Origin: a virus
Taxonomy: Duplodnaviria; Caudoviricetes
Length of the DNA stretch: 64,000 nucleotides
Virus record (IMG/VR): IMGVR_UViG_3300032007_000028
Direction: 5' to 3' (one strand)
The translations under genes were made by a program, and so were the position numbers. Of the stretch, positions 1-64,000 are shown piece by piece; position 1 is the first letter of the stretch; each line of letters begins with the position of its first letter. The notes beneath the pieces are model-generated. The model had not been told where the DNA came from and did not search any database. It saw nothing but the letters and a program-made list of their open reading frames with translations.

Positions 1-2255
1 TAGATGCTTTCGCGAACTACCGCGACGTCTTTGCCGTCTTCACCGTCTTTGACTTCGAACCAATATCTGTTGCCTTTGTATCTGACGTAACCACGTTGAT
101 TTACACCTGAAGTAGACGCGAGGAATCTGAATCCACGAGGAAGTTTCTCGTCGTCAGCAAACGGCTTTATCTGACCGTCTTGAGTCAGTCTCGGCTTGAG
201 TATCGCCTTTATTTCGTTCTCTTCGGATTCGTTGATGCAACGGTCTTCGCCCAACTGAAGAGGACCGTCGCTCATGTGACGTTCTTCCTTCAAAGATTCT
301 TGAAGTAATTCGTCCCAATGAGAAATGATATAATTATACTCGTCATCACTAATCACTTTTTCTGAATTCAAACTTCTTAATTGATTTACTGCGAACTCAA
401 CGTCGCTTGTTTCGTCAACCTCTTCCCAATCAATTTGATTATTCAAAATGTCTTTGCATCTAACGACATCAATCTTATCTTCCTTCAAAGATTCGTCGAG
501 ACTGTCGCATTCTGCGCCCAACAGTTTCTTTAAACCTTTGTAGATGGTGAATGTATCCACGTATCTTGCGGGCATTCCATATAAGTCGTAGCTTGTCCAA
601 CTCTCAGCCTCTTTTTTGGCGGAATCCAAAATTTCCTGACGCTGTTCTTCTGACAATCTCTCCGGGTCGCCATACTCTTCGTCATCTTTCCAAACGATAT
701 TTGCGAACTTGTCTTCTATTAACTTGTACGTATCTTTGAACTGAACGCCTAAGCCTAACGGGTCTTCATCTCCGTAAATCCACCAGAATAAGTCTTCGAA
801 AGACAATTCTCTGGCTTCGACTAGAGACCGATTCTCTTCCTTCAAAGATTCTTTTATCCTGCATTTGCGCTTGTGGTCTTTGCCCTTCTTCTCGTCGTCT
901 TTCTTAAGAGACTCACACGTTTCCTTGGAAATGAATGCAACCTCGCTCTTGTGCAACGAATGACCTCTACCAGATGCGATGTCGCTTCTGTTTTTGGAAA
1001 CCCACAGATACGACCTATCCATTTCGTCTACGTCAGTGATGAAGTATTCTTCGCCGTCTTTGGTGATGACCTTCTTACCAACTTCGATGCGCTGATACGG
1101 ATTGTCGAGATTGCCTTTGAACTTCTCGTAGCCAGCGGGAGGTTCGTCCAAGCCCTCTTTGATTTTCCCTTCTTCGTCTTCGCATGCACCGAAAACGTCG
1201 AGACTGATGTCGTCCCATTCACGACCGTTGATGAGATAACTGTTCTTCGCTTTTTCGTAAGCGTCTTCCATCTCTTCCTTCGTATCGTAAGTAAGTATGT
1301 CGAAGTCGCCGTTTTCGACGTATCTGACGGCTATTGCATATGTCTTCTTTTCTTCCTGAGGTTTTTCTTCTTTGGCTTCGACTATCTTATAGCCAGTTTC
1401 GCCATTTGATGCGGGACCCCATGCTACCGCCATCTCTGTGAGACCGTGTTTCTTCTTCAGTTCCTCGAAGCATTGGGCGAGTTCTTCTTTGTCCTCGTCG
1501 TTGAGATATTCCTCGTTTCCGTGAAAATCTATGAAGATTTGCGCACCTTCGTAATAGCCTGGCTTGATTTCGAACTCGATGTCTTTCAAAATCTCACCAC
1601 GTAAAGAAGTGTCTTCGTCTTCGCTATAGTAAAGTTTTGAGCCTTTGTCGTTGATTCTCTTCGTCATGTCGTAGAGGTCGTCTTCGAGTTCTTCGACTTC
1701 CCATTCGTCCAACGTACATACGCCGTTCGAATATTCGTCGAAGTGCTCGTTCATGAACGCCTCAAGATATTCGTCCCAATCGCCATCTTCGTCTTCGTCG
1801 TATTCGAATTTGGCCGCATCTTTTGCGGCATCGTATACGTTTTCGTAATCCATGAACACAAGCAAGGGAAGAAAATCGGCACCACCGTCGCCGTAGAAGT
1901 TAGACGTACCTTCGTTGAGCTGTTTGGCTTCCACCAGTTCGTCCTTTTTCTCCTCTTCGACGCTTTCGCACGCACAGCGAACTTTGTCGACGACCCAATC
2001 GATTGCGTTGGAGTCGTTCAGGTCTCCATCTGAGAATTCGGAGAACAAATCATAGCCACAAAGAGCTTCGTTGATTGTCTCGAATTGCGGGAATTCCGAT
2101 AAAACGGCCTTCGAATATCCGTGAACGTAGGGATTGAGAACGTCGTAGTTCTCCATAATCCCAAGACCATCCAGCTCGAAACCTTCGTCAATCAACGATT
2201 TACGAGTGTGTTCGAGTTTGGATTTCAATCTTTCGAATCTGTCGATTTCTTTCAT
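1..2255 (-). CDS. Large acidic multidomain protein (>750 aa, runs off the left edge), probable head-packaged polyprotein
   Basis: ATG at 2255 with AAGGAG SD; MKEIDRFERLKSKLEH...; absent from the ORF track, consistent with the frame staying open to the window edge; recurring ESLKE linkers. Confidence 0.8.
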   Translation of the reverse strand, partial: MKEIDRFERLKSKLEHTRKSLIDEGFELDGLGIMENYDVLNPYVHGYSKAVLSEFPQFETINEALCGYDLFSEFSDGDLNDSNAIDWVVDKVRCACESVEEEKKDELVEAKQLNEGTSNFYGDGGADFLPLLVFMDYENVYDAAKDAAKFEYDEDEDGDWDEYLEAFMNEHFDEYSNGVCTLDEWEVEELEDDLYDMTKRINDKGSKLYYSEDEDTSLRGEILKDIEFEIKPGYYEGAQIFIDFHGNEEYLNDEDKEELAQCFEELKKKHGLTEMAVAWGPASNGETGYKIVEAKEEKPQEEKKTYAIAVRYVENGDFDILTYDTKEEMEDAYEKAKNSYLINGREWDDISLDVFGACEDEEGKIKEGLDEPPAGYEKFKGNLDNPYQRIEVGKKVITKDGEEYFITDVDEMDRSYLWVSKNRSDIASGRGHSLHKSEVAFISKETCESLKKDDEKKGKDHKRKCRIKESLKEENRSLVEARELSFEDLFWWIYGDEDPLGLGVQFKDTYKLIEDKFANIVWKDDEEYGDPERLSEEQRQEILDSAKKEAESWTSYDLYGMPARYVDTFTIYKGLKKLLGAECDSLDESLKEDKIDVVRCKDILNNQIDWEEVDETSDVEFAVNQLRSLNSEKVISDDEYNYIISHWDELLQESLKEERHMSDGPLQLGEDRCINESEENEIKAILKPRLTQDGQIKPFADDEKLPRGFRFLASTSGVNQRGYVRYKGNRYWFEVKDGEDGKDVAVVRESI

Positions 2256-2295
2256 AAGAATCTCCTTGTTGTGTCTTTTATATTGTTTTATTTCC

Positions 2296-3006
2296 TTAGT
2301 CGACTGGATAGAACAGAGAATGATTCGTTCTCAATATCTCGCGAAGTTCGGATAGTTCCCTGTCGCCTTCCTGAAGCATCGTCTCACCGTCTTGTTGCCA
2401 CAGGGCGTTGCTTTGAGTGAATCTCGTTCTGATTCTGCCCAACGTCTTCTTGACCATCGCAATCGACAATCTCTGAAGAACGTCTATCCAGTATGGGCTT
2501 TTGATTTCGCTCACGTCTTCGAACAACGGTATGTATTCGATTACGATTTTCGTCGGATAGTTGCCAGATACGTTTATGTACAGTTTCTGACCTTGCTTAT
2601 CTTCCTTAAACGCCAAGTCCGTGCTGACAGAATTACGTATCTGCAACACTGTATTATACGATGCATAGTTCAAAGCGAACTGATTTATGTTATACGTAAC
2701 GTTGTTCATGCCGTACAAAGCCCACGTCTGTGCGTACATCGGGTCTATCGTGCTACCGCTTCCAGACGCGCCACCGCCAATAGGCTCGGTTCTATACACG
2801 CTCTTTATGCTTGAACACTTGAAACCTGTCAGGTCGATGCAACTAGAAAAAGGAACCTCGATGTATCTCGACTCGTCTATGTATCGCTGAATCTCCTTCA
2901 ACGACTTCATAACGACCTTCGAAATAATCTCATCGCTGATTTCCAATTCGAGAACTCCACCAGTGAGTTCCAACTTTATCTCAGAAACGTATTCGCTTAA
3001 TTCCAT
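2296..3006 (-). CDS. Neck / head-tail connector protein, T4 gp13-like
   Basis: MELSEY start downstream of late motif at 3038; C-terminus WIDVLQRLSIAMVKKTLGRIRTRF...DGETMLQEGDRELSEL resembles gp13-type neck proteins. Confidence 0.7.
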   Translation of the reverse strand: MELSEYVSEIKLELTGGVLELEISDEIISKVVMKSLKEIQRYIDESRYIEVPFSSCIDLTGFKCSSIKSVYRTEPIGGGASGSGSTIDPMYAQTWALYGMNNVTYNINQFALNYASYNTVLQIRNSVSTDLAFKEDKQGQKLYINVSGNYPTKIVIEYIPLFEDVSEIKSPYWIDVLQRLSIAMVKKTLGRIRTRFTQSNALWQQDGETMLQEGDRELSELREILRTNHSLFYPVD

Positions 3007-3037
3007 GAAAAACAGTTCGACAACAATTATGTCATCA

Positions 3038-3046
3038 AATTTAGCA
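3038..3046 (-). promoter_or_regulatory. Putative late promoter TGCTAAATT
   Basis: One of about 15 same-strand copies upstream of structural genes. Confidence 0.65.
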
Positions 3047-3052
3047 ATTATC

Positions 3053-3081
3053 GAAAAAGAAAAGCACCTTACGGCGCTCCC
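3053..3081 (-). terminator. Rho-independent terminator ending the ncRNA transcript
   Basis: minus strand GGGAGCGCC-GTAA-GGTGCTTTT followed by a T run. Confidence 0.6.
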
Positions 3082-3845
3082 TTCGGCTTTTTGCAGAAAC
3101 CTAACTGACATCCTTTGCGAATTTCACGACTGTGGGTAGAAACTCGTTAAATCCCCTTGCACTCTTTCACCTGCATGGCGATAGGATTACCTTCACGCGT
3201 CAATCCTATAAAGAGGTCTGGTCTATCTGGCAGAACGATGCTGTCTTGCCGTGCGTGAGACTGCCCGCACGTCGCGATTTGAGTTCTCGCGACAAGAACA
3301 CTCGCAGAGGTTTAACGTCTTCGTGCCGACGTGTGCATCATGCCAGCCGAAGCGGGCGGTGGATGCACTGCTAAGCAGAGGGTTTTACCTCTGTAAGAAC
3401 AACGATGCGCTATTCAATGCCGATTCCCATTCACGCATCAACAACCCACCATAATTATGCAGTCTGTCTGCTTTTCAATCGGAAGGTTCTTCACTGACCC
3501 TGCGACTAGGGCAATCGCTATTCAGATTCGAGACAGCCACGTCTCTTGGGTGAGGGAACATTAAGGGTGTTTTGCATACGCACAACAGTTATAAGTGCGT
3601 CGCTAACTCCTGCCCACGCTGTACTGAAAGACTCTTTTTCTGGTGCCTTGCTGCCATACCTGGTTTGCTCGTGGTCGTGGGTATCCAGTTCCCATGATTC
3701 CCGCTCATCGTACAGCCACGTATACGATGAACATCAGGCTAAGACGACGACGTATCTGTCGACGAATACTCGGTTTAGCGACATGGGCAGGTCGTGTGAC
3801 ATCAAGCTTTCGCAAGATGCAGGGAGCACACTCGTTTTATCAATT
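3065..3845 (-). ncRNA. Large (~780 nt) highly structured ncRNA, GOLLD/ROOL-class candidate
   Basis: No credible ORF; more than 10 hairpins (e.g. ataggatt/aatcctat 3181-3209, gtcgcga/tcgcgac 3271-3293, cagagg/cctctg 3376-3393, tcatcgta/tacgatga about 3705-3730) plus long-range tgccca/tgggca pairing; ends in a terminator. Confidence 0.65.
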
Positions 3846-3847
3846 GA

Positions 3848-4189
3848 TTAAAACCAACTGAGGAATAGAGGTTCGAACCCATCACCGAATTCGATTTTAG
3901 GTTCACTCCCGTTCTCGCTGACGTAAGTCATGTGATATCCACCATAGTCTTTGGCGAATTCGTCACGTAACTCAACCCAGCTATCATAAGCCTCACGCAA
4001 CTTAGTCGCGTATTCGGCTTTGACGTCTTCGTATGCCTTGTAAGCTTTCGCAACTTCTTCGGCACGCTGTTTCTTCTCAGCCTTCTTCTTTTGTTCTGCG
4101 GATTCTAATTCCGCCAACTTCTTTTCGTCGGCTTCGAGTTCTTTGACAGTTTTGTAAGACTTGCCGGTCTTTTCACTCAAATACAACAT
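3848..4189 (-). CDS. Hypothetical coiled-coil phage protein
   Basis: 113 aa ORF, strong AGGAGG SD, structured leader and TATAAT upstream (about 4296-4305). Confidence 0.75.
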   Translation of the reverse strand: MLYLSEKTGKSYKTVKELEADEKKLAELESAEQKKKAEKKQRAEEVAKAYKAYEDVKAEYATKLREAYDSWVELRDEFAKDYGGYHMTYVSENGSEPKIEFGDGFEPLFLSWF

Positions 4190-4400
4190 AGTAACCCTCC
4201 TTTTGGTTTTTCAGAGACGTCGGTCGACGGCTCCCTACCCAATCGGCAGGCGTCTTTGTTGTTCAGAGTCACGATACGTCTTTCGCATCGTGTCATTATA
4301 TTATACAATCACATCAGGTGACTATACAATCTAATTTTTGAGAACGAGTCTTTTATCACTCGCTCATTACTTTAGCACGAGTAATTTTCAATTTTTGAAA

Positions 4401-5036
4401 CTACTCTTCTTCCTCTACTTCGACTTCTTCCTCTTCGCCGGATTCATCGCTATGATAGTTCTCACGAAGGTCTTCGACAATCACATAGACATCGTTGTAG
4501 AATTCTTCAACTGCTTCATCCCAATTGGCATCTTGAGGAGACTGATACTGCTTCATGATTTCCCACAGGTCTTCGGTGTAGATGAGTGAGTCGTCGATAG
4601 CTTGAATGATAGCGTCATGAAGTTCGTCTTCGTCTTCGACATAGATGTCTTCGATTCTATCGATGACGTTTTCGATGATGTCGACGAGTTCGAACGAGGC
4701 GCTGTAATCGAAATGTTTGCCGATTGCGGAACGGATTTCGCTTGCGCTGAGTTCTTCTTTGAGTTGTTCTTTCATGTTATTTACCTCTTGAGTATATTCT
4801 ATCATGCTCCTGGCTTCAGTCAAGTACTTTTTCGCAGATTCAAGATTTTCGAAGAATCTTTCCGATTTGCCTGTACCTTTGTCGCAGTCATAGCCGTCGA
4901 GAACGGATACACCAGCCTCAGCATCTTCGCAGATAACGGATTTGATGTTGTCGTTGTTATCACCATAATATTCGACAATGCGCTTCTTATCCGCGGTTTC
5001 GAACAGATGTCTTTGTTTTGAAGTTTCAATAATCAT
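4401..5036 (-). CDS. Acidic hypothetical (late) protein
   Basis: 211 aa, GAGG SD, late motif at 5057. Confidence 0.75.
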   Translation of the reverse strand: MIIETSKQRHLFETADKKRIVEYYGDNNDNIKSVICEDAEAGVSVLDGYDCDKGTGKSERFFENLESAKKYLTEARSMIEYTQEVNNMKEQLKEELSASEIRSAIGKHFDYSASFELVDIIENVIDRIEDIYVEDEDELHDAIIQAIDDSLIYTEDLWEIMKQYQSPQDANWDEAVEEFYNDVYVIVEDLRENYHSDESGEEEEVEVEEEE

Positions 5037-5054
5037 ATTTCGAGATACCTCTTT

Positions 5055-6797
5055 TTAATTTAGCGTGGGGTTTCCTTCTATTGTGAGAAAATCGTCGATT
5101 GGCATATGCGACAGTTTTTCATTGCCGACACTGCAGTATTCTTGCTTTTTGCCAACTATAGGCCCATCTTTGACGACTGTCACATAGTCGATTGACGGAG
5201 CGTTTTCGGCAACCGTTTTCCAAATTGAATCGAACCAATTAACTTTGCTGTCGACGGGTATTCTGAAGTATATCTCGCCATTGTCGCCACCGTACGCATA
5301 TTTTATATTAGACGTACGCACGCGACAGAACTCTTCGTTCGTCTTTCTAGAAAGTTCTTCGAACAGGGACTTCGCTTCTTCGTTGGTCTTGTCTTCTAGG
5401 CTTTCGAATTTGCTTACGAGAGAAGCGATATCTTCCCTTTTCGTATTCTCTCTGAACCATTCGAGAAAGCCAGAATGTCTGTTCAACAACTCATTCAGAT
5501 TCTTCTCATAAGACGCTTCTTTGAACATCTCTATATAAGGATGGACGGAACCACATTCCAGAAGCTTGCCATCGTTGCGCAACATATATGGGGTATTCGA
5601 TTTCAACATAGGTTCTTTCTTATTCTCGGTCAACGACTTGAATCTCTCGTCCTCGTCATTGCCGTACAGACCGAACGAGAATGCGACGCCATTGGGCAAC
5701 AAAGTGTATCCATCGCACGACTTCGCCAACGCATCGAATATAACGTTCGATGTGGTATATGTTTCGGAATATCTGTCGTCTTTTTCGTCTTTCTTATCGT
5801 GACTCGTAGTCTTCAGCTTTTTGCCCTTTGAGAACGAGAACGTGATGAAACTGTCCTGCGCAAGGGCGTTGGCAAGTTCCTCTGACGTCGTTTCATTCGG
5901 TCTTTCGATGATATACGTATCTGGATTTGCATCGCCAAGATAATAACCGGATACGCGAAGGCCATTGTTCTCCACATACGACACAGCGTTGTCATACGCG
6001 TCTTTGTTGTCGTCTCTTTTCTTTTCGTTGTGCTCGTCGACGTTCGTGGCAAGAATGACGTACTCTTCGCCAAATTTGACGTCTATGTGTTTGGACAATT
6101 CGTAGAAAAAACGTTTTGCGTTGTCGATGACCATCTGCTCTGAAAGACGCTCCAACGAAAGCTGACGAGACTTCAGCTTCTTCGATAAATCCTTCAATTC
6201 GTCCAAATAACCGAGATTGCGCATCTCCTTGAACACGAGATTGCCGATGCCGAATTCTCCGTCTTTGGCGATTGATTCCTTACGCAAATCGTATAGGTCT
6301 TCGATGAAGTCGTAAATCTCTTCGTAAAGGTCATCTTCTTGCGTCGACTGCTTCGATTCATATAAAGACAACGGTATATTTCGTTCTTTGACGAAGTCGA
6401 TGATTTTTTTCTTCATATCGTCTGGGATGACACCCAATGACTTAAACTCGGAATTGTGTATGATGTCGTAAGCGGACCAATTCTTGCTTTCGTTTTTCTT
6501 AAGTCTGCGGTCTGAAATGAAGAAACCAGTAGGCTTTGCGAGATTCGTGCCTTTCAACTCTCCCAAAGAAAACGACAAAAAATCATCTATGTCTTTATAC
6601 TTTTCGACTTGGGAAGTACCATGAATGAAAATCGGATACACGTCTTTCAGAGAAAAGTCTTTGTCTTCGAAGTCTTCCGCATCATACGCGGGGTCGAGTA
6701 TGATTACTGGACGACGCTTCGCAGGCGGGTCGTATTTATGGTCGTTCGGTACCTTGCAAATCAATAATTCGAAGGGCTTTAATACATAGTCTTTCAT
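5055..6797 (-). CDS. Multidomain protein: PemK/MazF-like N-terminus + C-terminal half of a nucleotidyltransferase + unknown modules
   Basis: KRRPVIIL...HGTS...LAKPT; then LYDLRKESIAKDGEFGIGNLVFKEMRNLGYLDEL..LSLE; SLYE/LSE/SLTE linkers. Confidence 0.6.
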   Translation of the reverse strand: MKDYVLKPFELLICKVPNDHKYDPPAKRRPVIILDPAYDAEDFEDKDFSLKDVYPIFIHGTSQVEKYKDIDDFLSFSLGELKGTNLAKPTGFFISDRRLKKNESKNWSAYDIIHNSEFKSLGVIPDDMKKKIIDFVKERNIPLSLYESKQSTQEDDLYEEIYDFIEDLYDLRKESIAKDGEFGIGNLVFKEMRNLGYLDELKDLSKKLKSRQLSLERLSEQMVIDNAKRFFYELSKHIDVKFGEEYVILATNVDEHNEKKRDDNKDAYDNAVSYVENNGLRVSGYYLGDANPDTYIIERPNETTSEELANALAQDSFITFSFSKGKKLKTTSHDKKDEKDDRYSETYTTSNVIFDALAKSCDGYTLLPNGVAFSFGLYGNDEDERFKSLTENKKEPMLKSNTPYMLRNDGKLLECGSVHPYIEMFKEASYEKNLNELLNRHSGFLEWFRENTKREDIASLVSKFESLEDKTNEEAKSLFEELSRKTNEEFCRVRTSNIKYAYGGDNGEIYFRIPVDSKVNWFDSIWKTVAENAPSIDYVTVVKDGPIVGKKQEYCSVGNEKLSHMPIDDFLTIEGNPTLN

Positions 6798-6814
6798 CTG
6801 TTCACCCCACTTAG

Positions 6815-7054
6815 TTACCAGTCGGCCTCGTCCTCTACGCTCGCGAACGAATCGTCATCTGGTTCTTCGATTGAATCGTTTCTGCGAAGCGATTCCATAT
6901 ATGCGATGTTCAATTGACGACGATATGACTCTTCGTCAGAATACGACTCTTTGAGCGACTTCAAAGATTCGACGAATTTAATCAACTCGTCGTCGGTCAT
7001 CGATTTAACCTTCTCGACAATCTTCGAATATCTCTTTTCGTTTTTATCAATCAT
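6815..7054 (-). CDS. Small helical protein, putative antitoxin
   Basis: 79 aa, own consensus promoter, directly upstream of a PemK-like domain. Confidence 0.5.
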   Translation of the reverse strand: MIDKNEKRYSKIVEKVKSMTDDELIKFVESLKSLKESYSDEESYRRQLNIAYMESLRRNDSIEEPDDDSFASVEDEADW

Positions 7055-7078
7055 AACGTCACCTCTACTCTAGCATAA

Positions 7079-7107
7079 ATTATATAAGCACGTTTCTTGC
7101 GTGTCAA
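7079..7107 (-). promoter_or_regulatory. Sigma70/SigA consensus promoter
   Basis: TTGACA-17 nt-TATAAT; the -35 box contains the TGA stop of the upstream ORF. Confidence 0.8.
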
Positions 7108-10058
7108 GCGACTTCGATGATTTTTGGCGTATAGTCGTCAATCCACCCGTCTTGGACATAGTGATGTTGATATTTGCCCAAGGCCTTACCTAACGGGCTT
7201 GACTTATATTTGTCGTCGCTTCTCGTCGTCACCACACCGAAGTCATAGACATACTTACCTTCGTAACCGTCTTCGTTGATGTCTGAACCGTAAGTATCTG
7301 CTACTTTATCGAGAGGTGCATAGATATAGTATATCACGTGTCCACCGTAGTCGTCAAGATAACTGTCCAATTCCCATTTACCTCTGAGCACACCGCTTTG
7401 CGCGAGCTGTGCATAGTAACCACGCTCCCAGGCCGCATCGACCATCTCACGATGAATCAACTCATCTGCATCACACACGAAGAATCTCTTCAGTTTTCTG
7501 TCATACAATATACGTAAAGCTTTTTCTGATGAGCGTAGCATATTCGCCACTTCGTAAGGACTTTCCGTCGTGAATATCTCTTTATCATCATCCACGTACT
7601 CTTCTTTCAAAGACTCATGGGCGTCTCTGACATACTTTATACCGTTTTTCTCACAATACTGTATGGCATATTCGTTGTTTGTGTGCACAGTAAGTCTTAC
7701 GCAACCAGCGAAAGCACGCATGCCAATCGAAGTTACACTATTTGGAATTGTAATAGATGTTAAGGAGTCGCAACGAGAGAAAGCATCATCACCGATTGAA
7801 GTTACACTATTAGGTATCGTAATCGACGTTAAGGATTTGCAACCAGCGAAAGCACCTATGCCAATTTCCGTTACACTATCAGAAATCGTTATGGAAGTTA
7901 AGGATTCACAGTCATAAAAAGCGGCCCCGCCAATTTCCGTTACACTTTTTGGAATTGTTATTGACGTTAAGGAGGCACACCCAAAAAAAGCACTTTCGCC
8001 AATTCTCGTTATGCCACTAGGTATCATAATTGACTTTAAGGATGTGCAACCAGCGAAAACGGCTCTGCCAATTTCCGTTACACTGTCTGATACTGTAATT
8101 GACTCTAAAGACCTACAGGCAAAGAAAGCATCTTCGCCAATCGAAGTGACACTATTTGGAATCGTGATTGACTTTAAGGCCCCGCAGTCACGAAAAGCAT
8201 TTTTGCCAATTCTCGTTATGTCGTCTGGTATTGCTACTGACTTTAAGTAGGCACACCCAAAAAAAGCAAGGTCGCCGATTTTCGTGACACTGTTAGGAAT
8301 CGTTACCGACTTTAATGATGTTGATGCTTTGACAATCTCGGTACCATCGTCGCTTAAAGCAAGTCCATTTACGACTTTGGGTCTTTTTATAACCAACTTT
8401 GCATTAATTAAGTCAATCGGCAACGAGTTGAGTTCAGAATAATCTCGATAGTCTTTTTGATTGAACAACTCGAAATTTGTCTCTTTCAAGTATTCATTAT
8501 CGTTCAAGAATTCATTGACATTAATCGTTCTTGGATATAACGCCAAGGCGTATTCTCCGTAAAACGTAGACGGGTCTAGAAAGTAGAAGAATCTCACCCC
8601 CTTTTTCGTATAATTGTTCCAGTGCTTCTTAGCATCTTTCGCGCTTGGATTATATTCAGGATGCCCTGCATGACCATATCTTCCAGTAGTGCACCAACCC
8701 GTGTTTATACCCAAATCCATCGAGGCTACGTAATCCAAAGGCTCGTATACTAAGTATCCATTCTTTTCGCCCAAAAAGTTATATTTGCCACGAACCTCGC
8801 GGGTCTTGCCCGACATCACGCGTTTTTTCTGAGCGTCTTTTTTGTCATCGTATAACGACAACAGCAAATCGTCCAATTGCTTTTTGTCGTACTTTAAGTA
8901 TTGACCATAATCGACGGAAAGACCTTTGTTGAGCAGACGTTGTTTGGCCTTCTCGAAGTTTTTCGCAGTATCTTCGCCGAACTTGGCGATGAAATCCGTC
9001 TTCGCAGATTCGTCCAATGCGCTTTCCCTAATCAAAGACTCGTCCAAAGGGTGCTCTGTCGACGCAAGAGCGTACTCTATTCTGTCGCGAAGTTCGAAGT
9101 ACTTGTCTTCCCATTTTGAAAGTTCGTCGTCCAACTTCTCTCTGTCTATGTCTGGGATATCCGTCTGAACGGGCTTCTTAACCCAACCGTTTTCGATTGA
9201 ATAGATGCCATTGCTTACGCCTTGGGGCTCGTCCATTTCCACGTAAATCTCCGCAGGAATGCCTTTTATCTTTATTTCGTAGTTCTTGTTGAAGATAGAA
9301 CGATACGCGGAATAAAGCAGAGGATACAACTCGTCTGGACACTCTAGACCTTCGCTGTCCGCTATTAAGTGAATGTCCAAGTCGCTGTCTTTCGTATAGT
9401 TGTAGTTGACGTTTGAGCCGATGAGAACGATGTCCTTGAGATTGAACTTGATTCCGTCCGCCTTCAACTCATCGACGAACGCATTTGCGATTTCAACAAC
9501 TTTGTCTTTTACGTCTTGTCTCAATTCGTCGCCGTCGAATAACTTCTGATTCAGTTCGTCATGCTTCTCGATGTCCTCTTCGATATCGACGGCCAAAGCG
9601 TCGTGCAGTTTTGTGAAGTTGCCGACTCTGTTATTCAATTCCTTCTTTATATACGCCTTGTCCTCTTTCGAGATATCCGCAACGTATTCACCGTAATCGA
9701 TGAAATCCTGTATCGACAAATCGTATGTGAATTTACCTTCCGCTTTGCCGAATCTAAAAATGGTGGGCTTCTTCAATTTATATCTCTTTAGTTGTTCGGC
9801 GTCATCGAAGATTACCGTATCAGGCTCGGCTTCATAACGCTTTACGTTCGTCGTGCCTACAGCGAAAAGAGGGAAGAACTGAGTTAAGTCCTCCTCGTCT
9901 TTCTCTTCTTCGTCGACAAACGTCTCCACAAGAATGACCGGTCTGCCGAATTTTGCTTCTTCTGGGTCATTTAGATGCTCGTTTGGGACTTGTATTTTCC
10001 ACATTTGCCATTCCTTGGGGAACGGCTTCTCTTTCAATATGTTCTCTTCGTCAGGCAT
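7104..10058 (-). CDS. Polyvalent-like protein: PemK-like + pol-beta-fold nucleotidyltransferase (N-part) + WCTT domain + BspA-type LRR + unknown
   Basis: GRPVILV; DIVLIGSNVNYNYTKDSDLDIH (GS..DxD); TGWCTT; about 10 x 23-aa IPNSVTSIGxxAFxxCxSL repeats. Confidence 0.75.
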   Translation of the reverse strand: MPDEENILKEKPFPKEWQMWKIQVPNEHLNDPEEAKFGRPVILVETFVDEEEKDEEDLTQFFPLFAVGTTNVKRYEAEPDTVIFDDAEQLKRYKLKKPTIFRFGKAEGKFTYDLSIQDFIDYGEYVADISKEDKAYIKKELNNRVGNFTKLHDALAVDIEEDIEKHDELNQKLFDGDELRQDVKDKVVEIANAFVDELKADGIKFNLKDIVLIGSNVNYNYTKDSDLDIHLIADSEGLECPDELYPLLYSAYRSIFNKNYEIKIKGIPAEIYVEMDEPQGVSNGIYSIENGWVKKPVQTDIPDIDREKLDDELSKWEDKYFELRDRIEYALASTEHPLDESLIRESALDESAKTDFIAKFGEDTAKNFEKAKQRLLNKGLSVDYGQYLKYDKKQLDDLLLSLYDDKKDAQKKRVMSGKTREVRGKYNFLGEKNGYLVYEPLDYVASMDLGINTGWCTTGRYGHAGHPEYNPSAKDAKKHWNNYTKKGVRFFYFLDPSTFYGEYALALYPRTINVNEFLNDNEYLKETNFELFNQKDYRDYSELNSLPIDLINAKLVIKRPKVVNGLALSDDGTEIVKASTSLKSVTIPNSVTKIGDLAFFGCAYLKSVAIPDDITRIGKNAFRDCGALKSITIPNSVTSIGEDAFFACRSLESITVSDSVTEIGRAVFAGCTSLKSIMIPSGITRIGESAFFGCASLTSITIPKSVTEIGGAAFYDCESLTSITISDSVTEIGIGAFAGCKSLTSITIPNSVTSIGDDAFSRCDSLTSITIPNSVTSIGMRAFAGCVRLTVHTNNEYAIQYCEKNGIKYVRDAHESLKEEYVDDDKEIFTTESPYEVANMLRSSEKALRILYDRKLKRFFVCDADELIHREMVDAAWERGYYAQLAQSGVLRGKWELDSYLDDYGGHVIYYIYAPLDKVADTYGSDINEDGYEGKYVYDFGVVTTRSDDKYKSSPLGKALGKYQHHYVQDGWIDDYTPKIIEVA

Positions 10059-10272
10059 ATATCCAACTCCCGTCCTTCAAGGAATCTCTTGCGTAATCGC
10101 GAGCCTTTATCATTTTCGCGTAACTGAGAAGGAACGCATCGTCCGAATTGGGTTCACTTTTGGACTCGAACATCTTCTTTGCTTCCGACTCCAACTGAGC
10201 GATTCTTTCGTCAAGTTCGCTCTCGCTCAACGCGTCGATTTGCTTTCTCAATTCCTTTTTGCTCATTTTCAT
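10051..10272 (-). CDS. Nested in-frame 73-aa gene (putative antitoxin) forming the tail of the 2122-aa ORF
   Basis: Internal promoter, AGAAGGTGG SD, ATG MKMSKKELRKQIDALSESEL; overlaps the start of the PemK-like ORF. Confidence 0.5.
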   Translation of the reverse strand: MKMSKKELRKQIDALSESELDERIAQLESEAKKMFESKSEPNSDDAFLLSYAKMIKARDYARDSLKDGSWIYA

Positions 10273-13200
10273 GTCCACCTTCTCGCTTATTATAGCACGC
10301 ATACACGAAGAATGCATCAACGATTTCGCACAGCGATGCTTTTCGAGAAGATTATAAGACGCGTTATGCGCTTTGTCAAGAGACAGAGATTCGTACATCT
10401 GCTTAAGATTGTCTTTCGTGTCCTCACTCAAATCGAACGCATTGAAAACGTCGTTGACGGTTACTGAACCGCGTTCGAGGTCTGTGAATATTCTTTGCGT
10501 GATTTCGTTCAATATATCTGGAGAATAGCGAGAGAATTCCAGCAACGCGTCTGGGAAGTCTTTGTGATAAGACCAAAGTTCTTCGCCATCGTCTTCGTTC
10601 GCTATGAGATAGAACCCAGAATCGAAATTCGACTTATCGAGAGCGGCTGCTTTGCCCTTCTCCCAGTTTTTCAGTTCGTCCCAATTCGATATCTGAGGAA
10701 CATCGCCTGCCCACTCCTCTTCATAGTCATAACCGGTCAACTTCTTATACTGTTCTGCAGACATCTTACCGTCGGTGACCGCTTCCCATTCGAGATATTC
10801 ATCGGGTATGGACCAGTCAAGGTCCTTGACGAAGTCGTCGACGTTGTTATACAGAATAAGCGTGCCTTCTTTATAATTATAAGCACTGTCGTTTAGATAA
10901 TGTCTGATGAAGTTGAAGTCGACTTTGCCTTCCGCTATGAGAATTTGTATCTCGTGCTCAGGATTTAATACTGCGTACCATGCTTCGCGCTCTTTGCCGT
11001 CAATCAAGCCCGCGACCTGCTTCACGAAAGGCGCATCGGGAATATACGTAATAGCAATATCGGCGTCGTTGAAAATCTCGTAATGTTTCCTGTCTGGATA
11101 TATGGCTAGTGCGTACTTTCTTCCGTTCTTTCTGTTGATGAAGAAATAGAAGAGTATACCGCTTTCGTGATAACCGTCCCAATGCTCTCTTCCGTTTTTG
11201 CCGTTTTCCCAACGCTTAGAGCCAGAGATGCACCACTTCGTTCCTTTACCGTACTTTACGGAAGCCTCATAATTCGTTATTTCGTAAACGAGCCAATCGT
11301 CGTTCTCGTAGACAAGTTCTGCGCCTTCGTCCTCTTTACGGGCGACTTCTGCCTTCTCGTCGTCCTTTTTCTGCAACGATGAGACAAGCGATGCGAATTC
11401 GCTGAACGGCTTCTTCATCCATGAGTATATGTCACGCTGTTCGCCCTTCAATGAGTTCTTGTACTTATTGAACACGTCGACCGCTTCCTTCGCGTAAACA
11501 CCGGAAGCCCAATCGCTGTATTTCATCGATTTATATCCGTCAGATATCCACTTCAAAAATCTTTCGGTATCAGCTTTCGCTTCCGTTAGCGACTCGTTCA
11601 TATCGATATGAAAATCGTTCTTCAATATATCCTTTATCTCATCTTCATCGTTTTTTAAGAACCAGAGATAGTCGAGCCAGTTTACACCTGCTTCTGCCGC
11701 GTCTCTTATATTTGCTTCTGTTATGTCGTCATAAAAATCGAAGTACTCGTTGAAATCATAACCCATTGCGTCTGGTATTTGAGGGTAACCATCGGGAAGA
11801 GTTGGGACATTTGGTATACCAGCCACTTTGCAGTCCTCTTGATTGAAAATCATTTCAGCGTGATTGCCAATAACGCCTACTGCGTGACGCATGTACTTGG
11901 AATCGTCTCTCGGTATGAAGAACAGAAAATACTCTATTCCCAAATTGTCTCTATAAGAATCCCAGTCATCTTCATCGGTTATACACCAAGTGGTGTTGCG
12001 ACCATATTTTCTGCTTGCTTCGTACGACGTTATCTTATATACGTACCAAACATCGCTCTCCGCGACTCTCTCTGCACCTGAATTCTCTTTGTCTATGAGT
12101 TCTTTTTTCTCTTCGCTCTTTCGTACGTAGTTAGTCAAAAAGTAGAAGAACTCGGACGGGTCTCTCTTCATCCAGTAGTAATAATCGGTCTCTTTTCCGG
12201 AGTTGTCTTTTCTATATGATTGAAACAGCGCAAGACAATCATTTGCACTGCGCATATATTCAGAAACATCTATGTCCGAATCTGACCATCCACGCCCGAC
12301 TTTCTGATATGCATCGTCTAGCCATTTTTTGAAGTTCTCGTCATCCTGTTTCGATTCCGTTAGCGATTCTCTGAATGTACTCAACGTTTTCTCTACGAAT
12401 CTATTGTTCACATCATCGTACTGATAGAGTTTAATGCCCTCCAATTTACTGAGCAGTTCTTTATAGGAAACCTCGTTTCTGTCCATGTAATGCAAAAGCT
12501 TATGAAGCAATTCCCTGTCTTTCCAGTCTTTCGATTTTATGAACCAAATGTTCTTGTATGAGTTGTCTTTCAAACCATTTTCGTATGCATCGCTCAAATG
12601 ATGTACACTAAGTTCCTTGGTGTCTATGATACCTTCGAAATTGTTGTCTTTCGCAATCTTTACTATGTTATTTTTTAGTTTTTTATTTTGATATTTCTGC
12701 TTGTTGGGCACTCCACTTGAACCTTCGTTTACGTTGTCGCTGTTCGTCGGCTCTTTATTTGTAATTGCCTTTATCTGATTTGCATCGAATGCAATATACG
12801 ACATGTCTCCACTTATCATGTCGCTGGCCTCGAAATTGTTCTGATAATATATACCGTCATAGCCTCTGTTCTTCAACAATCTTCTTAGAAGTCTTGATTC
12901 GTCAGAGTTGTATTTATCCGCAAACGAATCGCACTCTGCGGCCTCCGCATCAGACGTAATATCGGTTTCTTTGCCTGTGCCTAGAGACCTTCCATTAAAG
13001 AAAAGCACTTTGTTTATTTCCTTTAATTCATCTTCTGTCATGTCGAAATCGAATATGCTTCCATATTTATCGAACGACTGACTCCACCACCAAAATAGAA
13101 CAGAGTACGGGCCTGTTTCGCCAAAATCGTACATATATGCAGGATTCTTTATATTCAAATAATAAGAATAAACTTTGCCTGCATCAAATGGAAATTCATT

Positions 13201-16200
13201 TGCAATAGCTTGAGCCTGCGCTTTCGTCCCAAAATGAAAGCCTATATCGCCACGCGCGAATTTATCGAAGTTCTTATCGGTGCCGTGATACACAACAAGC
13301 AATTTTCCGTTGTTATCGCGAATACTGCTGTCTTTGAAAAACGCAATTTGCTCCTTACTTAAGACATTACCTTCGTTGTCTGTTTCTTGTAAATCTTCGT
13401 TTATATTGTCACTGCTTGTAGGATTTATATTGTCGACGCTCTTTATAGCGTTCGGTAAAAACACCTCAATCTCAGTACGACGATTCTCTATGTCTTCATC
13501 ACTGAGCACTATTATACCATCGTAACCGGACATCTCTGCCAACTCATCGAATCTCTTGTGTTCTCCCATTATCTTCTCATAATACATCTCAACGAGATAC
13601 CAGTCTCCAAACGGATGATACATGCTGTCGTAGAGAGCAGAATCGAATGCTCCGGTTGTATCGACTAGAATAGTAGATATGACGTCGGCATCGAGCGACG
13701 AATCGTTGTGATGAAGAATCACTGGGTTCTCTAGATTCAAGTACACGACTTTGTATTTGTCGCCATGCGAAAATATGTTTTCGGAACTCGTCGAAAAATA
13801 CATGCCATCTCCAAACAGACCTATCTTCGCGAGGCCTCTGTTGAACGTATCGAACTCATACTTAGTCGAATGATAGCAAACGACAAGTTCTCCTTTTTTG
13901 TTACGAACTTTGCTGTTCTTGAAGAACTCAATCTGCTCTTTACTTAAAGGATTGCCTTCATTATCCGTTTCTTGCAAATCTTCTGTTATTTTTTCGGTAT
14001 CCCAAAGTTTGTGTAAGGTATCCAAAATGAATTTATCCTGCTCTTCGTTGAAATGCCATCTAGTGTCTTTGTTCTTTTCGTACCACTCAAAAGGCGTGTT
14101 GTTGAATTCCTCACTCATCGCACACCAATCACAGCACATCTCTTCTAATGCGGATTCGGGCATCTTTGAGCAATCTAAACAACCATGAGGAGTTGGATTA
14201 TCTCTAGAGAATCCTTCGATATCTTTAGGGTCTACCCAATGTTCACAGTGATGTTCGTTATTGATAACATGCTTAAAAGTAGCATCGTCAATCATCGCTT
14301 GTTCTTCTTTTGTGATATCCTCTTTATTTTTGGACATTAAAGAATAACCAGCATATAACTCGTTGAACTTGTCGCTGTCATGGTTTGGATAACTTCTACC
14401 TATCTTCTTGGCATATTTATTTACTCTATCGATATGGGCATGAGTTCTCTCATCAAATTTCTTCTGATAATCTTCTTTATTGCCCTTTTTTACTACCTTC
14501 TCATTTAGATGAAAATAGTTTTTAATCATCCTAACTAATTTATAACCAGTCCAATTACCAATATTTTCATCCCAGTGATAATCTTGACAAGCCCCCTCTC
14601 TTAAACTAAAAACTTTATAAAAATCGGGTTTATTATTTTTCCATATTTCAACTTTACAATAATCTTCAATATCTAAGTATTTGTCAATAATTTCTTCTAA
14701 TTTTTTATATTGAATTTCATTGGGTTCATTAAATATTCTAACACAAGTATCTTCTTCGGCGTGAGTGTTAGAAAATTCAGGATACCCCATTTTTTCTAAT
14801 CCCTCATCTTCCCCATGATATTCATCGAGAATTATTAGTGAACCGTCTTCTTTTACATACCCAGCCGTACCGAGTTGGAATTCGTTTGTTTCTATATATT
14901 CTTGTAAGCGTTTGAAATAATGAACTTGCTTCAATCTCTTTTCAGCTTCTGCTTTGGTATCGTAAGTACCTAGGTTCTTTCCTTTTTCAGACTGAACCTG
15001 CCATTTACTGCCTTTTTTGACTATTTTTTCTGTCAACGACTCATCCATTTCGCGCTCGAACTGATAAACGCGAACTGGCTCAGGCAATACTGAATACAAA
15101 TCAGTTCTGTCGAAATCGTTGCCTAAGTCCGCAATCTTGAAGTCGCCGTAATCGTATACGTTTATCTCGAGGTTATAATCTATCACGTCATCATCAATTT
15201 CGTTCTTCGTATAGAAAAGATATCTGTCGATATAATACGCCGAAGCCGTAAGTTTCATATCGACTGCCTGGTCTTCGAGGTCCATATGAATGTAATTCGA
15301 ACCATCACCAACCACCCACATGCCAGAATCCTTCAGGTGAAGCAGCCTCAATATACCATAATAGTTACGTTGAGCGTACGCAACCAAATAGTTCTTGCAC
15401 TCATATACCGAATCGAAATACACGGCATCATAGTCTTCCGAGAACAAACAATGCGTGCTTTCGTTTATCTTATTGTAAGAATTATAGAACTTCGTACCGT
15501 CGTTCGTGGTATAGCCCCAATTTATCTCTTTATATTCTTTCTTCAGAGAGTCTATCAAAGCGGTCGCTATGCCTTTGCGACGTTCCGATTCCTTGACTTC
15601 AATCATCTGTATATACGCGGTATCCTCTTCGTCGTCAGCAACGGAGTACTGAAGATAGCCGAGAATGTTCTCTCGTATGATTCTGTCGTGTTCGTCCATC
15701 CAGTCATCGCCAACGTAGGCAATCTTCATGTAGTCGGATTGACCTGAATAACCACCAGTGCACTCTGTCCAGATGTTGTACTCACGACCTGCTTTGTCCT
15801 TCTTCGATTCTTTGCTCGATTCTTCAATATTCTTGCCGTTCGCATCTTCGAAAACCCTACCAAACGCGAACGTTCTTTTTAATTTTTCTATAATCTCGTC
15901 TGTCGTGTTCTCGTCGAAACGATACGACACGTAATCCGATTTGTCGGTCAGAAAACAATAGACGGCAGATTTATATTTCTGCACTTCGTCCAAATACTCT
16001 TCGATTACCTCGTATTGAGCGTCCGTCGGCTTCTTAAGCGCAACCAGCTTCGCACGAGGTTCTACGTACGTTCTTCCTTCGTTGAGCGTTATGATTCCCA
16101 AATCAGACTCGACGTAGTCCATGATGCGTCTATCGTCGTCAAGTTCGTATATTTCGTAATCGACGTCTTCGTCGTCTGGATACTCATCTCTCAAATCCTG

Positions 16201-16401
16201 CGCCAACGAATCGAATATGAGATGGAAGAACGTGAAATGCGTCGCGTCTCCGTCTAGATTCACGGACGTCAGGTCGTAGACGTCGCCATTCGGCAACACT
16301 ATCGATGGGCCAACTCCCAATCTTTCTGGACAGTTCAAAGACTGCGCGTATTCCTCTACGTCATCCAATGTAAACGACAAAAAACTCTTGACATCAACCA
16401 T
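10051..16401 (-). CDS. Giant polyvalent-like protein (~2116 aa): GNAT, HD-like, 2x ADP-ribosyltransferase-like, possible HNH-like, 2x WCI domains
   Basis: ERRKGIATAL (GNAT motif A); HDSDKF..HHCEHW..EMCCDW; two YH(S/G)T..YLN(L/I)xNP..GYDGI..IK modules; TTWCIT and TKWCIS; ATG 8 nt after late motif. Confidence 0.75.
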   Translation of the reverse strand: MVDVKSFLSFTLDDVEEYAQSLNCPERLGVGPSIVLPNGDVYDLTSVNLDGDATHFTFFHLIFDSLAQDLRDEYPDDEDVDYEIYELDDDRRIMDYVESDLGIITLNEGRTYVEPRAKLVALKKPTDAQYEVIEEYLDEVQKYKSAVYCFLTDKSDYVSYRFDENTTDEIIEKLKRTFAFGRVFEDANGKNIEESSKESKKDKAGREYNIWTECTGGYSGQSDYMKIAYVGDDWMDEHDRIIRENILGYLQYSVADDEEDTAYIQMIEVKESERRKGIATALIDSLKKEYKEINWGYTTNDGTKFYNSYNKINESTHCLFSEDYDAVYFDSVYECKNYLVAYAQRNYYGILRLLHLKDSGMWVVGDGSNYIHMDLEDQAVDMKLTASAYYIDRYLFYTKNEIDDDVIDYNLEINVYDYGDFKIADLGNDFDRTDLYSVLPEPVRVYQFEREMDESLTEKIVKKGSKWQVQSEKGKNLGTYDTKAEAEKRLKQVHYFKRLQEYIETNEFQLGTAGYVKEDGSLIILDEYHGEDEGLEKMGYPEFSNTHAEEDTCVRIFNEPNEIQYKKLEEIIDKYLDIEDYCKVEIWKNNKPDFYKVFSLREGACQDYHWDENIGNWTGYKLVRMIKNYFHLNEKVVKKGNKEDYQKKFDERTHAHIDRVNKYAKKIGRSYPNHDSDKFNELYAGYSLMSKNKEDITKEEQAMIDDATFKHVINNEHHCEHWVDPKDIEGFSRDNPTPHGCLDCSKMPESALEEMCCDWCAMSEEFNNTPFEWYEKNKDTRWHFNEEQDKFILDTLHKLWDTEKITEDLQETDNEGNPLSKEQIEFFKNSKVRNKKGELVVCYHSTKYEFDTFNRGLAKIGLFGDGMYFSTSSENIFSHGDKYKVVYLNLENPVILHHNDSSLDADVISTILVDTTGAFDSALYDSMYHPFGDWYLVEMYYEKIMGEHKRFDELAEMSGYDGIIVLSDEDIENRRTEIEVFLPNAIKSVDNINPTSSDNINEDLQETDNEGNVLSKEQIAFFKDSSIRDNNGKLLVVYHGTDKNFDKFARGDIGFHFGTKAQAQAIANEFPFDAGKVYSYYLNIKNPAYMYDFGETGPYSVLFWWWSQSFDKYGSIFDFDMTEDELKEINKVLFFNGRSLGTGKETDITSDAEAAECDSFADKYNSDESRLLRRLLKNRGYDGIYYQNNFEASDMISGDMSYIAFDANQIKAITNKEPTNSDNVNEGSSGVPNKQKYQNKKLKNNIVKIAKDNNFEGIIDTKELSVHHLSDAYENGLKDNSYKNIWFIKSKDWKDRELLHKLLHYMDRNEVSYKELLSKLEGIKLYQYDDVNNRFVEKTLSTFRESLTESKQDDENFKKWLDDAYQKVGRGWSDSDIDVSEYMRSANDCLALFQSYRKDNSGKETDYYYWMKRDPSEFFYFLTNYVRKSEEKKELIDKENSGAERVAESDVWYVYKITSYEASRKYGRNTTWCITDEDDWDSYRDNLGIEYFLFFIPRDDSKYMRHAVGVIGNHAEMIFNQEDCKVAGIPNVPTLPDGYPQIPDAMGYDFNEYFDFYDDITEANIRDAAEAGVNWLDYLWFLKNDEDEIKDILKNDFHIDMNESLTEAKADTERFLKWISDGYKSMKYSDWASGVYAKEAVDVFNKYKNSLKGEQRDIYSWMKKPFSEFASLVSSLQKKDDEKAEVARKEDEGAELVYENDDWLVYEITNYEASVKYGKGTKWCISGSKRWENGKNGREHWDGYHESGILFYFFINRKNGRKYALAIYPDRKHYEIFNDADIAITYIPDAPFVKQVAGLIDGKEREAWYAVLNPEHEIQILIAEGKVDFNFIRHYLNDSAYNYKEGTLILYNNVDDFVKDLDWSIPDEYLEWEAVTDGKMSAEQYKKLTGYDYEEEWAGDVPQISNWDELKNWEKGKAAALDKSNFDSGFYLIANEDDGEELWSYHKDFPDALLEFSRYSPDILNEITQRIFTDLERGSVTVNDVFNAFDLSEDTKDNLKQMYESLSLDKAHNASYNLLEKHRCAKSLMHSSCMRAIISEKVDMKMSKKELRKQIDALSESELDERIAQLESEAKKMFESKSEPNSDDAFLLSYAKMIKARDYARDSLKDGSWIYA
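10351..10379 (-). promoter_or_regulatory. Sigma70/SigA consensus promoter embedded in coding sequence
   Basis: TTGACA-AAGCGCATAACGCGTCT(17)-TATAAT. Confidence 0.7.
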
Positions 16402-16409
16402 AATCAATG

Positions 16410-16418
16410 AATTTAGCA
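16410..16418 (-). promoter_or_regulatory. Putative late promoter TGCTAAATT
   Basis: 8 nt before ATG of the giant ORF. Confidence 0.65.
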
Positions 16419-16432
16419 AAGAAGCGCGCTTC

Positions 16433-16807
16433 TCAAACGTGCTCTTTCATGAACCACAAAAACCAATAATCGAACGTGCCTTTCAACAAGGCAATATCGT
16501 ATTCGCGTCTGATTTCGTCTCTGACGCGTTTCCCTTCAGCGATTAACGACTTAAGCGTCAGCATGCGTCTTGTGTCAGGCCAAGAGCCCCCATAATATTT
16601 GACATCGTTCCAGCATCTGCACAAAGAAGCGTACTCAGACGATACAAGCGACAACGCATCATCAATAGCAGTCTTAAATACGCGATATTCTGCACGTAAC
16701 GTTTTTACGTCGTCGTCCTCGACTTCGCCCATCTCAATGACGAAATCGTTTCGTCGTAGAACGAACGAATCGTATTCATCGATGATGTTTTCGAGCGAGA
16801 ACTTCAT
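16433..16807 (-). CDS. Hypothetical protein
   Basis: 124 aa ORF, TATAAT just upstream. Confidence 0.6.
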   Translation of the reverse strand: MKFSLENIIDEYDSFVLRRNDFVIEMGEVEDDDVKTLRAEYRVFKTAIDDALSLVSSEYASLCRCWNDVKYYGGSWPDTRRMLTLKSLIAEGKRVRDEIRREYDIALLKGTFDYWFLWFMKEHV

Positions 16808-16860
16808 GAGTACATTATAGAGCTGAAACCGTCTTAATTCAATATTTTTCGATTTTATTT

Positions 16861-16992
16861 ATTTTTGCGTCAAACCATTTAATCGTTGTATTATATATTT
16901 AAAGAAAATACTATTTAAATAAATTAAAAGCATTTTCAAAAAACACTTTCATAATTCAAAAAACAAACGCCAAAAAACGTTATAGAGACGAA
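16861..16992. repeat. AT-rich element with CAAAAAAC iterons (copy 1)
   Basis: 3x CAAAAAAC; 21-mer CCAAAAAACGTTATAGAGACG is present inverted at about 44200-44220. Confidence 0.65.
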
Positions 16993-17025
16993 AAGAAAAG
17001 ACCTCTATTCAGAGGTCGTTTTTCT

Positions 17026-17211
17026 TTATATCGACTGAACGTTGTCTATAGCGAATTCCTGTAGAACGTACTTATCTTCTCCAGGCTCGAAATTCACGTA
17101 TACGACGCATGTTCCGTTACGTTCGTCTATTGACTGAAGAGTCCCTTCTTTACCGTCCCATATCGAGTCGGTATTGACGATTACGACTGCGTTACCTACT
17201 CCCATAATCAA
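17026..17211 (-). CDS. Small KOW/SH3-like beta protein
   Basis: 61 aa, VGNAVVIV..WDGKEGT..ID; ATGA-coupled to upstream gene. Confidence 0.55.
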   Translation of the reverse strand: MIMGVGNAVVIVNTDSIWDGKEGTLQSIDERNGTCVVYVNFEPGEDKYVLQEFAIDNVQSI

Positions 17212-17516
17212 TCACCGAACTTGCGTGCGTACTCTTGTTCTTGCTTCGCGTATTCGACGAATGCTTCGTAAGCAAGAGGCTCGCATCTGTCTTCGTACCA
17301 GCTTTCCATTTCGTCGAAGATGTTGTCAAGAGCGTCGAGGTCTTTCATCATGCTCCAGACGTCGTTGTCTTTGCCATCAAGTTCGACCATGTATTCTTTG
17401 CTGAAATACTCTCTGATTCCGTCAACGAAGATTTCAAACGGAACGTCATAAGTCCAATAATTGTCTTTGAAGTTCTCGTATTCGAACGAGTATACTACTT
17501 TGAATCCGCTTTTCAT
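17208..17516 (-). CDS. Acidic hypothetical protein
   Basis: MKSGFK start with GAGGAG SD. Confidence 0.7.
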   Translation of the reverse strand: MKSGFKVVYSFEYENFKDNYWTYDVPFEIFVDGIREYFSKEYMVELDGKDNDVWSMMKDLDALDNIFDEMESWYEDRCEPLAYEAFVEYAKQEQEYARKFGD

Positions 17517-17520
17517 CGAA

Positions 17521-18792
17521 TTACTCCTCTTCTTCAAGTTCCTTATCGAGGTCGACACGAGGGCTGACGCGCTCCTTCTTCACATCGACGATTGGTTCGA
17601 GACCGAGTTTCTTATCCCACTGATGTGCTCGTGCCAAGACTTTGTCGCTGACATTGTAGAGACCGTCGTCGTGATACGCTTTGTAGAGTTTGACGAACAG
17701 GTCTTCGAGGTCCTGATAGTCTTCCTTCGTCTCGAAATCTTCGATTGCGCCTTGTCTGTCTTCTCCGTCGGGCCAGATATAGAGCCAGGAGCCATAGTAG
17801 GCTTCTTCGTTGTTCATGCCTGAAATAATTTCATTGAGTTGCCATGCAAGCACGCCATAAGGAATCTTGCGAGCTTCCTCTTTGAGTTTTGTATCTTTAC
17901 CGAAGACGATGACTTTATCTTTCTTCGAAGATTTGTCTTTGCGATTAGAACGTTTAACGGATTCTTTGCACTCTTCGTTTATTCTTTCGAACTTAAGTTT
18001 GTGCCCGACAATCTTCTCCAAATCGTTGAACGACGTAAAGTCGCCAAAGCCTTCGTCACCATCGTCTTCAAGCCCTAATTTTTTAGCATCTTCAAGGGAG
18101 ATATCTGCTTTAAACTTATTTCTGTTGGTTTTATCGTTATAGACGATTATAGCGAACCACGGCGCATCTTTCACATCATTGTTATAGTCCCATTCAATTT
18201 CCCACTTATCGTTTTTTGACTTGCCCTCTTCTAAGTTCTCGTCGTCGATTACTTCATCGGCATCATCGATATCGCTTTTTGGAATACCAAAGGCTTTTGC
18301 GATTTGACTCAATTCTGTTTCTGTAACGTCTGCTCTCGGCTTTCCGTCTTTATCGAAGAAATAATAGCACATTACTTCTTCATCATCGTTTCTGTTTCCT
18401 GATTTATTCCAGAAAGCATAGGAAACATTGGAGCCATAAACATCGCCATATTCAGCTAATTTAAGTCCTAATTCTTCCGCTTTCTTTACTGCGTTATTGT
18501 AATTGCTGAAGGCTAAAATTTCTTTATCTTCGTTGCCCAATAAAGTATAGCCTTCTTTCACCTTCTTAGACCCTTTAATGAATTGTCTTTCGTTCTTCAT
18601 GGTTTCTTTCAAATCATCCTTTATGATTTCGTCTTTGTCGTTAAAATCAGTCGCCTCAACGTCGCCAATGAATTTGCGAATTTCCTGCTTTGCTTCTGCG
18701 AGCGTGTCGTAATACTCGTACCAGTCGACAATGAGATATTTACCGTCTCTCGTTTTGACGATTTCGTAGCCTTCGTAGTTTATGCTTTCCAT
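17521..18792 (-). CDS. Acidic multidomain late protein (probable head-packaged polyprotein)
   Basis: Late motif at 18813; LKE/VKE/LEE/INE linkers. Confidence 0.7.
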   Translation of the reverse strand: MESINYEGYEIVKTRDGKYLIVDWYEYYDTLAEAKQEIRKFIGDVEATDFNDKDEIIKDDLKETMKNERQFIKGSKKVKEGYTLLGNEDKEILAFSNYNNAVKKAEELGLKLAEYGDVYGSNVSYAFWNKSGNRNDDEEVMCYYFFDKDGKPRADVTETELSQIAKAFGIPKSDIDDADEVIDDENLEEGKSKNDKWEIEWDYNNDVKDAPWFAIIVYNDKTNRNKFKADISLEDAKKLGLEDDGDEGFGDFTSFNDLEKIVGHKLKFERINEECKESVKRSNRKDKSSKKDKVIVFGKDTKLKEEARKIPYGVLAWQLNEIISGMNNEEAYYGSWLYIWPDGEDRQGAIEDFETKEDYQDLEDLFVKLYKAYHDDGLYNVSDKVLARAHQWDKKLGLEPIVDVKKERVSPRVDLDKELEEEE

Positions 18793-18831
18793 GATATTGA
18801 CCTCAATCAAATAATTTAGCGTAGTCGAAAA

Positions 18832-19026
18832 TCAGTCGTAGTTCTCCCTGCGATAGTCTTTGCGGTGCTTTTCGCCCTTATGCTTTTTGCTCTCGATTAC
18901 GTGAGCGTGAGTGGTCATGATGTGATGAAGATGGACTTCGTTTCTCATCTTGACGTCAGACACATTCAAGTGCACGACGATTTTACCGCTTTGCGTCTTT
19001 TCGATTTTCTTCGTTCTCTTTTTCAT
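18832..19026 (-). CDS. Small basic His-rich protein
   Basis: 64 aa; TTGACA-17-TAAAAT promoter directly upstream (about 19033-19061). Confidence 0.6.
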   Translation of the reverse strand: MKKRTKKIEKTQSGKIVVHLNVSDVKMRNEVHLHHIMTTHAHVIESKKHKGEKHRKDYRRENYD

Positions 19027-19061
19027 GGTTACATTTTAATGCTTACGAAACTTTCTGTCAA

Positions 19062-20531
19062 TCACAAATCGATATCGTACATCTTTTTTATATCGGCTTT
19101 CGTAAGCCAACCGTGAAACAGCGCGTCCTTCGCGAACTTATAATTATTCGCATACGTGCGAGCTTTGCCCTTATCGATGACGAAGTTTCCATTTCTGAAC
19201 TGTTTGAGATGATATTCGGTTCTCATCCACAGAAGGGAGTGATTTATGCCCGAATTCGCCCACGTGGAAGGAGCTTTCTCGTCTCTGTTCTGAAACTGCG
19301 TGCATTTGATGCCGTGAATCGTATCGAACGACAAGTCTCTGTATTTATATCTGAGAAGATTGGAGAATATGGTGTCCTCATAACCTTCTCCGTTTTGAGG
19401 GTCTATGTCGACCATCGGCTCCCTCTGATATACGTATCTGCTTATCGCGCAGAGATTGAGTTGGGCCGCATCGTACTGAAGGAAGACGAATCCGTTCGGA
19501 TGCAGATTCAACTCGTCCATGTAGGCTTGCGCTATCAACGGCCCAATCGTCTCCACGATGCAGTCGTCGTCCATCATGATGAGATAGTCGAAATTCGTTT
19601 TCAGAAACGCCTCACGAAGTTTCTTGCGTGCGTTGAGTATGCCGAGTTTCTGGAATTTACGAACATCGACGTTTTTCACAAAGTTCGGTACTTCGTAGTC
19701 CTTCCAGTTCTGAGCGATTATCAGCCAATTTACGTCGCCGAATAAATCGTTAATCTGCTTGAACAGTCTATCAAGTCTCTCGATTCTCAAAGAACGGGCT
19801 GGTTCTGCATCTGGTATATACGACACGACGCCAAACACTTTGCTCAGTTCCCTTGCTTTTCCCTCTTCTTTGTTCAAGAAGTATTCTATTCTGTCCACGT
19901 CGTTCTCTCTGCCGTTGATGTTGTCTATGTCGGTCGTACAGTCGTTTATGCACACGAAATGCGATTCGACAGCGTTCGAATTGATGTTCAAGCCATTTAG
20001 ATGCCTGTATAGTTCCCACGCTATTGGATGACGCGCAACCTTTCCCTTTTTGTACAACTCCTTCACTTCACGTATGCCTTTGAAGAACGATTTCGTGTCG
20101 AAGACCTTGAATGCGAACGGTTCATACCATGTCTTGATTAAATACCCTTCCGATGAAGTGGGATTGCTTCCGAACAGCAAAGACGTATCCGATTGGGCAT
20201 CGACGATTCTGTCAATCGCCCTCTCGCTGTAGAAGACGTCGCCGAAAAGATAGCAACATGATTCGCCGAAATCGTGAAACGCGTCGAGCCACCAGCCCTT
20301 CATATTCGTCCACGACTTGTCTTGGCTGAAGTCGTTTTTTCTGTCCTCTACGCGTGTTACCCCACACGAATCGAACGCAGGGTTGTTGCTCGTTATCACA
20401 ATGTCTTCTATCCCACGCTCTCTGAGAAGGCGAATCGTTCTGTCTACGATTCTCTCGCCTCTGACTTTCGCGAATTGCTTTGGGGTCGCGAAGTTTTTGT
20501 ATTGTCCCCCACACATTATGACATACTTCAT
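19062..20531 (-). CDS. NTP-transferase (MobA/LicC-like) fused to GT-A glycosyltransferase-like domain
   Basis: YVIMCGG..PKQF..GD motif; C-half YLIMMDDD, paralogous to 29521-30144. Confidence 0.7.
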   Translation of the reverse strand: MKYVIMCGGQYKNFATPKQFAKVRGERIVDRTIRLLRERGIEDIVITSNNPAFDSCGVTRVEDRKNDFSQDKSWTNMKGWWLDAFHDFGESCCYLFGDVFYSERAIDRIVDAQSDTSLLFGSNPTSSEGYLIKTWYEPFAFKVFDTKSFFKGIREVKELYKKGKVARHPIAWELYRHLNGLNINSNAVESHFVCINDCTTDIDNINGRENDVDRIEYFLNKEEGKARELSKVFGVVSYIPDAEPARSLRIERLDRLFKQINDLFGDVNWLIIAQNWKDYEVPNFVKNVDVRKFQKLGILNARKKLREAFLKTNFDYLIMMDDDCIVETIGPLIAQAYMDELNLHPNGFVFLQYDAAQLNLCAISRYVYQREPMVDIDPQNGEGYEDTIFSNLLRYKYRDLSFDTIHGIKCTQFQNRDEKAPSTWANSGINHSLLWMRTEYHLKQFRNGNFVIDKGKARTYANNYKFAKDALFHGWLTKADIKKMYDIDL

Positions 20532-20908
20532 GCATTGATTCCTTTCTTCAGATAACTACTCGAAACGTTGGGCGTCCTATCGACGTACACGACCGCACAG
20601 TCGAGATAATCGAACTTGCCAATCCAATCGCTTCCCATCACGAATACGTCGATGCCGTATTTGCGTATGTCGTCCGCTTTCTGCTCCCACGACGTCTCTG
20701 GGATTATCTCGTCTACGTACTTTATCGCCTCCAGAAGCCTCTTACGTTCGTCGTACTTCAAAAACGACTTCTTCCCTTTCAGCTCGTTGAACTCGTCAGT
20801 CGATAGACCCACGATTAGATAATCTCCAAGTTCCTTCGCCCTACGAAGAAGATTGATGTGCCCGTAATGCAGTGTGTCGAATGTTCCATAGGTGATTACT
20901 TTCGTCAT
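20528..20908 (-). CDS. tagD: Glycerol-3-phosphate cytidylyltransferase
   Basis: VITYGTFDTLHYGHINLL..RTPNVSSS, HxGH and RTxxxSS motifs, 126 aa. Confidence 0.9.
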   Translation of the reverse strand: MTKVITYGTFDTLHYGHINLLRRAKELGDYLIVGLSTDEFNELKGKKSFLKYDERKRLLEAIKYVDEIIPETSWEQKADDIRKYGIDVFVMGSDWIGKFDYLDCAVVYVDRTPNVSSSYLKKGINA

Positions 20909-20948
20909 ACTTTAAATTTAGTAGTCGATACAAGAGATGCGAAAACTG

Positions 20949-20977
20949 TTGACGTTCATCCCAATATGCGATATAAT
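20949..20977 (+). promoter_or_regulatory. Sigma70 promoter for the plus-strand gene pair
   Basis: TTGACG-17-TATAAT followed by AAGGAG SD. Confidence 0.7.
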
Positions 20978-21006
20978 GTATACACAATCGAAAAAGGAGA
21001 ACGACC

Positions 21007-21201
21007 ATGAAGAGATACGAAGTCTACATCTACAAAGGATTCCACTGCTGGTTACGCAGTGAGACGGACGACCTTCAAACCGCGCTCAACAATGCAGTTG
21101 AGATTGAAAAAAGCTCAAACGAAGACTTCGAGGGTACGGCTATCTATGACAATAAGTCCGAACGCTGGTTCAATCGTCACGAGCGTGGCACTGCGAGGTA
21201 A
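21007..21201 (+). CDS. Hypothetical early protein
   Basis: Promoter + SD + 64 aa ORF. Confidence 0.7.
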   Translation: MKRYEVYIYKGFHCWLRSETDDLQTALNNAVEIEKSSNEDFEGTAIYDNKSERWFNRHERGTAR

Positions 21202-21209
21202 GTAAGAAC

Positions 21210-21479
21210 ATGAACACATACAAAGTATCGCTGTGGTGCGGGAGAGGATACTATCTCAACGAACCAGTCATCGTCGATGCCGAAGACGATGAGGAAGCAT
21301 TGGTCAAAGCGAGCATCGCAGACAGAAACTGCTACAAGGTCTGTACGAACGGCCTGCTTGACTTCATGAACGACGAACTCGAAAACGACGAGAGATACAT
21401 CTATCTAGATAGAAGTTGCTACGATGCGTATAACTGCTATCTGCTAATCGAAAACGCGAGAGTCGAGAAACTGTCTTAA
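21210..21479 (+). CDS. Hypothetical early protein
   Basis: GAGGT SD, 89 aa, followed by a terminator. Confidence 0.7.
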   Translation: MNTYKVSLWCGRGYYLNEPVIVDAEDDEEALVKASIADRNCYKVCTNGLLDFMNDELENDERYIYLDRSCYDAYNCYLLIENARVEKLS

Positions 21480-21482
21480 AAC

Positions 21483-21512
21483 AAAAGGGAGATGCTACTC
21501 TCCCTTTTTATT
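21483..21512. terminator. Bidirectional terminator
   Basis: AAAAGGGAG-ATGCTA-CTCTCCCTTTT between convergent genes. Confidence 0.7.
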
Positions 21513-21532
21513 TATTTACTTATCGTTTTCGA

Positions 21533-21739
21533 TTAAGCCAATGCGATTGTATGTTCGACGATGTCTGCTCCACCAATTAACAATATCGCGTTGTTCTCTA
21601 TCGTCGACGCACCGAGGATGATGTCGTTACCCTCTATGATGTCGGGTTGAACGGGTGTGGGCTGAGAACCTTCTTCGACCCCCGACTGCATGTTCGTGAT
21701 GAACGACAGAATGTGTTCTACGTAAGATTTTCTTTTCAT
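21533..21739 (-). CDS. Small protein, YVExI..FITN tag family
   Basis: N-terminus shared with 21759 and 39629 ORFs; AGGAG SD. Confidence 0.65.
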   Translation of the reverse strand: MKRKSYVEHILSFITNMQSGVEEGSQPTPVQPDIIEGNDIILGASTIENNAILLIGGADIVEHTIALA

Positions 21740-21758
21740 TTGTAGGTCTCCTTTAAAT

Positions 21759-22244
21759 TTATTCGCCTTTCAGATTGTAATATGAGATGAAGGTATTTCC
21801 ATCTTCGGAAAGGAAGCCGTAGTAAGCGGAACAAGTCGGCAAACAAATCTTTGTATTGTCTGTAACTTCTTCTTGGCTGTCGACGACTGTGAAAGCACGA
21901 GATTCATAAGTAGAACCAGAACCTTTTATAAGATGCCAAATAGGTTGTCCATCTTGTTGTTGACCCAATTGCAGTCTAAAAGTATATTGCATCGAAGGAT
22001 AGCCGATGCTAGCATTTAGTCGAGGAAATGATGATGCTTCAACTGGTTCAGCAGTTAATAGATTAAGATTTATTACTTCAGCCGCTTCTTCTATTGCTTC
22101 CAAATCAAACTCACATTTGTGATAGTAATCGACGCCGTCAATCGTGATGACAGGAACGGGTCCAACAGGTCCCTGTTCTTCGCTCCTCGAAGGTCTCATA
22201 TTTGATATAAACGCGGTTATGTTTTCTACATAAGTAGTATGCAT
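21759..22244 (-). CDS. YVExI..FITN tag + variable domain protein
   Basis: GPVPVITIDGVDYYH identical to the 39629 ORF; late motif at 22273. Confidence 0.7.
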   Translation of the reverse strand: MHTTYVENITAFISNMRPSRSEEQGPVGPVPVITIDGVDYYHKCEFDLEAIEEAAEVINLNLLTAEPVEASSFPRLNASIGYPSMQYTFRLQLGQQQDGQPIWHLIKGSGSTYESRAFTVVDSQEEVTDNTKICLPTCSAYYGFLSEDGNTFISYYNLKGE

Positions 22245-22355
22245 TAAAATATCTCCTTTATTCGTTTCAATCAATTTAGCAACGAGTGGAAAGAGCTGAA
22301 AACAAAGAAAAAGTCTCAGTCTTAAGACTGAGACGTAGAGGATGAAGGATGAAGA

Positions 22356-22862
22356 TTAAGCAGTTTCTTCAACCCAAGTCAAAGTTCCGTTAACAGCTTT
22401 GAGAACGTAGGTTTTGGAAGATGCATCAGTTGGAAGCACAGGGCACGTTTTACACCAAGGCAGCCCATTAAGCCACGCAGAGATGTAAGGCAGTGCAGAG
22501 GTCTTATCTACATCTGTACGAGCACCAGCTATCATACCATCGTTATCTGCTATAATACTTGTGATATAGACGGTAAAGCGAGCCAAGCCACCGTGGTCAT
22601 CAAAGTTGTACAAACAATTTTCGTTGATAAACTTATTACCATAAGTAGCAACTATTTCCGAAGGTGTCTTAAACGAAAGAATATCTCCATCGTATACAGG
22701 TATATAATTACTGCTTCCACCGGCTTCTCCAAGTTCGTAGCCGCCAGCGACCGCAACTTTCAACACTTTGCCGGCGTCTTCTGATGTTGCTTCAGGTATG
22801 CGTGCATCTTGTATCTCATACTCAACATCATTCTTTTTTACTTTGTTTACGAAATCTGACAT
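22356..22862 (-). CDS. Fibre/adhesin-like protein, FVNKVKK..DARIP tag family (copy A)
   Basis: Shared ~50-aa N-terminus with 40735, 46614, 62902; C-terminal KTYVLKAVNGTLTWVEE shared with 40735. Confidence 0.7.
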   Translation of the reverse strand: MSDFVNKVKKNDVEYEIQDARIPEATSEDAGKVLKVAVAGGYELGEAGGSSNYIPVYDGDILSFKTPSEIVATYGNKFINENCLYNFDDHGGLARFTVYITSIIADNDGMIAGARTDVDKTSALPYISAWLNGLPWCKTCPVLPTDASSKTYVLKAVNGTLTWVEETA

Positions 22863-22873
22863 AGCAATCAAAA

Positions 22874-22979
22874 ACCTCCTAAGATTTCATATTCACTCAG
22901 GAAGTTATATCAGGGTCACCCCCCCCCCCTCACGTCTCATGAGAAGGAAAACGACCTTGAGTGCTCGCTTAATTTAGCA
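22874..22979 (-). promoter_or_regulatory. Late promoter + G11-tract hairpin + SD-occluding hairpin leader (copy A)
   Basis: C11 at 22919-22929 on plus strand; ACTTCCTGAG/CTTAGGAGGT stem. Confidence 0.7.
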
Positions 22980-22994
22980 AAGAAAAAGCGTACA

Positions 22995-23222
22995 TCAGTA
23001 CGCTTTGTATCTAATCACCTCATCTATGCCGTACTTGCTTTTGAAGTAATCAATCTCCTTCATGCAACCACTCAATGTGCCAATATATGACGATTCAACT
23101 TCGTTTCCCTCTTGGTCTTCGACGATGATGCACCAAGAACGAACGTGTCTGTCGTACCCATACGTGATTCGCGTTGGCTTCGAATCATAGGCTTTTTCGG
23201 GTTCGTCGAATACTATTTTCAT
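22995..23222 (-). CDS. Hypothetical protein
   Basis: 75 aa, AGGAGG SD. Confidence 0.65.
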   Translation of the reverse strand: MKIVFDEPEKAYDSKPTRITYGYDRHVRSWCIIVEDQEGNEVESSYIGTLSGCMKEIDYFKSKYGIDEVIRYKAY

Positions 23223-23234
23223 TGCTGGTCCTCC

Positions 23235-23453
23235 TTATTCGATTACGATTTCACGACATTGCGATTTATAGTAGTCGTATTCTCGTTGATTGAGCCAGAA
23301 CCAGCCCATATCGTCTGTACCGAAGTCCCTATCGTCTTCAGTGATATACGAACCACCGTCGATGAGATGAACTGGATGCTTGCCCTTCGTCTTGACGTCG
23401 TAGATATGCATCTTCGTGGGCTCGAAGTCTGCCCCAATGAATTTAATGCTCAT
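23235..23453 (-). CDS. Hypothetical protein
   Basis: 72 aa in operon. Confidence 0.6.
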   Translation of the reverse strand: MSIKFIGADFEPTKMHIYDVKTKGKHPVHLIDGGSYITEDDRDFGTDDMGWFWLNQREYDYYKSQCREIVIE

Positions 23454-23459
23454 ACGTAA

Positions 23460-23651
23460 CTATTTCCCGTAGACTTCTTGGAACAACTTTTGATAGAGTG
23501 CTTCAGCTTCGTCAAGGCGTTCTTTGAGAACGGTGGGTTTTTCGTAAGCGCCTTCGCTTCCACGAACAGTCTCATCCAAATGCATAACATAATTGCCGAC
23601 TAACTGAATGAGAAGTAATAATTCTTTGTTGCTGAGTTCATTAATGTTCAT
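23460..23651 (-). CDS. Hypothetical protein
   Basis: 63 aa, GAGG SD, TTGACG..TATAAT upstream (about 23674-23702). Confidence 0.65.
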   Translation of the reverse strand: MNINELSNKELLLLIQLVGNYVMHLDETVRGSEGAYEKPTVLKERLDEAEALYQKLFQEVYGK

Positions 23652-23705
23652 ACAATTCTACCTCTTTGCTTATATTATAGTGCGTAAGAGACGAGACGTC
23701 AACTA

Positions 23706-24338
23706 TCAATTCACCTCTGAATAATCATCCTCTTTCAGTTCGTATTTGCACAATTTCTTCAGACGCTTCATTTCCGTTTTGGAGTTCGCTATTAGATATA
23801 GATATCGATTCTTCGAGAATCTCTTCACCGGAATCCAACCACGCTCTTTGGCCATTTCCTTCGTGATGTTGACGCCACACTGTCTAGGATGTCTTAACCT
23901 ACCGTCTTTGTCGAGAAAGAACGTCGCTTGACCAGTCTTCCCTATATAATAAAAGTGCGTAGCTTGATATACGATTCCCTTATGACCTTGCGTAGAGTCC
24001 GAAAAAGAAATAACTGCCTTTATTCTGGGCAAATCTGTCTTAAGCAACTTCAAACATCTGGATATGAAATACGACTCCGTATTCTTTGGGGTACCGTCTA
24101 GCACATGAAGACGATGCAGTTCTATGACGCTGTCTTTATACTCTTCGCCAAACACGGATGCCCGTACGTTCTCAGAACACGGGGTTGCAAAAGCAAGCGC
24201 ACCAATCAGATTCCCCTCTTTGTCGAATAAACCGTAACAGGGAGAAGGGCCGTTATGACAACCGTGGGAATAATGATTCTTTATGATGTATTCTTTCGCT
24301 TGTTTAGCTGGAATTCTTTTAACCTCGTAATCAATCAT
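23706..24338 (-). CDS. Mom-like (GNAT-fold) DNA adenine modification enzyme
   Basis: HYSH..YGLF..ELHRL..PKNTESYFISRCLK..ISFSDSTQGHKGIVYQAT pattern of Mom family. Confidence 0.75.
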   Translation of the reverse strand: MIDYEVKRIPAKQAKEYIIKNHYSHGCHNGPSPCYGLFDKEGNLIGALAFATPCSENVRASVFGEEYKDSVIELHRLHVLDGTPKNTESYFISRCLKLLKTDLPRIKAVISFSDSTQGHKGIVYQATHFYYIGKTGQATFFLDKDGRLRHPRQCGVNITKEMAKERGWIPVKRFSKNRYLYLIANSKTEMKRLKKLCKYELKEDDYSEVN

Positions 24339-24363
24339 TTTTAGCCTCGTAATCAATCATCGT

Positions 24364-25011
24364 TTAATTATTATACAATATTCTTTTCAAACATTCGTAA
24401 GTGAACAAGTCTGTGAGATTATAACAATCGAGCATATTGTTGTCGAGAAAGTAAGAACGATTCTTAGACAACTGCTCAGGCGCAATCGACATGAATTCAT
24501 TCATCATGCGAACGATGCCGTGAACGCACATATCGACTGGCAACGAACCACAATTCTTGGTGAACGACGGGGCATCGTAATCGAAGCCTTGAACGTCATG
24601 TGCGCCAAACAATCGCTCAATCACAGACGAAGTAAGTTGAATGAAGAACGGGATTCTAACCACTTTATATCCCGCTTTCGTATAGAGCTTTTCGCTCTCG
24701 CTGTCACGTTCAATCTGATGTTTGCTTTGATAGTGAGGAAGACCGTCGAACTCGACAATCAACTTCAAAGATTCGCTTTTGTAGTCAGGTCTCTTTCTGC
24801 TGATGCTCTTATCGCTTCCACCAAACGGCTTATCGTGTATGAAGTCGTCTACGTTCGGAAATATGCGCTTAAGATACACATCTAATCCAGTGCGTTCGAT
24901 TCCCGTGTCTACGTCGACACCTGCGCGTTCTGCGTCTTCTGTTGTTTCTCTCAAATAACCTAGTTTCATAGTTTCATTATACAGTCGTTTTGAATCTACG
25001 TCAATATGCAA
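24364..25011 (-). CDS. DUF559/Vsr-like endonuclease
   Basis: RPDY..LIVEFDGLPHY..RD..GYKVVRIP. Confidence 0.7.
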   Translation of the reverse strand: MHIDVDSKRLYNETMKLGYLRETTEDAERAGVDVDTGIERTGLDVYLKRIFPNVDDFIHDKPFGGSDKSISRKRPDYKSESLKLIVEFDGLPHYQSKHQIERDSESEKLYTKAGYKVVRIPFFIQLTSSVIERLFGAHDVQGFDYDAPSFTKNCGSLPVDMCVHGIVRMMNEFMSIAPEQLSKNRSYFLDNNMLDCYNLTDLFTYECLKRILYNN

Positions 25012-25040
25012 AAAAAAGAGACTCCGAAGAGTCTCTTTTG
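25009..25040 (-). terminator. Terminator after major capsid gene
   Basis: AAAGAGACT-CCGAAG-AGTCTCTTT with A run. Confidence 0.75.
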
Positions 25041-25058
25041 TCGTTAGTCGAGCCTGAA

Positions 25059-26123
25059 TTAGGCGCCAACTTCGGCGGTCGGGACCACCTGGTTGGCTTC
25101 GGCGTTCTTGACGTCGACAACTTCGCCAGCAACCAAGAGAGCGGTGTTGAGAAGTTTTAAATCGTACAACGTCATCCAGCCTTGGCTGTTACCACCGTCA
25201 GCGAAGTTGAGCAACGCGGTCGGGGTGATGACCATGTAGGGAGCGAAGACGGCCGCAGAGGTCATGAGGTCGTCGCCGTTGAAGCCGCAGAACCACTTGC
25301 CGGGTTCGAGGATGGGGCTGACGAAGACTTTGAGACCGTTGAGGGTACCAGCGAAGTAGGGACCATTGCGGACTGCGGAAGCGGCAGCCTTCCAACCACG
25401 CATCAAAGCGAGCATGGGCTTGACGTTGGAGGCGCACACCATGTAGTTGGCGTGATAGCGTTGAGTTCTGTCGAAGATGATTCTGGAAGCCTGTTCGATG
25501 GTTTCAGAGAAAGCTTCGTAGTGCTGTTCCATGGAGATTCCGACAGGGACTCTCTTGTTGAACACGAGCGTTTCGTCTTTCGGAGCGGCGCCAGCGAGCA
25601 ACTTGACGATTTCGGTGTCGATTTCGTAAGAGAGTTCAGCGACTGCTTGCTTCGCGAGGACGTCACCGAGGTCGAGGCCCATTTCGGTCTTGGCTTGGAA
25701 AGCGGCCATCTGGTCGAAGTAGATAGCGATACGACGCGGTTTGGCTTCGAGGGCGATGCCTTCGACTTTCATGCCAAGGGTCGGGAGGTCGTTTGCGGGG
25801 ATGCGGACTTGGTCATAGAGATATTTGACCTTGACGATGCCGGAAGCACCGGTGATTTTGACTTCGCCAGTGGCTGCGTCGACGACTTCGATGGAAGCAC
25901 CGGATTCGGCACCAACGAGTTCGGGAGCGTAGGCAGCGGAGATAGGAGTCCAAGCGAGGAAAGCTTTGCCTTCTTCACCGACTTCGACGAGTTCAGCGAC
26001 TGCTTGGGAGGTGTAGTCGATGCGAGCATCGGACATCTTGCCAAGGGCGAACGGGTCATTGAAGACGTCACCTTTTTCGATACCGCCTTTGTTGGAAAGG
26101 GCGATGAAGCGGATGTATTGAAT
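25059..26123 (-). CDS. Major capsid protein (T4 gp23-like), exon 2
   Basis: IQYIRF...EAKPRRI..ELSYEIDTEI..GTLNG..VFAPYM; strongly biased codon usage; joins exon 1 in frame to give 451 aa. Confidence 0.9.
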   Translation of the reverse strand: MQYIRFIALSNKGGIEKGDVFNDPFALGKMSDARIDYTSQAVAELVEVGEEGKAFLAWTPISAAYAPELVGAESGASIEVVDAATGEVKITGASGIVKVKYLYDQVRIPANDLPTLGMKVEGIALEAKPRRIAIYFDQMAAFQAKTEMGLDLGDVLAKQAVAELSYEIDTEIVKLLAGAAPKDETLVFNKRVPVGISMEQHYEAFSETIEQASRIIFDRTQRYHANYMVCASNVKPMLALMRGWKAAASAVRNGPYFAGTLNGLKVFVSPILEPGKWFCGFNGDDLMTSAAVFAPYMVITPTALLNFADGGNSQGWMTLYDLKLLNTALLVAGEVVDVKNAEANQVVPTAEVGA

Positions 26124-27516
26124 CGGTTCTGTTAATCATGTATATTCTTAGTAAATGACTTTGTAGTTAAGACGATTTCTTTTCGCACAGGCTAGTTTCT
26201 CAGGGTCTCTTATCGTCCAGACCTCTATCGCTGTCTGATAGAATTTGGACGTCTTGGCGAGTTCCTGCCATTTGCGAAGTTTCTCTCTACATTCCTCATC
26301 GTTCTCGTCGTACGGCTTACCACCGTGCGTCCAATGAGCGTTGAGTTCGATGAAGAGGTCGTCTTCGACTATGTAGAAGTCACAGTAGTAAGGATATCTT
26401 TTCTTGTCCTTGTACTGTCTGTATATGGTCTTGTTTACGTTTTCTTTGAGCAGTTGTCTGTACAGGTCTTCCTCAGGCTTAGAGTAATTAACAGTACCAT
26501 TAAGTTTCTTCGTGAGAAACGCCTTCGTGACGCGCATTTTTATCTGCTCTGGCGACAAGCGGCTGTTCATGGTTCTCATGTTGTCGCGAACTTTTTTGGA
26601 AACAGGATGTCCCATTTTCGACTTCGATATCTTTTCGATTACTTCATTAGGTCTCTTTTTACCTTTTTGATAGCTTGCTGTGCTTCTTATTTTGGTATGA
26701 GACCTTATGTAATAATACGTTACAGTGTTCGTATAGCCGAATTTTTTAGAACATTGCGTTACCGTGCTTCCTCCTTCGTACATCTCGACGATGCGTTTCC
26801 CTATTTCTTCGGGAATTTCGAGTGTGTGCGATTCGGAGTTGGAACGTATTTCGATACCGTGTTCTTTGAGGACTCTTCTGACCACTTTTGCGCTAAGATT
26901 CAGTTCCTTAGCGCATTTCTCGACGGTTTTCTTTTCGTTTACGTATTTGCTAACGACCTGCTTTTGCAGTTCTTCGTCGACTTTGGTTCTTTGAGCCTCT
27001 GACATCTTTCTTCTAGTCTCTTCAGACCGTTTGATGCCTTTAAGTTTGCGAGAAATCTTTTGTCTCGCTTCTTTCGATATCTTTGCCATATACAATTCTC
27101 CACAAAGCATTACTTCTCGTTCAAGCGTCAGTCGACTTTCGTCGAGCGAGTTGTGGCTCGCTATCTTGAACGATGCTGTCATTTACCAGTAATATCAAAC
27201 TCACTACATTACTATAGTGTCCAGACTATATTATCATCCAATTTCGTCTCATCCTAATTGGATGCCACATCTTTCGGACCGAAGTCCTACTCTACTTGCT
27301 TCTTCATCTTGATATTTCTTCAAGACTATGCTTTCGATAGTCGTTGAGCCTTGTCTGAGAGTCGCGAGCGTAACTGATAGTAAAGGAATAAATCTATCTT
27401 ATTTTACGCGACTTTTTTCTCAAACCTTGGTTGCTGATTGCCCTTACTGGAGGGTTTTCCAGCAGTTAATGTGGTTTTTTGCTGATGCATTACTGCATCA
27501 GGGATTCTATCAGTTA
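26124..27516 (-). mobile_element. Group I intron in the major capsid gene
   Basis: P1 GGATTT/GAATCC with U.G at the 5' splice site; core AATCAGCAACCAAG, TCAACGACTA, ATATAGTCT; terminal G at 26124. Confidence 0.9.
26148..27089 (-). CDS. Intron-encoded homing endonuclease (NUMOD3/HTH repeats + Vsr-like EDxHD-type nuclease)
   Basis: KRSEETRRKMSEA NUMOD3; YYCDFY..FIELNAHWTHG; located 3' of the intron core. Confidence 0.8.
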   Translation of the reverse strand: MAKISKEARQKISRKLKGIKRSEETRRKMSEAQRTKVDEELQKQVVSKYVNEKKTVEKCAKELNLSAKVVRRVLKEHGIEIRSNSESHTLEIPEEIGKRIVEMYEGGSTVTQCSKKFGYTNTVTYYYIRSHTKIRSTASYQKGKKRPNEVIEKISKSKMGHPVSKKVRDNMRTMNSRLSPEQIKMRVTKAFLTKKLNGTVNYSKPEEDLYRQLLKENVNKTIYRQYKDKKRYPYYCDFYIVEDDLFIELNAHWTHGGKPYDENDEECREKLRKWQELAKTSKFYQTAIEVWTIRDPEKLACAKRNRLNYKVIY

Positions 27517-27807
27517 AAATCCTGTACGGGAAGCCATCGGACGAACGATGACGAGTTCGGGAGCGATGAGGTTGGGGATGGCGACCTGCGTGATGTCCAA
27601 GGTGAACTTCTTGAAGGTACCCATGTCTGCGAGCTGAGTAGCACCAGAGTTGGAGAAGGCTTCGTTGATGTTCTTGAGCAAGGTGGCGGTCACGTTCTTT
27701 TGATGTTCGGGAAGGGTTTCGCCCATGTGATTGGCCTTGTAGGCGGCTTCAGTGAGGGAAAGTCTTCTCGCATAAGCTTCGGTGAGCTGTTTTGCTTTGA
27801 GTTGCAT
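27517..27807 (-). CDS. Major capsid protein, exon 1
   Basis: ..IPNLIAPELVIVRPMASRTGF matches the gp23 VQPMxxPTG region. Confidence 0.9.
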
Positions 27808-27855
27808 TCTATTCTTTTCCTTTATAATGTTAAATGTGTTTACGTTTTCGGACTG

Positions 27856-29457
27856 TTACTTGACTAGACCCGCAACGTAGAGCGAGTGTTCGTCGATTTC
27901 GTCGTCGTAGATTGACGACTTGGCTTGAGCCTGAGCGGCGGGCTTAGACTCTTTTATCGAAACCACCGTGTTCTTGTCCAACTTGAACGGCAATTTCGTA
28001 AGGCTGAGGTTGTAGGATTGCAGACTTTCGCAAACGTCGTCGATGTCGTCTAGCGAATACGATTCCTTGAGTCTGCTCTTGATGTCATGAGAATCGACAC
28101 CAAGCACGACCGCTTTGGATTCGATGTATCTGTCGACGACTTCGTTCGCGAGTCTCTTATAGCCTTCGGCGAGTTTGGACGATTTGTTCAATCTCTCCGT
28201 CAACTTGGAGATTTCGCGCTTTGAACGATTGCGTTCGGCATTAAGCGATTCTTCGAGTTCTTTGGTCTTCGTTTCGTTCTCTTTGAGTGCTTCGGACAAT
28301 TTGCGTTCAAGCGTCTTGACCTTGTTCTCGCCGAGTTTGACAGACTCCTTGAGGGAGTTGTTCTCTGAAGCGAACTTACCTTTGCTCTCGACGACCACTT
28401 TGTTGAGTAAAGCGATACTGTCGTTTCTACTCTTGAGTTCCTCTTGCAACTTGGACGCGTCTTTGGCTTTCTCAGACGACTCTTTGACCAAACGCGTCAA
28501 TCTCACGATTGTCGATTTGTTCTTTTCGTCGTTTGCACGTAACCTACTGACTTCCGCATCGCTGACCGCCAGACGTTCCTGAAGCGACTTTATAGTCGAT
28601 TCCATCGTCTTCTTGGCCTTTAACGCTTCCTGCAAATCCCGAATGATGTCATTCGTCCCGTCATCGACGGCCTCTGCGACTTGTTCGGATTTCGCTTGAG
28701 GTTCCTCTTCCTTCTTTATATCCGCATCTTCTTGCGAAGACGTTGATAACTCTTCTTCCTTTTCTTCTTCGACGGCTTTTTCTTCTTCGACTTCTTTGAT
28801 GCCGAGGTCTTCGAGGGCTTCGGTCATCATCTTCTTCTCGTCAGTCGAGTATTCCGTACCGTCCAACTTCTTTGCGTTTTCGATGTCTTCGCAAAGAGCT
28901 TTCTTCAAATCTGTCATATTATTCTTGTCAAGACCTTCCGTCATCGTGAGTCTCGCGTCTTTGACTGCGGGAAGCAACACGAGGTCGAATGTCGTGAAAC
29001 TATATGTATCGGGGTCGACGATTTCGTCGCCGTTCTCGTCTTCGATTATATCACCTGAGCCACGAGAGGAGATACCGAGTTTGAAGCCGTATTTCGCAAG
29101 CTGATACGCGATTCTGCCCATCGGTGTATCGATGAGGTCGCAATATGCGATGAGATGTCCCTCTTTGTCCTTTTTGGGAGCTTCGGGCATCATGGCCGCG
29201 ATTCTACTGCTGTCGGTCTCTTCTCTGTCGGCCGGATGGTCGAGTTCCATGGGTATGCCACCATTGGCGAACATCTCTTTCGTGATGTCGTCGTTGAAGA
29301 CATTCTCCCAAAGCGACTCGTTGTAACCTCTACCGTTGCGAGTCGGGACCGAAATCGAGGCGCAGGGACCGTAAAGTCTGCCTAAAATGCCTCTCTTTTC
29401 CTTTTCCTCTTGGGTCAAATCCTCGAATGCGAGCATTTCTCTTATTCTGTCTTTCAT
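27856..29457 (-). CDS. Prohead protease (T4 gp21-like) fused to coiled-coil scaffold
   Basis: RNGRGY..ELDHP..TPMG..LGISSRGSG..FDLVLLPA; long coiled coil with many LxE. Confidence 0.9.
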   Translation of the reverse strand: MKDRIREMLAFEDLTQEEKEKRGILGRLYGPCASISVPTRNGRGYNESLWENVFNDDITKEMFANGGIPMELDHPADREETDSSRIAAMMPEAPKKDKEGHLIAYCDLIDTPMGRIAYQLAKYGFKLGISSRGSGDIIEDENGDEIVDPDTYSFTTFDLVLLPAVKDARLTMTEGLDKNNMTDLKKALCEDIENAKKLDGTEYSTDEKKMMTEALEDLGIKEVEEEKAVEEEKEEELSTSSQEDADIKKEEEPQAKSEQVAEAVDDGTNDIIRDLQEALKAKKTMESTIKSLQERLAVSDAEVSRLRANDEKNKSTIVRLTRLVKESSEKAKDASKLQEELKSRNDSIALLNKVVVESKGKFASENNSLKESVKLGENKVKTLERKLSEALKENETKTKELEESLNAERNRSKREISKLTERLNKSSKLAEGYKRLANEVVDRYIESKAVVLGVDSHDIKSRLKESYSLDDIDDVCESLQSYNLSLTKLPFKLDKNTVVSIKESKPAAQAQAKSSIYDDEIDEHSLYVAGLVK

Positions 29458-29517
29458 CCAATTCCCTCGTCAACGTGTAAAACGTTATCAATAATTTTAG
29501 CATTTCGACTAGCGTCT

Positions 29518-29526
29518 AATTTAGCA
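29518..29526 (-). promoter_or_regulatory. Putative late promoter TGCTAAATT
   Basis: Upstream of protease-capsid operon, with a variant at 29494. Confidence 0.65.
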
Positions 29527-30144
29527 TTTTACGTTTTTCAGATAATCCTCTGTGTTGAGAAGCATCTTACGATTGTCTCTGTCAAGACTCCAAGTCGAGT
29601 TGGGGTCATCCGTAGAAACGCTTTCCTCAAACACTCCTGTATCGTGCATCACGTATCTCTTATCCGCGTGTGTCTTTCTGAGCGTACCGACGAACGCTCT
29701 GTCCTCAAAGCCCTCTCCCTTCTCCGGGTCTATGTCTGGATAGTCGTCGAATATCGAACGATGTATGCAGAACAACTTGAGCAACGTCTTTTTGAATTCG
29801 TAGAACATGCCTGGATTCTCATCTATCTGTCTAATATACTCGTCTCCGGGTCCGCCGAACAATCTGCAATCGTCGTCGAGCATAATCAGATACTCATATT
29901 CGCTTTGAAGGAAAACGCGTCTCAATTCTCGTCTCGCGCCCAATATTCCCAATCTGTCGTATCTCATGACGTTCGCTTCGTCTAAACGAAAATCGCCCCA
30001 ATTCTGGGCGATAATCATAATGGGCACATGAGGAAATATGCGCGCGCATGAATTAACCAAGTCGATTAGTTTGCGCTTGCGCGTCTCTCGCACGCGTAAG
30101 TCGTTCGGCAGATACGATATTATTCCGATGACCTTATTGTTCAC
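29521..30144 (-). CDS. GT-A glycosyltransferase-like protein
   Basis: LGILGARREL..YLIMLDDD..GEGFED; paralog of the 19062 C-half. Confidence 0.65.
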   Translation of the reverse strand: MNNKVIGIISYLPNDLRVRETRKRKLIDLVNSCARIFPHVPIMIIAQNWGDFRLDEANVMRYDRLGILGARRELRRVFLQSEYEYLIMLDDDCRLFGGPGDEYIRQIDENPGMFYEFKKTLLKLFCIHRSIFDDYPDIDPEKGEGFEDRAFVGTLRKTHADKRYVMHDTGVFEESVSTDDPNSTWSLDRDNRKMLLNTEDYLKNVKC

Positions 30145-30610
30145 GACGTCTCCCGTTTATGTGCTCGAACGCGAGCAAATCTGCCTTTATGAGACGAATC
30201 ATCTTCAGCGCGGAAGATACATCGTAGTCGATGTAGTATTTATCGAGAACGGACGCGACCTCTTCGGCTCTGACGTGTTTGAAGAACTGCAGTTTGCTTT
30301 CCTCTGGCACCTTTCTGCCGAACAACGCGACCTGCAACAGAAACGCGTGCAGAGTCACGATGACGTCGACCGGGTCTTCCATGTCCTTGACGATGTTCTT
30401 ATAGAGGGGGCTTCTCTTCTCGTTGTTGTTCTTGCGTATATGCTCATAGAACGAAACGACGTCGAGCTGACGATGGTCGTTCACGTACTTAAGCGCGGTC
30501 AACGAAACCGACGGGCGTCCGATGATATCGCGTATCAACGAGTGCGCCTTTTCGTCGCCAGCTTCCTCCAACTCCGTGAGCAAGAGTATCAAATCGTTTG
30601 TTTGCAACAT
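30134..30610 (-). CDS. Hypothetical helical protein in head module
   Basis: 158 aa between portal and protease. Confidence 0.7.
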   Translation of the reverse strand: MLQTNDLILLLTELEEAGDEKAHSLIRDIIGRPSVSLTALKYVNDHRQLDVVSFYEHIRKNNNEKRSPLYKNIVKDMEDPVDVIVTLHAFLLQVALFGRKVPEESKLQFFKHVRAEEVASVLDKYYIDYDVSSALKMIRLIKADLLAFEHINGRRREQ

Positions 30611-30639
30611 AGTCTATGAACCTTTCTGGAATCTCCGTT

Positions 30640-32481
30640 TTATATATTGTCGACCATCGACACGCCCAATTCGCTGGGCGAGGGCAGATAACTGTCTGGT
30701 GAATTGTCGCCTTCGAACTCTGCTATGCCTTCTGGTTCGGGCAACGACTCTTCGTCAGAGAACGATGCAGGGCCGTCAGACATGCTTCTGCTTGGACGTT
30801 CGTTGCGTTCTTCTCTTTCGATGGGCTCTTCGTCGCCATCTTCTGCTTCACCTTCGAGAACGCCCTTCTCCGCTGATTCCTCAAGTTTGTCTATGTGCTC
30901 TTGCAACAGCGACACGACGTTCGTATCGGACAACGTCTGCGAGAGAAGTTCCTTGAGTATCTTGAGTTTGAGCGTTTCGTCGTTCACGACACCCGATATC
31001 TGAGACATCACGTCGTTGACGACTCCCATTCTGTTTCTGAGGTTTTCGCGCTTGTCGAGTTCCTCTTGCGTCAAGGGAGCCTGCATACGAATCGTGAACT
31101 TGCCGATTTTGTTGCTCATTCCCTTGTCGATTAAGAACAAATTGATGACGTCCGTAATCATCTGACAGAAGATGTTTTGGTACTTCTTAACGTTCTTGCC
31201 ATAACGAGACGATATGATTGCGAGGGACGAACCGCCGTTGAAGCCAGCCGCATCGTCTGTGTTACCAAAGTACTGTTTGGGGATGCCTACGGAACCGTAG
31301 TATTTGTTGATGAAGTAATCCAAGTCGGTCAGAGACTTCGGGTCATAGTCACCGCCAATGTTCGCAGACGTTATGACGCCCTGGTCGCCATGAACGGGAA
31401 CATACACGATGTTCTCGACAGGGCTAGGGTTGTTATATTCCTGTATGCCTTTACCTACCGATATCGCTGACTTCTGCTCTATGATTTGCTTGATTCTCTG
31501 CAGATAGTCCTTCACCTGCTCGGCTGGCATGTCGCCAACGTTTACCTGCATCAGCCGCACGAGACTGCTTCTCGTCGCTCTGTTGACGATTAGACTGTCC
31601 TCAATCAAAGACAGTTGACGCCACACCTTGAACAGATTGTACAGCATTGACTGACCTTTTCTGACGACGTATTTTTTACCATTGCTGTTGTTCTGAAAAT
31701 CCTCGTCGCTCTGGAATATGCTCACCTCTTCCGGGCTTCTGAGAGAGTTCTCGTTCGCCAAAGACGCATGCACGAAGTCCTGGGCACCGTAGACCGTCAC
31801 GTCGGACTGCTTCATCTTATAAGATTGATACGCATAGACAGGCGACTCTTGGTTTATCGTGTTCTGAACGGTCGTCGGTGCTTGTATGTAAAGCACGGTC
31901 TTACCGAATTCCGTTAGGTCGAACATCTCCCCGGGATTTGGCACCATTTCCACGTAATGTGCGTAGTGCGAGTTTGGTTCATGAACGATTGCGCTGACCG
32001 ATTCTCTCAGACTTCTGTCTTTTTCGTCGTCCGTATCCTTTTTATCGTTGACCTCGCTCTGTCTGAACATCTTCAAATAGAGGTCTCCGTATTTGATGAG
32101 GGAATACATCCATTCGTATGCATGCTTATCGACGTTTATAGAGTCCAACAAAAAGTTGACCGTCTTAACGAGATTTCCGTCTGAGCTTTCGCACCACACG
32201 ATTTTACCGTCGTCGTTCGTCTCGACTGCGTCAGATGCGTATACCTCAAGAACAGACGAAACCCTGTCGTCCAATGCCATCGAATCTATAAAACTGTACA
32301 CGTACTCACGTGATTGAGACGCCGAGTTGAACGACTCCAACGAAGCCGTATCGAGATTTCCCTCTTCGGCCGCGTCGAGCAGTTTCAGCATCGTTGCACC
32401 ATTCGTCTCAACGCCTATTTCGGGCTCTTCGACGGGTACCGCCTTAGCCTTCTTACCAATGAATTCCTTATCTTCTTTCAT
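30640..32481 (-). CDS. Portal protein (T4 gp20-like)
   Basis: GQSMLYNLFKVWRQLSLIEDSLIVNRATRS..VNVGDMP..DLDYFINKYYGSVGIPK; follows terminase. Confidence 0.9.
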   Translation of the reverse strand: MKEDKEFIGKKAKAVPVEEPEIGVETNGATMLKLLDAAEEGNLDTASLESFNSASQSREYVYSFIDSMALDDRVSSVLEVYASDAVETNDDGKIVWCESSDGNLVKTVNFLLDSINVDKHAYEWMYSLIKYGDLYLKMFRQSEVNDKKDTDDEKDRSLRESVSAIVHEPNSHYAHYVEMVPNPGEMFDLTEFGKTVLYIQAPTTVQNTINQESPVYAYQSYKMKQSDVTVYGAQDFVHASLANENSLRSPEEVSIFQSDEDFQNNSNGKKYVVRKGQSMLYNLFKVWRQLSLIEDSLIVNRATRSSLVRLMQVNVGDMPAEQVKDYLQRIKQIIEQKSAISVGKGIQEYNNPSPVENIVYVPVHGDQGVITSANIGGDYDPKSLTDLDYFINKYYGSVGIPKQYFGNTDDAAGFNGGSSLAIISSRYGKNVKKYQNIFCQMITDVINLFLIDKGMSNKIGKFTIRMQAPLTQEELDKRENLRNRMGVVNDVMSQISGVVNDETLKLKILKELLSQTLSDTNVVSLLQEHIDKLEESAEKGVLEGEAEDGDEEPIEREERNERPSRSMSDGPASFSDEESLPEPEGIAEFEGDNSPDSYLPSPSELGVSMVDNI

Positions 32482-32526
32482 ATGTTTCCCCCAACGTGGA
32501 ATCTGCATAGAATTTCGCATTCTTCG

Positions 32527-34596
32527 TCACAGCAATATACCTTCGTATGCATATCTGTTCTTTTCGTATTCCTTTCTTCTCTTTTCTTCTTCGGCATCGA
32601 CTTTGGCTCCCTTTCTGAGAGGGTTGTTGCCAAATTCCGAGAACGCTCTCATCAATTCGCTTTCGAAGTCGACGGTCATCTGTTTCTTCTGATTCTGAGA
32701 CTGACCTTCGTTTGCTTCCACGAACTGAGACAGAGATTCGCCATAAGTGTGCGTGTACTCTTCGACATATTGAGACGCGTGATATATCGCGCCACACAGA
32801 GCGTCGACTTGGTCCTTAGAGCCTTGCGTACCGCCTTCTGGGTGGTCGATGTGTCCGTCTGCTTGTCTTTCCAAACCCAGTATTTCGTCTGTGAGCAAGT
32901 CACACTTATCGTACAACTGCAGTCTTTTCTCGTTTATCGTAGAACGGAAGTACTGATAGGGAAGACATATTTTCTGTTTCGTGCCATCTACGCTCTCAAG
33001 TCTATCGACTGATATTATCTTCGTTCTGAAGCCGTCTGCCTTAAGTTGCTGTTGAATCTGAGCGGCCTGATAGGTATCCGAACTGACGCCCTTTATCAGG
33101 AATCCCTGCTCTCTGAGCCATCTGATGAATGCTCTGTTCTTCTCGAACGATATTTCGTAACCTTTAGGTGCCTTTATGGAAACGGAGAACGCAGTCTTGA
33201 AGTAAAGTTCGTTTGCGTTTGAGTCGTCGCCTTGTGCCTTGCCATTAATCCACACACCTGAAATACCAGTCTTGTCTCCGCTCTTCGACATATCGAGATG
33301 TATGTACAATGGTTTTGCTTTGTCTTCCGGGTCGACGAGACTCATATCAAAGAACTCTGAATACGTAAGCGCATCACCAGTACCGACCTCAATGACGTCT
33401 CGCATAAACGGATTTTTGTAAGAGTTCGTTTTAATCGCCTTAAGATTCTTACCTGCGATGTATTTGAATGCGCCCACAGTAGAAATACCTGCGATATCTG
33501 TCAACGCCAATTCGACGTTATCGACGAAGTTCTCATAGTAACCTATCGGCACCTGCAACATCTGATAACCTTTGTCTCGATACTCTGACACGACATTGTC
33601 TGTTGAGTTCTTAGGCAACACTTCCGACGCCATGAACTTATTGCCAACAGCCACCCAGAACTTTTCTCTGCTGTCTTTGTCAGTTCTAATTACCCATTGA
33701 GGTTCATCTATCACCAAAGTCGTTTTGGATTCGTTCTTCTTCTTCATGTTGATATACGATTCCATGAACGACTGCTCACTGTCTTTCGAAGACGCAATCA
33801 TATTCAGTGTAGGCAACGATTCGCCCTTCATGAAACGAGACTGCATACGAGCGTCTATCTGAGAAATCAGACGCATCATCTTCTTCTTGATTTTCTCAAC
33901 ATCGGACGTCATGGCGGCGAAGTTGACTTCGTCCGTAAAATTGGCGAGCAAACATTTCCCAATTAGTTTATTGTTATTTGAACCATATACCAACTTAAGC
34001 TTTCCATTCGGCTGCCATTCCAAATCGTCTTTGCCCTTGATTTTGCCGTGTGCCATGAACCAAGGCGATGCTTGCACGAGTTCCTGCAGTTTGCTCCAGC
34101 CTACGCCTTTGGCCGCTTCGAGAGTGACGTTAATCATCGAGAACCAAATTTCGTCCATGGGCTGTAAACCGTAGTGAAGATTAGGGTCCTTCAGACACAT
34201 CGTTCTATAAAGCATATAGAGCATGCATATGACAGCCATGAAAGACTTACCAAGACCAATACCGCCAGTAAGTACGAGTGTGTTGAATCTGCAAGTCGTA
34301 TTCGTCGGAAACATTTTCTTCAGCGTTTCCACCCAATAAGGGAAGACCGTGAATTTTCCCTCTGAGTTGATTAAACCGTTTCCTAAGTATTTTCTGTCAT
34401 AAAGAAAAGTCTCTATGTCGACGGGAATCTCAGCATAGTCATCGTAGACCATTTCCTCATATGTCTTCGATGAGCCTTCGCTGGAAAACTCACTGAGTAT
34501 GGATAAAGCTAGTTTACGCTCTTCTTCGCTCAGATTGTCCAATATCGATGTGTCTATGCCGTTCGTGTTCAAGAAATCTTCTCCAACGTATGTCAT
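32527..34596 (-). CDS. terL: Terminase large subunit
   Basis: Walker A GGIGLGKS, Walker B FTDE, nuclease IHLDMSKSGD and KDQVDA; true start may be TTG at 34572. Confidence 0.9.
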   Translation of the reverse strand: MTYVGEDFLNTNGIDTSILDNLSEEERKLALSILSEFSSEGSSKTYEEMVYDDYAEIPVDIETFLYDRKYLGNGLINSEGKFTVFPYWVETLKKMFPTNTTCRFNTLVLTGGIGLGKSFMAVICMLYMLYRTMCLKDPNLHYGLQPMDEIWFSMINVTLEAAKGVGWSKLQELVQASPWFMAHGKIKGKDDLEWQPNGKLKLVYGSNNNKLIGKCLLANFTDEVNFAAMTSDVEKIKKKMMRLISQIDARMQSRFMKGESLPTLNMIASSKDSEQSFMESYINMKKKNESKTTLVIDEPQWVIRTDKDSREKFWVAVGNKFMASEVLPKNSTDNVVSEYRDKGYQMLQVPIGYYENFVDNVELALTDIAGISTVGAFKYIAGKNLKAIKTNSYKNPFMRDVIEVGTGDALTYSEFFDMSLVDPEDKAKPLYIHLDMSKSGDKTGISGVWINGKAQGDDSNANELYFKTAFSVSIKAPKGYEISFEKNRAFIRWLREQGFLIKGVSSDTYQAAQIQQQLKADGFRTKIISVDRLESVDGTKQKICLPYQYFRSTINEKRLQLYDKCDLLTDEILGLERQADGHIDHPEGGTQGSKDQVDALCGAIYHASQYVEEYTHTYGESLSQFVEANEGQSQNQKKQMTVDFESELMRAFSEFGNNPLRKGAKVDAEEEKRRKEYEKNRYAYEGILL

Positions 34597-34598
34597 GT

Positions 34599-34607
34599 AA
34601 TTTAGCA
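34599..34607 (-). promoter_or_regulatory. Putative late promoter TGCTAAATT
   Basis: Immediately after a terminator, upstream of terL. Confidence 0.65.
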
Positions 34608-34652
34608 AAAAGAAAAGACCGCATAACACGGTCTTCTACGTATATTAGATTT

Positions 34653-34997
34653 TCAGTCGAGTGCGCCTCGTGCGTATTCCAACGAGATGTCGTAATCGCT
34701 CACATCGCCTTTCAGAATCTCTGAAACACTCACAAAAGAGTCCGACGAACTGTTCATGACGTACACATCATTCTTGGAAACCCCTGCATACATAAGCAAG
34801 TACGGGTCATCTGTCACGATGACTGCATCTTCGTCACGAGACAGAATCGAGCCAAATCGAACATCGTTATACTTACGTCCATGTTCGAGAAAGATGAAAT
34901 GTTCCTTATCTCGCATATGCGCTAGAAGTTTGACCATCACAGCACTTGCGTCAGGTCTATTAACAAATTTGATAATCATTGTTTTTCCTCCGACCAT
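34653..34997 (-). CDS. Hypothetical protein
   Basis: ORF in early cluster. Confidence 0.6.
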   Translation of the reverse strand: MVGGKTMIIKFVNRPDASAVMVKLLAHMRDKEHFIFLEHGRKYNDVRFGSILSRDEDAVIVTDDPYLLMYAGVSKNDVYVMNSSSDSFVSVSEILKGDVSDYDISLEYARGALD

Positions 34998-35239
34998 TTC
35001 TTGATTGATTCGTATTCTTCTTTCGTCAAAGAATTTCCAGACATACTGGAATGTTTGTTTGGCTTCGGTCTAATATCGATGATATATTCTGCTTTTCCAT
35101 CCAAACCATTCATCTCAAAGACTTCTATATCAAATTTTTCTTCTATGATTTGCAGTTTTCTGTTCTTTTCGATTTCAAGAGATAATTCTTTCATTGCTTT
35201 TTCATAATCTCTTGAAAGAGCATCAAATGCTTTTCTCAT
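34976..35239 (-). CDS. Hypothetical protein
   Basis: AGGAG SD. Confidence 0.65.
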   Translation of the reverse strand: MRKAFDALSRDYEKAMKELSLEIEKNRKLQIIEEKFDIEVFEMNGLDGKAEYIIDIRPKPNKHSSMSGNSLTKEEYESIKKWSEEKQ

Positions 35240-35251
35240 ATCATTCTCCTT

Positions 35252-35473
35252 TCACTTTCCCTCAAAACATTCCATTGTTGTTATGATGCTTCTTATCATC
35301 TGAAGCTCGTTCCTTTCGCTCTCTATTACGACGGCTTCCCAGAACATGTTACGCAAGTTGTCGACGTTGACGATGCATGTCCTCGCCTCTTTATCTTTAA
35401 GTTCAATCTCTCTCTTTTTGACGAAATACTCAAGATAGTCCTTAAGTTTAATCCACTTTTCTTTGTAAGTCAT
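35252..35473 (-). CDS. Hypothetical protein
   Basis: AAGGAG SD. Confidence 0.65.
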   Translation of the reverse strand: MTYKEKWIKLKDYLEYFVKKREIELKDKEARTCIVNVDNLRNMFWEAVVIESERNELQMIRSIITTMECFEGK

Positions 35474-35529
35474 GTCGTTCTCCTTTCATCGTCTTTCGCT
35501 GAATTAGGGAATCTTAGTTTATCTGCTTT

Positions 35530-35751
35530 CTATGCCCCTTCCCACTCGTCTTGAAGGGCTTCTAGTGCTTCCTCGTCTAGTGTGCTTTCCCAATCTAGGG
35601 TTTCCCAGAAGGTATCGACCCCTTCTTTTTTGATGGTTTCCAAGTAAGCGTCTTTGGTAGCTTCGTCCTTGAACTTGATATAGCCGTCCTTGATGCTACC
35701 TACCAAGATTTCCCTGATTTCCTTTTTGGTCATTCGCTTAACTCCTTGCAT
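35530..35751 (-). CDS. Hypothetical protein
   Basis: TTGCAA..TATAAT upstream; likely start MTKKE. Confidence 0.6.
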   Translation of the reverse strand: MQGVKRMTKKEIREILVGSIKDGYIKFKDEATKDAYLETIKKEGVDTFWETLDWESTLDEEALEALQDEWEGA

Positions 35752-35861
35752 TTTGACTAACTACATTATAGACGTTTGCATGCGATTTGCAATAGAGAAA
35801 ACGAAAACGCGATATTTTTACATCGCGTCAGCGTAAATTCCATGTTTCGTTTTAATGTATC

Positions 35862-36095
35862 TCATAAAACCTCAATGTCTCCGTCCTCGCAAATGATTAT
35901 CTGTTTGTCCGGGAACATCTTCTTGAATTCCTCTCCGCTTTCATAACCGAATTTGTGATAGACGCCGAGCAAGACGTCTGCGATGCTTTTCCCTTGATGG
36001 CAGGTGTATGGGGATGAGACGACGCCGTCCACCATCACTTTGAAGCCGTAGCCGCTATCGTAGATTGAAATGATAACGATGTCTTTCATCTTCAT
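35862..36095 (-). CDS. Hypothetical protein
   Basis: AAGGAG SD. Confidence 0.65.
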   Translation of the reverse strand: MKMKDIVIISIYDSGYGFKVMVDGVVSSPYTCHQGKSIADVLLGVYHKFGYESGEEFKKMFPDKQIIICEDGDIEVL

Positions 36096-36143
36096 TCTCC
36101 TTTCTTCACGTAGCCTTGCAATATAATTATAATTGTTCTCGCC

Positions 36144-36803
36144 CTACTTATTCTTTTTCCAGCCTTCTGCAAGCATCCAATCTTGAAGTTCTTTTGCGAC
36201 TTTCTTATAGTCTAATCCACCACAAACCAAGCCATGGCAATACTCGCTTTCTTTGTAGGTGACCTTATAACCGCCCAATGCCTCAGACCAGCATCTCTCA
36301 TCTGCCAAGAATAACGGAATAAAGACGGTGATTTCTTGTCCCTTATAGGTATAGGTGTAATCATAGCCCGTCGTCCAGTGCTTAATAAGTTCCTTGAATT
36401 TCACCTTATTCTTCAAATCGCCAAAAAAATGCTCTTTAACGCTGTTAACGGTCATTGTGAAGAATAGCTTATGATTTTTATAATCTTCTTCGGTGATTTC
36501 ACCCTCTTTAAGTTCTTTGTCTACCGTGTCTTTATGGTTAACCCAGCGCCAAGCTTTCCAAAACACATCATCGTTAAAGCCACAGAAAATATTGAATGGC
36601 GACATACGCAACTTATTATTGATGATGCTTAAGAAATCGTTAAAGATTAATCCTCGCTCAAACTTAAGTTCTTCTATAGCTTTATCTTTGGTGACAATTC
36701 TATCTTGAGCTTGTTTAATTTCATCTAAAAGTGCTTGCTTTTTGGCTGTCTCTTCGGCCTCAAAGCGTGCATGTAGTACGTCTATTGCGTCATCCATTTT
36801 CAT
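36144..36803 (-). CDS. Hypothetical protein
   Basis: 219 aa, TAATG-coupled. Confidence 0.7.
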   Translation of the reverse strand: MKMDDAIDVLHARFEAEETAKKQALLDEIKQAQDRIVTKDKAIEELKFERGLIFNDFLSIINNKLRMSPFNIFCGFNDDVFWKAWRWVNHKDTVDKELKEGEITEEDYKNHKLFFTMTVNSVKEHFFGDLKNKVKFKELIKHWTTGYDYTYTYKGQEITVFIPLFLADERCWSEALGGYKVTYKESEYCHGLVCGGLDYKKVAKELQDWMLAEGWKKNK

Positions 36804-37243
36804 TAATCTTGCTCCTTAATTAAGGCATTATACCACCGATTATCTACGTCCAGTTCACACCAGAAAAATAGATTTGCTAACGCACCAAACCAGCCACCGC
36901 TCTGTGTTCTGATAAAGTAGCAGTCTCCAATATCTGTATCAAAATTACCCTCATCATCGACGGCCTGCGCTTTGAAAATAACTGTTTGTTCTGGGCTAAA
37001 GACCCAATAGAAATGAAGGATTTCTTTTTGCAAATCATCTAACAATTCTTGGTCTACTTCATCATTATCTAAGTCGATTCTTTCCAAAATCTTCCAGTCG
37101 ATTAATCTCGATAATCTGATTTTGCCGTCATCAAAACCATGATAGATTTTTCCGACCTCTGGTTCTGGCATTGGTTTTTTGGTGCCACCTAAATCAAGGA
37201 CAGTGATATTACGTTCACTTTTTTCACGTTCTTTGAATTTCAT
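36803..37243 (-). CDS. Hypothetical protein (YHxFDDGKIxxSR motif)
   Basis: 146 aa in operon. Confidence 0.7.
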   Translation of the reverse strand: MKFKEREKSERNITVLDLGGTKKPMPEPEVGKIYHGFDDGKIRLSRLIDWKILERIDLDNDEVDQELLDDLQKEILHFYWVFSPEQTVIFKAQAVDDEGNFDTDIGDCYFIRTQSGGWFGALANLFFWCELDVDNRWYNALIKEQD

Positions 37244-37245
37244 TT

Positions 37246-37569
37246 TTATTCATCCTCTTTACAATAATCGCATCCTAGAACGGAAGATGTCAACAACATC
37301 GATGCCATGCTTATCTTCTTCATGGCGTCCTTTGCCGCTTGTCTAGTCTTACGTCGACTCCCCTCCAGTTGTTTTAATGTTTTGCCTGTATTCAACACAA
37401 TGACTGTGCCAACGCTTTCTTCGACTTCGAGAACCTCGATGTTCGATAGCTTATTGAACAGAGCGTCTGGCATTCTCTTCCTTTTGTCATCAAACATCTT
37501 ATTGACTTTATTCTTTTCGAAGATTGTTAGATGTCTGTTTCTTGAGAGATTTAATTCACACAGTTTCAT
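37246..37569 (-). CDS. Hypothetical protein
   Basis: 107 aa, ATGA-coupled. Confidence 0.6.
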   Translation of the reverse strand: MKLCELNLSRNRHLTIFEKNKVNKMFDDKRKRMPDALFNKLSNIEVLEVEESVGTVIVLNTGKTLKQLEGSRRKTRQAAKDAMKKISMASMLLTSSVLGCDYCKEDE

Positions 37570-37880
37570 AACAACTCGAACTCTCCTTTCTCGTTCATCT
37601 TGGCAATATACTTAAAATTATCACCAATCCGAATCGCTCCGTAGATTTCGTGATTTTTCCTTTTAATCGGTTTTTTGGGGCAAAGAAGGTCGTAATTGTA
37701 TGCTTCGCAATAATCAGCATAGCAGTCGAACAATTCCTCAATGGTATCGGTTTCTTTGACAATCTCACCGATTTCATGAATCAACTTGCCGTTCTTCTTG
37801 TTTCTCCCTTCGTAAAGGAAGTTATCGTTTGGGTTTGAGAACGACCAGATTTTACCGTCTTTAGTTCTAATGTATTTCAT
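37566..37880 (-). CDS. Hypothetical protein, tandem paralog (MKYI..GEFELL)
   Basis: Paralog of 37877 ORF. Confidence 0.7.
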   Translation of the reverse strand: MKYIRTKDGKIWSFSNPNDNFLYEGRNKKNGKLIHEIGEIVKETDTIEELFDCYADYCEAYNYDLLCPKKPIKRKNHEIYGAIRIGDNFKYIAKMNEKGEFELL

Positions 37881-38260
37881 AACAATTCCCACTCCCCATT
37901 TTTGAATTCAGCAGAATACAGCAAACAGCCGTCTGTCCAAACAGCACCATAATACTTTGCGTTTGAGAATGAGCCGTTTTTGAATTCGTCGAGATTCTGA
38001 ATGTCTACGATGATTGGTTTTTGACCGTCGATGACAAGTACCTTTTCGTCGAACAAATCTTTGAGATTATCTGATTCTTTCACGATATCGTTGACGTTGC
38101 ATAGATGGTCGAATGAAATCACGCCAGGCTGTGATATGCCATAGACCTTTCCGGAATACGCGACGAACAATTCGGTCGACAGACCGTCTTTGAGAGGGCC
38201 GTCGATTTTGAGATGTCTCACGTCGTAGATGCGATTGTTATTCAGCTTTACGTATTTCAT
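37877..38260 (-). CDS. Hypothetical protein, tandem paralog (MKYV..GEWELL)
   Basis: IVKESDNLKDLFD vs IVKETDTIEELFD. Confidence 0.7.
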   Translation of the reverse strand: MKYVKLNNNRIYDVRHLKIDGPLKDGLSTELFVAYSGKVYGISQPGVISFDHLCNVNDIVKESDNLKDLFDEKVLVIDGQKPIIVDIQNLDEFKNGSFSNAKYYGAVWTDGCLLYSAEFKNGEWELL

Positions 38261-38314
38261 TTCAACTCCCACTCTCCTTCTTTGCTATAATACAATGTCG
38301 AACTAGACATGTGC

Positions 38315-38530
38315 TCATTCATCGACTTCATATCCCATCGAATACAACACGTCGTCAGCAAGCCCAAGCCAATGACGATAATCGTCGTCGTTACCCAAAT
38401 TAGGGCACGAATCGCAGTCGTCGTAAGACAAACTGCACGCACTCATCCATCGACCGTCTCCACAGTTCACGAAGACGATGATTTCGCGATTCTCGAAATC
38501 CTGTTCCAAACTAAGTTGTTTCACTTTCAT
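38315..38530 (-). CDS. Hypothetical protein
   Basis: 71 aa, ATGA-coupled. Confidence 0.6.
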   Translation of the reverse strand: MKVKQLSLEQDFENREIIVFVNCGDGRWMSACSLSYDDCDSCPNLGNDDDYRHWLGLADDVLYSMGYEVDE

Positions 38531-38898
38531 TTCATCTTCTCCAACACTAAGTCACGATTCTTTTTGCTGAGTTTGCGTCCCATCACGTAGGAATACGGAA
38601 GATACTTCGACCAAGGTGCTTTGACGCGCTTTACTTCGCGCAACTGCTCGTAGTTGTCTCCCTTCTGCGTGATTTCGTAGACGGTGACCGTACCGTACAT
38701 ATCGACTTTGACTTTGAAGCCTTCTTGAACGCTCTCATTGAGTTCGTCTTCCAGCGCGCGTCTCATCAAGTTGTACTCAGCGTTCTTGTCGCTGTCGTTG
38801 TACACGACGCGAGAAATCTCGCCGAGATTCCAATTGGTCTCGAATTCCTTTTTGCAGATTTCATTCATTCTTTTGGTAAGTTCTTCAGCGGTCATCAT
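38527..38898 (-). CDS. Hypothetical early protein
   Basis: GAGG SD; TTGACA-17-TATACT promoter about 38923-38951. Confidence 0.7.
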   Translation of the reverse strand: MMTAEELTKRMNEICKKEFETNWNLGEISRVVYNDSDKNAEYNLMRRALEDELNESVQEGFKVKVDMYGTVTVYEITQKGDNYEQLREVKRVKAPWSKYLPYSYVMGRKLSKKNRDLVLEKMK

Positions 38899-38947
38899 GG
38901 TCGTTTCCTCTTTTCGATTATAAGTATAGCGAGTCGTTCGACGATTG

Positions 38948-39271
38948 TCAATCTTCGAACGCTTCTGGGAACTCTTCGTGGTTGTAGCGGAAGTTCACGC
39001 GATGCTCGACGATTTCGCGAACGCGCTGAGAACCCATGAATCGAATATGCTTTTGCTCGATTCCAATACCGTCTTCGGTTAAGAGCGTATGATTGGAACG
39101 AAGAATGTCGCTCACGATTTGATTGATGAGGTCTTCTTTGCGAATGGGCTTGAGTTCGTCTGTGTCGTAGTAATGGTTTTCGATGCCACCAACGACGTCG
39201 TTATAGAAGCGGTCTACGACGCCTGCGAGAACTGATTCTTGGAATGTTTTGTAGAAGCTGGATTTTTGCAT
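38948..39271 (-). CDS. Hypothetical early protein
   Basis: GAGGT SD; TTGACT..TATACT promoter about 39299-39327. Confidence 0.7.
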   Translation of the reverse strand: MQKSSFYKTFQESVLAGVVDRFYNDVVGGIENHYYDTDELKPIRKEDLINQIVSDILRSNHTLLTEDGIGIEQKHIRFMGSQRVREIVEHRVNFRYNHEEFPEAFED

Positions 39272-39335
39272 GGTTGTTACCTCTTGAGTTCTTGATTATA
39301 GTATAGCGCGTTCGCAAAGAAAGTCAAGAAAATAT

Positions 39336-39515
39336 TTATTCGGATAGAGATTCTTCCAATTCGTCCGTCGACCCCTCGATGAGACGAATAAGCTGACGAA
39401 GATTGGAAAGACCGTAGAAGTCGTCGACGTAAGAAAGATAGTCGATGGCCGCACGAAGCGAATCCACGATGCCGTCGACCTGATTGAGTGGGATTTTGAC
39501 GATTAAGTCGTTCAT
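39336..39515 (-). CDS. 59-aa hypothetical protein (below ORF-track cutoff)
   Basis: AAGGAG SD, MNDLIVKIPLNQVDG..., TTGACA..TATAAT upstream. Confidence 0.65.
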   Translation of the reverse strand: MNDLIVKIPLNQVDGIVDSLRAAIDYLSYVDDFYGLSNLRQLIRLIEGSTDELEESLSE

Positions 39516-39628
39516 GAGAATTCTCCTTTTTGTTGAACTGAGAATATTATAAACTCGCTATTCATCGTGTGTCAACAAAAAAAGTTCCCGAAACTCGTCG
39601 AGAACTCTTTCGTTGTTCTTTGTTCTTA

Positions 39629-40153
39629 TTAGTCTTTGAGATTGAAGTAGCAATGCAATATGCCATCTTCATCTATTTTTAGATACAGTGCCGTGATATT
39701 GTCTGTATCTAAATTGTCGTATAAATTATACGGTGTACCAGGCCCTCTTCGATAAACCTCATTTTGTAGAGCGATACCGGCTTTTAATGCGTTAAAAGTA
39801 ACTTCACTACCAGCAATGTCTGCCGAGTCTAATGAAATACTATCGTTAAGACATTGGATTTGAACGGAGAATGGATAATCACTAGGTGCATATTTTCCAG
39901 TAAGTACATAGCATTTTGTATATGTATTTTTATCAACAGCAACAAAATCAACTATTGAAAATGACACATCAGTATATGCTTCAAGTGCATCAAATTCCGC
40001 TTTCATGTCCTTGATGTGTTCATGGTAGTAGTCGACACCGTCGATAGTGATGACAGGAACAGGCCCTGCGGGTTCTCCGCCTTCTTCCTTCCTGCCAGTC
40101 TGTTGATTCGTTATGAACGCCAAGATGCGTTCCACGTAGGCTTTCTTTTCCAT
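39629..40153 (-). CDS. YVExI..FITN tag + variable domain protein
   Basis: Shares N-terminus and YFNLK end with 21759 ORF. Confidence 0.7.
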   Translation of the reverse strand: MEKKAYVERILAFITNQQTGRKEEGGEPAGPVPVITIDGVDYYHEHIKDMKAEFDALEAYTDVSFSIVDFVAVDKNTYTKCYVLTGKYAPSDYPFSVQIQCLNDSISLDSADIAGSEVTFNALKAGIALQNEVYRRGPGTPYNLYDNLDTDNITALYLKIDEDGILHCYFNLKD

Positions 40154-40168
40154 ATCTAGATGTTCTCC

Positions 40169-40510
40169 TTACTTTTTCATGCCATTGACGAATGCTATCG
40201 TCTGGTCGATATAGTCGCTTAACTGGTCGATGAACGCATCGAGGTCTATACCTGCCGATTTGCAACTCGCCTTGACGACGTCGATGACCATTTCCTTCTT
40301 CTGCTTGCCTTCTTTGCCGGACTGTTCTGCCTGCTTCATCGCTGAATCAGCTATGTTCTGAATCATCGCCCAGATTTCCGATGCGCTCTTTTGCTTAGTC
40401 GCTTTGATGAAGCCCTTTATCGCGAAGAACGCGCCTATTCCCGTACCGACGAGACCGAAGAGACCTGTGAGTAATGCAATCAATCCGTTTGCCGTTGTAA
40501 TCCAATCCAT
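40169..40510 (-). CDS. Holin-like membrane protein (LL-H type)
   Basis: N-terminal TM helix, AMKQAEQSGKEGKQKKE; late motif at 40547. Confidence 0.55.
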   Translation of the reverse strand: MDWITTANGLIALLTGLFGLVGTGIGAFFAIKGFIKATKQKSASEIWAMIQNIADSAMKQAEQSGKEGKQKKEMVIDVVKASCKSAGIDLDAFIDQLSDYIDQTIAFVNGMKK

Positions 40511-40734
40511 AGTCTATAATAACCTTTCTTTATTTTCGTTTCGTTTAATTTAGCAAGAAGTTCTAGTTGATGAAATAAAAAAGGTAAGTGCGTTTTTCGC
40601 ACTTACCGTTTATGAGATGAATCTGTCGTTATTCGAGAATATCTATTCTTTCATGCGGTCATGGAGGACTTGCGCCTTGCAAGCCCCCCATTCCGCACTA
40701 TTGTAGAATTGAGGTAAGGAATCGAAATGGCGCA

Positions 40735-41370
40735 TTAAGCCTGTTCTTCAACCCACTGCATAGTTCCGTTGACACACTTGAGGACATAGGTCTTGGATGT
40801 ATCGCTTGGTTTGCTGGGATAGGCAAATGCGTTTTGCAATTTAAACGCATTGATGTCTACTGAAGCAGCCGTGGTGGAAAGAAAGTTTTTCAATGTTTCG
40901 GATGGTTGGGCATTGTGTTGGGAATTGGAAACAATCGCGTTTTTATATGTTTGAGTGGAATCCTTTACCATCGTTTCAAAATTCAAGGTGTTGACTTGGA
41001 AATTGCCTCCTTGCCATTGCATGACGAAGAAGCCTTTGAAGGTGTATGCGTATTTTTCGCTCGGACTCCAAGGTGCTGGGCCATAGTATCTAACGCTCAA
41101 ATAGCCCTCATATTTTCCGCTTTGATAATCCCAGTCAAGTGCTTCGATGAGGTCTTCTAAAGTTGAAATTTCTTCCGATGAAGTTAGGTCGACTTCTAAA
41201 TAGGTCGGTTCGCCACCGCCTCCTTGGACTTCTTCGTATTCAAGCGCGCCAGTCTCGGCATTGACGTGGAGATACTTATCCGCATCTTCCGCTGTAACCT
41301 CAGGGATACGGGCATCTTGAATGTTATATTCCTGATTGTCCTTTTTTACTTTGTTTACGAATTCTGACAT
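40735..41370 (-). CDS. Fibre/adhesin-like protein, FVNKVKK..DARIP tag family (copy B)
   Basis: Shared N- and C-termini with 22356. Confidence 0.7.
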   Translation of the reverse strand: MSEFVNKVKKDNQEYNIQDARIPEVTAEDADKYLHVNAETGALEYEEVQGGGGEPTYLEVDLTSSEEISTLEDLIEALDWDYQSGKYEGYLSVRYYGPAPWSPSEKYAYTFKGFFVMQWQGGNFQVNTLNFETMVKDSTQTYKNAIVSNSQHNAQPSETLKNFLSTTAASVDINAFKLQNAFAYPSKPSDTSKTYVLKCVNGTMQWVEEQA

Positions 41371-41377
41371 CTAAAAA

Positions 41378-41477
41378 ATCTCCTATGATTATATCGTCAC
41401 AGAAGACTTTCATTGGGTTACCCCCCCCCTACGCAAGCGCAGAGAGGAAGCAACTGCGACGTTCAGTTAATTTAGCG
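41378..41477 (-). promoter_or_regulatory. Late promoter + G9-tract hairpin + SD-occluding hairpin leader (copy B)
   Basis: C9 at 41421-41429; AGTCTTCTGTGA/TCATAGGAGATT stem. Confidence 0.7.
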
Positions 41478-42105
41478 TAAGAAGATGGGAGTTTTCGTAG
41501 ATGACTTTGACGATGTTTTCCGGATAATGAGCTTCTAGACCGAATCTATAATCGTTCTTCAGTTTAATCGCTCTTACTGGATTCTTTCTGAAGGGATGCA
41601 ACCAAGAAACCAGACTGTGTTGCATGTTGATTATTGTGAGACCGTAGAATCTGTAACGGAATATCTTATCTATCTTCGAGAATATCTTGGGCACTTCCAG
41701 AACATAAGTCTTCGTTCTTACGTCGGGTCTTACTGCCATCGCGTGTTCGTGAAGAAGCATGGCGAGGGCACCGCCATAACTACAGCCGTAAATGTATATG
41801 TTTTTATACCTATATTTACCGTTTTCCTTCGCGAGTATGTATTCGTCGAATTTGTCCACGAATTTCTCGAACGCGTCGACGAAACCACCATGCACTTTGT
41901 ATTTCGCGGCCTTCGATTCGTACCAACGCGCTCTGAAGTCGAAGCAACGCAACCAAGTCACGTCGTCGCACGCTCCGCCAAAATACAAGAACAAAGCGTC
42001 GTCTTTGGATTCGACTTTATAATAGGTACCACCGTATTTCAGTGGCTTTTTCATGAACAAGCATTTGCACAAGTTATCAATATGATTCATCATCTTCGCC
42101 TCCAC
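41467..42105 (-). CDS. Class 3 lipase-like alpha/beta hydrolase
   Basis: KVHGGF and GCSYGGA (GxSxG) motifs. Confidence 0.75.
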   Translation of the reverse strand: MEAKMMNHIDNLCKCLFMKKPLKYGGTYYKVESKDDALFLYFGGACDDVTWLRCFDFRARWYESKAAKYKVHGGFVDAFEKFVDKFDEYILAKENGKYRYKNIYIYGCSYGGALAMLLHEHAMAVRPDVRTKTYVLEVPKIFSKIDKIFRYRFYGLTIINMQHSLVSWLHPFRKNPVRAIKLKNDYRFGLEAHYPENIVKVIYENSHLLTLN

Positions 42106-42153
42106 AACTTAACGCACAGCGTGACGATGACGGTTTTAATCAATATGAACAAG

Positions 42154-43557
42154 TTACGCATTCGCCATCAACAAAGTAGAGCACTGCACGACGAACGATT
42201 CACCTGGTTTGTAGCTTTCGTAGTTTGAAAGCGAAAGATACGATTGATGCTGTGCGTCCAACGGAATCGTGAATGTATCGCCTATCGTAACTTCGTATTC
42301 CTTACCGTCTATGAGAACAACGCCCTTCTCAGGCATTGGCTTGAGCCAACGCGTCGTTCTTTCTATGAACGCTCTGTCGTCTTCGTCACCGTAGCCATCT
42401 GGTAGCTTTTCTATGAAATGCGCGTCGAGAGCAGGTTTCGAATAACGACGGAACGAGCAGTCGAACAATCTTCTAGCGTAATCGGAATCGACGTATTCTG
42501 TCATTTCGTCCACAAAACCCTCGTCTGTGTTCACGTGACCCAACGACCGTATGAACGATATCAACTCATCCGAATAATTCATCGAATTCTTGTTGCCTTT
42601 TAAGAATGTTTCCAAATCATACCCGAACATCAAATCGCCGCCCGTCAATAGGTCTTCTGTTATTATGGAACCGACCATAGGCGTATAGACGGAACAAGCG
42701 CGTAATTTCGAATCAGACAAATCGATGTGTTCTATTGTAGAGACGGCTTCGTCAACGAATGACCCGTTTTCATAACGAGCAAGAACAAGCGAGTCAGCAG
42801 TCAAACTCTGAGAATTCTTCTGTGATATGAACTGATATAAGCCGAGTTTTCTGTTATATACGGTATGTCCACCACCGACTATATTCAATTCCCTGCCACT
42901 TTCCGTGGTGAGCTTAACACACGAATGCGCAGAGCCGGCTGGTCCAACGGATATCGTGAGAGGGTACGTGGCGACGAACGTTTTCGCAAACGGGTCGTAA
43001 GTCACCAATCTGTCCGTATATTCGATGTCTTCTATCTTTTTGTAGGAACCGTCTGCGAGCAATACTCTCGTACCTTCAAGCAAACATACTAGCGTAGGCG
43101 TAGCCGACGCATCCAAATTCACCACTACAGAACCAGTGAAATCAGACAAAGTGAAACGTATCGTCGAGCCTAAAATTGTGTCGGCGGTCTCCGTTCTTAC
43201 GTTCGAAACTGTGCAATTTGTGGCGGATACGTCAGATGTCGAGAAATTATATTTGTTATAGGGTGCGCCAGCAGTACTGTTTTCACTGCCTCCGTATGCG
43301 ATGAAATCGTATGACAATTCTTGTATTGTCTCAGGTGCCGGCCCTGTTTTTCTACCCGTCCATACCATAGCGTCTTCAATCAATTCGTTTATACCTGACA
43401 CCTTGCTTGTGAGATTGTACGTAAACTTCAGTACTCCAGGCGTCGGACCTGGCCCAGATTCGGGAGACACTTCATCGTCGCCGAAAAACATCTTGGTGAC
43501 CTCTTTGTCGCCAACGAATATCTTCGTTATCTTCTTATCACCTATGTATAATGGCAT
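42154..43557 (-). CDS. Virion-type protein with central Hint (intein-like) domain
   Basis: LYIGDKKITKIFVGD tag; V-CLLEGTRVLLADGSYKKIEDI; no terminal HN. Confidence 0.7.
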   Translation of the reverse strand: MPLYIGDKKITKIFVGDKEVTKMFFGDDEVSPESGPGPTPGVLKFTYNLTSKVSGINELIEDAMVWTGRKTGPAPETIQELSYDFIAYGGSENSTAGAPYNKYNFSTSDVSATNCTVSNVRTETADTILGSTIRFTLSDFTGSVVVNLDASATPTLVCLLEGTRVLLADGSYKKIEDIEYTDRLVTYDPFAKTFVATYPLTISVGPAGSAHSCVKLTTESGRELNIVGGGHTVYNRKLGLYQFISQKNSQSLTADSLVLARYENGSFVDEAVSTIEHIDLSDSKLRACSVYTPMVGSIITEDLLTGGDLMFGYDLETFLKGNKNSMNYSDELISFIRSLGHVNTDEGFVDEMTEYVDSDYARRLFDCSFRRYSKPALDAHFIEKLPDGYGDEDDRAFIERTTRWLKPMPEKGVVLIDGKEYEVTIGDTFTIPLDAQHQSYLSLSNYESYKPGESFVVQCSTLLMANA

Positions 43558-43578
43558 CGTGACTCCTTTCTCAGGCCA

Positions 43579-44124
43579 TCACTTAGCCTCGTTGAGAATC
43601 TGCTTCTTCTTAGTAGTGGATTTTCTGCTTGCCTGCTTACGCTTCTTTTCGTATTCCTCTTTCGTTAGCAACTCGTCGAATCTTCTCATGACGTCTGCGA
43701 TGAAAGAATTGCCATCGAGTGCGGAATATGACTCGTATAAATCGTGGATATTCGTATAGTCCCAGTCGTTCCTATAGCCCTTTTCTACGCATCTATAGTA
43801 GCAGGTTAAAATATCGTTTCTCAAAGACGAAAGCGTACCACCGCCTATTGCGTCCAACTTCTTGGACATTGGGATGACCTTCTCGTCTATCTTATCGCAA
43901 ATCGTCTTGACCAATTGTGCGTATTCCTGCTCCGCTTTCATATATTCCAGTTCCTTGAGTTTCTTCTTCTTTTCGTCGTTCTCTTTATCGCGCTTTTCGA
44001 AGAACTTGTCCAGATTGCGTTTGATAAGATAACCTACGATACCGGAAACCAACGCGCTGGCCGCTATCGATATCAACGTTATCGCCCATCCAGGCATGTC
44101 CAGTAATACGCTTTCGTAAATCAT
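43579..44124 (-). CDS. Membrane-anchored coiled-coil protein (possible lysis accessory)
   Basis: N-terminal TM; LRNDIL..Y..LYESYSALDGNSFI; late motif at 44142. Confidence 0.6.
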   Translation of the reverse strand: MIYESVLLDMPGWAITLISIAASALVSGIVGYLIKRNLDKFFEKRDKENDEKKKKLKELEYMKAEQEYAQLVKTICDKIDEKVIPMSKKLDAIGGGTLSSLRNDILTCYYRCVEKGYRNDWDYTNIHDLYESYSALDGNSFIADVMRRFDELLTKEEYEKKRKQASRKSTTKKKQILNEAK

Positions 44125-44182
44125 TTTCGCTTATCTCGTTTAATTTAGCATAAACGCTAAAAACGAAAACGTGACTTGCGTC

Positions 44183-44345
44183 ACGTCTCTACGTCTCTAC
44201 GTCTCTATAACGTTTTTTGGAGTTTTATTTAAGTTGTTTTTTGGAATGTTTTTTGAACTTTTATTTTTATGAATCGTTTTTTGAACGATGAATGAATATA
44301 ATAAGTTCTTTATTTATTATACAACGAATTTAGGATTTGAACAAA
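44183..44345. repeat. AT-rich element with GTTTTTTG iterons (copy 2, inverted)
   Basis: (ACGTCTCT)x3, 4x GTTTTTTG, shares 21-mer and TACAACGA box with 16861-16992. Confidence 0.65.
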
Positions 44346-44363
44346 ATGAACAAAATTTTTTAT

Positions 44364-45671
44364 TTAATCTATATTCACCCAACTAGAGCCATCATATAAG
44401 GCACTCGTTACTTCCTCACCTTGCCCACTAGAATTTCCTATATAGGTTTTTAATGGACTTATAGAAATGACCATATTATCATTATTAACCAAATTAAAAC
44501 TGCTCTGGCTCTGCCCTTCCACTATAAGTAGGTTGGATTGTTGCAATGGCAAGGAAAGATTAACCACATAGCCATTGTTACTTATAGCACTAGCGCCAGA
44601 CCCGTTTTTGCCACCAAAGTAATAAATATGTTCATCATAACATACATAGGCAGACTTATTGATTGTTGTTGGCAAAATATCACTAGTGGCAGTAAAAGTT
44701 TCCGTTGAGGGGTCAAATTCCAATGCGTTTCTATAATAGGTTGAAACATAGTAGCCCCCAAGTAGATAAACCTTTCCATTTAAGGCACCAACCACTGGGT
44801 TAAATCTTTCAATGTTACTGCCAGATGGGTATTCAAGGCTGACAACGGTTTCTGTATCTACCTTGAATTTGCATGCCCACCCATCATAGGAAGAAGTCTT
44901 ATAAATATAAATATATCCACCAACCAAAAAACAAAAACCCCCATTGGCATTTATTTTTGCTGGTAAAGTAGTACTCAATGTGGTTATTGTGTCCGTTGTT
45001 GTATCAAACTTATAGATGGACGTTGTATTATCCCCGAACACATATATATTAGTGCCAACGGCAAGAGCAAAAACTATGCCACTATTAGGTAAAGTAGCAC
45101 TCAGTGTAGAAATAAACTCATTGGTTGCATTAAACTTGTAAATCGTGGATACGGTGGATTGACCATAACCTCCAAATATATATATATTATTTCCCACGGT
45201 TACACAGGAAGAATACAAAGTAAAAAGGGCTTGCGGTAATCGGGTTGATAAAGTTGTAATTCTATCACTAGATATATCGTACCTATGTATCACATCTGTT
45301 TTACTAGATGCATTGCTCCCTGTGCCACCAAAAATATAGATTTTGCCATTATAGTAAGCAGCACCTGAACCGTATAACGAAGATGGCATGGTGATGGATA
45401 ACTGGTCTACATTAAGATTCTTTTCCGCCGTTTTTGAAACTACTACTTTAGTTGCGCTAGTATTTGTCTTCACCCACAACTTTGTCGTGTCTTCAGGCGC
45501 CGTCGTGGAAGAGAAGTGAATGTTGCCCTCTATGCTGCCACCCGTTTCTATACTGTCTATCTCGTCAGCAAAATCGACTGGATGTATCAATTCGGCTTTC
45601 TTGGTTTTTGCGCGTATGGCGTTTGCGGTATCCGTGAATATGTCGTTCAGATTTGGATTGGATTGTGCCAT
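44364..45671 (-). CDS. ANAIR tag + Kelch beta-propeller protein
   Basis: Six IYIFGG-type repeats; N-terminus like 54934 ORF. Confidence 0.8.
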   Translation of the reverse strand: MAQSNPNLNDIFTDTANAIRAKTKKAELIHPVDFADEIDSIETGGSIEGNIHFSSTTAPEDTTKLWVKTNTSATKVVVSKTAEKNLNVDQLSITMPSSLYGSGAAYYNGKIYIFGGTGSNASSKTDVIHRYDISSDRITTLSTRLPQALFTLYSSCVTVGNNIYIFGGYGQSTVSTIYKFNATNEFISTLSATLPNSGIVFALAVGTNIYVFGDNTTSIYKFDTTTDTITTLSTTLPAKINANGGFCFLVGGYIYIYKTSSYDGWACKFKVDTETVVSLEYPSGSNIERFNPVVGALNGKVYLLGGYYVSTYYRNALEFDPSTETFTATSDILPTTINKSAYVCYDEHIYYFGGKNGSGASAISNNGYVVNLSLPLQQSNLLIVEGQSQSSFNLVNNDNMVISISPLKTYIGNSSGQGEEVTSALYDGSSWVNID

Positions 45672-46594
45672 CAGTAGCTACCTCCTATCGCTGTCGCTGT
45701 GTCACCGATGTTGAACGCATTGAACGTGACGATGCCCGTGGACTTCACTACGACAATTATGTTCACGTGCAAATAAATGCCATTCAGAGTCATGTTGGAG
45801 TATTGAACGTTCGTGCCGTCGTCTGCTTGAAAACTGCATCTCACGTTGTTGAATTCGACGGGTCTATGAGCGAGCATAGCACTGAGCAAGTCGGGCTCCA
45901 CAGTATTCAGATTGTCGCCAGAAGAGATTGTCGTCGAAGAGACGTAAAGTGAGTTTACGTCTGCGCCACCGCTTCCCGTGACCATGTACATGTAACCTTT
46001 GTGTCTATCCTCTTCAGCTGGTTCGTGGTCGAGGACGACCATCTTCATGAAGCCGTCTACGTTATCCGATTCGGGTTCCGTCGTTGCGTAAGGCACGTTG
46101 CCAGTCAAAGACATCGTCGCATTATCGCCTGAATTAGATACCTGAAGCGACCTGTCGAGATTTATGTGTCCGTAGGCACCTCCAAACATAGGGCCTATGC
46201 TAGATACTCTGGCCGTCATCGTGCTTGGCGAATTATTTAGTGTCTTGTTGTATGGTATGTACGTGAGACCTTCTATGTAGTCTCTCGATGTACCTACATA
46301 CATTGGCTTTCTGAACACGTATGCCGTAACTTCTTTCGTGCCCGTCTCAATTGTGACTTGAACGGTCGTCGTACCATATCTTGTGTAGATGAAGTTGTTG
46401 TAATACAGATACTTTGCGGTTTCTATCTTCGCCGCCATCTCGTCGCTTTGAACGCCCAAAGACGTTATCGTGACCGTTTCGGAAGTGTCTATGTCGCCAG
46501 TGCCGATGATTGATTGACTGTTTACCGTCTTCAACGAACCATCGTATATCTGCTTGAACAGTGCGAGATTGTTCTTATCTACGAATTTGGACAT
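45671..46594 (-). CDS. Tail-fibre-like mosaic protein
   Basis: LKTVNSQSIIGTGDI repeat; P.SDN.DG.KMVVL..EP motif shared with 58372. Confidence 0.6.
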   Translation of the reverse strand: MSKFVDKNNLALFKQIYDGSLKTVNSQSIIGTGDIDTSETVTITSLGVQSDEMAAKIETAKYLYYNNFIYTRYGTTTVQVTIETGTKEVTAYVFRKPMYVGTSRDYIEGLTYIPYNKTLNNSPSTMTARVSSIGPMFGGAYGHINLDRSLQVSNSGDNATMSLTGNVPYATTEPESDNVDGFMKMVVLDHEPAEEDRHKGYMYMVTGSGGADVNSLYVSSTTISSGDNLNTVEPDLLSAMLAHRPVEFNNVRCSFQADDGTNVQYSNMTLNGIYLHVNIIVVVKSTGIVTFNAFNIGDTATAIGGSY

Positions 46595-46613
46595 ATCGTT
46601 TCGCTCCTTTCGA

Positions 46614-47120
46614 TTACCGAGTGTCGGTTACTGTGTCGTCGACGAATGAGCCGAAATTTGTCGCGTCAGCTATATTGCTGACTATTATTCTAAAGGAATA
46701 TGGTGCTGTCGAACCAGAAACATCAAGAGAGTAAAATGTGCTTCCACTTCTAGCGATTATCCTGCGACTGGATAACCCTACACTTGTGGAACTTCCGTCT
46801 GCTACGATTCCGTTTATGAAAGAATCTGGGCTTCCGAAAACCATAGGCCCTGCGTAGTCTCTTATTTGAGTGACGGAAGTGAAAGGAGTGGGTCTGTCGC
46901 AAAAGAATCTGAGAAACTGATTCGGCGCGCCGTTCGTGAATTTCACCTCATGCTTATAGAGTTTCGTGCCTCCCGCGCCAGGTGTCGAAAGAACGTAGTC
47001 GCCCTGCGCGTCGACCACGACTGCTTTACCTTCGTCGGAAGATGTGGCGTCGGGAACACGTGTGTCCTTTATCCCATATTCTACGTTGCTCGATATTATC
47101 TTGTTTATGTATTCTGCCAT
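46614..47120 (-). CDS. Fibre/adhesin-like protein, DARIP tag family (divergent copy)
   Basis: EYINKI..EYGIKDTRVP..GGTKLYKH..DTVT. Confidence 0.65.
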   Translation of the reverse strand: MAEYINKIISSNVEYGIKDTRVPDATSSDEGKAVVVDAQGDYVLSTPGAGGTKLYKHEVKFTNGAPNQFLRFFCDRPTPFTSVTQIRDYAGPMVFGSPDSFINGIVADGSSTSVGLSSRRIIARSGSTFYSLDVSGSTAPYSFRIIVSNIADATNFGSFVDDTVTDTR

Positions 47121-47132
47121 ATTCGTTACTCC

Positions 47133-48779
47133 TTATATATGTAATGCACCGTCAACAACTGAACTGTTCTGAAGGTCGAGCGAACCACTCTCGGCCACAA
47201 CGTCCGTTATCATCGAATGCGAATTTTCGACCACGACTGCTTCAGGCGCCGTTTGACCAAACACGTCGTAGACGTCTGCTACGCTAAGTGGTTCGACTTC
47301 TATCGAAATGTCGCCATCGCCAATCAACGACTGACCATTGATTGTTTTTATGTCGACGTAATCCCAATTCTCCACACCATGATAGTAGTTACCTCGTAGG
47401 AATTTAAGATGTCTCGCTTCTTCCGTCAATTCTGCTCTGATGGGCACCGTTCTCGTTGGATACTTCGTCGGGTAATTTCTTATAATCGTACTGTAAGAAT
47501 CACTGCCAGTGATTGAATAGTGTTGAAAATTGCCATATATCGTTGTCCAGTAAACACTAATCATGACGTTGCCAAAGTTGTTTATCACGATGGAGCAAAT
47601 ATTATCCGAAAAATCGACCAACGTAAAATAATGCATGCCAGGTGATGTAGGCTGTTCAAGTCCTATATTCATATCGATTATATCTTGAACAGATACTTCG
47701 GTTATCATACTATCAATACGGGGGATTAGATGTAAATCGTCTTCACCAGCAAGTTCCTGACCGTTGACCGTCTTTAGATTCGTATAGTTCCACGACTGCG
47801 AACCATTTATATATTTACCACGAAGGAACATTGGGTCAGTGGAAGAAGGCCCCGTCGGAATCGATTTGAATTCCTTGTTCGGGTAGTTGCTTATCTTTGT
47901 CGTCAAATAGTTGTTGCCATATGCAGAATAATAATAATTAAGACCACCGCTCGTATAGTACCTCACGCTCAATGAGGGAGTACCAAAGTTTGCAATGCTT
48001 ATGACACAGTAGTTGCCTGCACGGTCTACGCATGCGAAACTTCTGGACGAGTACTGTGTAGGCACTTCACAACCTATGTCCAAATCGATTATCTCCTGAA
48101 CCGTGTATTCCGTTATTACTTTGTCGCGTAACAAAGGAACATCGTCTTTGATTTCGACGTCTCCGTTTCCTAGCAACGACTGTTCGTTTATCGTCTTCAG
48201 CTTGACTGCACCTTGATAGCCGTTTAAAGTAGACACATAAGGCGTCTGACTTGTTTGTATCGTTATTCTCGGTTCAGATGAAATGCGTGCCAAATAGAGT
48301 CTATAGTTATATATAATGCCAGAATTGTTCTGCGAATACTTGAACACTTTCTCAGAAGAGTCTGCGTTATAGATTTCGGGAATGAACACAAGTTGCGCGT
48401 CCATTTGAGTAACAGCAAGGACGATAATCGCAGACGGTGCATTCATCAAAGCGTTGTAGTCGTCTTCGGGTATTGCAAAGGAAACATTGCTTATGGTCTC
48501 TCTAGTATATTTTCTGACGACGACGTCGTTCTCGAAATCTATTGAGATGTTTCCTTCGCCAAGAATGGATTCTTCGTTAATCGTCTTGATGTTGACGCCG
48601 CTTACAAGCGTGTCTTGCTTGTTCTCTTCGAGAAGGTCGACGTCGCTCTGAACCTGTGCGATTTCCTCTCTGAGTTCGTCGATTACCGAGCCAGGTCTTT
48701 CGTTCGACTTCTTCTCTATCTCAGCAGTGAGAGGGGCTTCCGTGGACTTTATGGTCGCTATCTTTCTAATCTCACTCAT
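47133..48779 (-). CDS. Tail fibre protein with KTINGQSLLGxGD repeats
   Basis: 4 KTIN repeats and an internally duplicated ~140-aa domain. Confidence 0.7.
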   Translation of the reverse strand: MSEIRKIATIKSTEAPLTAEIEKKSNERPGSVIDELREEIAQVQSDVDLLEENKQDTLVSGVNIKTINEESILGEGNISIDFENDVVVRKYTRETISNVSFAIPEDDYNALMNAPSAIIVLAVTQMDAQLVFIPEIYNADSSEKVFKYSQNNSGIIYNYRLYLARISSEPRITIQTSQTPYVSTLNGYQGAVKLKTINEQSLLGNGDVEIKDDVPLLRDKVITEYTVQEIIDLDIGCEVPTQYSSRSFACVDRAGNYCVISIANFGTPSLSVRYYTSGGLNYYYSAYGNNYLTTKISNYPNKEFKSIPTGPSSTDPMFLRGKYINGSQSWNYTNLKTVNGQELAGEDDLHLIPRIDSMITEVSVQDIIDMNIGLEQPTSPGMHYFTLVDFSDNICSIVINNFGNVMISVYWTTIYGNFQHYSITGSDSYSTIIRNYPTKYPTRTVPIRAELTEEARHLKFLRGNYYHGVENWDYVDIKTINGQSLIGDGDISIEVEPLSVADVYDVFGQTAPEAVVVENSHSMITDVVAESGSLDLQNSSVVDGALHI

Positions 48780-49140
48780 ATATGAAGAACCTCTTTCTCG
48801 GAATGACCGTATCGACTATAGGATTGTCCTCGTCAGATGTCTTAGTGACGAGTTTCACTTCGTAGTAATAAGCACCAGGAAGAAGATGCACCGTATCTTC
48901 GTGCGACAGATTCATGTAGATTTCTTTGTCTTCGGTCATGTCAACTATCGTATAGGTCTTTCTGATGAGCGCATGTTCGAATGGCTGATGGGGTTCCATG
49001 ACACCGAAAAGCACGTAATCGTCTTCACCGAGTTCGTACCAATCTGGGTCGATTACAGTCCCCTTGTTTATCTTAATCGCGAACGACAGCGTGTCGCCTC
49101 TCGTCATTGATATGAGTTTATTGTTCGATATCTGAGTCAT
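48772..49140 (-). CDS. BppU-like baseplate upper N-terminal domain protein
   Basis: MTRGDT..LSHEDTVHLLPGAYYYEVKL..VDTVIP; GGAGG SD. Confidence 0.6.
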   Translation of the reverse strand: MTQISNNKLISMTRGDTLSFAIKINKGTVIDPDWYELGEDDYVLFGVMEPHQPFEHALIRKTYTIVDMTEDKEIYMNLSHEDTVHLLPGAYYYEVKLVTKTSDEDNPIVDTVIPRKRFFIYE

Positions 49141-51679
49141 CGTTCGTTTCCTCCGTTTCGGGACCAATCAGTCTGGGGCCTCTCTTGTTGTCGAATTTGA
49201 GATTGAGTGGGTTCTCGTCTTCCTGCGTTCTCTCAGGTGGTGTCTGCTGACGCTTTGAGAATCTGTATTCGTTGCCCTTGACGAATCTTCCCTTGGAATC
49301 TTTGCCCTTCATGCCAACGTCTATCACGTTCTTAAGCGTCTTTCTGTCGCTAGGCAACAGACCACTTGACTCATCGTCAACGTCGTCGAATATCGACAAC
49401 TGAACGGCTTTGTTGTAGGGCATGCCGTAAATCTGCGGGAATATGTAATTAGCATAGTTCAAAGACATATTGTCGCGACAGTATTTTATGTAGTTGTTTA
49501 TGACGGACGCAATCTTCATCATCCAATCCGTGTTGGCGAGAACGAGCAAAGAATGCTTACAGCCAGCGCCTTTCGTGTCATGCGGATTCGTTATGTCGCT
49601 TGGTCTGAGTTCTGGCAGACTACTGTTGTATCTTCCCATGGTCGCCTGATAGCCGAATCTGTATTTCCAGTCAGGGCAGTTGTGAAGAACGACACCAGCG
49701 TCAATCGTGAAGTTCTGATACGTCTTCACTTTGATGTCGTAGACGGGGGTCTGAGGCATTCCAACCTTCTGCTTTCTGACGACGCGCTTGGTCTCACCAA
49801 TCGACTTCAGTTCGTCGCCAATCGCCAAGTCGCATGCCAAAACGTATTTGCCATCGAATCTCATATAGGGGTGCTCTGGCGTCGTCAGTATCTCATCACC
49901 AGTATCGAGCGTTATCTTTATGAAGTCGTTCGTAATCTTCGTGACCCAGACCTTCTCAACGTCACCTGCCACGAAAGTGCCTTTTTTGTCTACGGAGAAC
50001 ACATTCATCTTCTCGCCTGCGTCGAATCTCTGCTTCATCTGTTCGACCGTGGGCGTTGTGCCGTCAAGCAGTCTTATCTTCGTGTTGGGATGCAAGCATG
50101 TGCACGAGATGTAAACGTCATCGTTGTTGAAGGAACGCAATAAAGAGCGCAAAACGCACTTGAATTCCAATTTGTCCTTATTCGACTTGACTTCTTCACG
50201 AAGATTGCGCAGAATGTCCTCGAACGTGACGGTGACCACGTAGTCGTCCGTCTCACCGTGTACCTTGACGCCGAATTCGAGTATGTCGCCCTTCCAGAAC
50301 GCGTCCATGTTGATTGAATCGTAGTCTCTGACGCTATTCGCTATGCGAGAGTATTTGCGTCTCTCCCAGCGGTTTTTGCCTTTGTCTCGATTGGACATGG
50401 CGTAGTTGTCGGCATTCTTCGACTTGTTGATGAGTTCACTACGCTTCTTCTCGATGAGCAAAGACTCGCTCATAGATTCCTTAAGACCAAGTTCAGCAAG
50501 CGTCTTGTCTCCGCCTTGACGATGAATGGGGGCGATTCCCTTCGACTTGAGAATGTCATTTACCTCTGCGTCTGAAAGAAGTCTGTTGACCTTCATCTGA
50601 CCGGTTATGACCCAAGGAACGGTGTCTGGATTCGGGTTCGTTCTGTATCTGTAGTAGCCTTTGCTTGGCAATCTGTTCAAGCCAGCGAGTGAGTGCTGAT
50701 ACTTATCGCTCTTGTATGTGACTACGTTGCCTTCGTCGTCGATTTTGGTTCTTTCGTAACCACGAGCATCTGCGTCTTTTTGATAGTCGACGTCCATCGC
50801 GTAGTCGCATTCGGCCCAAACGAAATCCTTAGGGAATTCGTATTCGCCAGTCTCTTTGTTCAATCTGTCGAATTGCTTCGCACGAGGAACATCGCCAAGA
50901 TGCCAGCCAGGTCTGTATGCAAGATTGCCTGAGCCAGTGGACTTGACCTGAGGTCTGCCTGTCTTTGATAGACCAGCGAACTCGCCTTCTTCAGCATCGA
51001 GCCAGACGCCTATTGGAGTATCTTTGTTATCTTTGTTCGCGACCATGGGTGGATAAAGCTTTCCGTTCTTCACTCTGAAGACCTTATACGCTTTTCCAGT
51101 TTTCTTCGGCTCATACGCTTCTAAGAACGAACCTCCGGTAATCGCGTTGTTCATTATCTTCTGAAGTTCCTTCGCATCGAGATGCGTCGTATCTATGATT
51201 TTGTGGTCTCTACCACTGTAGAAGAGATACATCTCGTCCTTAAATCTGTTGTATTTTCTCATTGCGCCGAGCCAAGCGTCTATAGCCTTTATTTGCTTAG
51301 GCGTAGGTCTCTTGTAGAATACGACTTTGAGTCTGTCGTCTCCCCAACCTCCACCGTCGTTGAGCGTAATCCAGCCCAAATCGTCTACGAGATAGTCCAA
51401 CACGTATCCGTTCCATGTATAAGCGTCTTTATCATGCGTCTTCGTGACGAGTTCCATGACTGAGTCGACGAACTCACCGTGTGTTTCGTAATCAGAGCAG
51501 TCTATCGCATCGCCATCGGGCGACAGCAAAACTACGCTACCATATTCCACGGCAGCCGGGTCTGAGTATGAATAATCGTCTTTATCACTAAGCTTCTCGA
51601 CCCAATCCAAAAACACGTCGGAAGTGAGTGGCTTTTTCGATTTCGTCGTCATGTCTTGTACTTCTCTATACGTATTCAT
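49118..51679 (-). CDS. Polyvalent-like protein with SWIM zinc finger interrupted by a mini-intein
   Basis: N-domain similar to start of the 2122-aa ORF; KAYKVF..LYPPMVAN..LAYRPGWH module; CT-[intein]-CPD...CKH; start may be 51652. Confidence 0.75.
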   Translation of the reverse strand: MNTYREVQDMTTKSKKPLTSDVFLDWVEKLSDKDDYSYSDPAAVEYGSVVLLSPDGDAIDCSDYETHGEFVDSVMELVTKTHDKDAYTWNGYVLDYLVDDLGWITLNDGGGWGDDRLKVVFYKRPTPKQIKAIDAWLGAMRKYNRFKDEMYLFYSGRDHKIIDTTHLDAKELQKIMNNAITGGSFLEAYEPKKTGKAYKVFRVKNGKLYPPMVANKDNKDTPIGVWLDAEEGEFAGLSKTGRPQVKSTGSGNLAYRPGWHLGDVPRAKQFDRLNKETGEYEFPKDFVWAECDYAMDVDYQKDADARGYERTKIDDEGNVVTYKSDKYQHSLAGLNRLPSKGYYRYRTNPNPDTVPWVITGQMKVNRLLSDAEVNDILKSKGIAPIHRQGGDKTLAELGLKESMSESLLIEKKRSELINKSKNADNYAMSNRDKGKNRWERRKYSRIANSVRDYDSINMDAFWKGDILEFGVKVHGETDDYVVTVTFEDILRNLREEVKSNKDKLEFKCVLRSLLRSFNNDDVYISCTCLHPNTKIRLLDGTTPTVEQMKQRFDAGEKMNVFSVDKKGTFVAGDVEKVWVTKITNDFIKITLDTGDEILTTPEHPYMRFDGKYVLACDLAIGDELKSIGETKRVVRKQKVGMPQTPVYDIKVKTYQNFTIDAGVVLHNCPDWKYRFGYQATMGRYNSSLPELRPSDITNPHDTKGAGCKHSLLVLANTDWMMKIASVINNYIKYCRDNMSLNYANYIFPQIYGMPYNKAVQLSIFDDVDDESSGLLPSDRKTLKNVIDVGMKGKDSKGRFVKGNEYRFSKRQQTPPERTQEDENPLNLKFDNKRGPRLIGPETEETNDDSDIEQ
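49679..50098 (-). mobile_element. Mini-intein (140 aa, no endonuclease)
   Basis: CLHPNTKI start, TTPEHP block B, VYDIKV..VLHN/C end. Confidence 0.9.
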
Positions 51680-51710
51680 GCTTAAAAACAGTGTTGTCTG
51701 ATATCTAAAC

Positions 51711-51719
51711 AATTTAGCA
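51711..51719 (-). promoter_or_regulatory. Putative late promoter TGCTAAATT
   Basis: Upstream of intein polyprotein/fibre operon. Confidence 0.65.
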
Positions 51720-51796
51720 AAAACGTATGTTCTCTAACACTCGTCATCGTGCTAAAATAAGTGTAGACTTGCAGTAGGGTTCTGTAAGTCGTTTTT

Positions 51797-53725
51797 TTAT
51801 TTTGCGCTTGCGAATTGTATTATCAGTCTCCAGTTCTTGCCAGAAGCAGACGGAGTCTTAAGCGCGATGAACGTTTTCATTGCGTCGGTCCACATACAAC
51901 GAGGATGATATCCATGAAACGACGATTTCGACGACGTGTTTATGTATATGCTTCCCCATTCGCCTATCAGAAGATTGAACTTCACCGAAGCCACGACTTT
52001 GTCGTAAGAAAATCCACCTGTGCCAATCTGAGTCGTTGAGCTTAGTTTATTAGAGTCGAAAGTAAGGTAGTTCGACGTCGCTCTCGCTATCGATGGCTTT
52101 ATCGGCACATCTATCGTAGACGTATTTTCTATTTCGAATACGAGTTCTTGTGCATCTGCGTAACCCTTCTTCAGCGAATCATATGTCTTGCTTCTGTACG
52201 TCTTCGACTTCAACAGCAAAGAAAGAGTTGGCATCAGATTTATCAGAGAATCACCGCTTTTGTATTTCATTCCATCGAATACGAATTCAATGAGGTCCTG
52301 CATAGAATACGAAGTTACGTAAGCATCGTCGTTCTGAGAAAACCCAGTTATATTGCATCTTCCGCGCTTGCAGATATTCGGCTCGATGAACCAGCCCTTT
52401 CTCTGCTGTCCGCCGTTCTTCATCGGATTGAGCGTTCTAGTATTGCCAAATCTGCAGATTGCTAGACCGAAGTGCTCTATGTTTTCAGAGAACGCGTCGA
52501 GTATGTCGATGTCGCTTGCATGCGACGAGTCGTACGCGTAATCGCTATTGGCTATATGTAGGTTGAACGTTTTGAAGAACTGTGCGGAACCGTGCGTGCT
52601 GAATGTTCTTTCAGTCTCATCTTTGTCAATCACGATGTCTCCTGAACCGACGAGAGATTGACCGTTGATGGTCTTGAGCGATTCGTCCGTCAACAAAGTC
52701 GCACCCGTGTCACCGCTCTCCACTATTCGACCTTTCAGAGGCAGATTCAGTTTATATATGTAGTCCCACTCGGTGACCTTATGGTTGGGACCTGTTCTTT
52801 TTCCTTTGCTTTCGATGTTTATCGCGTCGTATGCGTATGTAGTGGTCATACTGCTCCAATTCGAAGCAGTATGACCGGTCATCGTTGCCGCCCTGAATCC
52901 GTTGCTGTCGATGTGCGCTGTGCCGTTATCGTTCGCTGATTTGAAATGAACAACCGCGTCGTCGTCCATCGTACCACCAGCAAGAGCGAGACAGCCAGAC
53001 GCGGCCGCTATGTCGTCAAGCAACGCGAACGTGCCTGAATGATTCGGGAAACTGTATTGATAACCAGCATCATTATCTATATCATATACAGAAATGCCTG
53101 TATTCCAATATGTAGTATCTATATGGCCAGTTAAATCAGTATGATTCGTTGGTTTGCCGACGTTAGAATCGTCGTTGTTGCCAACAACATTTATATGATT
53201 CATCATTATTGGCGAATCTGAAAACGTCTTTCGCCCAGCGAACGTCTGAGTGCCCGTCGTGACCACCCCCGAAGTCGAAGAAGACGCGACTGGCATCGCG
53301 CCGAACGAAACGTTGGATGTCCCGCTCATCGACAGCGTTCCAGTCGGACCAGAAGTCGTGCCATTGGTCCATGAGAACGAAGTCGGGTAGTAGTTGGTGT
53401 CAGTGGGAAGTTCTCCTTTGGTCGCGTAATTTTGAAGTTCGTCGTAGACAGCACCAGACGTCGGTATGTCGCTGGAATCCTCAGTTATAGAGGTCGTAAC
53501 GTTCGATTCAGTAAGCACGCTCACGCCGTCTTCGTAGAGACTTCCAGTCACGTCTATCGAGCCCTCGACGGTCTGCGTTGCAGAATCGCCTAGACCTACG
53601 AGCAACGCCTTCTCATCAACGATGCCCAAAACGTCGTTGACATTCGCTATTCTTCCAGACGATGCTGGTAAGGTGTTTATGACTGGTTCGTCAGGAGAGA
53701 ATAAAAACAGAGTTTTGTATAGCAT
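51797..53725 (-). CDS. Tail fibre-like protein
   Basis: Thr/Ser-rich, QTFAGRKTF and LKTINGQSLVGSGDI motifs; late motif 7 nt upstream of ATG. Confidence 0.65.
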   Translation of the reverse strand: MLYKTLFLFSPDEPVINTLPASSGRIANVNDVLGIVDEKALLVGLGDSATQTVEGSIDVTGSLYEDGVSVLTESNVTTSITEDSSDIPTSGAVYDELQNYATKGELPTDTNYYPTSFSWTNGTTSGPTGTLSMSGTSNVSFGAMPVASSSTSGVVTTGTQTFAGRKTFSDSPIMMNHINVVGNNDDSNVGKPTNHTDLTGHIDTTYWNTGISVYDIDNDAGYQYSFPNHSGTFALLDDIAAASGCLALAGGTMDDDAVVHFKSANDNGTAHIDSNGFRAATMTGHTASNWSSMTTTYAYDAINIESKGKRTGPNHKVTEWDYIYKLNLPLKGRIVESGDTGATLLTDESLKTINGQSLVGSGDIVIDKDETERTFSTHGSAQFFKTFNLHIANSDYAYDSSHASDIDILDAFSENIEHFGLAICRFGNTRTLNPMKNGGQQRKGWFIEPNICKRGRCNITGFSQNDDAYVTSYSMQDLIEFVFDGMKYKSGDSLINLMPTLSLLLKSKTYRSKTYDSLKKGYADAQELVFEIENTSTIDVPIKPSIARATSNYLTFDSNKLSSTTQIGTGGFSYDKVVASVKFNLLIGEWGSIYINTSSKSSFHGYHPRCMWTDAMKTFIALKTPSASGKNWRLIIQFASAK

Positions 53726-53922
53726 ATCAATGAATTTAGCGTAGAAGAAAAAAGACGCACTAAGCGTCTTCTCGTTCGTCGTATGCTTCTTGACCTTCTA
53801 CCTTCTGTGCATCGACTCGTCGTTCAGCGTCTGACGACAAACTCACAGCATAAATAGTATCGTCTAGTTTCAATTTGTCTATATTTTTAAATAACAAAAT
53901 ATGATATTTTTGTAACTCTTCA

Positions 53923-54891
53923 CTATAAACTTTCGATATGCTTAATCCAAGTATCGAAAGTCACTGATTCCAACAACATGCCTTCTTGATAGAATCTATT
54001 TCTTAGCCCTTGGAGTATCTGCGCCTTCACTTCAGGCTGAATAGACGTAGCCATTTGTTTAAACGTTCTATAAAATTCCGCGAATCTTTTTTCTGTATTG
54101 TCTCGATACTCTTTGTTATCTTGGTTTATCCACTCATCTTTGTTCATGGTGAAATACGCGTCGAACACCATGGAAGCGGCGTAGAACTGAGCGTCTTGGT
54201 ATTTGTTTCTTCTCAATAGTTCATTTATTAGTGCAGTGGAGGAGTCAAGCATGTTGTTGTAGGTTTTGAGGATGTATTTGAAATCGCTTCTGCAAATGCT
54301 TTCGTCCCTCCATTTCCACAAATAGAACGGCGACTGGCAGTATTTAACGTTTGTAGAGCATTTTTGACACAAGATATTAAAGTAAGAATCCTCATGAATC
54401 GTAAGAGAAGGGTTCCATCTGATGTTCTGCTCTAATAGATAGCCTCTTCTATGAACTTTTCCGTGTACGAAAGTGCTGTCGAATTCCCTGTTGATGTAAG
54501 TATGCTCACCATTTGGCAATTTACCTTCTTCGATGAACACAGAAGTCAGACTGTCGAATCCGGTTTGCATTTCCCTGAAGATAATCCAAAGCCCACACAT
54601 ATTGTAGAACATATCGTCTGCGTCGCAGAACATGACGTAATCCGCTTTGCTTAAATCGCACGCTTTTTGTCTTGTGGCGGAAACGCCTTCATGCGTGTTC
54701 TTGTAATACGTAATCTTAAATGGGTAGCTCGTCAGAAGCTTTTTAGATAAGAATACGTCAGACCCATCATTGACGATGATGACGCCTATGTCTTTGAAGT
54801 CGACGTTTTGTTGCAATGCTATGCTGTCTAGCATCGGTTTTAAGACTTCGTCTGTTTCTTTGTACTGTGGAATCAAAATGTCTAATGTCAT
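53923..54891 (-). CDS. Family 2 glycosyltransferase
   Basis: ILIPQY..VNDGS..GVSATR..YVMFCDADD..HEDSYF. Confidence 0.85.
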   Translation of the reverse strand: MTLDILIPQYKETDEVLKPMLDSIALQQNVDFKDIGVIIVNDGSDVFLSKKLLTSYPFKITYYKNTHEGVSATRQKACDLSKADYVMFCDADDMFYNMCGLWIIFREMQTGFDSLTSVFIEEGKLPNGEHTYINREFDSTFVHGKVHRRGYLLEQNIRWNPSLTIHEDSYFNILCQKCSTNVKYCQSPFYLWKWRDESICRSDFKYILKTYNNMLDSSTALINELLRRNKYQDAQFYAASMVFDAYFTMNKDEWINQDNKEYRDNTEKRFAEFYRTFKQMATSIQPEVKAQILQGLRNRFYQEGMLLESVTFDTWIKHIESL

Positions 54892-54933
54892 ATTGAAAAC
54901 ATGTTTCCTTTCTCTAATATATTATACTATATT

Positions 54934-55662
54934 TTACATTCCAATAATCTTTGTGGAAAGCGAACTCCAGTTAGTCGCCGTTTTGAAACTTGTCACTAAA
55001 CTAGATTTTACGTAAATAGAAGTTAATGCTCGGCAATTATAAAATGCACTATTACTAAGAGTTGGGACCGTTGAAGTTAAAAAATATGCTTTTGTTAACT
55101 TAGAACAATAAAAGAAAGCATAATTTCCAATAGTAGTAACATTTGGAAATGATATTGTTGTTAGACTAGAACAATAAGTGAAAGCATAATTTCCAATAGT
55201 CGTAGCATTTGGAAATGATGCAGTTGTTAGATAATTACAATAAGCGAAAGCAGAACTTCTAATAGTAGTAACATTTGGAAATGATATTGTTGTTAGACGA
55301 GGACAATTATTGAAAGCATAATTTCCAATAGTCGTAGCATTTGGAAATGATGCAGTTGTTAGATAACTACAATAAAAGAAAGCAGAACTTCCAATAGTAG
55401 TAACATTTGGAAATGATACAGTTATTAGACTAGAACAACTATAGAAAGCATAACTTCCAATAGTAGACACTCTTGAATTTTCGTATGTAGAAAGAGTTCT
55501 TGTCACGAAAGCATCTTCCGTTTCACTTCCTCCACCGCTCGGAAGGTTCATGATGGCGCTGGGAAAGGCCTGAGCGTTGATGCTCGCGGTTGTTCCACCC
55601 TTGCTTCTAATCGCGTTAGCGATACTCGTCAATAAATCACCTAGATTATTCGATGTTGCCAT
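54934..55662 (-). CDS. ANAIR tag + BspA-type LRR protein
   Basis: 22-aa IGxxAFxxCxxLTTxSFPNxTT repeats; GGAGGAG SD. Confidence 0.8.
   Translation of the reverse strand: MATSNNLGDLLTSIANAIRSKGGTTASINAQAFPSAIMNLPSGGGSETEDAFVTRTLSTYENSRVSTIGSYAFYSCSSLITVSFPNVTTIGSSAFFYCSYLTTASFPNATTIGNYAFNNCPRLTTISFPNVTTIRSSAFAYCNYLTTASFPNATTIGNYAFTYCSSLTTISFPNVTTIGNYAFFYCSKLTKAYFLTSTVPTLSNSAFYNCRALTSIYVKSSLVTSFKTATNWSSLSTKIIGM
55096..55461. repeat. 66-bp coding tandem repeat (about 5.5 copies)
   Basis: Near-identical scaffold codons with hypervariable NNT codons. Confidence 0.85.
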
Positions 55663-55676
55663 AAAAGTACTCCTCC

Positions 55677-56975
55677 TCAATAATCGGCGTTTATGGCAGG
55701 GATAATCCCGCCGTTTACTATCTGCTCTATATTACGATTTACATCCATATACACGTTGGTTTCATACGATAAGTTTCTGTCAGGAATCGTAATCGTTTTT
55801 CTGCTGGATGACGTGCCTTTTACGCCTAAATGGATGTGAACGTTTTGTAAATAATTCATTAAACTTGCAGAAGTATCCGTTGAATTGAGATATATATATG
55901 AGCACCCACTATCTACGATAATATATTGACAATAATTTATTGTTGACGATGAATTGCCAAATATGATGTAGTAGCAATCGTCTCCAAATGTATTGAAGTT
56001 GCAACTATTCCCAAATGTATTGTATCGGCAACTATCCCCAAACGTATTTGAGTAGCAACCATTACCAAATGTATTAGTGTAACAACTGTCGCCAAACGTG
56101 TTGTAGTTGCAACTATCCCCAAACGTATTGTAGTAACAATTACTTCCAAATGTATTGGAATGACAATTGTATGCAAATGTGTTGTTGTAGCAACCTTCTT
56201 CAAATCTGTTATAGTAGCAACTAAAAGAAGTGTTAGTTGAATAAAATACATTAAAGTTAAGCTGTCGCTTACTTGAAACAATGTATTCTTTCACTATATT
56301 ATCATAGCATTTTTTACTTAAACCTAACAATGAAGCATCTTTAATCGTACTATTTTCGGTATAAGTAAACGTATAGGCATTCGTGTATTTTCCAGAAAAT
56401 GTAAATAATATATTCTTAAAATCATACGGTACATCATTATTGAACTCATCAATCATTCGATAAACTACGCCTTTACCATTCGCGCTATCGGCCCACGCAA
56501 ACCTCGTCGTATCATTATCCAGACAATACCAAAGTTGCCACGCCTCCAACTTACTGTTCGCGAAATACGTATCGCCAGAATGCAAACATGCCCTCGCAAT
56601 TTCGTTAAGTTTGTTCGCGCTGTCGGCCGTGACGATGATGTCGAAAGCGTGACCAGCAGAAGAAGTGTTCGATTGAGTAGTCGTACACTGATAGTCGGTG
56701 ATTCTATATTGTCTGCCAGAAACTAACGTACCGCCGTCCCTCAACGCTTTGAGATTGGCGTATGTGATTGACGTGAGTGGTACGGACTCTGGTATGTTCT
56801 TCCACGTCATTCCGCCGTTTTCGAGGGAAAGGTATTGCCCGTCGGAACCCGATGGTAAAGTATCTTGTTTTCTCGCGTCGATTTCCTCTTGAAACACGGC
56901 GAGATTGTCTAAAGTGATTAGTTTATCAGATGCATCGTTCGCCGTCTGATTGAGCGTACCGTTTTCGATAGCCAT
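55677..56975 (-). CDS. Tail fibre/spike with 11-aa NTFGxxCxx beta-helix repeats
   Basis: Paralog of the C-half of 59822 ORF. Confidence 0.75.
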   Translation of the reverse strand: MAIENGTLNQTANDASDKLITLDNLAVFQEEIDARKQDTLPSGSDGQYLSLENGGMTWKNIPESVPLTSITYANLKALRDGGTLVSGRQYRITDYQCTTTQSNTSSAGHAFDIIVTADSANKLNEIARACLHSGDTYFANSKLEAWQLWYCLDNDTTRFAWADSANGKGVVYRMIDEFNNDVPYDFKNILFTFSGKYTNAYTFTYTENSTIKDASLLGLSKKCYDNIVKEYIVSSKRQLNFNVFYSTNTSFSCYYNRFEEGCYNNTFAYNCHSNTFGSNCYYNTFGDSCNYNTFGDSCYTNTFGNGCYSNTFGDSCRYNTFGNSCNFNTFGDDCYYIIFGNSSSTINYCQYIIVDSGCSYIYLNSTDTSASLMNYLQNVHIHLGVKGTSSSRKTITIPDRNLSYETNVYMDVNRNIEQIVNGGIIPAINADY

Positions 56976-57080
56976 AACTTTCCTCCTTTTAATGGATTAG
57001 ATGATTTTTGATGAATATAGTTCCCGCATTGCATAGCAGGGTCCTTGGATAGGATGCTCTTCGAAGATAGCTATTTTAAT

Positions 57081-57545
57081 CTAGTCAAGCAAAGCTAAAG
57101 TTGTATCACTAAATGGAATGATGATATCGTCTGTCTGTTCTGTTCCATGACCACTTAAGTACCTGTTATGACCATCATAAAGTGTTAAGCCTATACTTGG
57201 TCTATAGTGAAGACCATAGCCACCTTTAAAAGGCGAGCCACCAGCATTAGTTCCGCTTGCAAATCTAAGCATTAAGCATTCATATGGAGTGCCAGTATCC
57301 GGTACAAAAGCATTACCCCATGTATAGTTACCGGTGCCATCGTCATTGTAAAGCTGAATAGTTACTGTAACGTCAAAAGTTTGAATTGTAACTTTAGGTA
57401 TACTTGACCCACCGCTTGCGCTCAATTGCCCTGCGCTACTTAAAGATAGACCGCTGCCTACCGATTTGATGTTCGCCATGCCCTCGACTTTATCGAGGTC
57501 GGCTTGAACTTGTGCTCCAGTTTGAGTTAATGTTGTGTTTGCCAT
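57081..57545 (-). CDS. LTQTGAQVQADL tag + variable domain protein
   Basis: N-terminal ~45 aa shared with 58372 and 59258. Confidence 0.7.
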   Translation of the reverse strand: MANTTLTQTGAQVQADLDKVEGMANIKSVGSGLSLSSAGQLSASGGSSIPKVTIQTFDVTVTIQLYNDDGTGNYTWGNAFVPDTGTPYECLMLRFASGTNAGGSPFKGGYGLHYRPSIGLTLYDGHNRYLSGHGTEQTDDIIIPFSDTTLALLD

Positions 57546-57565
57546 AAATTATTTTCTCCTTTATG

Positions 57566-58369
57566 TTAATTGTTTGAACCGCCGCCAGGTATACCGGCAC
57601 CAATATACGCATAGTCTTCGACTATCGTGTCTGAAGCATAGACGCCGCCTGCATTTTTCATCACATAACTGCCACTATCATACATCGTAACTGGTTTTAT
57701 GATGTAATTGAACGGCAAAGATGCGATATAGGAACCATTTACGCGCCACGTGGAATTGGTGTTATACTCACTATCGCACCATTCTCCCCACGTCATGCCT
57801 TCTTCTGCTTGATATGAGGTTCCTTGAATGGTGAACGAAATCAAAGTGACTTCCGTCGTTATCAGATAGCCGCCACCGCTGACGAGCAACGCACCATCTT
57901 GAGCGAGCAATGCGTTCTCTGGCGTCGGTTCTGTTTCCTTCTCCCACACAAGCGAGTTTCCAAGATATATCTTCTTCGCCTGTAGCAGACCAAAATACAC
58001 GTTGGAGATTGGCAGACTACCTATTGAGAACGTATTGGTTTCGGTCGGTTCTGGCTCTACCTGTTGAACAGCATTCGCTTGAAGCCACGCGATTAAATTG
58101 GCGTTCGTGGCGTCGGTGCCACCTGTGATTTCGATGGACATAAACGGACTGTCATACCAAACGCCGTTTTCATACGCAATGGCTATGCTGTTATAGTACA
58201 TAGTGAAATAACCGTCATAATCTGTTAACATGATTCCACTGCCGGGTGACAGTGGGTCTCCAGTCATATAAAAATCAAAGTTAAATAGATGAGAGTCGCC
58301 TTGCAATGGCGACATGCTTATCTGGTTATTGAATACCCATTTCGTTCCCGTCAAATCGGTTACAGCCAT
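57566..58369 (-). CDS. Mosaic virion-type protein
   Basis: AKKIYLGNSLVW tag like 42154; ISFTI..YQAEEGMTWGEW module. Confidence 0.65.
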   Translation of the reverse strand: MAVTDLTGTKWVFNNQISMSPLQGDSHLFNFDFYMTGDPLSPGSGIMLTDYDGYFTMYYNSIAIAYENGVWYDSPFMSIEITGGTDATNANLIAWLQANAVQQVEPEPTETNTFSIGSLPISNVYFGLLQAKKIYLGNSLVWEKETEPTPENALLAQDGALLVSGGGYLITTEVTLISFTIQGTSYQAEEGMTWGEWCDSEYNTNSTWRVNGSYIASLPFNYIIKPVTMYDSGSYVMKNAGGVYASDTIVEDYAYIGAGIPGGGSNN

Positions 58370-58371
58370 AA

Positions 58372-59196
58372 TCAGTTGCTCCCAGTGATGATGTAGAGAT
58401 AACCATCGTATCTAGTAGCTGGCTCTGATGATAGAACGACTACTTTAAGACCGCCGCTTGTATTGGCGGATGTTGGGGCGGATGTGTCATATAGAACTGT
58501 ATCTGCGAAGCCCGCAGTGATGGCACGTTGAGGATAAGCACTATCTAATCCTGCAACTTTCGTTGATTTATTTACAAGAATTTTATGAAAATCAATATTG
58601 TCACTATTTTCACTATAAGGAAATATAAAGGTTAGATATTCAGTATCATTATCGTCGATATATGTTCCATTATAATCCGCAACCACGATAGACATGCCCA
58701 AAGCAGAGCCGTCAAATATGACCGACTGACCGTTCATTGTCGTGTATTGCTCGTTCGTCAACTGAATTTGAAGGGGGTTTTGCGAAATCACCTGCGATGT
58801 GGCGATTGTGACTTTAGGAAGACTGTCTCCCCCACCAAGGCTATAATAATTGCTTCCGTTTTTTAGAGTCGTCAAAGTCGTCGTGGTCGTACCAGAGGGA
58901 ATCGTGGGATTGAATGTGAGAGCGTCCTGCTTTGATGCGAGTTGAGAAGAGGTAGCGAAAGTGGTGCCTTTGCTTAGACTAATCTTTCTGGTGCTGGCGC
59001 TATAGCTCGCTGAGGTAACCGCGTTACCACTGCCAGTCACTTCGATGCTCGTCGCTCCCGTATCGGTCGCGGATAGCTCACCACCAGAAGATAGTGATAA
59101 ATTACTCCCTATAGATTTTACATTCGCAAGACCTTCGACTTTATCCAAATCCGCTTGCATTTGCGTGCCTGTTTGTGTTAGTTTGAACGTAGACAT
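58372..59196 (-). CDS. LTQTG tag + fibre domains
   Basis: Shared tag; C-terminal APTSAN.GGLKVVVLSSEPATRYDGYLY. Confidence 0.7.
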   Translation of the reverse strand: MSTFKLTQTGTQMQADLDKVEGLANVKSIGSNLSLSSGGELSATDTGATSIEVTGSGNAVTSASYSASTRKISLSKGTTFATSSQLASKQDALTFNPTIPSGTTTTTLTTLKNGSNYYSLGGGDSLPKVTIATSQVISQNPLQIQLTNEQYTTMNGQSVIFDGSALGMSIVVADYNGTYIDDNDTEYLTFIFPYSENSDNIDFHKILVNKSTKVAGLDSAYPQRAITAGFADTVLYDTSAPTSANTSGGLKVVVLSSEPATRYDGYLYIITGSN

Positions 59197-59257
59197 ATTT
59201 GTATCTCCTTTGATTGTTTATATAATGAATTTAACGTGTGTTATTCGAAGATGGCTA

Positions 59258-59806
59258 TTATTCAGTACCATTATCGAAATAATATATATGTAAGTCTTTT
59301 CCCACTGACGTTCCTATTAGATTGAACATAGAAACGCTAATATAATCTCCATTAACTTCAGATTTATTTTTGAATACTACTATAGGTTGTACAGAATTAC
59401 CAGTGCTGACAAAAGGAAGATAATCATCACTAGAAGAACCTGTTCCATAAAGAATTGTAACGCCTTTAATGATACTAGAAGTTTGTTTAAATTCAAATCT
59501 AAATGGACCAGTAGTATCTAATTTTTTAACTACTGCTGTTGGTCCAGGTTCGTACATAGACCAGTTATTAGCAGTAGTTCCGTCAGCATATTTTAAGATA
59601 AAATTATTGCTAGTGGCGTATGTTGCTTCTAAATGAAGATATACTGTACCGAAGCTTAATCCCCCACCCCCTCCACTCGATGATAACTCACCAGACGATG
59701 AGAGCGTAAGACCGCTTCCTACGGTCTTTATTTCTGCAAGACTTTCTACTTTATTTAAGTCTGCTTGAACCTGAGCGCCAGTTTGCGTTAATTGAAAATT
59801 GGCCAT
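59258..59806 (-). CDS. LTQTGAQVQADL tag + AT-rich variable domain
   Basis: Shared tag, poly-Gly hinge, GGAGG SD. Confidence 0.7.
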   Translation of the reverse strand: MANFQLTQTGAQVQADLNKVESLAEIKTVGSGLTLSSSGELSSSGGGGGLSFGTVYLHLEATYATSNNFILKYADGTTANNWSMYEPGPTAVVKKLDTTGPFRFEFKQTSSIIKGVTILYGTGSSSDDYLPFVSTGNSVQPIVVFKNKSEVNGDYISVSMFNLIGTSVGKDLHIYYFDNGTE

Positions 59807-59821
59807 TATTCTATACCTCCC

Positions 59822-62551
59822 TTATGATACAGCTATTATTTGGTCATTCGCATCCGTTATGATGTTTCCCTGCGAGTCTTGAACCTTCGTCGAGAACAAT
59901 GCCCTTATTTCTTCTTCCGTCGCCGTTTCGTAGGAACCACCACCTTCGCCTTCGTTTATTATCGTATATACGTTGCCATTTGCGTTCATATACACGTTCG
60001 TCTCATATGGCAGATTTCTGTCCGAAATGGTAATCGTCTTTCTGCTGGACGACGTGCCAAGTACACCCAAATGGATGTGGATATTCTGCAAATAATTGGA
60101 AGCAGTCGCCGAAGTGTCGGTGGAATTGACGTATAGATATTGGCACCCGCTGTCCATGACGATGTCCCTACAATAACCTATCGTCGATGACGAATTGCCG
60201 AACGTGACGTAGCGACACTCGTTTCCGAATACATTGGATACGCAGAATCTTCCAAACGAGTTGTAGGCGCAATTGTTGTCGAACACATTATACCAGAAAT
60301 AATCTACGGATACGTTGTGATGATAGCTATATCCAAATATGTTATTGGAGCAATTGCTTCCAAACGTATTTGAGTAACAGTTGTCATTAAATGCGTTATG
60401 AATGAAACTGTTTCCAAACGTATTGGAGTAGCAACCATCTCCAAACGTGTTGTTGGCGCAACTATTTCCAAACGTATTGCTGTAACAACCGTCTCCAAAC
60501 ACGTTATTGGCACAGCCGTTCCCAAACGTATCGAGATAGCAATTGTATCCAAGCGTGTTTGAGTAACACCCGAAAGAAGTATCTGTCGAATAGAATACGT
60601 TGGAATTAAGCGGTTGTTTGCTCGTACTGATATTGATATAGGCTCTTATTACGTTGTTATAGCATAGTTTGCTTATGCCTAATAATGAAGCGTCTTTGAT
60701 TACGCTGTCTTCTGTGTAACTGAATGTATACGCATTTGTGTATTTTCCTGAAACCGTGAACAATATGTTCTTGAAATCGTAAGGGCAATCGTTATTAAAC
60801 TCGTCTATCATTCTATAGACGACGCCTTTACCATTGGATGAGCCGGCCCATGTGAATCTATTCGTGTCATTGTCTATGCAATAGTTTAATTTCCAAGCAC
60901 TTAAATTACTGTTTGCGAAATAAGTGTCTCCCGTATGTTGAACTGCATATGCGTTTTCATCGAGTTTATTAGCACCATTAGCTTTCACGATGATGTCGAA
61001 TTGATGACCAGCGGACGACGTATTCGATTGACTCGTCGTAGTGACGTAGTCCGTAATTCTATACCAAGTACCTGGAACTAATTGGGAATTGTCTCTTAAT
61101 GTTTTTAATTCAGAGTAAGTCTTTTCGACCAAAGACTCTGAAACATTGGGCTTATTTAATAAATCGTTATAGTTGCCTGTCTTGGCTATCTTATGCAGAG
61201 TAATCTTTCCGCTTCCGGCAATCGCTTCGTTGGCGTTCGTTGATTGCGCAGTGGTTGCTGTCGTATCTAACGTTTTGATTGATTGGTGAGAGGCACTTAT
61301 GGTAATCTTATCGTTAGTTGCATCGCCCGTAACAGAAACAATACCACTGCCTTCAAAATTAACAACAGCGTCCGCGCCAAAAGCAGTGCCATTTCCTTTT
61401 ATCGTTTGATTATGGTCCGCCTTGCCCACGATATCGGCGACCGTTATCGAATTCGTTCCGTCCTTGAGCGAGCCGGACAAATACAAATCGCGCCATTTGT
61501 TGGCGGAGATGCCCAAATCGAGAGAACTTCCGCTGGGGATGAAATGCTTCATCGAATACACATAGGAATTCGAAAGCATGAGGTTGTCCGATTGGAACCC
61601 AATCTTGGCGTTGTATCCGTTGCCGTCCGGTTTGACGTAGAAGTAGTTGGACGTGCTTTCGGTGGCCTTCGCCCTGAGCGTTTGGCCGATGAACGTCTTG
61701 TTGCCAGTTATCGTCTGAGCTGTGTCAGTTGTAACGTGATTCGTAGGCAAATCGTTTGACGTTATAAAATCACTATCATTAGTAAGGTCGCTTGTCTTTG
61801 TGGGAATGGATGCGACGTTCGTCTTCTCATACGCCCATGTTGCTGAAGATGCGCCAAGCGTTACCGTAAGTCGACCTTTCTTCAGAGTGCCATTATCGTT
61901 CTCAAGCGCGGGCGATTCGAAGGTCAATGTAGTGACTGTTGCCGACGCGAGGTTCATGAATTCGCTGTCGTGCTTTACGCCACCGCGTAAGGACATCGCC
62001 AAAACCGTGGCTATATTGTCTATGGAGCCAGATGTTCCACTCAATACAATCATATTGTCGTTCTTTGAGCGAATTAAATTGAAACTTTTGGACACCGCCT
62101 CGTAATAGAACGTGATTTCGTCGGTATTACCATTGCCATCGACGCTTGAGTAAGTCGCGCAATAGACGTTCATTTGCGACGGGTCTGTGCTCATCAAATC
62201 GTATTTGCCGAGCGTGGCGACATACATCTTCTCATTGTCGACTGTGACGTAGATTTTAATGTAGTCCGAAGTTATGGAAGCTGGCGCTGACGCCAAAGTT
62301 GAGGAAGCGTATAATGCTTGGTCTGCGAATACAGCAAACAATCCTTCCAGCTCTGCTTGAGATGCCTCTATTTCGACGGCGGCGGACGGCAAGTCATCAG
62401 TCAACGCTATCGTAGAGTTCTTTGTTAAATTGGGCAAAACGGCCTCATAGCCGTTCTTCTGAAGTCGTTCTGGTATGATTTCGTATGTCTGACTGCCTTC
62501 TACGTCTCCAGGCAGTTTAATCTTTTTTATCTTCTTATCGGGTAAAGCCAT
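59822..62551 (-). CDS. Long tail fibre with beta-helix repeat module
   Basis: IPTKTSDLTNDS, AQTITGNKTF, KTGNYNDLLNKP motifs and NTFG repeats. Confidence 0.75.
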   Translation of the reverse strand: MALPDKKIKKIKLPGDVEGSQTYEIIPERLQKNGYEAVLPNLTKNSTIALTDDLPSAAVEIEASQAELEGLFAVFADQALYASSTLASAPASITSDYIKIYVTVDNEKMYVATLGKYDLMSTDPSQMNVYCATYSSVDGNGNTDEITFYYEAVSKSFNLIRSKNDNMIVLSGTSGSIDNIATVLAMSLRGGVKHDSEFMNLASATVTTLTFESPALENDNGTLKKGRLTVTLGASSATWAYEKTNVASIPTKTSDLTNDSDFITSNDLPTNHVTTDTAQTITGNKTFIGQTLRAKATESTSNYFYVKPDGNGYNAKIGFQSDNLMLSNSYVYSMKHFIPSGSSLDLGISANKWRDLYLSGSLKDGTNSITVADIVGKADHNQTIKGNGTAFGADAVVNFEGSGIVSVTGDATNDKITISASHQSIKTLDTTATTAQSTNANEAIAGSGKITLHKIAKTGNYNDLLNKPNVSESLVEKTYSELKTLRDNSQLVPGTWYRITDYVTTTSQSNTSSAGHQFDIIVKANGANKLDENAYAVQHTGDTYFANSNLSAWKLNYCIDNDTNRFTWAGSSNGKGVVYRMIDEFNNDCPYDFKNILFTVSGKYTNAYTFSYTEDSVIKDASLLGISKLCYNNVIRAYINISTSKQPLNSNVFYSTDTSFGCYSNTLGYNCYLDTFGNGCANNVFGDGCYSNTFGNSCANNTFGDGCYSNTFGNSFIHNAFNDNCYSNTFGSNCSNNIFGYSYHHNVSVDYFWYNVFDNNCAYNSFGRFCVSNVFGNECRYVTFGNSSSTIGYCRDIVMDSGCQYLYVNSTDTSATASNYLQNIHIHLGVLGTSSSRKTITISDRNLPYETNVYMNANGNVYTIINEGEGGGSYETATEEEIRALFSTKVQDSQGNIITDANDQIIAVS

Positions 62552-62561
62552 ATCAAGCACC

Positions 62562-62768
62562 TCACAGCACCAACGTGTCGTCCACCACTTCCCTGTTGCT
62601 TAGAAAAGGCAACTCGCACACTTTGTGAACACCGTCGCCTATCTTGATTCTGGGAGATTCGTCCTCGCACTCGAAAACGAGTATGGTGAACTTATCGGGA
62701 ACGTAGTTTACGGCCTTGTTCCAGTTCTCCCACGTGTCGACCTTAATCGTCGCTGTGGACTTCGTCAT
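62562..62768 (-). CDS. Stand-alone Mtd_N / hyaluronidase N-terminal-like domain
   Basis: DTWENW..P..IKIGDGVHKVCELPF. Confidence 0.6.
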   Translation of the reverse strand: MTKSTATIKVDTWENWNKAVNYVPDKFTILVFECEDESPRIKIGDGVHKVCELPFLSNREVVDDTLVL

Positions 62769-62837
62769 ATGTGCTTGTCCCCCGTCTTTTCAGGAAGTGA
62801 TAAACTCAACCATCTTTTCAGGTCGTTTCTATCAAGT

Positions 62838-62846
62838 AATTTAGCG
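62838..62846 (-). promoter_or_regulatory. Putative late promoter CGCTAAATT
   Basis: After terminator, upstream of the fibre operon. Confidence 0.65.
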
Positions 62847-62901
62847 CAGAACAAAAAAGCCTCAGTAGTTAATACTGAGGCGTAGAGGATGAAGGATGAG
62901 A

Positions 62902-63420
62902 TTAGAGAGCAGTGACTGTGTCTGTAAATACAAATGTTGATTTTGAAGACCAACTAGATAATGCATCCTCAAAAATTGGCGAATTGTCTTCATTAACAGC
63001 GCCAAAGTAATTTGTATATATGGCTATGCTGTGACCAGTTTCAACATTAGGTCCTGTCTGTTTAATATTTGCGATAAACATTTGCGTATTAGCTATTGTC
63101 AAATGAGAAAATGCATTGTAAACAATAGACTCAGCATTAGAAAGAACGCTTTTTAAATCACCATATGTAGTAAGTTGAACACTGCTAGTTGAAGTCCAAT
63201 AAATATGAAAAGGAGTCTGAGATTCTTCATTTTCATATATATTTATTGTATGAAGATATAACTGTGTTCCTCCGCCACCAGCTTCTCCAAGTTCGTAGCC
63301 GCCAGCGTCGGCGACCTTGAGCACCTTACCCGCATCAGCGACATCGGCCTCCGGAATACGAGCATCTCTTATCTCGTACTCAACGTCATTCTTTTTTACT
63401 TTGTTAACGAATTCTGCCAT
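62902..63420 (-). CDS. Fibre/adhesin-like protein, FVNKVKK..DARIP tag family (copy C)
   Basis: First ~50 aa nearly identical to 22356 ORF. Confidence 0.7.
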   Translation of the reverse strand: MAEFVNKVKKNDVEYEIRDARIPEADVADAGKVLKVADAGGYELGEAGGGGTQLYLHTINIYENEESQTPFHIYWTSTSSVQLTTYGDLKSVLSNAESIVYNAFSHLTIANTQMFIANIKQTGPNVETGHSIAIYTNYFGAVNEDNSPIFEDALSSWSSKSTFVFTDTVTAL

Positions 63421-63428
63421 CTATTAAA

Positions 63429-63544
63429 ATCCTCCGTAAGCGTTAATGGCAAACGTAGAGGATATATGCATGAGAGAGTCGCTCCCCCCCCCTCCCTCGT
63501 AAAACGAGAGGGAACACAACCTCGAACGTTCGTTAAATTTAGCA
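63429..63544 (-). promoter_or_regulatory. Late promoter + G9-tract hairpin + SD-occluding hairpin leader (copy C)
   Basis: C9 at 63484-63492; ATCCTCT..GGAGGAT stem. Confidence 0.65.
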
Positions 63545-63591
63545 AACAAAAAGGTCTCACGATGGAGACCTCTTGTCTTTCTGATTGTGAC

Positions 63592-64000
63592 TTATTGGAC
63601 TTCGACGTCGGGAGTTCCGTAGACAGCGACGTTGACTTTGTCGTTCGTACCAACCGTGATGGACTGAGCGGCCGCTGTACCAGTACCAATACCCGTAACG
63701 GCGGATGCGGTAGTTGCTGTGCCAAGACCAGTCATGATTGTCGCGCCCACAGCGTCTGTAGAATCGAGAGAACCAGTCGCGACTGTCGTAGCATTAGACG
63801 CGCTCGTTGCGGCCGTAGTGGACTTGGTGACGACTTTGGACGTCGTGACTTCTGTGTTGCTCGTGACGACTGGGACCGTAACGTCGGTGTTCGTCTTGAC
63901 CGATGCGACGGTCACGGGTGTATTGCTCGTGACGACCGGAACAGTGACGTCAGTGAACGTATACGGTGTGATGCTTTGCGAGCCGTTGATGCCGGTGACG
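63592..64000 (-). CDS. Thr/Val-rich fibre-like structural protein, 3' end only
   Basis: TDVTVPVVTSNT repeats; start lies beyond window; terminator at about 63548-63577. Confidence 0.65.
   Translation of the reverse strand, partial: VTGINGSQSITPYTFTDVTVPVVTSNTPVTVASVKTNTDVTVPVVTSNTEVTTSKVVTKSTTAATSASNATTVATGSLDSTDAVGATIMTGLGTATTASAVTGIGTGTAAAQSITVGTNDKVNVAVYGTPDVEVQ

Follow-up and report, generated by a model that had tools for sequence, protein, structure and literature searches.

The stretch of DNA analysed here (the window; 64,000 nucleotides) carries two long neighbouring open reading frames on the minus strand, one of 984 aa (P0001, 7104–10058, −) and one of 580 aa (P0002, 5055–6797, −). 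P0001 begins with an N-terminal domain (9609–10025, −; residues about 12–150) that is homologous to the N-domain of P0002 (BLASTP of P0001 against P0002, 1e-9 over residues 15–210 and 7–204), and the profile built for this domain matches only these two ORFs. The P0002 copy (6372–6788, −; residues 4–142) has a predicted MazF/PemK fold, an SH3-like barrel, over the whole domain: in a wide structural search of 48,161 chains with its AF2 model (m1ced44c4d456) the top nine VIA-align hits are all MazF/Kid toxins (Z 8.2–10.3, rmsd 2.7–3.6, 99–110 residues aligned, about 105 of 110). The RNase catalytic residues were not examined. The related N-domains of P0011 and P0016 match Pfam PemK_toxin, although an hhalign comparison of the N-domain with these PemK-positive domains was uninformative (probability 5%) and only the fold search settled the question.

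Behind its N-domain, P0001 holds the catalytic part of a Pol-beta-fold nucleotidyltransferase (NTase) in two segments. S1 (9231–9584, −; residues 159–276) comprises an N-terminal helix and the catalytic core (GS...DxD...E), and S2 (9072–9227, −; residues 278–329) comprises the last strands and the first helix of the helical subdomain (SNGIYS..W.KKP..WEDKYF). The hG[GS] motif followed within about 10–13 residues by DxD, and the third acidic residue on a later strand, are present in GSNVNYNYTKDSDLDIH and AEIYVE, and the corresponding columns (G62, D74, D76 and E118) are invariant in 39 homologues. Pfam matches of P0001 to NTP_transf_2 and Polbeta are weak and fall below the curated cut-offs, but in the AF2 model of a 60%-identical intact homologue (pLDDT 87.9) the core (residues 16–146) aligns to MNT, CD-NTase, Tailor and AadA at Z 5.8–7.3. 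After GIYSI and WVKKP the NTase sequence stops in a linker, HPLDESLIRESALDES, within a loop region (9003–9071, −; ..EYALASTEHPLDESLIRESALDES) that contains three L/I-x-E motifs. The remainder of P0001 consists of an unnamed "GWC" domain (about 8340–9002), BspA-type LRR_5 repeats (7689–8336, −; Pfam 2.9e-79) with a 69-nt tandem DNA periodicity over 7711–8331, and a C-terminal domain (7107–7616).

The missing C-terminal piece of the NTase, S3 (6147–6326, −; residues 158–217), lies in P0002 after the N-domain and consists of three helices (IYDFIEDLYDLRKESIAKDGEFGIGNLVFKEMRNLGYLDEL..LSLE; the ORF reads LRKESIAKDGEFGIGNLVFKEMRNLGYLDEL...LSLE). It is followed by two unnamed modules without a Pfam match (5055–6146, −), of which the C-terminal one (RNDGKLLECG...) recurs in other polyvalent proteins and is 49% identical to a module of the polyvalent protein L003. 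Between the two genes there are a perfect sigma-70 consensus promoter-like site (TTGACA-17-TATAAT, 12 of 12 matches; 7079–7107, −) at the stop codon of P0001 and a small acidic helical ORF of 79 aa without a Pfam match (P0166; 6815–7054, −). A second perfect promoter-like site lies upstream of P0001 (10351–10379), and a unit of similar size to P0166, the last roughly 73 codons of a 2122-aa ORF, precedes P0001; the two small units show no detectable similarity to each other. The 2122-aa ORF (10051–16419, −) is a polyvalent protein with ART-PolyVal (4.6e-29), DUF5662 (3e-17) and GNAT (1e-7) domains. P0001 sits between it and a head-tail adaptor-like gene, downstream of the genes for a T4-like portal (30640–32520; Pfam 1e-41), a T4 gp21/S77-like prohead maturation protease (27856–29457, −; phrog_207 1.8e-35; Pfam Peptidase_S77 1.7e-5, below the curated cut-off) and the terminase.

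The two ORFs cover complementary, non-overlapping parts of one family profile. Of the 247 positions of phrog_36119 (LNPKLW...GxNxNYNY...GEFxxxNLVFKxxRNxG), residues 156–310 of P0001 match positions 12–169 (E 3e-20) and residues 159–215 of P0002 match positions 191–247 (E 3e-6), whereas neither protein alone spans the profile. HMMs built for the three segments (S1core, S2mid, S3hair) find exactly one S1+S2 (9072–9584) and one S3 in the window, with E values of 1.6e-59, 3.8e-25 and 3.6e-33, and nothing else scores below E 0.01. An earlier note, made from the sequence alone, had described an NTase split between these two ORFs. This observation is confirmed, and the note's coordinates are accurate to within a few codons. 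The note had also named beforehand what would speak against it, namely that homologues never contain both segments in one domain; they do, since a 250-aa cyanophage protein (P0003) and dozens of others carry S1, S2 and S3 contiguously. Its statement that the GEF..NL.FK..R..GYL segment is normally the contiguous C-terminus of the family is therefore correct.

The closest syntenic relative (L072/P0008) is intact. S1 of P0001 is 75% identical to that of L072, S3 of P0002 is 74–82% identical to S3 of intact relatives, and in a tree of S1 the pair of P0001 and its 99%-identical homologue P0055 is sister to P0008 (support 94). P0008 and L072 have the same REHPLDESLI loop as P0001 but then run directly into S3, which supports the note's idea of modules inserted mid-enzyme. 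In the AF2 model of the intact module S2 corresponds to strands 133–142 and helix 154–175, and the break lies in the inter-helix loop 176–191, which has the lowest internal pLDDT. Relatives carry in-frame insertions of 70–190 aa in the same loop (P0019, P0030, P0034, P0043, L020) and of about 100 aa in loop 1 (P0050). Modules clearly move between genes: for example, the homologous GWC+LRR cassette sits in a different gene in L072 and inside loop 1 in the contig G004. A search for direct or inverted repeats at the insertion borders found only the LRR periodicity and short chance-level matches; there is no sign of a transposon-like or site-specific insertion.

It is very unlikely that the split is an artefact, i.e., an assembly chimera, a frameshift, a recoded stop codon or a polypeptide restored by splicing or translational bypass. 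It should be noted that some relatives (L004, L027, L079 and the contig G001) read TGA as a sense codon, so that gene calls with translation table 11 fragment their genes. In the window, however, both ORFs are long and uninterrupted under table 11, and the 2.7 kb between the pieces encode conserved in-frame domains, a stop codon, a consensus promoter, a small ORF and a new N-domain. No intein, Hint or homing-endonuclease match was found in 5055–10058. Nearly identical proteins with the same architecture come from several independent assemblies (P0055 at 99%, P0004 at 98%, P0005 at 94%). A megablast of 5000–10100 against GenBank phages gave no match, and IMG/VR scans with whole P0002 and with the S1-only protein P0152 found nothing.

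The window is not a one-off, a point that the earlier note missed together with the existence of a second break point. An unbiased S3 profile search found, among the top 150 cluster representatives, 68 that are S3-only, 59 intact, 21 S2-S3 and one circularly permuted (S3-S1-S2, P0229), as well as stand-alone S3 proteins of 76–109 aa; P0216, with 12 apparent stretches, is an unrelated repeat protein and a false positive. The S3-bearing clusters number 1,215. In whole contigs, G003 (94% complete) and G001 have S1S2 and S3 in different genes 20–23 kb apart, and G004 (complete) has S1 in one gene and S2S3 in the next. Six contigs with intact enzymes have no extra S3. Indeed, every IMG/VR contig examined has at most one copy of each segment, whether joined or apart, and no near-complete contig has S3 without a core. 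Five protein pairs (P0055/P0004, P0071/P0029, P0072/P0015, P0078/P0017 and P0152/P0022), taken to share a contig because their contigs are equally long, each join a hairpin-only (S3-only) protein to a protein lacking S3, and none joins a hairpin-only protein to an intact enzyme. If partners were drawn at random from S1-bearing hits, about 69% of which are intact, the chance of this would be about 0.003. In one of these lineages (P0152, S1-only, and P0022, S3-only) no S2 was located, and an attempt to match S2-S3 proteins to the S1-only clade in the same way found no partners.

These counts bear on a rival reading, in which S3 is an autonomous mobile module with its own role, such as a docking or oligomerisation tag, a packaging signal or a regulator, the core-only NTase of P0001 works or fails independently of it, and the complementarity is incidental to module shuffling. 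In favour of it, S3-only proteins are as common as intact ones and occur in many unrelated architectures, S3 is predicted as a self-contained helical unit in the P0002 model, and it is more strongly conserved than its neighbouring modules. In the samples S3-only forms are also more common than core-only forms, which may point to an extra role for S3, and P0152 and P0022 lack a visible S2. However, in stand-alone enzymes S3 is always part of the domain, with invariant R, K and N residues, no contig examined has S3 together with an intact enzyme, five of five same-contig partners lack S3, and the circular permutant keeps S3 directly joined to S1S2. We therefore consider this reading possible but the less likely one.

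Still less likely is that the two pieces are neutral wreckage of a recent recombination in a fast-shuffling polyvalent gene array and that the NTase is dead in this phage, its remnants simply not having decayed yet. The sister lineage is intact, so that the event is relatively recent on the tree, and there are no activity data. Nevertheless, all near-invariant residues are intact in both pieces, and all 21 unique hairpin-only S3 sequences keep R, GE[FY], GNLVFK, R and GYLD. The N-domain+S3 architecture is conserved in P0004–P0007 at 98, 94, 67 and 41% identity (67 and 41% being the identity of the flanking N-domain). Breaks fall only in two loops, and the pieces are exactly complementary. Between G001 and G003, which share the split, dN/dS is 0.22 for the hairpin and 0.22 for the core, with dS of 0.5–1.15. 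For the window's own lineage no dN/dS could be given because Nei-Gojobori dS between the window and its relatives is saturated, while the protein sequence is 72–75% conserved.

The best reading, to which we assign a probability of roughly 0.6, is a Pol-beta-fold NTase domain encoded in pieces whose parts reassemble in trans. In the ancestor, as in the sister lineage P0008/L072, S1-S2-S3 would have formed one module of a phage polyvalent (probably virion-cargo) protein, and about 2.7 kb now lies in the surface loop between the first and second helix of the helical subdomain. The analysis shows that the break is exact and complementary, that both pieces keep all family-invariant residues, that the same fission has happened repeatedly at this loop and at one other, that genomes keep one copy of each segment, and that both pieces stay under purifying selection after fission. 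That the two polypeptides, made from adjacent same-strand genes, associate non-covalently so that S3 completes the helical subdomain and supplies its conserved Arg, Lys and Asn residues to the active site is inferred. No physical or predicted interface between them was obtained, a co-fold of the two fragments was not attempted, and, as the window covers only 64 kb of a genome of roughly 149 kb, an intact paralogue elsewhere in this phage is not excluded. The note's interpretation is thus partly supported: reassembly in trans was not tested directly but is supported indirectly by the single copy of each segment per contig, the complementary pairs, the purifying selection on both pieces, and the natural circular permutant together with the stand-alone S3 mini-proteins.

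Inferred more weakly is that both proteins are packaged into the head and trimmed at L/I-x-E linkers by the gp21-like protease. This would yield a core of about 190 aa and an S3 peptide of about 70 aa, which together match the size of the 230–250-aa stand-alone enzymes. The note's proposal of a maturation-gated enzyme remains an inference; [LI]xE motifs are about 3-fold enriched just upstream of S3 and are enriched at module borders (57% against 20%), but neither packaging nor cleavage has been shown, and delivery into the host with the DNA was not measured here. The function of the whole NTase family is uncharacterised and the substrate is unknown; protein or small-molecule nucleotidylylation of a host target is suggested only by analogy with MNT and ANT enzymes and by the recurrent LRR neighbour. 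More speculatively, and rather unlikely, the fragments form a built-in split-enzyme device: S1S2 and S3, carried on different cargo proteins or released from them by the prohead protease at L/I-x-E sites, would assemble only inside the capsid or after ejection, activity would be gated by maturation or delivery, the same interaction would couple different cargo proteins non-covalently, and the repeated independent fissions and the permutation would be selected rather than merely tolerated.

If reassembly is confirmed, this would be a natural split-enzyme system inside phage cargo proteins. It would show how polyvalent effector arrays evolve below the level of the domain, offer ready-made split points for a Pol-beta NTase and give a handle on an uncharacterised, widespread phage NTase family. 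Here one small catalytic domain is found whole, with large loop insertions, cut at either of two loops, circularly permuted and as a free helical piece across hundreds of uncultured phage lineages.

The two-domain Pol-beta NTases, such as ANT(4′)/kanamycin NTase, AadA/ANT(3″)(9), AAD(9) and the CD-NTases, likewise have a Pol-beta core (hG[GS], DxD, third carboxylate) followed by a helical subdomain (Foldseek E 4e-4 to 1e-2 over the whole model; VIA-align Z 5.8–6.6 on the core). Sequence similarity is marginal, however: a PDB sequence profile search gave a best E of 0.016, to the core only, and no ANT, and the helical part of the model matched only generic helical bundles. Whether the enzyme belongs to an ANT family is left undecided by a resemblance at the fold level only (Foldseek E 4e-4, TM 0.27), and this is not evidence of aminoglycoside resistance, despite the GenBank product name of P0003, which is an annotation without confirmation. 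The best structural matches to the core are MNT-like proteins (2rff, Z 7.3; 1ylq, Z 7.2), and in MNT-HEPN toxin-antitoxin pairs a small Pol-beta NTase core and a helical protein are also encoded as two polypeptides that form a complex. S3 (LRKESIAKDGEF...NLVFKEMRNLGYL) is not a HEPN domain, as it contains no His at all and no Rx4-6H motif, no HEPN family appears among the Pfam matches, and it is only three helices of about 60 aa that are an integral part of the catalytic domain in homologues; it is neither a toxin nor a substrate.

With polyvalent proteins of phages and conjugative elements (Iyer et al., 2017; PMC5512222) P0001 shares several unrelated effector-type domains in one polypeptide encoded among virion genes, next to an ART-PolyVal/GNAT/DUF5662 neighbour; such proteins are expected to be delivered with the DNA and processed into units. 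That study reports no sub-domain fragmentation, and no zincin MPTase was found in P0001 or P0002. In fractured genes with split inteins (Dassa et al., 2009; PMC2677866) a coding region is also interrupted so that two separately encoded polypeptides must cooperate, but here the Pfam and PHROG scans of both proteins show no intein or Hint blocks at the break, and its flanks are ordinary conserved domains, the GWC domain and the MazF-fold domain. Naturally fragmented enzymes that work by non-covalent reassembly are rare and usually single cases. For example, in the T4-related Aeromonas phage Aeh1 NrdA is split by mobE into NrdA-a and NrdA-b, which reassemble into an active reductase (Crona et al., 2011; PMC3045599). 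As there, a phage enzyme gene is broken into two adjacent genes by inserted DNA, and function is proposed here, and shown there, to be restored by non-covalent assembly without RNA or protein splicing. In the present case no HNH, GIY-YIG or LAGLIDADG match was found in P0001, P0002 or P0166, the inserted DNA consists of other effector modules plus a promoter, a small ORF and a MazF-fold unit, the break lies inside a single small domain, the pieces are fused to different multidomain proteins, and the fission is recurrent at two loops and comes with a circular permutant.

Two ORFs on the same strand lie next to each other, P0001 (7104-10058, 984 aa) and P0002 (5055-6797, 580 aa). P0001 carries at residues 156-345 a Pol-beta NTase signature (GSNVNYNYTKDSDLDIH, AEIYVE, SNGIYSI, WVKKP and WEDKYF) and then runs into HPLDESLIRESALDES, whereas P0002 reads IYDFIEDLYDLRKESIAKDGEFGIGNLVFKEMRNLGYLDEL...LSLE at residues 158-217. 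The PHROG family phrog_36119 (247 positions) matches P0001 at profile positions 12-169 and P0002 at positions 191-247, which are complementary, non-overlapping parts of one family. Whether homologues ever hold both parts in a single domain had been set out in the earlier note as a criterion on which its proposal would stand or fall; both parts are found in one chain in a 250-aa cyanophage protein (P0003) and in many IMG/VR proteins. The split that the earlier note had described is therefore real, and its statement that the P0002 segment is normally the contiguous C-terminus of this NTase family is correct.

The domain was divided into three segments, for each of which an HMM was built: S1, the N-terminal helix plus the catalytic core up to E.YVE; S2, SNGIYS...W.K.P...WEDKYF; and S3, the C-terminal helices. 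The window contains exactly one S1+S2 (9072-9584) and one S3 (6147-6326), and nothing else scores, although it should be noted that the remaining roughly 85 kb of this phage's genome were not seen. An AlphaFold2 model of the intact module from the relative L002, built on a 39-sequence alignment (pLDDT 87.9), shows a Pol-beta core at residues 16-146 and a helical subdomain made of helix 154-175 (S2) and helices 192-219, 221-231 and 234-250 (S3). The break in the window falls in loop 176-191, which has the lowest internal confidence. The core of the model aligns with MNT-like NTases, CD-NTases, Tailor and AadA/ANT at Z 5.8-7.3, the helical part has no specific match, and the viral structure neighbours are all uncharacterised. 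Invariant columns across the 39 homologues include G62, S73, D74, D76, H78 and E118 in the core and R209, G217, N223, K227 and R230 in S3, and both window pieces keep them.

After S2, P0001 continues with an unnamed "GWC" domain, BspA-type LRR_5 repeats (Pfam 3e-79) and a C-terminal domain (7107-7616; ..RILYDRKLKRFFVCDADELIHREMVDAAWERGYY..) of unknown function, which recurs in the hairpin-bearing (S3-bearing) proteins of other phages (L069 of contig G003, P0039-P0041, P0015; 38% identity to the 612-aa protein of G003). Next come a perfect TTGACA-17-TATAAT site (7107-7079), an acidic ORF of 79 aa (6815-7054) and then P0002, the first 142 residues of which are predicted to have a MazF/Kid fold: the top nine hits of 48,161 chains are all MazF-family (Z 8.2-10.3). 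P0001 starts with a homologous domain (BLASTP 1e-9) and is likewise preceded by a perfect promoter-like site (10379-10351) and a small helical unit (10051-10272), so that each polypeptide has its own copy of the same N-terminal unit. Both sites match the sigma-70 consensus at 12 of 12 positions on the minus strand, and each is followed by a small helical ORF of about 75-79 aa and then by a protein starting with the MazF-fold domain. This repeated "restart" unit inside the polyvalent array looks like a toxin-antitoxin-derived cassette, although the two small ORFs are not detectably similar to each other. No intein, homing endonuclease or meaningful border repeat is present between the pieces, and that the split is an artefact, or is mended by some form of splicing, is considered very unlikely.

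The window is the head module of a tailed phage with a T4-like portal, a gp21/S77-like prohead protease, a terminase, a major head protein and, directly upstream, a 2122-aa polyvalent protein with GNAT, DUF5662 and ART-PolyVal; P0001 and P0002 belong to this polyvalent array. The match to the major head protein covers only profile positions 180-407 of 444 in a 325-aa ORF (25059-26036, minus strand), and the next ORF upstream (26148-27182, minus strand) carries an HNH endonuclease match; the capsid gene may itself be interrupted. A strong match to Mom-like DNA modification protein (phrog_1384, 2e-56) also lies inside the head gene region (23706-24356, minus strand).

The closest syntenic IMG/VR relative, L072 (128.8 kb), which corresponds to the database protein P0008, has the enzyme intact. 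It has the same P0001-type N-domain, an S1S2 that is 75% identical and the same REHPLDESLI loop, which there leads straight into S3. In L072 the GWC+LRR cassette sits instead in the upstream giant gene (6889-7914), so modules move within the array. The cassette keeps company with the NTase but changes position: it follows S2 in the window (7689-9002), lies between S1 and S2 in L070 of contig G004 (2242-5115) and follows S3 in P0049. In a quick ML tree of S1 the split pair P0001+P0055 is sister to intact P0008 (support 94), and both window pieces are about equally distant (72-74%) from P0008, which fits fission of one ancestral module.

The split is not unique to this window. A search with P0002 residues 1-230 found N-domain+S3 proteins without a core at 98, 94, 67 and 41% identity (P0004-P0007), S3 alone in many other architectures, and in P0011 a MazF-type N-domain followed by an intact NTase. 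A search with the P0001 core found 21 S1S2-only and 13 S1-only proteins among the 120 listed, of which many end exactly after S2 and all S1-only proteins end at ...YVETE; the latter, P0152-type LRR proteins of 786-1613 aa, form a clade ending exactly at the S1 strand (...YGIPVELYVETE). A profile search with S3 alone over 1.84 billion cluster representatives gave 1,215 hits at E ≤ 0.001. Of the best 150 of these, 68 are S3-only, some of them only 76-109 aa long, 59 are intact, 21 are S2-S3, and one, P0229 (530 aa), is a natural circular permutant in which S3 (299-358) joins directly to S1 (359-477) and S2 (480-528), the protein ending right after S2. That S3 is an autonomous module is considered a less likely reading. 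Relatives also carry in-frame insertions of 70-190 aa in the S2/S3 loop and, in P0050, which is sister to the S1-only clade, one of about 100 aa in the S1/S2 loop. On the tree the S1S2-only state needs about 10 changes, at least 3 of which are forced by well-supported branches.

Several lines of evidence suggest that the pieces remain a functional set. All 21 unique hairpin-only S3 sequences keep the conserved residues, just as intact enzymes do. Whole-contig searches found no contig with more than one copy of any segment. G003 (94% complete) and G001 have S1S2 at the N-terminus of one large protein and S3 at the C-terminus of another, 20-23 kb away; G004 (complete, with terminal repeats) has S1 in a 161-aa ORF and S2S3 at the end of the next gene, 958 aa long; six contigs with intact enzymes have exactly one core and one S3; and G002, a 19% fragment, shows S3 only. 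Five pairs of database proteins, taken to share a contig only because their contigs are identical in length, each join a hairpin-only protein to a protein lacking S3 (four S1S2-only, one S1-only), and none joins a hairpin-only protein to an intact enzyme. In one of these, P0152/P0022, in which P0022 is the S3-only protein, no S2 was located for the lineage. G001 and G003 share the split state although G001 reads TGA as a sense codon, and between them dN/dS is 0.22 for S3 and 0.22 for S1S2. Part of this phage group appears to use a recoded stop, since several relatives (L004, L027, L079 and, in G001, L022, L065 and L071) have in-frame TGA at conserved Trp positions and give long ORFs only when TGA is read as Trp (code 4). 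Synonymous sites between the window and its relatives are saturated (60% nucleotide identity against about 75% amino-acid identity in S3), and conservation therefore acts on the protein, not on a DNA recombination linker. That the two pieces are undecayed wreckage of a recent recombination is regarded as unlikely.

Our best explanation, to which we assign a probability of about 0.6, is an NTase encoded in pieces, with S3 from P0002 completing the helical subdomain of the P0001 core in trans. The complementary split, the retention of the conserved residues, the single copy of each segment on the contigs examined and the low dN/dS are results of the analysis, whereas reassembly is inferred from them, an interface between the two polypeptides having been neither predicted nor measured. 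The earlier note had also proposed, as a possibility, trimming by the prohead protease. T4 gp21 cleaves after Glu in L/I-x-E, and a gp21-like protease is encoded nearby. [LI]xE occurs within 18 residues upstream of S3 in 67 of 117 distinct contexts (57%), against 20% of background windows, and S3 nearly always ends in LSLE, often followed by xLxE, but this pattern also appears in the S2/S3 loop of many intact polyvalent forms. Trimming of P0001 and P0002 at such sites would give a core of about 190 aa and an S3 of about 70 aa, the latter similar in size to the natural stand-alone S3 proteins. This supports the idea as a possibility, but nothing here shows cleavage or packaging, and the interpretation offered in the earlier note is partly supported by our data.

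In the papers searched no description was found of the function of this family or of its fragmentation, and Iyer et al., in their account of polyvalent proteins, describe no sub-domain fragmentation. MNT-HEPN pairs are a looser analogue, but S3 is not a HEPN domain. The nearest precedent for the mechanism is the NrdA-a/NrdA-b pair of Aeh1, which is created by mobE insertion and reassembled non-covalently (PMC3045599). An enzyme encoded in two pieces is already known, and what differs here is that no homing endonuclease is present between its pieces and that the split is not unique to one phage.

Follow-up and report, generated by a model that had tools for sequence, protein, structure and literature searches.

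A candidate homopolymer-length dimmer in the structured leaders of fibre-like genes of a T4-like phage

In the window, that is, the whole 64-kb stretch of DNA analysed, which belongs to an uncultivated T4-like phage, three stand-alone genes for fibre-like proteins are each preceded by a homologous leader of ~100 nt, in which an uninterrupted run of G forms one strand of a hairpin. This leader is very probably a cis-acting structured control element, and its G-run is likely to be truly hypervariable. Taken as a whole, the best explanation, to which we give a probability of roughly 0.4, is that the leader acts as a heritable length dimmer on the fibre paralogs. A fuller version, in which a cis-acting riboregulator would sense homopolymer length and, through a relay of three helices, set the amounts of three alternative fibre proteins heritably and reversibly, seems doubtful.

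G-runs, late-type motifs and fibre-like genes

A first-pass annotation of this DNA had noticed G/C runs of nine or more only in the three leaders, and the observation holds even for shorter runs: the only G/C runs of at least 7 in the window are the minus-strand G11 at 22919-22929, G9 at 41421-41429 and G9 at 63484-63492, and matches to G8, of which 0.12 are expected from shuffles, are confined to them. Each run occupies the same place in its leader, in non-coding RNA 55-70 nt upstream of the start codon, and its end lies 55-62 nt before the AUG. These homopolymers (G9-G11) thus exceed a length of 7 and stand within a 5′ leader, where a change in length could affect expression. The late motif reported before each leader is also there, as GCTAAATT, 37-48 nt 5′ of all three runs. 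This motif occurs 15 times in the window, always on the minus strand and always upstream of genes, against 2.5 expected, a count reached by 0 of 100 shuffles. A covariance model built from the leader and searched against the window recovered exactly three copies.

The genes at 22356-22862, 40735-41370 and 62902-63420 share the N-terminus MxxFVNKVKK..DARIPE; their first ~50 amino acids are conserved and their C-termini unrelated, with a collagen-like GXY repeat in one ortholog. The leader architecture ascribed to the paralogs is carried by these three stand-alone genes, but a fourth paralog, located in an operon, lacks it. Each cassette has a conserved left flank (promoter, leader and first ~50 codons) and a conserved right flank (3′ arm and terminator), between which lie the unrelated C-terminal domains, differing among relatives. 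Other late genes have short leaders; the three cassettes are self-contained units between terminators. A gene of the Mom family lies 0.7 kb upstream of cassette 1.

No match to the fibre-like genes was found in Pfam, PHROG or, by sequence search, the PDB, and an AF2 monomer model (pLDDT 55) was too poor for a fold search. A homotrimer model of paralog 1 scored 0.76, against 0.00 for the best of 3 controls, with at least 71% of contacts in agreement between runs and pLDDT of at least 59; among proteins of solved structure, 20 of 30 that form pairs of one chain attain this mark, as does 1 of 23 single-chain proteins, in a calibration based on two copies and on other alignments. The model thus supports binding among the fibre-like chains, short of proof.

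Three helices of the leader RNA

Each leader is predicted to form three helices. H1 comprises a basal stem, a C/U tract paired to the G-run and an apical stem; H2 pairs an anti-SD with the SD; and P0, a long-range helix, joins the first 16 nt (segment S1) to the anti-SD strand. These elements and the remaining parts of the cassettes are located as follows.

22985..23006, minus strand: terminator-like hairpin and T-run directly upstream of cassette 1 (terminator scan)
22971..22978, minus strand: GCTAAATT late-type promoter motif of cassette 1, one of the 15 copies
22951..22966, minus strand: segment S1 of leader 1, starting at a conserved GA; in P0, CACUC..GG pairs with CC..GAGUG of the anti-SD strand
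22914..22956, minus strand: H1 of leader 1, with basal stem GGUC/GACC, C/U tract 22941-22951 paired with G11 22919-22929, and an apical stem
22874..22905, minus strand: H2 of leader 1, in which the anti-SD ACUUCCUGAG pairs with CUUAGGAGGU (SD)
22356..22862, minus strand: paralog 1, 168 aa, fibre-like, with foldon-like N- and C-terminal beta-hairpin motifs
22313..22334, minus strand: terminator after cassette 1; the 3′ arm before the terminator is common to cassettes 1 and 3
41469..41476, minus strand: GCTAAATT motif of cassette 2, overlapping the stop codon of an upstream lipase-like gene
41449..41464, minus strand: segment S1 of leader 2, where CGUCGCAG pairs with CUGUGACG of the anti-SD strand
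41417..41454, minus strand: H1 of leader 2, a continuous 17-bp stem, CUUCCUCUCU with G9 41421-41429
41374..41411, minus strand: H2 of leader 2, a 15-bp stem burying AGGAGA, closed at all run lengths tried in silico
40735..41370, minus strand: paralog 2, 211 aa, with the MxxFVNKVKK..DARIPE N-terminus
46614..47120, minus strand: fourth paralog (168 aa), sharing the N-terminal module, inside an operon and without a G-run leader
63549..63574, minus strand: terminator-like hairpin directly upstream of cassette 3 (terminator scan)
63536..63543, minus strand: GCTAAATT motif of cassette 3, one of the 15 copies
63516..63531, minus strand: segment S1 of leader 3, where GAACGU..GAGG pairs with CCUC.ACGUUU
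63474..63523, minus strand: H1 of leader 3, UUCCCUCUC with GGGAG9 (run 63484-63492), 3′ flank CUCUCUC
63429..63463, minus strand: H2 of leader 3, AUCCUCU with GGAGGAU
62902..63420, minus strand: paralog 3, 172 aa, with the MxxFVNKVKK..DARIPE N-terminus
62859..62881, minus strand: terminator after cassette 3 (terminator scan)

H1 and H2 fold as the first-pass annotation had drawn them, and both are predicted in all seven distinct leaders (three of the window and four orthologous), with z-scores against dinucleotide shuffles of -3.8, -5.6 and -2.1 for the window folds and of -4.0 to -6.5 for the orthologous ones. The G-run pairs in cis with a C/U tract of 9-11 nt in 7/7 leaders, and the basal stems below it, which like P0 add to the first-pass description, read GGUC/GACC, GUUGC/GUAAC and GAGGUUG/CGACUCUC. 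U makes up about half of the C/U tract, and a change from G to A in the run, which would strengthen the pairs, occurs only once, in leader 3. H1 is followed by UGACCC, UAACCC or AGCGAC. The 3′ flank is in every case rich enough in C to capture surplus G's. In H2, anti-SD and SD pair with a probability of 0.79-1.00 in five leaders, against 0.41-0.46 in the remaining two. P0 is computed to be available to the anti-SD as an alternative partner in every leader, at -10.4 to -15.7 kcal/mol, values matched by 0-4.4% of shuffles, and its calculated probability in nascent RNA still lacking the SD is 0.75-1.0.

The leaders had been described as different in primary sequence; they are in fact homologous, the paralogous ones being 65-72% identical, with a well-conserved stretch over the first ~35 nt and differences in the loops and H2. 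The accompanying claim that stems are kept by compensatory changes is borne out in the basal stem of H1 (C-G in the leader of window locus 1, W1, vs U-A in L003), in its apical stem (G-C in the leader of window locus 2, W2, vs A-U in L005) and in H2 (U-A vs A-U between W1 and L003). P0 is a third covarying helix, with three positions altered on both strands (CACUC:GAGUG in W1 vs ACGUC:GACGU elsewhere). RNAalifold on a MAFFT alignment recovered only the G-run core of H1 and scored zero two-sided covariation there, because the C/U changes opposite G are one-sided and the stems were misaligned; the compensatory changes were therefore taken from individual folds. Their counts are small, since no more than three close relatives (86-97% identity) supplied the orthologs. 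A search of Rfam 15 gave zero matches for the leaders at the gathering score, and at a relaxed threshold the best E-value for the three leaders was 0.079, far below the gathering score. In a crude control with 54 genes of the same phage, the three leaders rank 5th, 7th and 28th for SD occlusion, which is real, yet not extreme for this phage.

Several other readings of the leader were considered. A leader peptide or upstream ORF running through the G-run has neither conserved starts and frames nor an SD at usable spacing. H1 is not an intrinsic terminator or attenuator, because no U-run follows it, and terminator scans flag only the terminators flanking the cassettes. An antitermination RNA of the put type is unlikely, because each cassette is a single gene ending in its own terminator. 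Finally, the run might act on DNA or transcription, through pausing, R-loops or transcript slippage at the non-template G-run, with fewer or more diverse transcripts as the result, or the block of promoter, leader and N-terminal codons might be mainly a recombination handle for C-terminal swaps, the RNA folds being secondary. Long G-runs can block or slip polymerases, and the conserved flanks around differing C-terminal domains would suit such a handle; however, a recombination handle needs no homopolymer, and all three helices bear compensatory changes, a sign of selection on RNA pairing, which makes this explanation quite improbable.

Run length in relatives and in folding models

Relatives were obtained solely via exact-protein look-ups in ENA and Logan. 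Megablast with 8 kb of the window gave no match among GenBank phages, neither protein-pattern and DNA-pattern scans of IMG/VR nor a search of GTDB genomes returned any relative, and the 17 matches of a DNA-pattern scan of JGI metagenomes were all due to chance. The leaders are retained in three related metagenomic phages, with uninterrupted runs of G8, G9 and G10. The proposal that the tract slips in length agrees with two pairs of otherwise identical sequences: L005 and L006 have 0 mismatches in 3575 nt and differ solely in G10 vs G9, and the window and L030 have 0 mismatches in 3507 nt and differ solely in G11 vs G10. In addition, two assemblies end at a G-run, which is at most suggestive of length heterogeneity within the population. 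Run lengths differ in five independent comparisons, which rest on metagenome assemblies and may partly reflect homopolymer errors. Indeed, homopolymers of 9-11 are error-prone, all the data are metagenome assemblies, and contig ends at the runs may reflect a drop in coverage, as would be expected if the differences were sequencing or assembly artefacts and the runs a now functionless legacy of a single duplicated ancestor. Against this very improbable account speak the independence of the five comparisons, the covariation of the C/U tract and stems with the run, and the retention of the run through roughly 30% leader divergence.

As the run lies in non-coding RNA upstream of the start codon, any effect of its length must act through RNA structure. 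The first-pass annotation had imagined the G tract alternating between hairpin 1 and a C/U-rich anti-SD as pairing partners; this was rejected, the ensemble probability of a pair between G-run and anti-SD being 0.00 at n = 6-15 in every leader. Its broader idea, that tract length could set translation, finds partial support in the folding models, by way of a different relay. Folding at varied run lengths alters the structure of 7/7 leaders, with the H1 basal stem collapsing when n exceeds the fitted length by 1-2, but the SD opens in only 4/7, where its exposure rises from ~0.01 to 0.4-0.75 with a longer run. These are limited to the window copy of locus 1 and the locus-3 lineage, whereas in the locus-2 lineage and L003 (3/7) the SD stays closed at every length. 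The natural G10/G11 pair at locus 1 straddles the SD-opening transition. The effect on the SD depends on where the modelled RNA begins and ends, becoming smaller or disappearing with another choice of 5′ or 3′ end; even the 'open' states have a cost of 5-6 kcal/mol, and nearest-neighbour energies are unreliable for long G.U-rich helices and for G-runs. At most, these models allow a graded dimmer rather than a clean ON/OFF choice of fibre, and that run length is a control knob in actual use seems possible, at somewhat less than even odds. In 5/7 leaders the native length is the one at which the SD is most costly to open, a regularity that speaks for the dimmer. Most natural copies are at the fitted length, which is equally expected from plain selection for a perfect hairpin.

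The proposed dimmer would operate as follows. Each stand-alone cassette would be transcribed from the GCTAAATT late-type promoter, giving a leader in which the three helices compete. H2 would restrain translation by holding the SD with the upstream anti-SD, whereas P0, by taking the anti-SD strand with the first ~16 nt of the RNA, would free it. H1 lies between these two helices, and its basal stem uses the 3′ half of the 5′ segment. The helix between G-run and C/U tract tolerates any register, because G pairs with both C and U. A run fitting the C/U tract would keep H1 continuous, with the 5′ segment held in the basal stem and H2 closed. G's would be added by slippage during replication or possibly by that of RNA polymerase, and the surplus would capture the C-rich 3′ flank, open the basal stem and let the 5′ segment move onto the anti-SD, exposing the SD. 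The run could in this way be a heritable, reversible and graded dimmer on each fibre paralog.

A rather unlikely alternative, which is nonetheless in keeping with part of the folding results, regards the leader as a fixed structure, with H1 as a 5′ stabiliser or processing hairpin, H2 as a constant brake, a strong late promoter driving low-copy fibres, the G-run as a hairpin strand that is slippery by chance and its length changes as mere noise, tolerated because either C or U can face G whatever the register. Both hairpins are retained throughout n = 5-15 in 3/7 leaders, and the native length is the best-fitting one, maximising SD-opening energy, in 5/7, as selection for a perfect hairpin predicts. 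The short leaders of other late genes, as compared with these self-contained units between terminators, would also fit, and Bacillus and its phages are known to use 5′ hairpins and, also at the 5′ end, stabilisers of polypurine or SD-like type (STAB-SD; the polypurine stabiliser of SP82). A fixed structure, however, leaves unexplained the covarying P0 that competes for the anti-SD, the uninterrupted homopolymer in three paralogs, where A opposite U would make a stronger stem, and the 3′ flank that can always capture surplus G's.

The equilibrium energies bear on a further possibility. Most natural copies keep the SD shut at 11-13 kcal/mol, and some activator therefore seems needed: an RNA-binding protein of phage or host, or a C/U-rich sRNA, might recognise H1 or the G-run as an operator and open or close H2, co-regulating the paralogs, for instance to time them to late infection. 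The same architecture in three unlinked cassettes would favour this, and there are precedents in RepG/tlpB and in phage Mu, where Com opens a start-site hairpin on the mom mRNA, which recalls the Mom-family gene near cassette 1. Nevertheless, the search for such a factor yielded no candidate: the CxxC motif of a Com-like zinc-finger activator is absent from the small ORFs that separate cassette 1 from the Mom-like gene, the window holds no candidate sRNA, minus-strand C-run of at least 7 or evident C/U-rich partner RNA, the partner of the G-run being the 5′ arm of its own hairpin, and Rfam gave no match. An operator for a trans-acting factor is thus clearly unlikely, and the length dimmer is the reading compared below with known systems.

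Known systems and biological meaning

Phages are known to diversify their receptor-binding proteins through invertases, diversity-generating retroelements (DGRs) and, in Campylobacter phages, frameshifting polyG tracts. In the Campylobacter Fletchervirus phages, which Sorensen et al. are said to have described in 2021, hypermutable polyG tracts at receptor-binding or fibre genes reportedly diversify the population, lying inside the reading frames and switching by frameshift. The window phage likewise has slippage-prone G-runs tied to fibre-like genes, but outside the reading frame, in the non-coding RNA upstream of the AUG. Homopolymers in promoter spacers, between or upstream of the -35 and -10 elements, act on transcription initiation in Neisseria opc and porA and in Bordetella fim; there too a non-coding G/C run slips and grades expression, whereas the runs of the window lie downstream of the only promoter-like motif.

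With regard to the helices, riboswitch-type platforms mask or free the SD through mutually exclusive anti-anti-SD, anti-SD and SD helices, and the phage leaders would resemble them in leaving the choice between helices to an upstream domain, through its basal, P1-like stem; they differ in having neither a ligand-binding aptamer nor an Rfam family, and the 'sensor' would be homopolymer length. The late genes e and soc of phage T4 also have SD-masking hairpins, relieved by transcription that starts inside the hairpin, whereas the promoter in the window is upstream of the whole leader.

To our knowledge, the only well-studied riboregulation by a 5′-UTR G-repeat is that of RepG/tlpB. In the Helicobacter pylori tlpB-hp0102 leader, a variable 5′-UTR repeat of 6-16 G pairs with a C/U-rich segment of RepG (PMC8295292), and the post-transcriptional outcome changes gradually with repeat length and not as an ON/OFF switch (PMC8295292, citing Pernitzsch et al. 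2014). The phage leaders also pair a 5′-UTR G-repeat with a C/U-rich segment, but in H. pylori this segment is the terminator loop of an sRNA that acts in trans, and in the phage it is, in cis, the 5′ arm of H1 itself. The phage element is moreover triplicated and linked both to a hairpin of anti-SD and SD and to an anti-anti-SD helix, and its length effect is an in silico one.

Even if run length turns out to be irrelevant, the leader would still stand as a hitherto undescribed element of translational control, made of three helices and supported by covariation. If the dimmer is real, it would be a cis-acting counterpart of RepG/tlpB and would make the virion surface stochastically diverse with no need for an invertase, a DGR or frameshifting. 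The existence of three natural paralogs with natural length variants makes the system directly testable, and the tuning of translation by a G-run in non-coding RNA, by way of its structure, would represent an additional, very compact route to bet-hedging in host recognition.

Genomic setting of the G-run leaders

Every long ORF of the window lies on the minus strand (43.7% GC), and a T4-type portal, a gp21-like prohead protease and a gp23-like capsid protein are encoded among them. The portal shows ~30% identity to its nearest counterparts, those of large Streptococcus, Bacillus and Listeria myophages. Searches of GenBank phages, IMG/VR, JGI metagenomes and GTDB genomes did not find a close match to this phage, which is represented only by a small number of metagenome contigs in ENA and Logan, each ~104-150 kb long. 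The major capsid gene carries an insertion with a group I intron, and in a relative (contig L004) the gp23 gene is intact at the same place (451 aa, no insertion). A protein with BspA-type repeats hints at a gut or oral environment of the host.

Features of the window (coordinates, strand, description)
7104-10058, minus: 984-aa protein with BspA-type leucine-rich repeats (PF13306, E 3e-79)
22919-22929, minus: G11 run, leader of cassette 1
23706-24356, minus: Mom-family protein gene (PF25680, E 1e-40), 0.7 kb upstream of cassette 1
26125-27520, minus: insertion of ~1.4 kb that splits the gp23-like major capsid gene
26148-27182, minus: 344-aa ORF in the insertion, without a Pfam family
27202-27527: group I intron in the insertion (Rfam match RF00028, 57 bits, E 8e-12)
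40169-40510 and 41467-42105, minus: genes flanking cassette 2, holin (Phage_holin_6_1) and class-3 lipase-like, respectively
41421-41429, minus: G9 run, leader of cassette 2
46614-47120, minus: fourth paralog, within an operon and without a G-run leader
63484-63492, minus: G9 run, leader of cassette 3

The first-pass annotation had singled out the three G-runs as the only long G/C runs of the window, and indeed no further G or C run of at least 7 occurs in the 64 kb, where shuffling predicts 0.12 runs of G8. All three lie 37-48 nt 3′ of a GCTAAATT motif, which is found 15 times against 2.5 expected, always on the coding strand and just upstream of genes. Most copies are followed by a start codon 7-40 nt downstream; a leader of ~100 nt follows only three, and these head the paralogous genes of cassettes 1, 2 and 3 (22356-22862, 40735-41370 and 62902-63420). 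Run over the window, a covariance model of the leaders recovers exactly these three copies. Terminator-like hairpins bracket cassettes 1 and 3, the upstream one abutting the motif, and therefore the leader RNA most likely begins at GCTAAATT. T4 late promoters consist of a -10-like element only, and by analogy with them transcription would start at a conserved GA, 5-6 nt past the motif. With such a start, the late mRNAs of two further GCTAAATT units (16410-16417 and 53733-53740, minus strand), where the ATG lies merely 7-8 nt past the motif, would be leaderless or nearly so. Beside cassette 2, the stop codon of the class-3 lipase-like gene falls within the motif.

The fibre-like paralogs and their leaders in relatives

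The first ~50 residues of the paralogs are conserved, whereas the C-terminal parts are unrelated among them and swapped between relatives; one ortholog (P0006) contains a collagen-like GXY repeat. The C-terminal motif of two paralogs resembles the T4 fibritin foldon. A three-copy model scored 0.76, against 0.00 for the best of 3 controls, with contact agreement of at least 71% and pLDDT of at least 59 over the runs, and its predicted interface comprises the conserved N-terminal motif and the C-terminal hairpin. Of 30 proteins solved as same-chain pairs, 20 reached the 0.76 mark, as did 1 of 23 single-chain ones; since this calibration rested on two copies and other alignments, the model lends support to binding without demonstrating it. 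The model of the monomer is poor, and no family matching the paralogs was found in Pfam, PHROG or the PDB. The term 'fibre-like' is thus reasonable but unproven. C-terminal domains are exchanged even among close relatives (62902-63256 compared with L001, L009 and P0002), while promoter, leader, first ~50 codons and 3′ arm are conserved. In one sample (ERZ27256887), the window's version, on a 144-kb contig, occurs together with a 1.4-kb contig that has a different C-terminus (P0002) and the same downstream genes.

Three related phages, whose flanks are 86-97% identical at the nucleotide level, retain the leaders at orthologous places, with runs of G8 at locus 1 (L003, L004), G10 and G9 at locus 2 (L005 and L006) and G9 and G8 at locus 3 (L001 and L009). 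The G-run leader is absent from L007, L008 and L027, which carry the protein module but are more distantly related. The three leaders had been described as one architecture with different primary sequences, which holds for the loops and stems, quite different among paralogs, but overstates the divergence, as the leaders are 65-72% identical and their first ~35 nt well conserved. Judged from their sequences, they are diverged duplicates rather than convergent designs.

Predicted architecture of the leaders

Two hairpins are predicted in all seven distinct leaders, those of the window (W1, W2 and W3, by locus) and four orthologous ones; relative to dinucleotide-shuffled sequences, their z-scores are -2.1 to -6.5. 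Hairpin H1 comprises a basal stem, a C/U tract of 9-11 nt paired with the G-run, and an apical stem, whereas in H2 the Shine-Dalgarno sequence (SD) pairs with a pyrimidine anti-SD. The proposal that these stems are kept through compensatory changes was borne out for both hairpins by the individual folds: C-G in W1 versus U-A in L003 (H1 basal stem), G-C in W2 versus A-U in L005 (H1 apical stem) and U-A in W1 versus A-U in L003 (H2). Automatic scoring with alifold misses these changes, because a C/U change opposite G alters one side of the pair only and because the stems are misaligned by MAFFT. No Rfam family matches the leaders.

A third helix, P0, can be formed in all seven leaders by pairing of the first 16 nt of the putative RNA with the complementary anti-SD strand and its adjoining bases. 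The duplex reaches -10.4 to -15.7 kcal/mol, a value matched by only 0-4.4% of shuffled 5′ segments, and covaries at three positions changed on both sides (CACUC:GAGUG in W1 versus ACGUC:GACGU or AACGU:ACGUU in others). The GG in the 5′ segment of each leader is able to pair with the CC to which the SD is otherwise bound, and P0 has a probability of 0.75-1.0 in an RNA cut just before the SD. With P0 as anti-anti-SD, H2 as anti-SD/SD and the H1 basal stem competing for part of the 5′ segment, the predicted leader thus resembles a classic expression platform in its topology. It is very probably a cis-acting structured control element restraining translation. In a crude control with 54 genes, the three genes come 5th, 7th and 28th by degree of SD occlusion. 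A role at the level of DNA or transcription is, in our estimation, very improbable.

An exact 10-mer, ATCCTCTACG, occurs three times:
22334-22343, minus: conserved 3′ arm just before the terminator of cassette 1
62881-62890, minus: conserved 3′ arm just before the terminator of cassette 3
63454-63463, minus: anti-SD/P0-partner region of leader 3

Sharing this 10-mer with leader 3, the 3′ arm could mimic the anti-SD, or else be a partner of the 5′ segment, the SD or the G-run.

Run length and its predicted effect on translation

Two pairs of contigs differ over their compared length by a single G of the run: L005 and L006, from two samples (G10 versus G9 at locus 2, over 3575 nt), and the window and L030, a same-strain Logan contig (G11 versus G10 at locus 1, over 3507 nt). 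In contig L028, locus 2 is identical to the window. Moreover, base 1 of L029 corresponds to position 63482, the exact 3′ edge of the locus-3 run, and L006 begins 20 nt before the locus-2 run; contig ends so close to a G-run (20 nt at most) in two independent assemblies would agree with length heterogeneity among the reads or with a drop in coverage at the homopolymer. Such length differences and contig ends are what a hypermutable tract would give, with homopolymer errors in short-read assemblies as a possible alternative. The runs are probably truly hypervariable, and it is hardly credible that the length differences are pure artefact.

Ensembles were computed for each natural leader with only the G count varied, from 5 to 15. 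The G-run had been proposed to toggle between H1 and the anti-SD, but the probability of the latter pairing is 0.00 throughout the scan. The cost of opening the SD-to-AUG stretch is highest when the run just fits the C/U tract, and this fitted length is the native one in five of the seven leaders (W2, 9; L005, 10; L001, 9; L009, 8; L003, 8). W1 (G11) and W3 (GGGAG9) are longer than fitted and predicted to be looser (5-6.5 versus 11-13 kcal/mol). A fixed stabiliser-plus-brake leader, with run length as tolerated noise, would account for this regularity and is the main rival, though a somewhat unlikely one: it leaves unexplained P0, the C-rich 3′ flank and the purity of the homopolymer, half of whose partners are U, yet G-to-A was seen once. 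A leader serving as operator for a trans factor would agree with most natural copies being shut at equilibrium, but is distinctly unlikely, as no candidate factor was found in the window, including the three small ORFs (63, 72 and 75 aa) between the Mom-family gene and cassette 1, which lack a zinc-finger motif.

As for run length itself as the regulator, once a run exceeds its fitted length by one or two G's, these are predicted to pair with the C-rich flank on the 3′ side (CCC or CUCUCUC) in all seven leaders, and the probability of the H1 basal stem falls from ~1 to below 0.1. The claim that tract length sets SD accessibility stands in part. The released 5′ segment then occupies the anti-SD in W1 and in all three leaders of locus 3, where the probability that the SD is unpaired increases from ~0.01 to 0.4-0.75; this effect weakens or disappears if a different 5′ or 3′ end is assumed. 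In the locus-2 lineage and L003 the SD state does not respond, because H2 is too strong. The natural pair at locus 1 straddles the transition, with anti-SD:SD probabilities of 0.82 at G10 and 0.46 at G11.

The polyG tracts of Campylobacter Fletchervirus phages reportedly lie in coding sequence, unlike the non-coding run of the leaders. In phage biology, these hypermutable tracts are the closest parallel (Sorensen et al. 2021). A literature search did not find a phage 5′-UTR homopolymer switch described. As for mechanism, the closest system is RepG/tlpB of H. pylori, where a C/U-rich loop pairs with a variable 5′-UTR G-repeat whose length grades expression (PMC8295292); in the phage leader, the C/U partner is in cis. 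In the most likely pathway, surplus G's would capture the C-rich 3′ flank, opening the H1 basal stem, so that the 5′ segment would move onto the anti-SD as P0 and free the SD. Through this relay of basal stem and P0, run length may be a knob that the phage uses, with a probability of about 0.4, and would then act as a graded, heritable dimmer.
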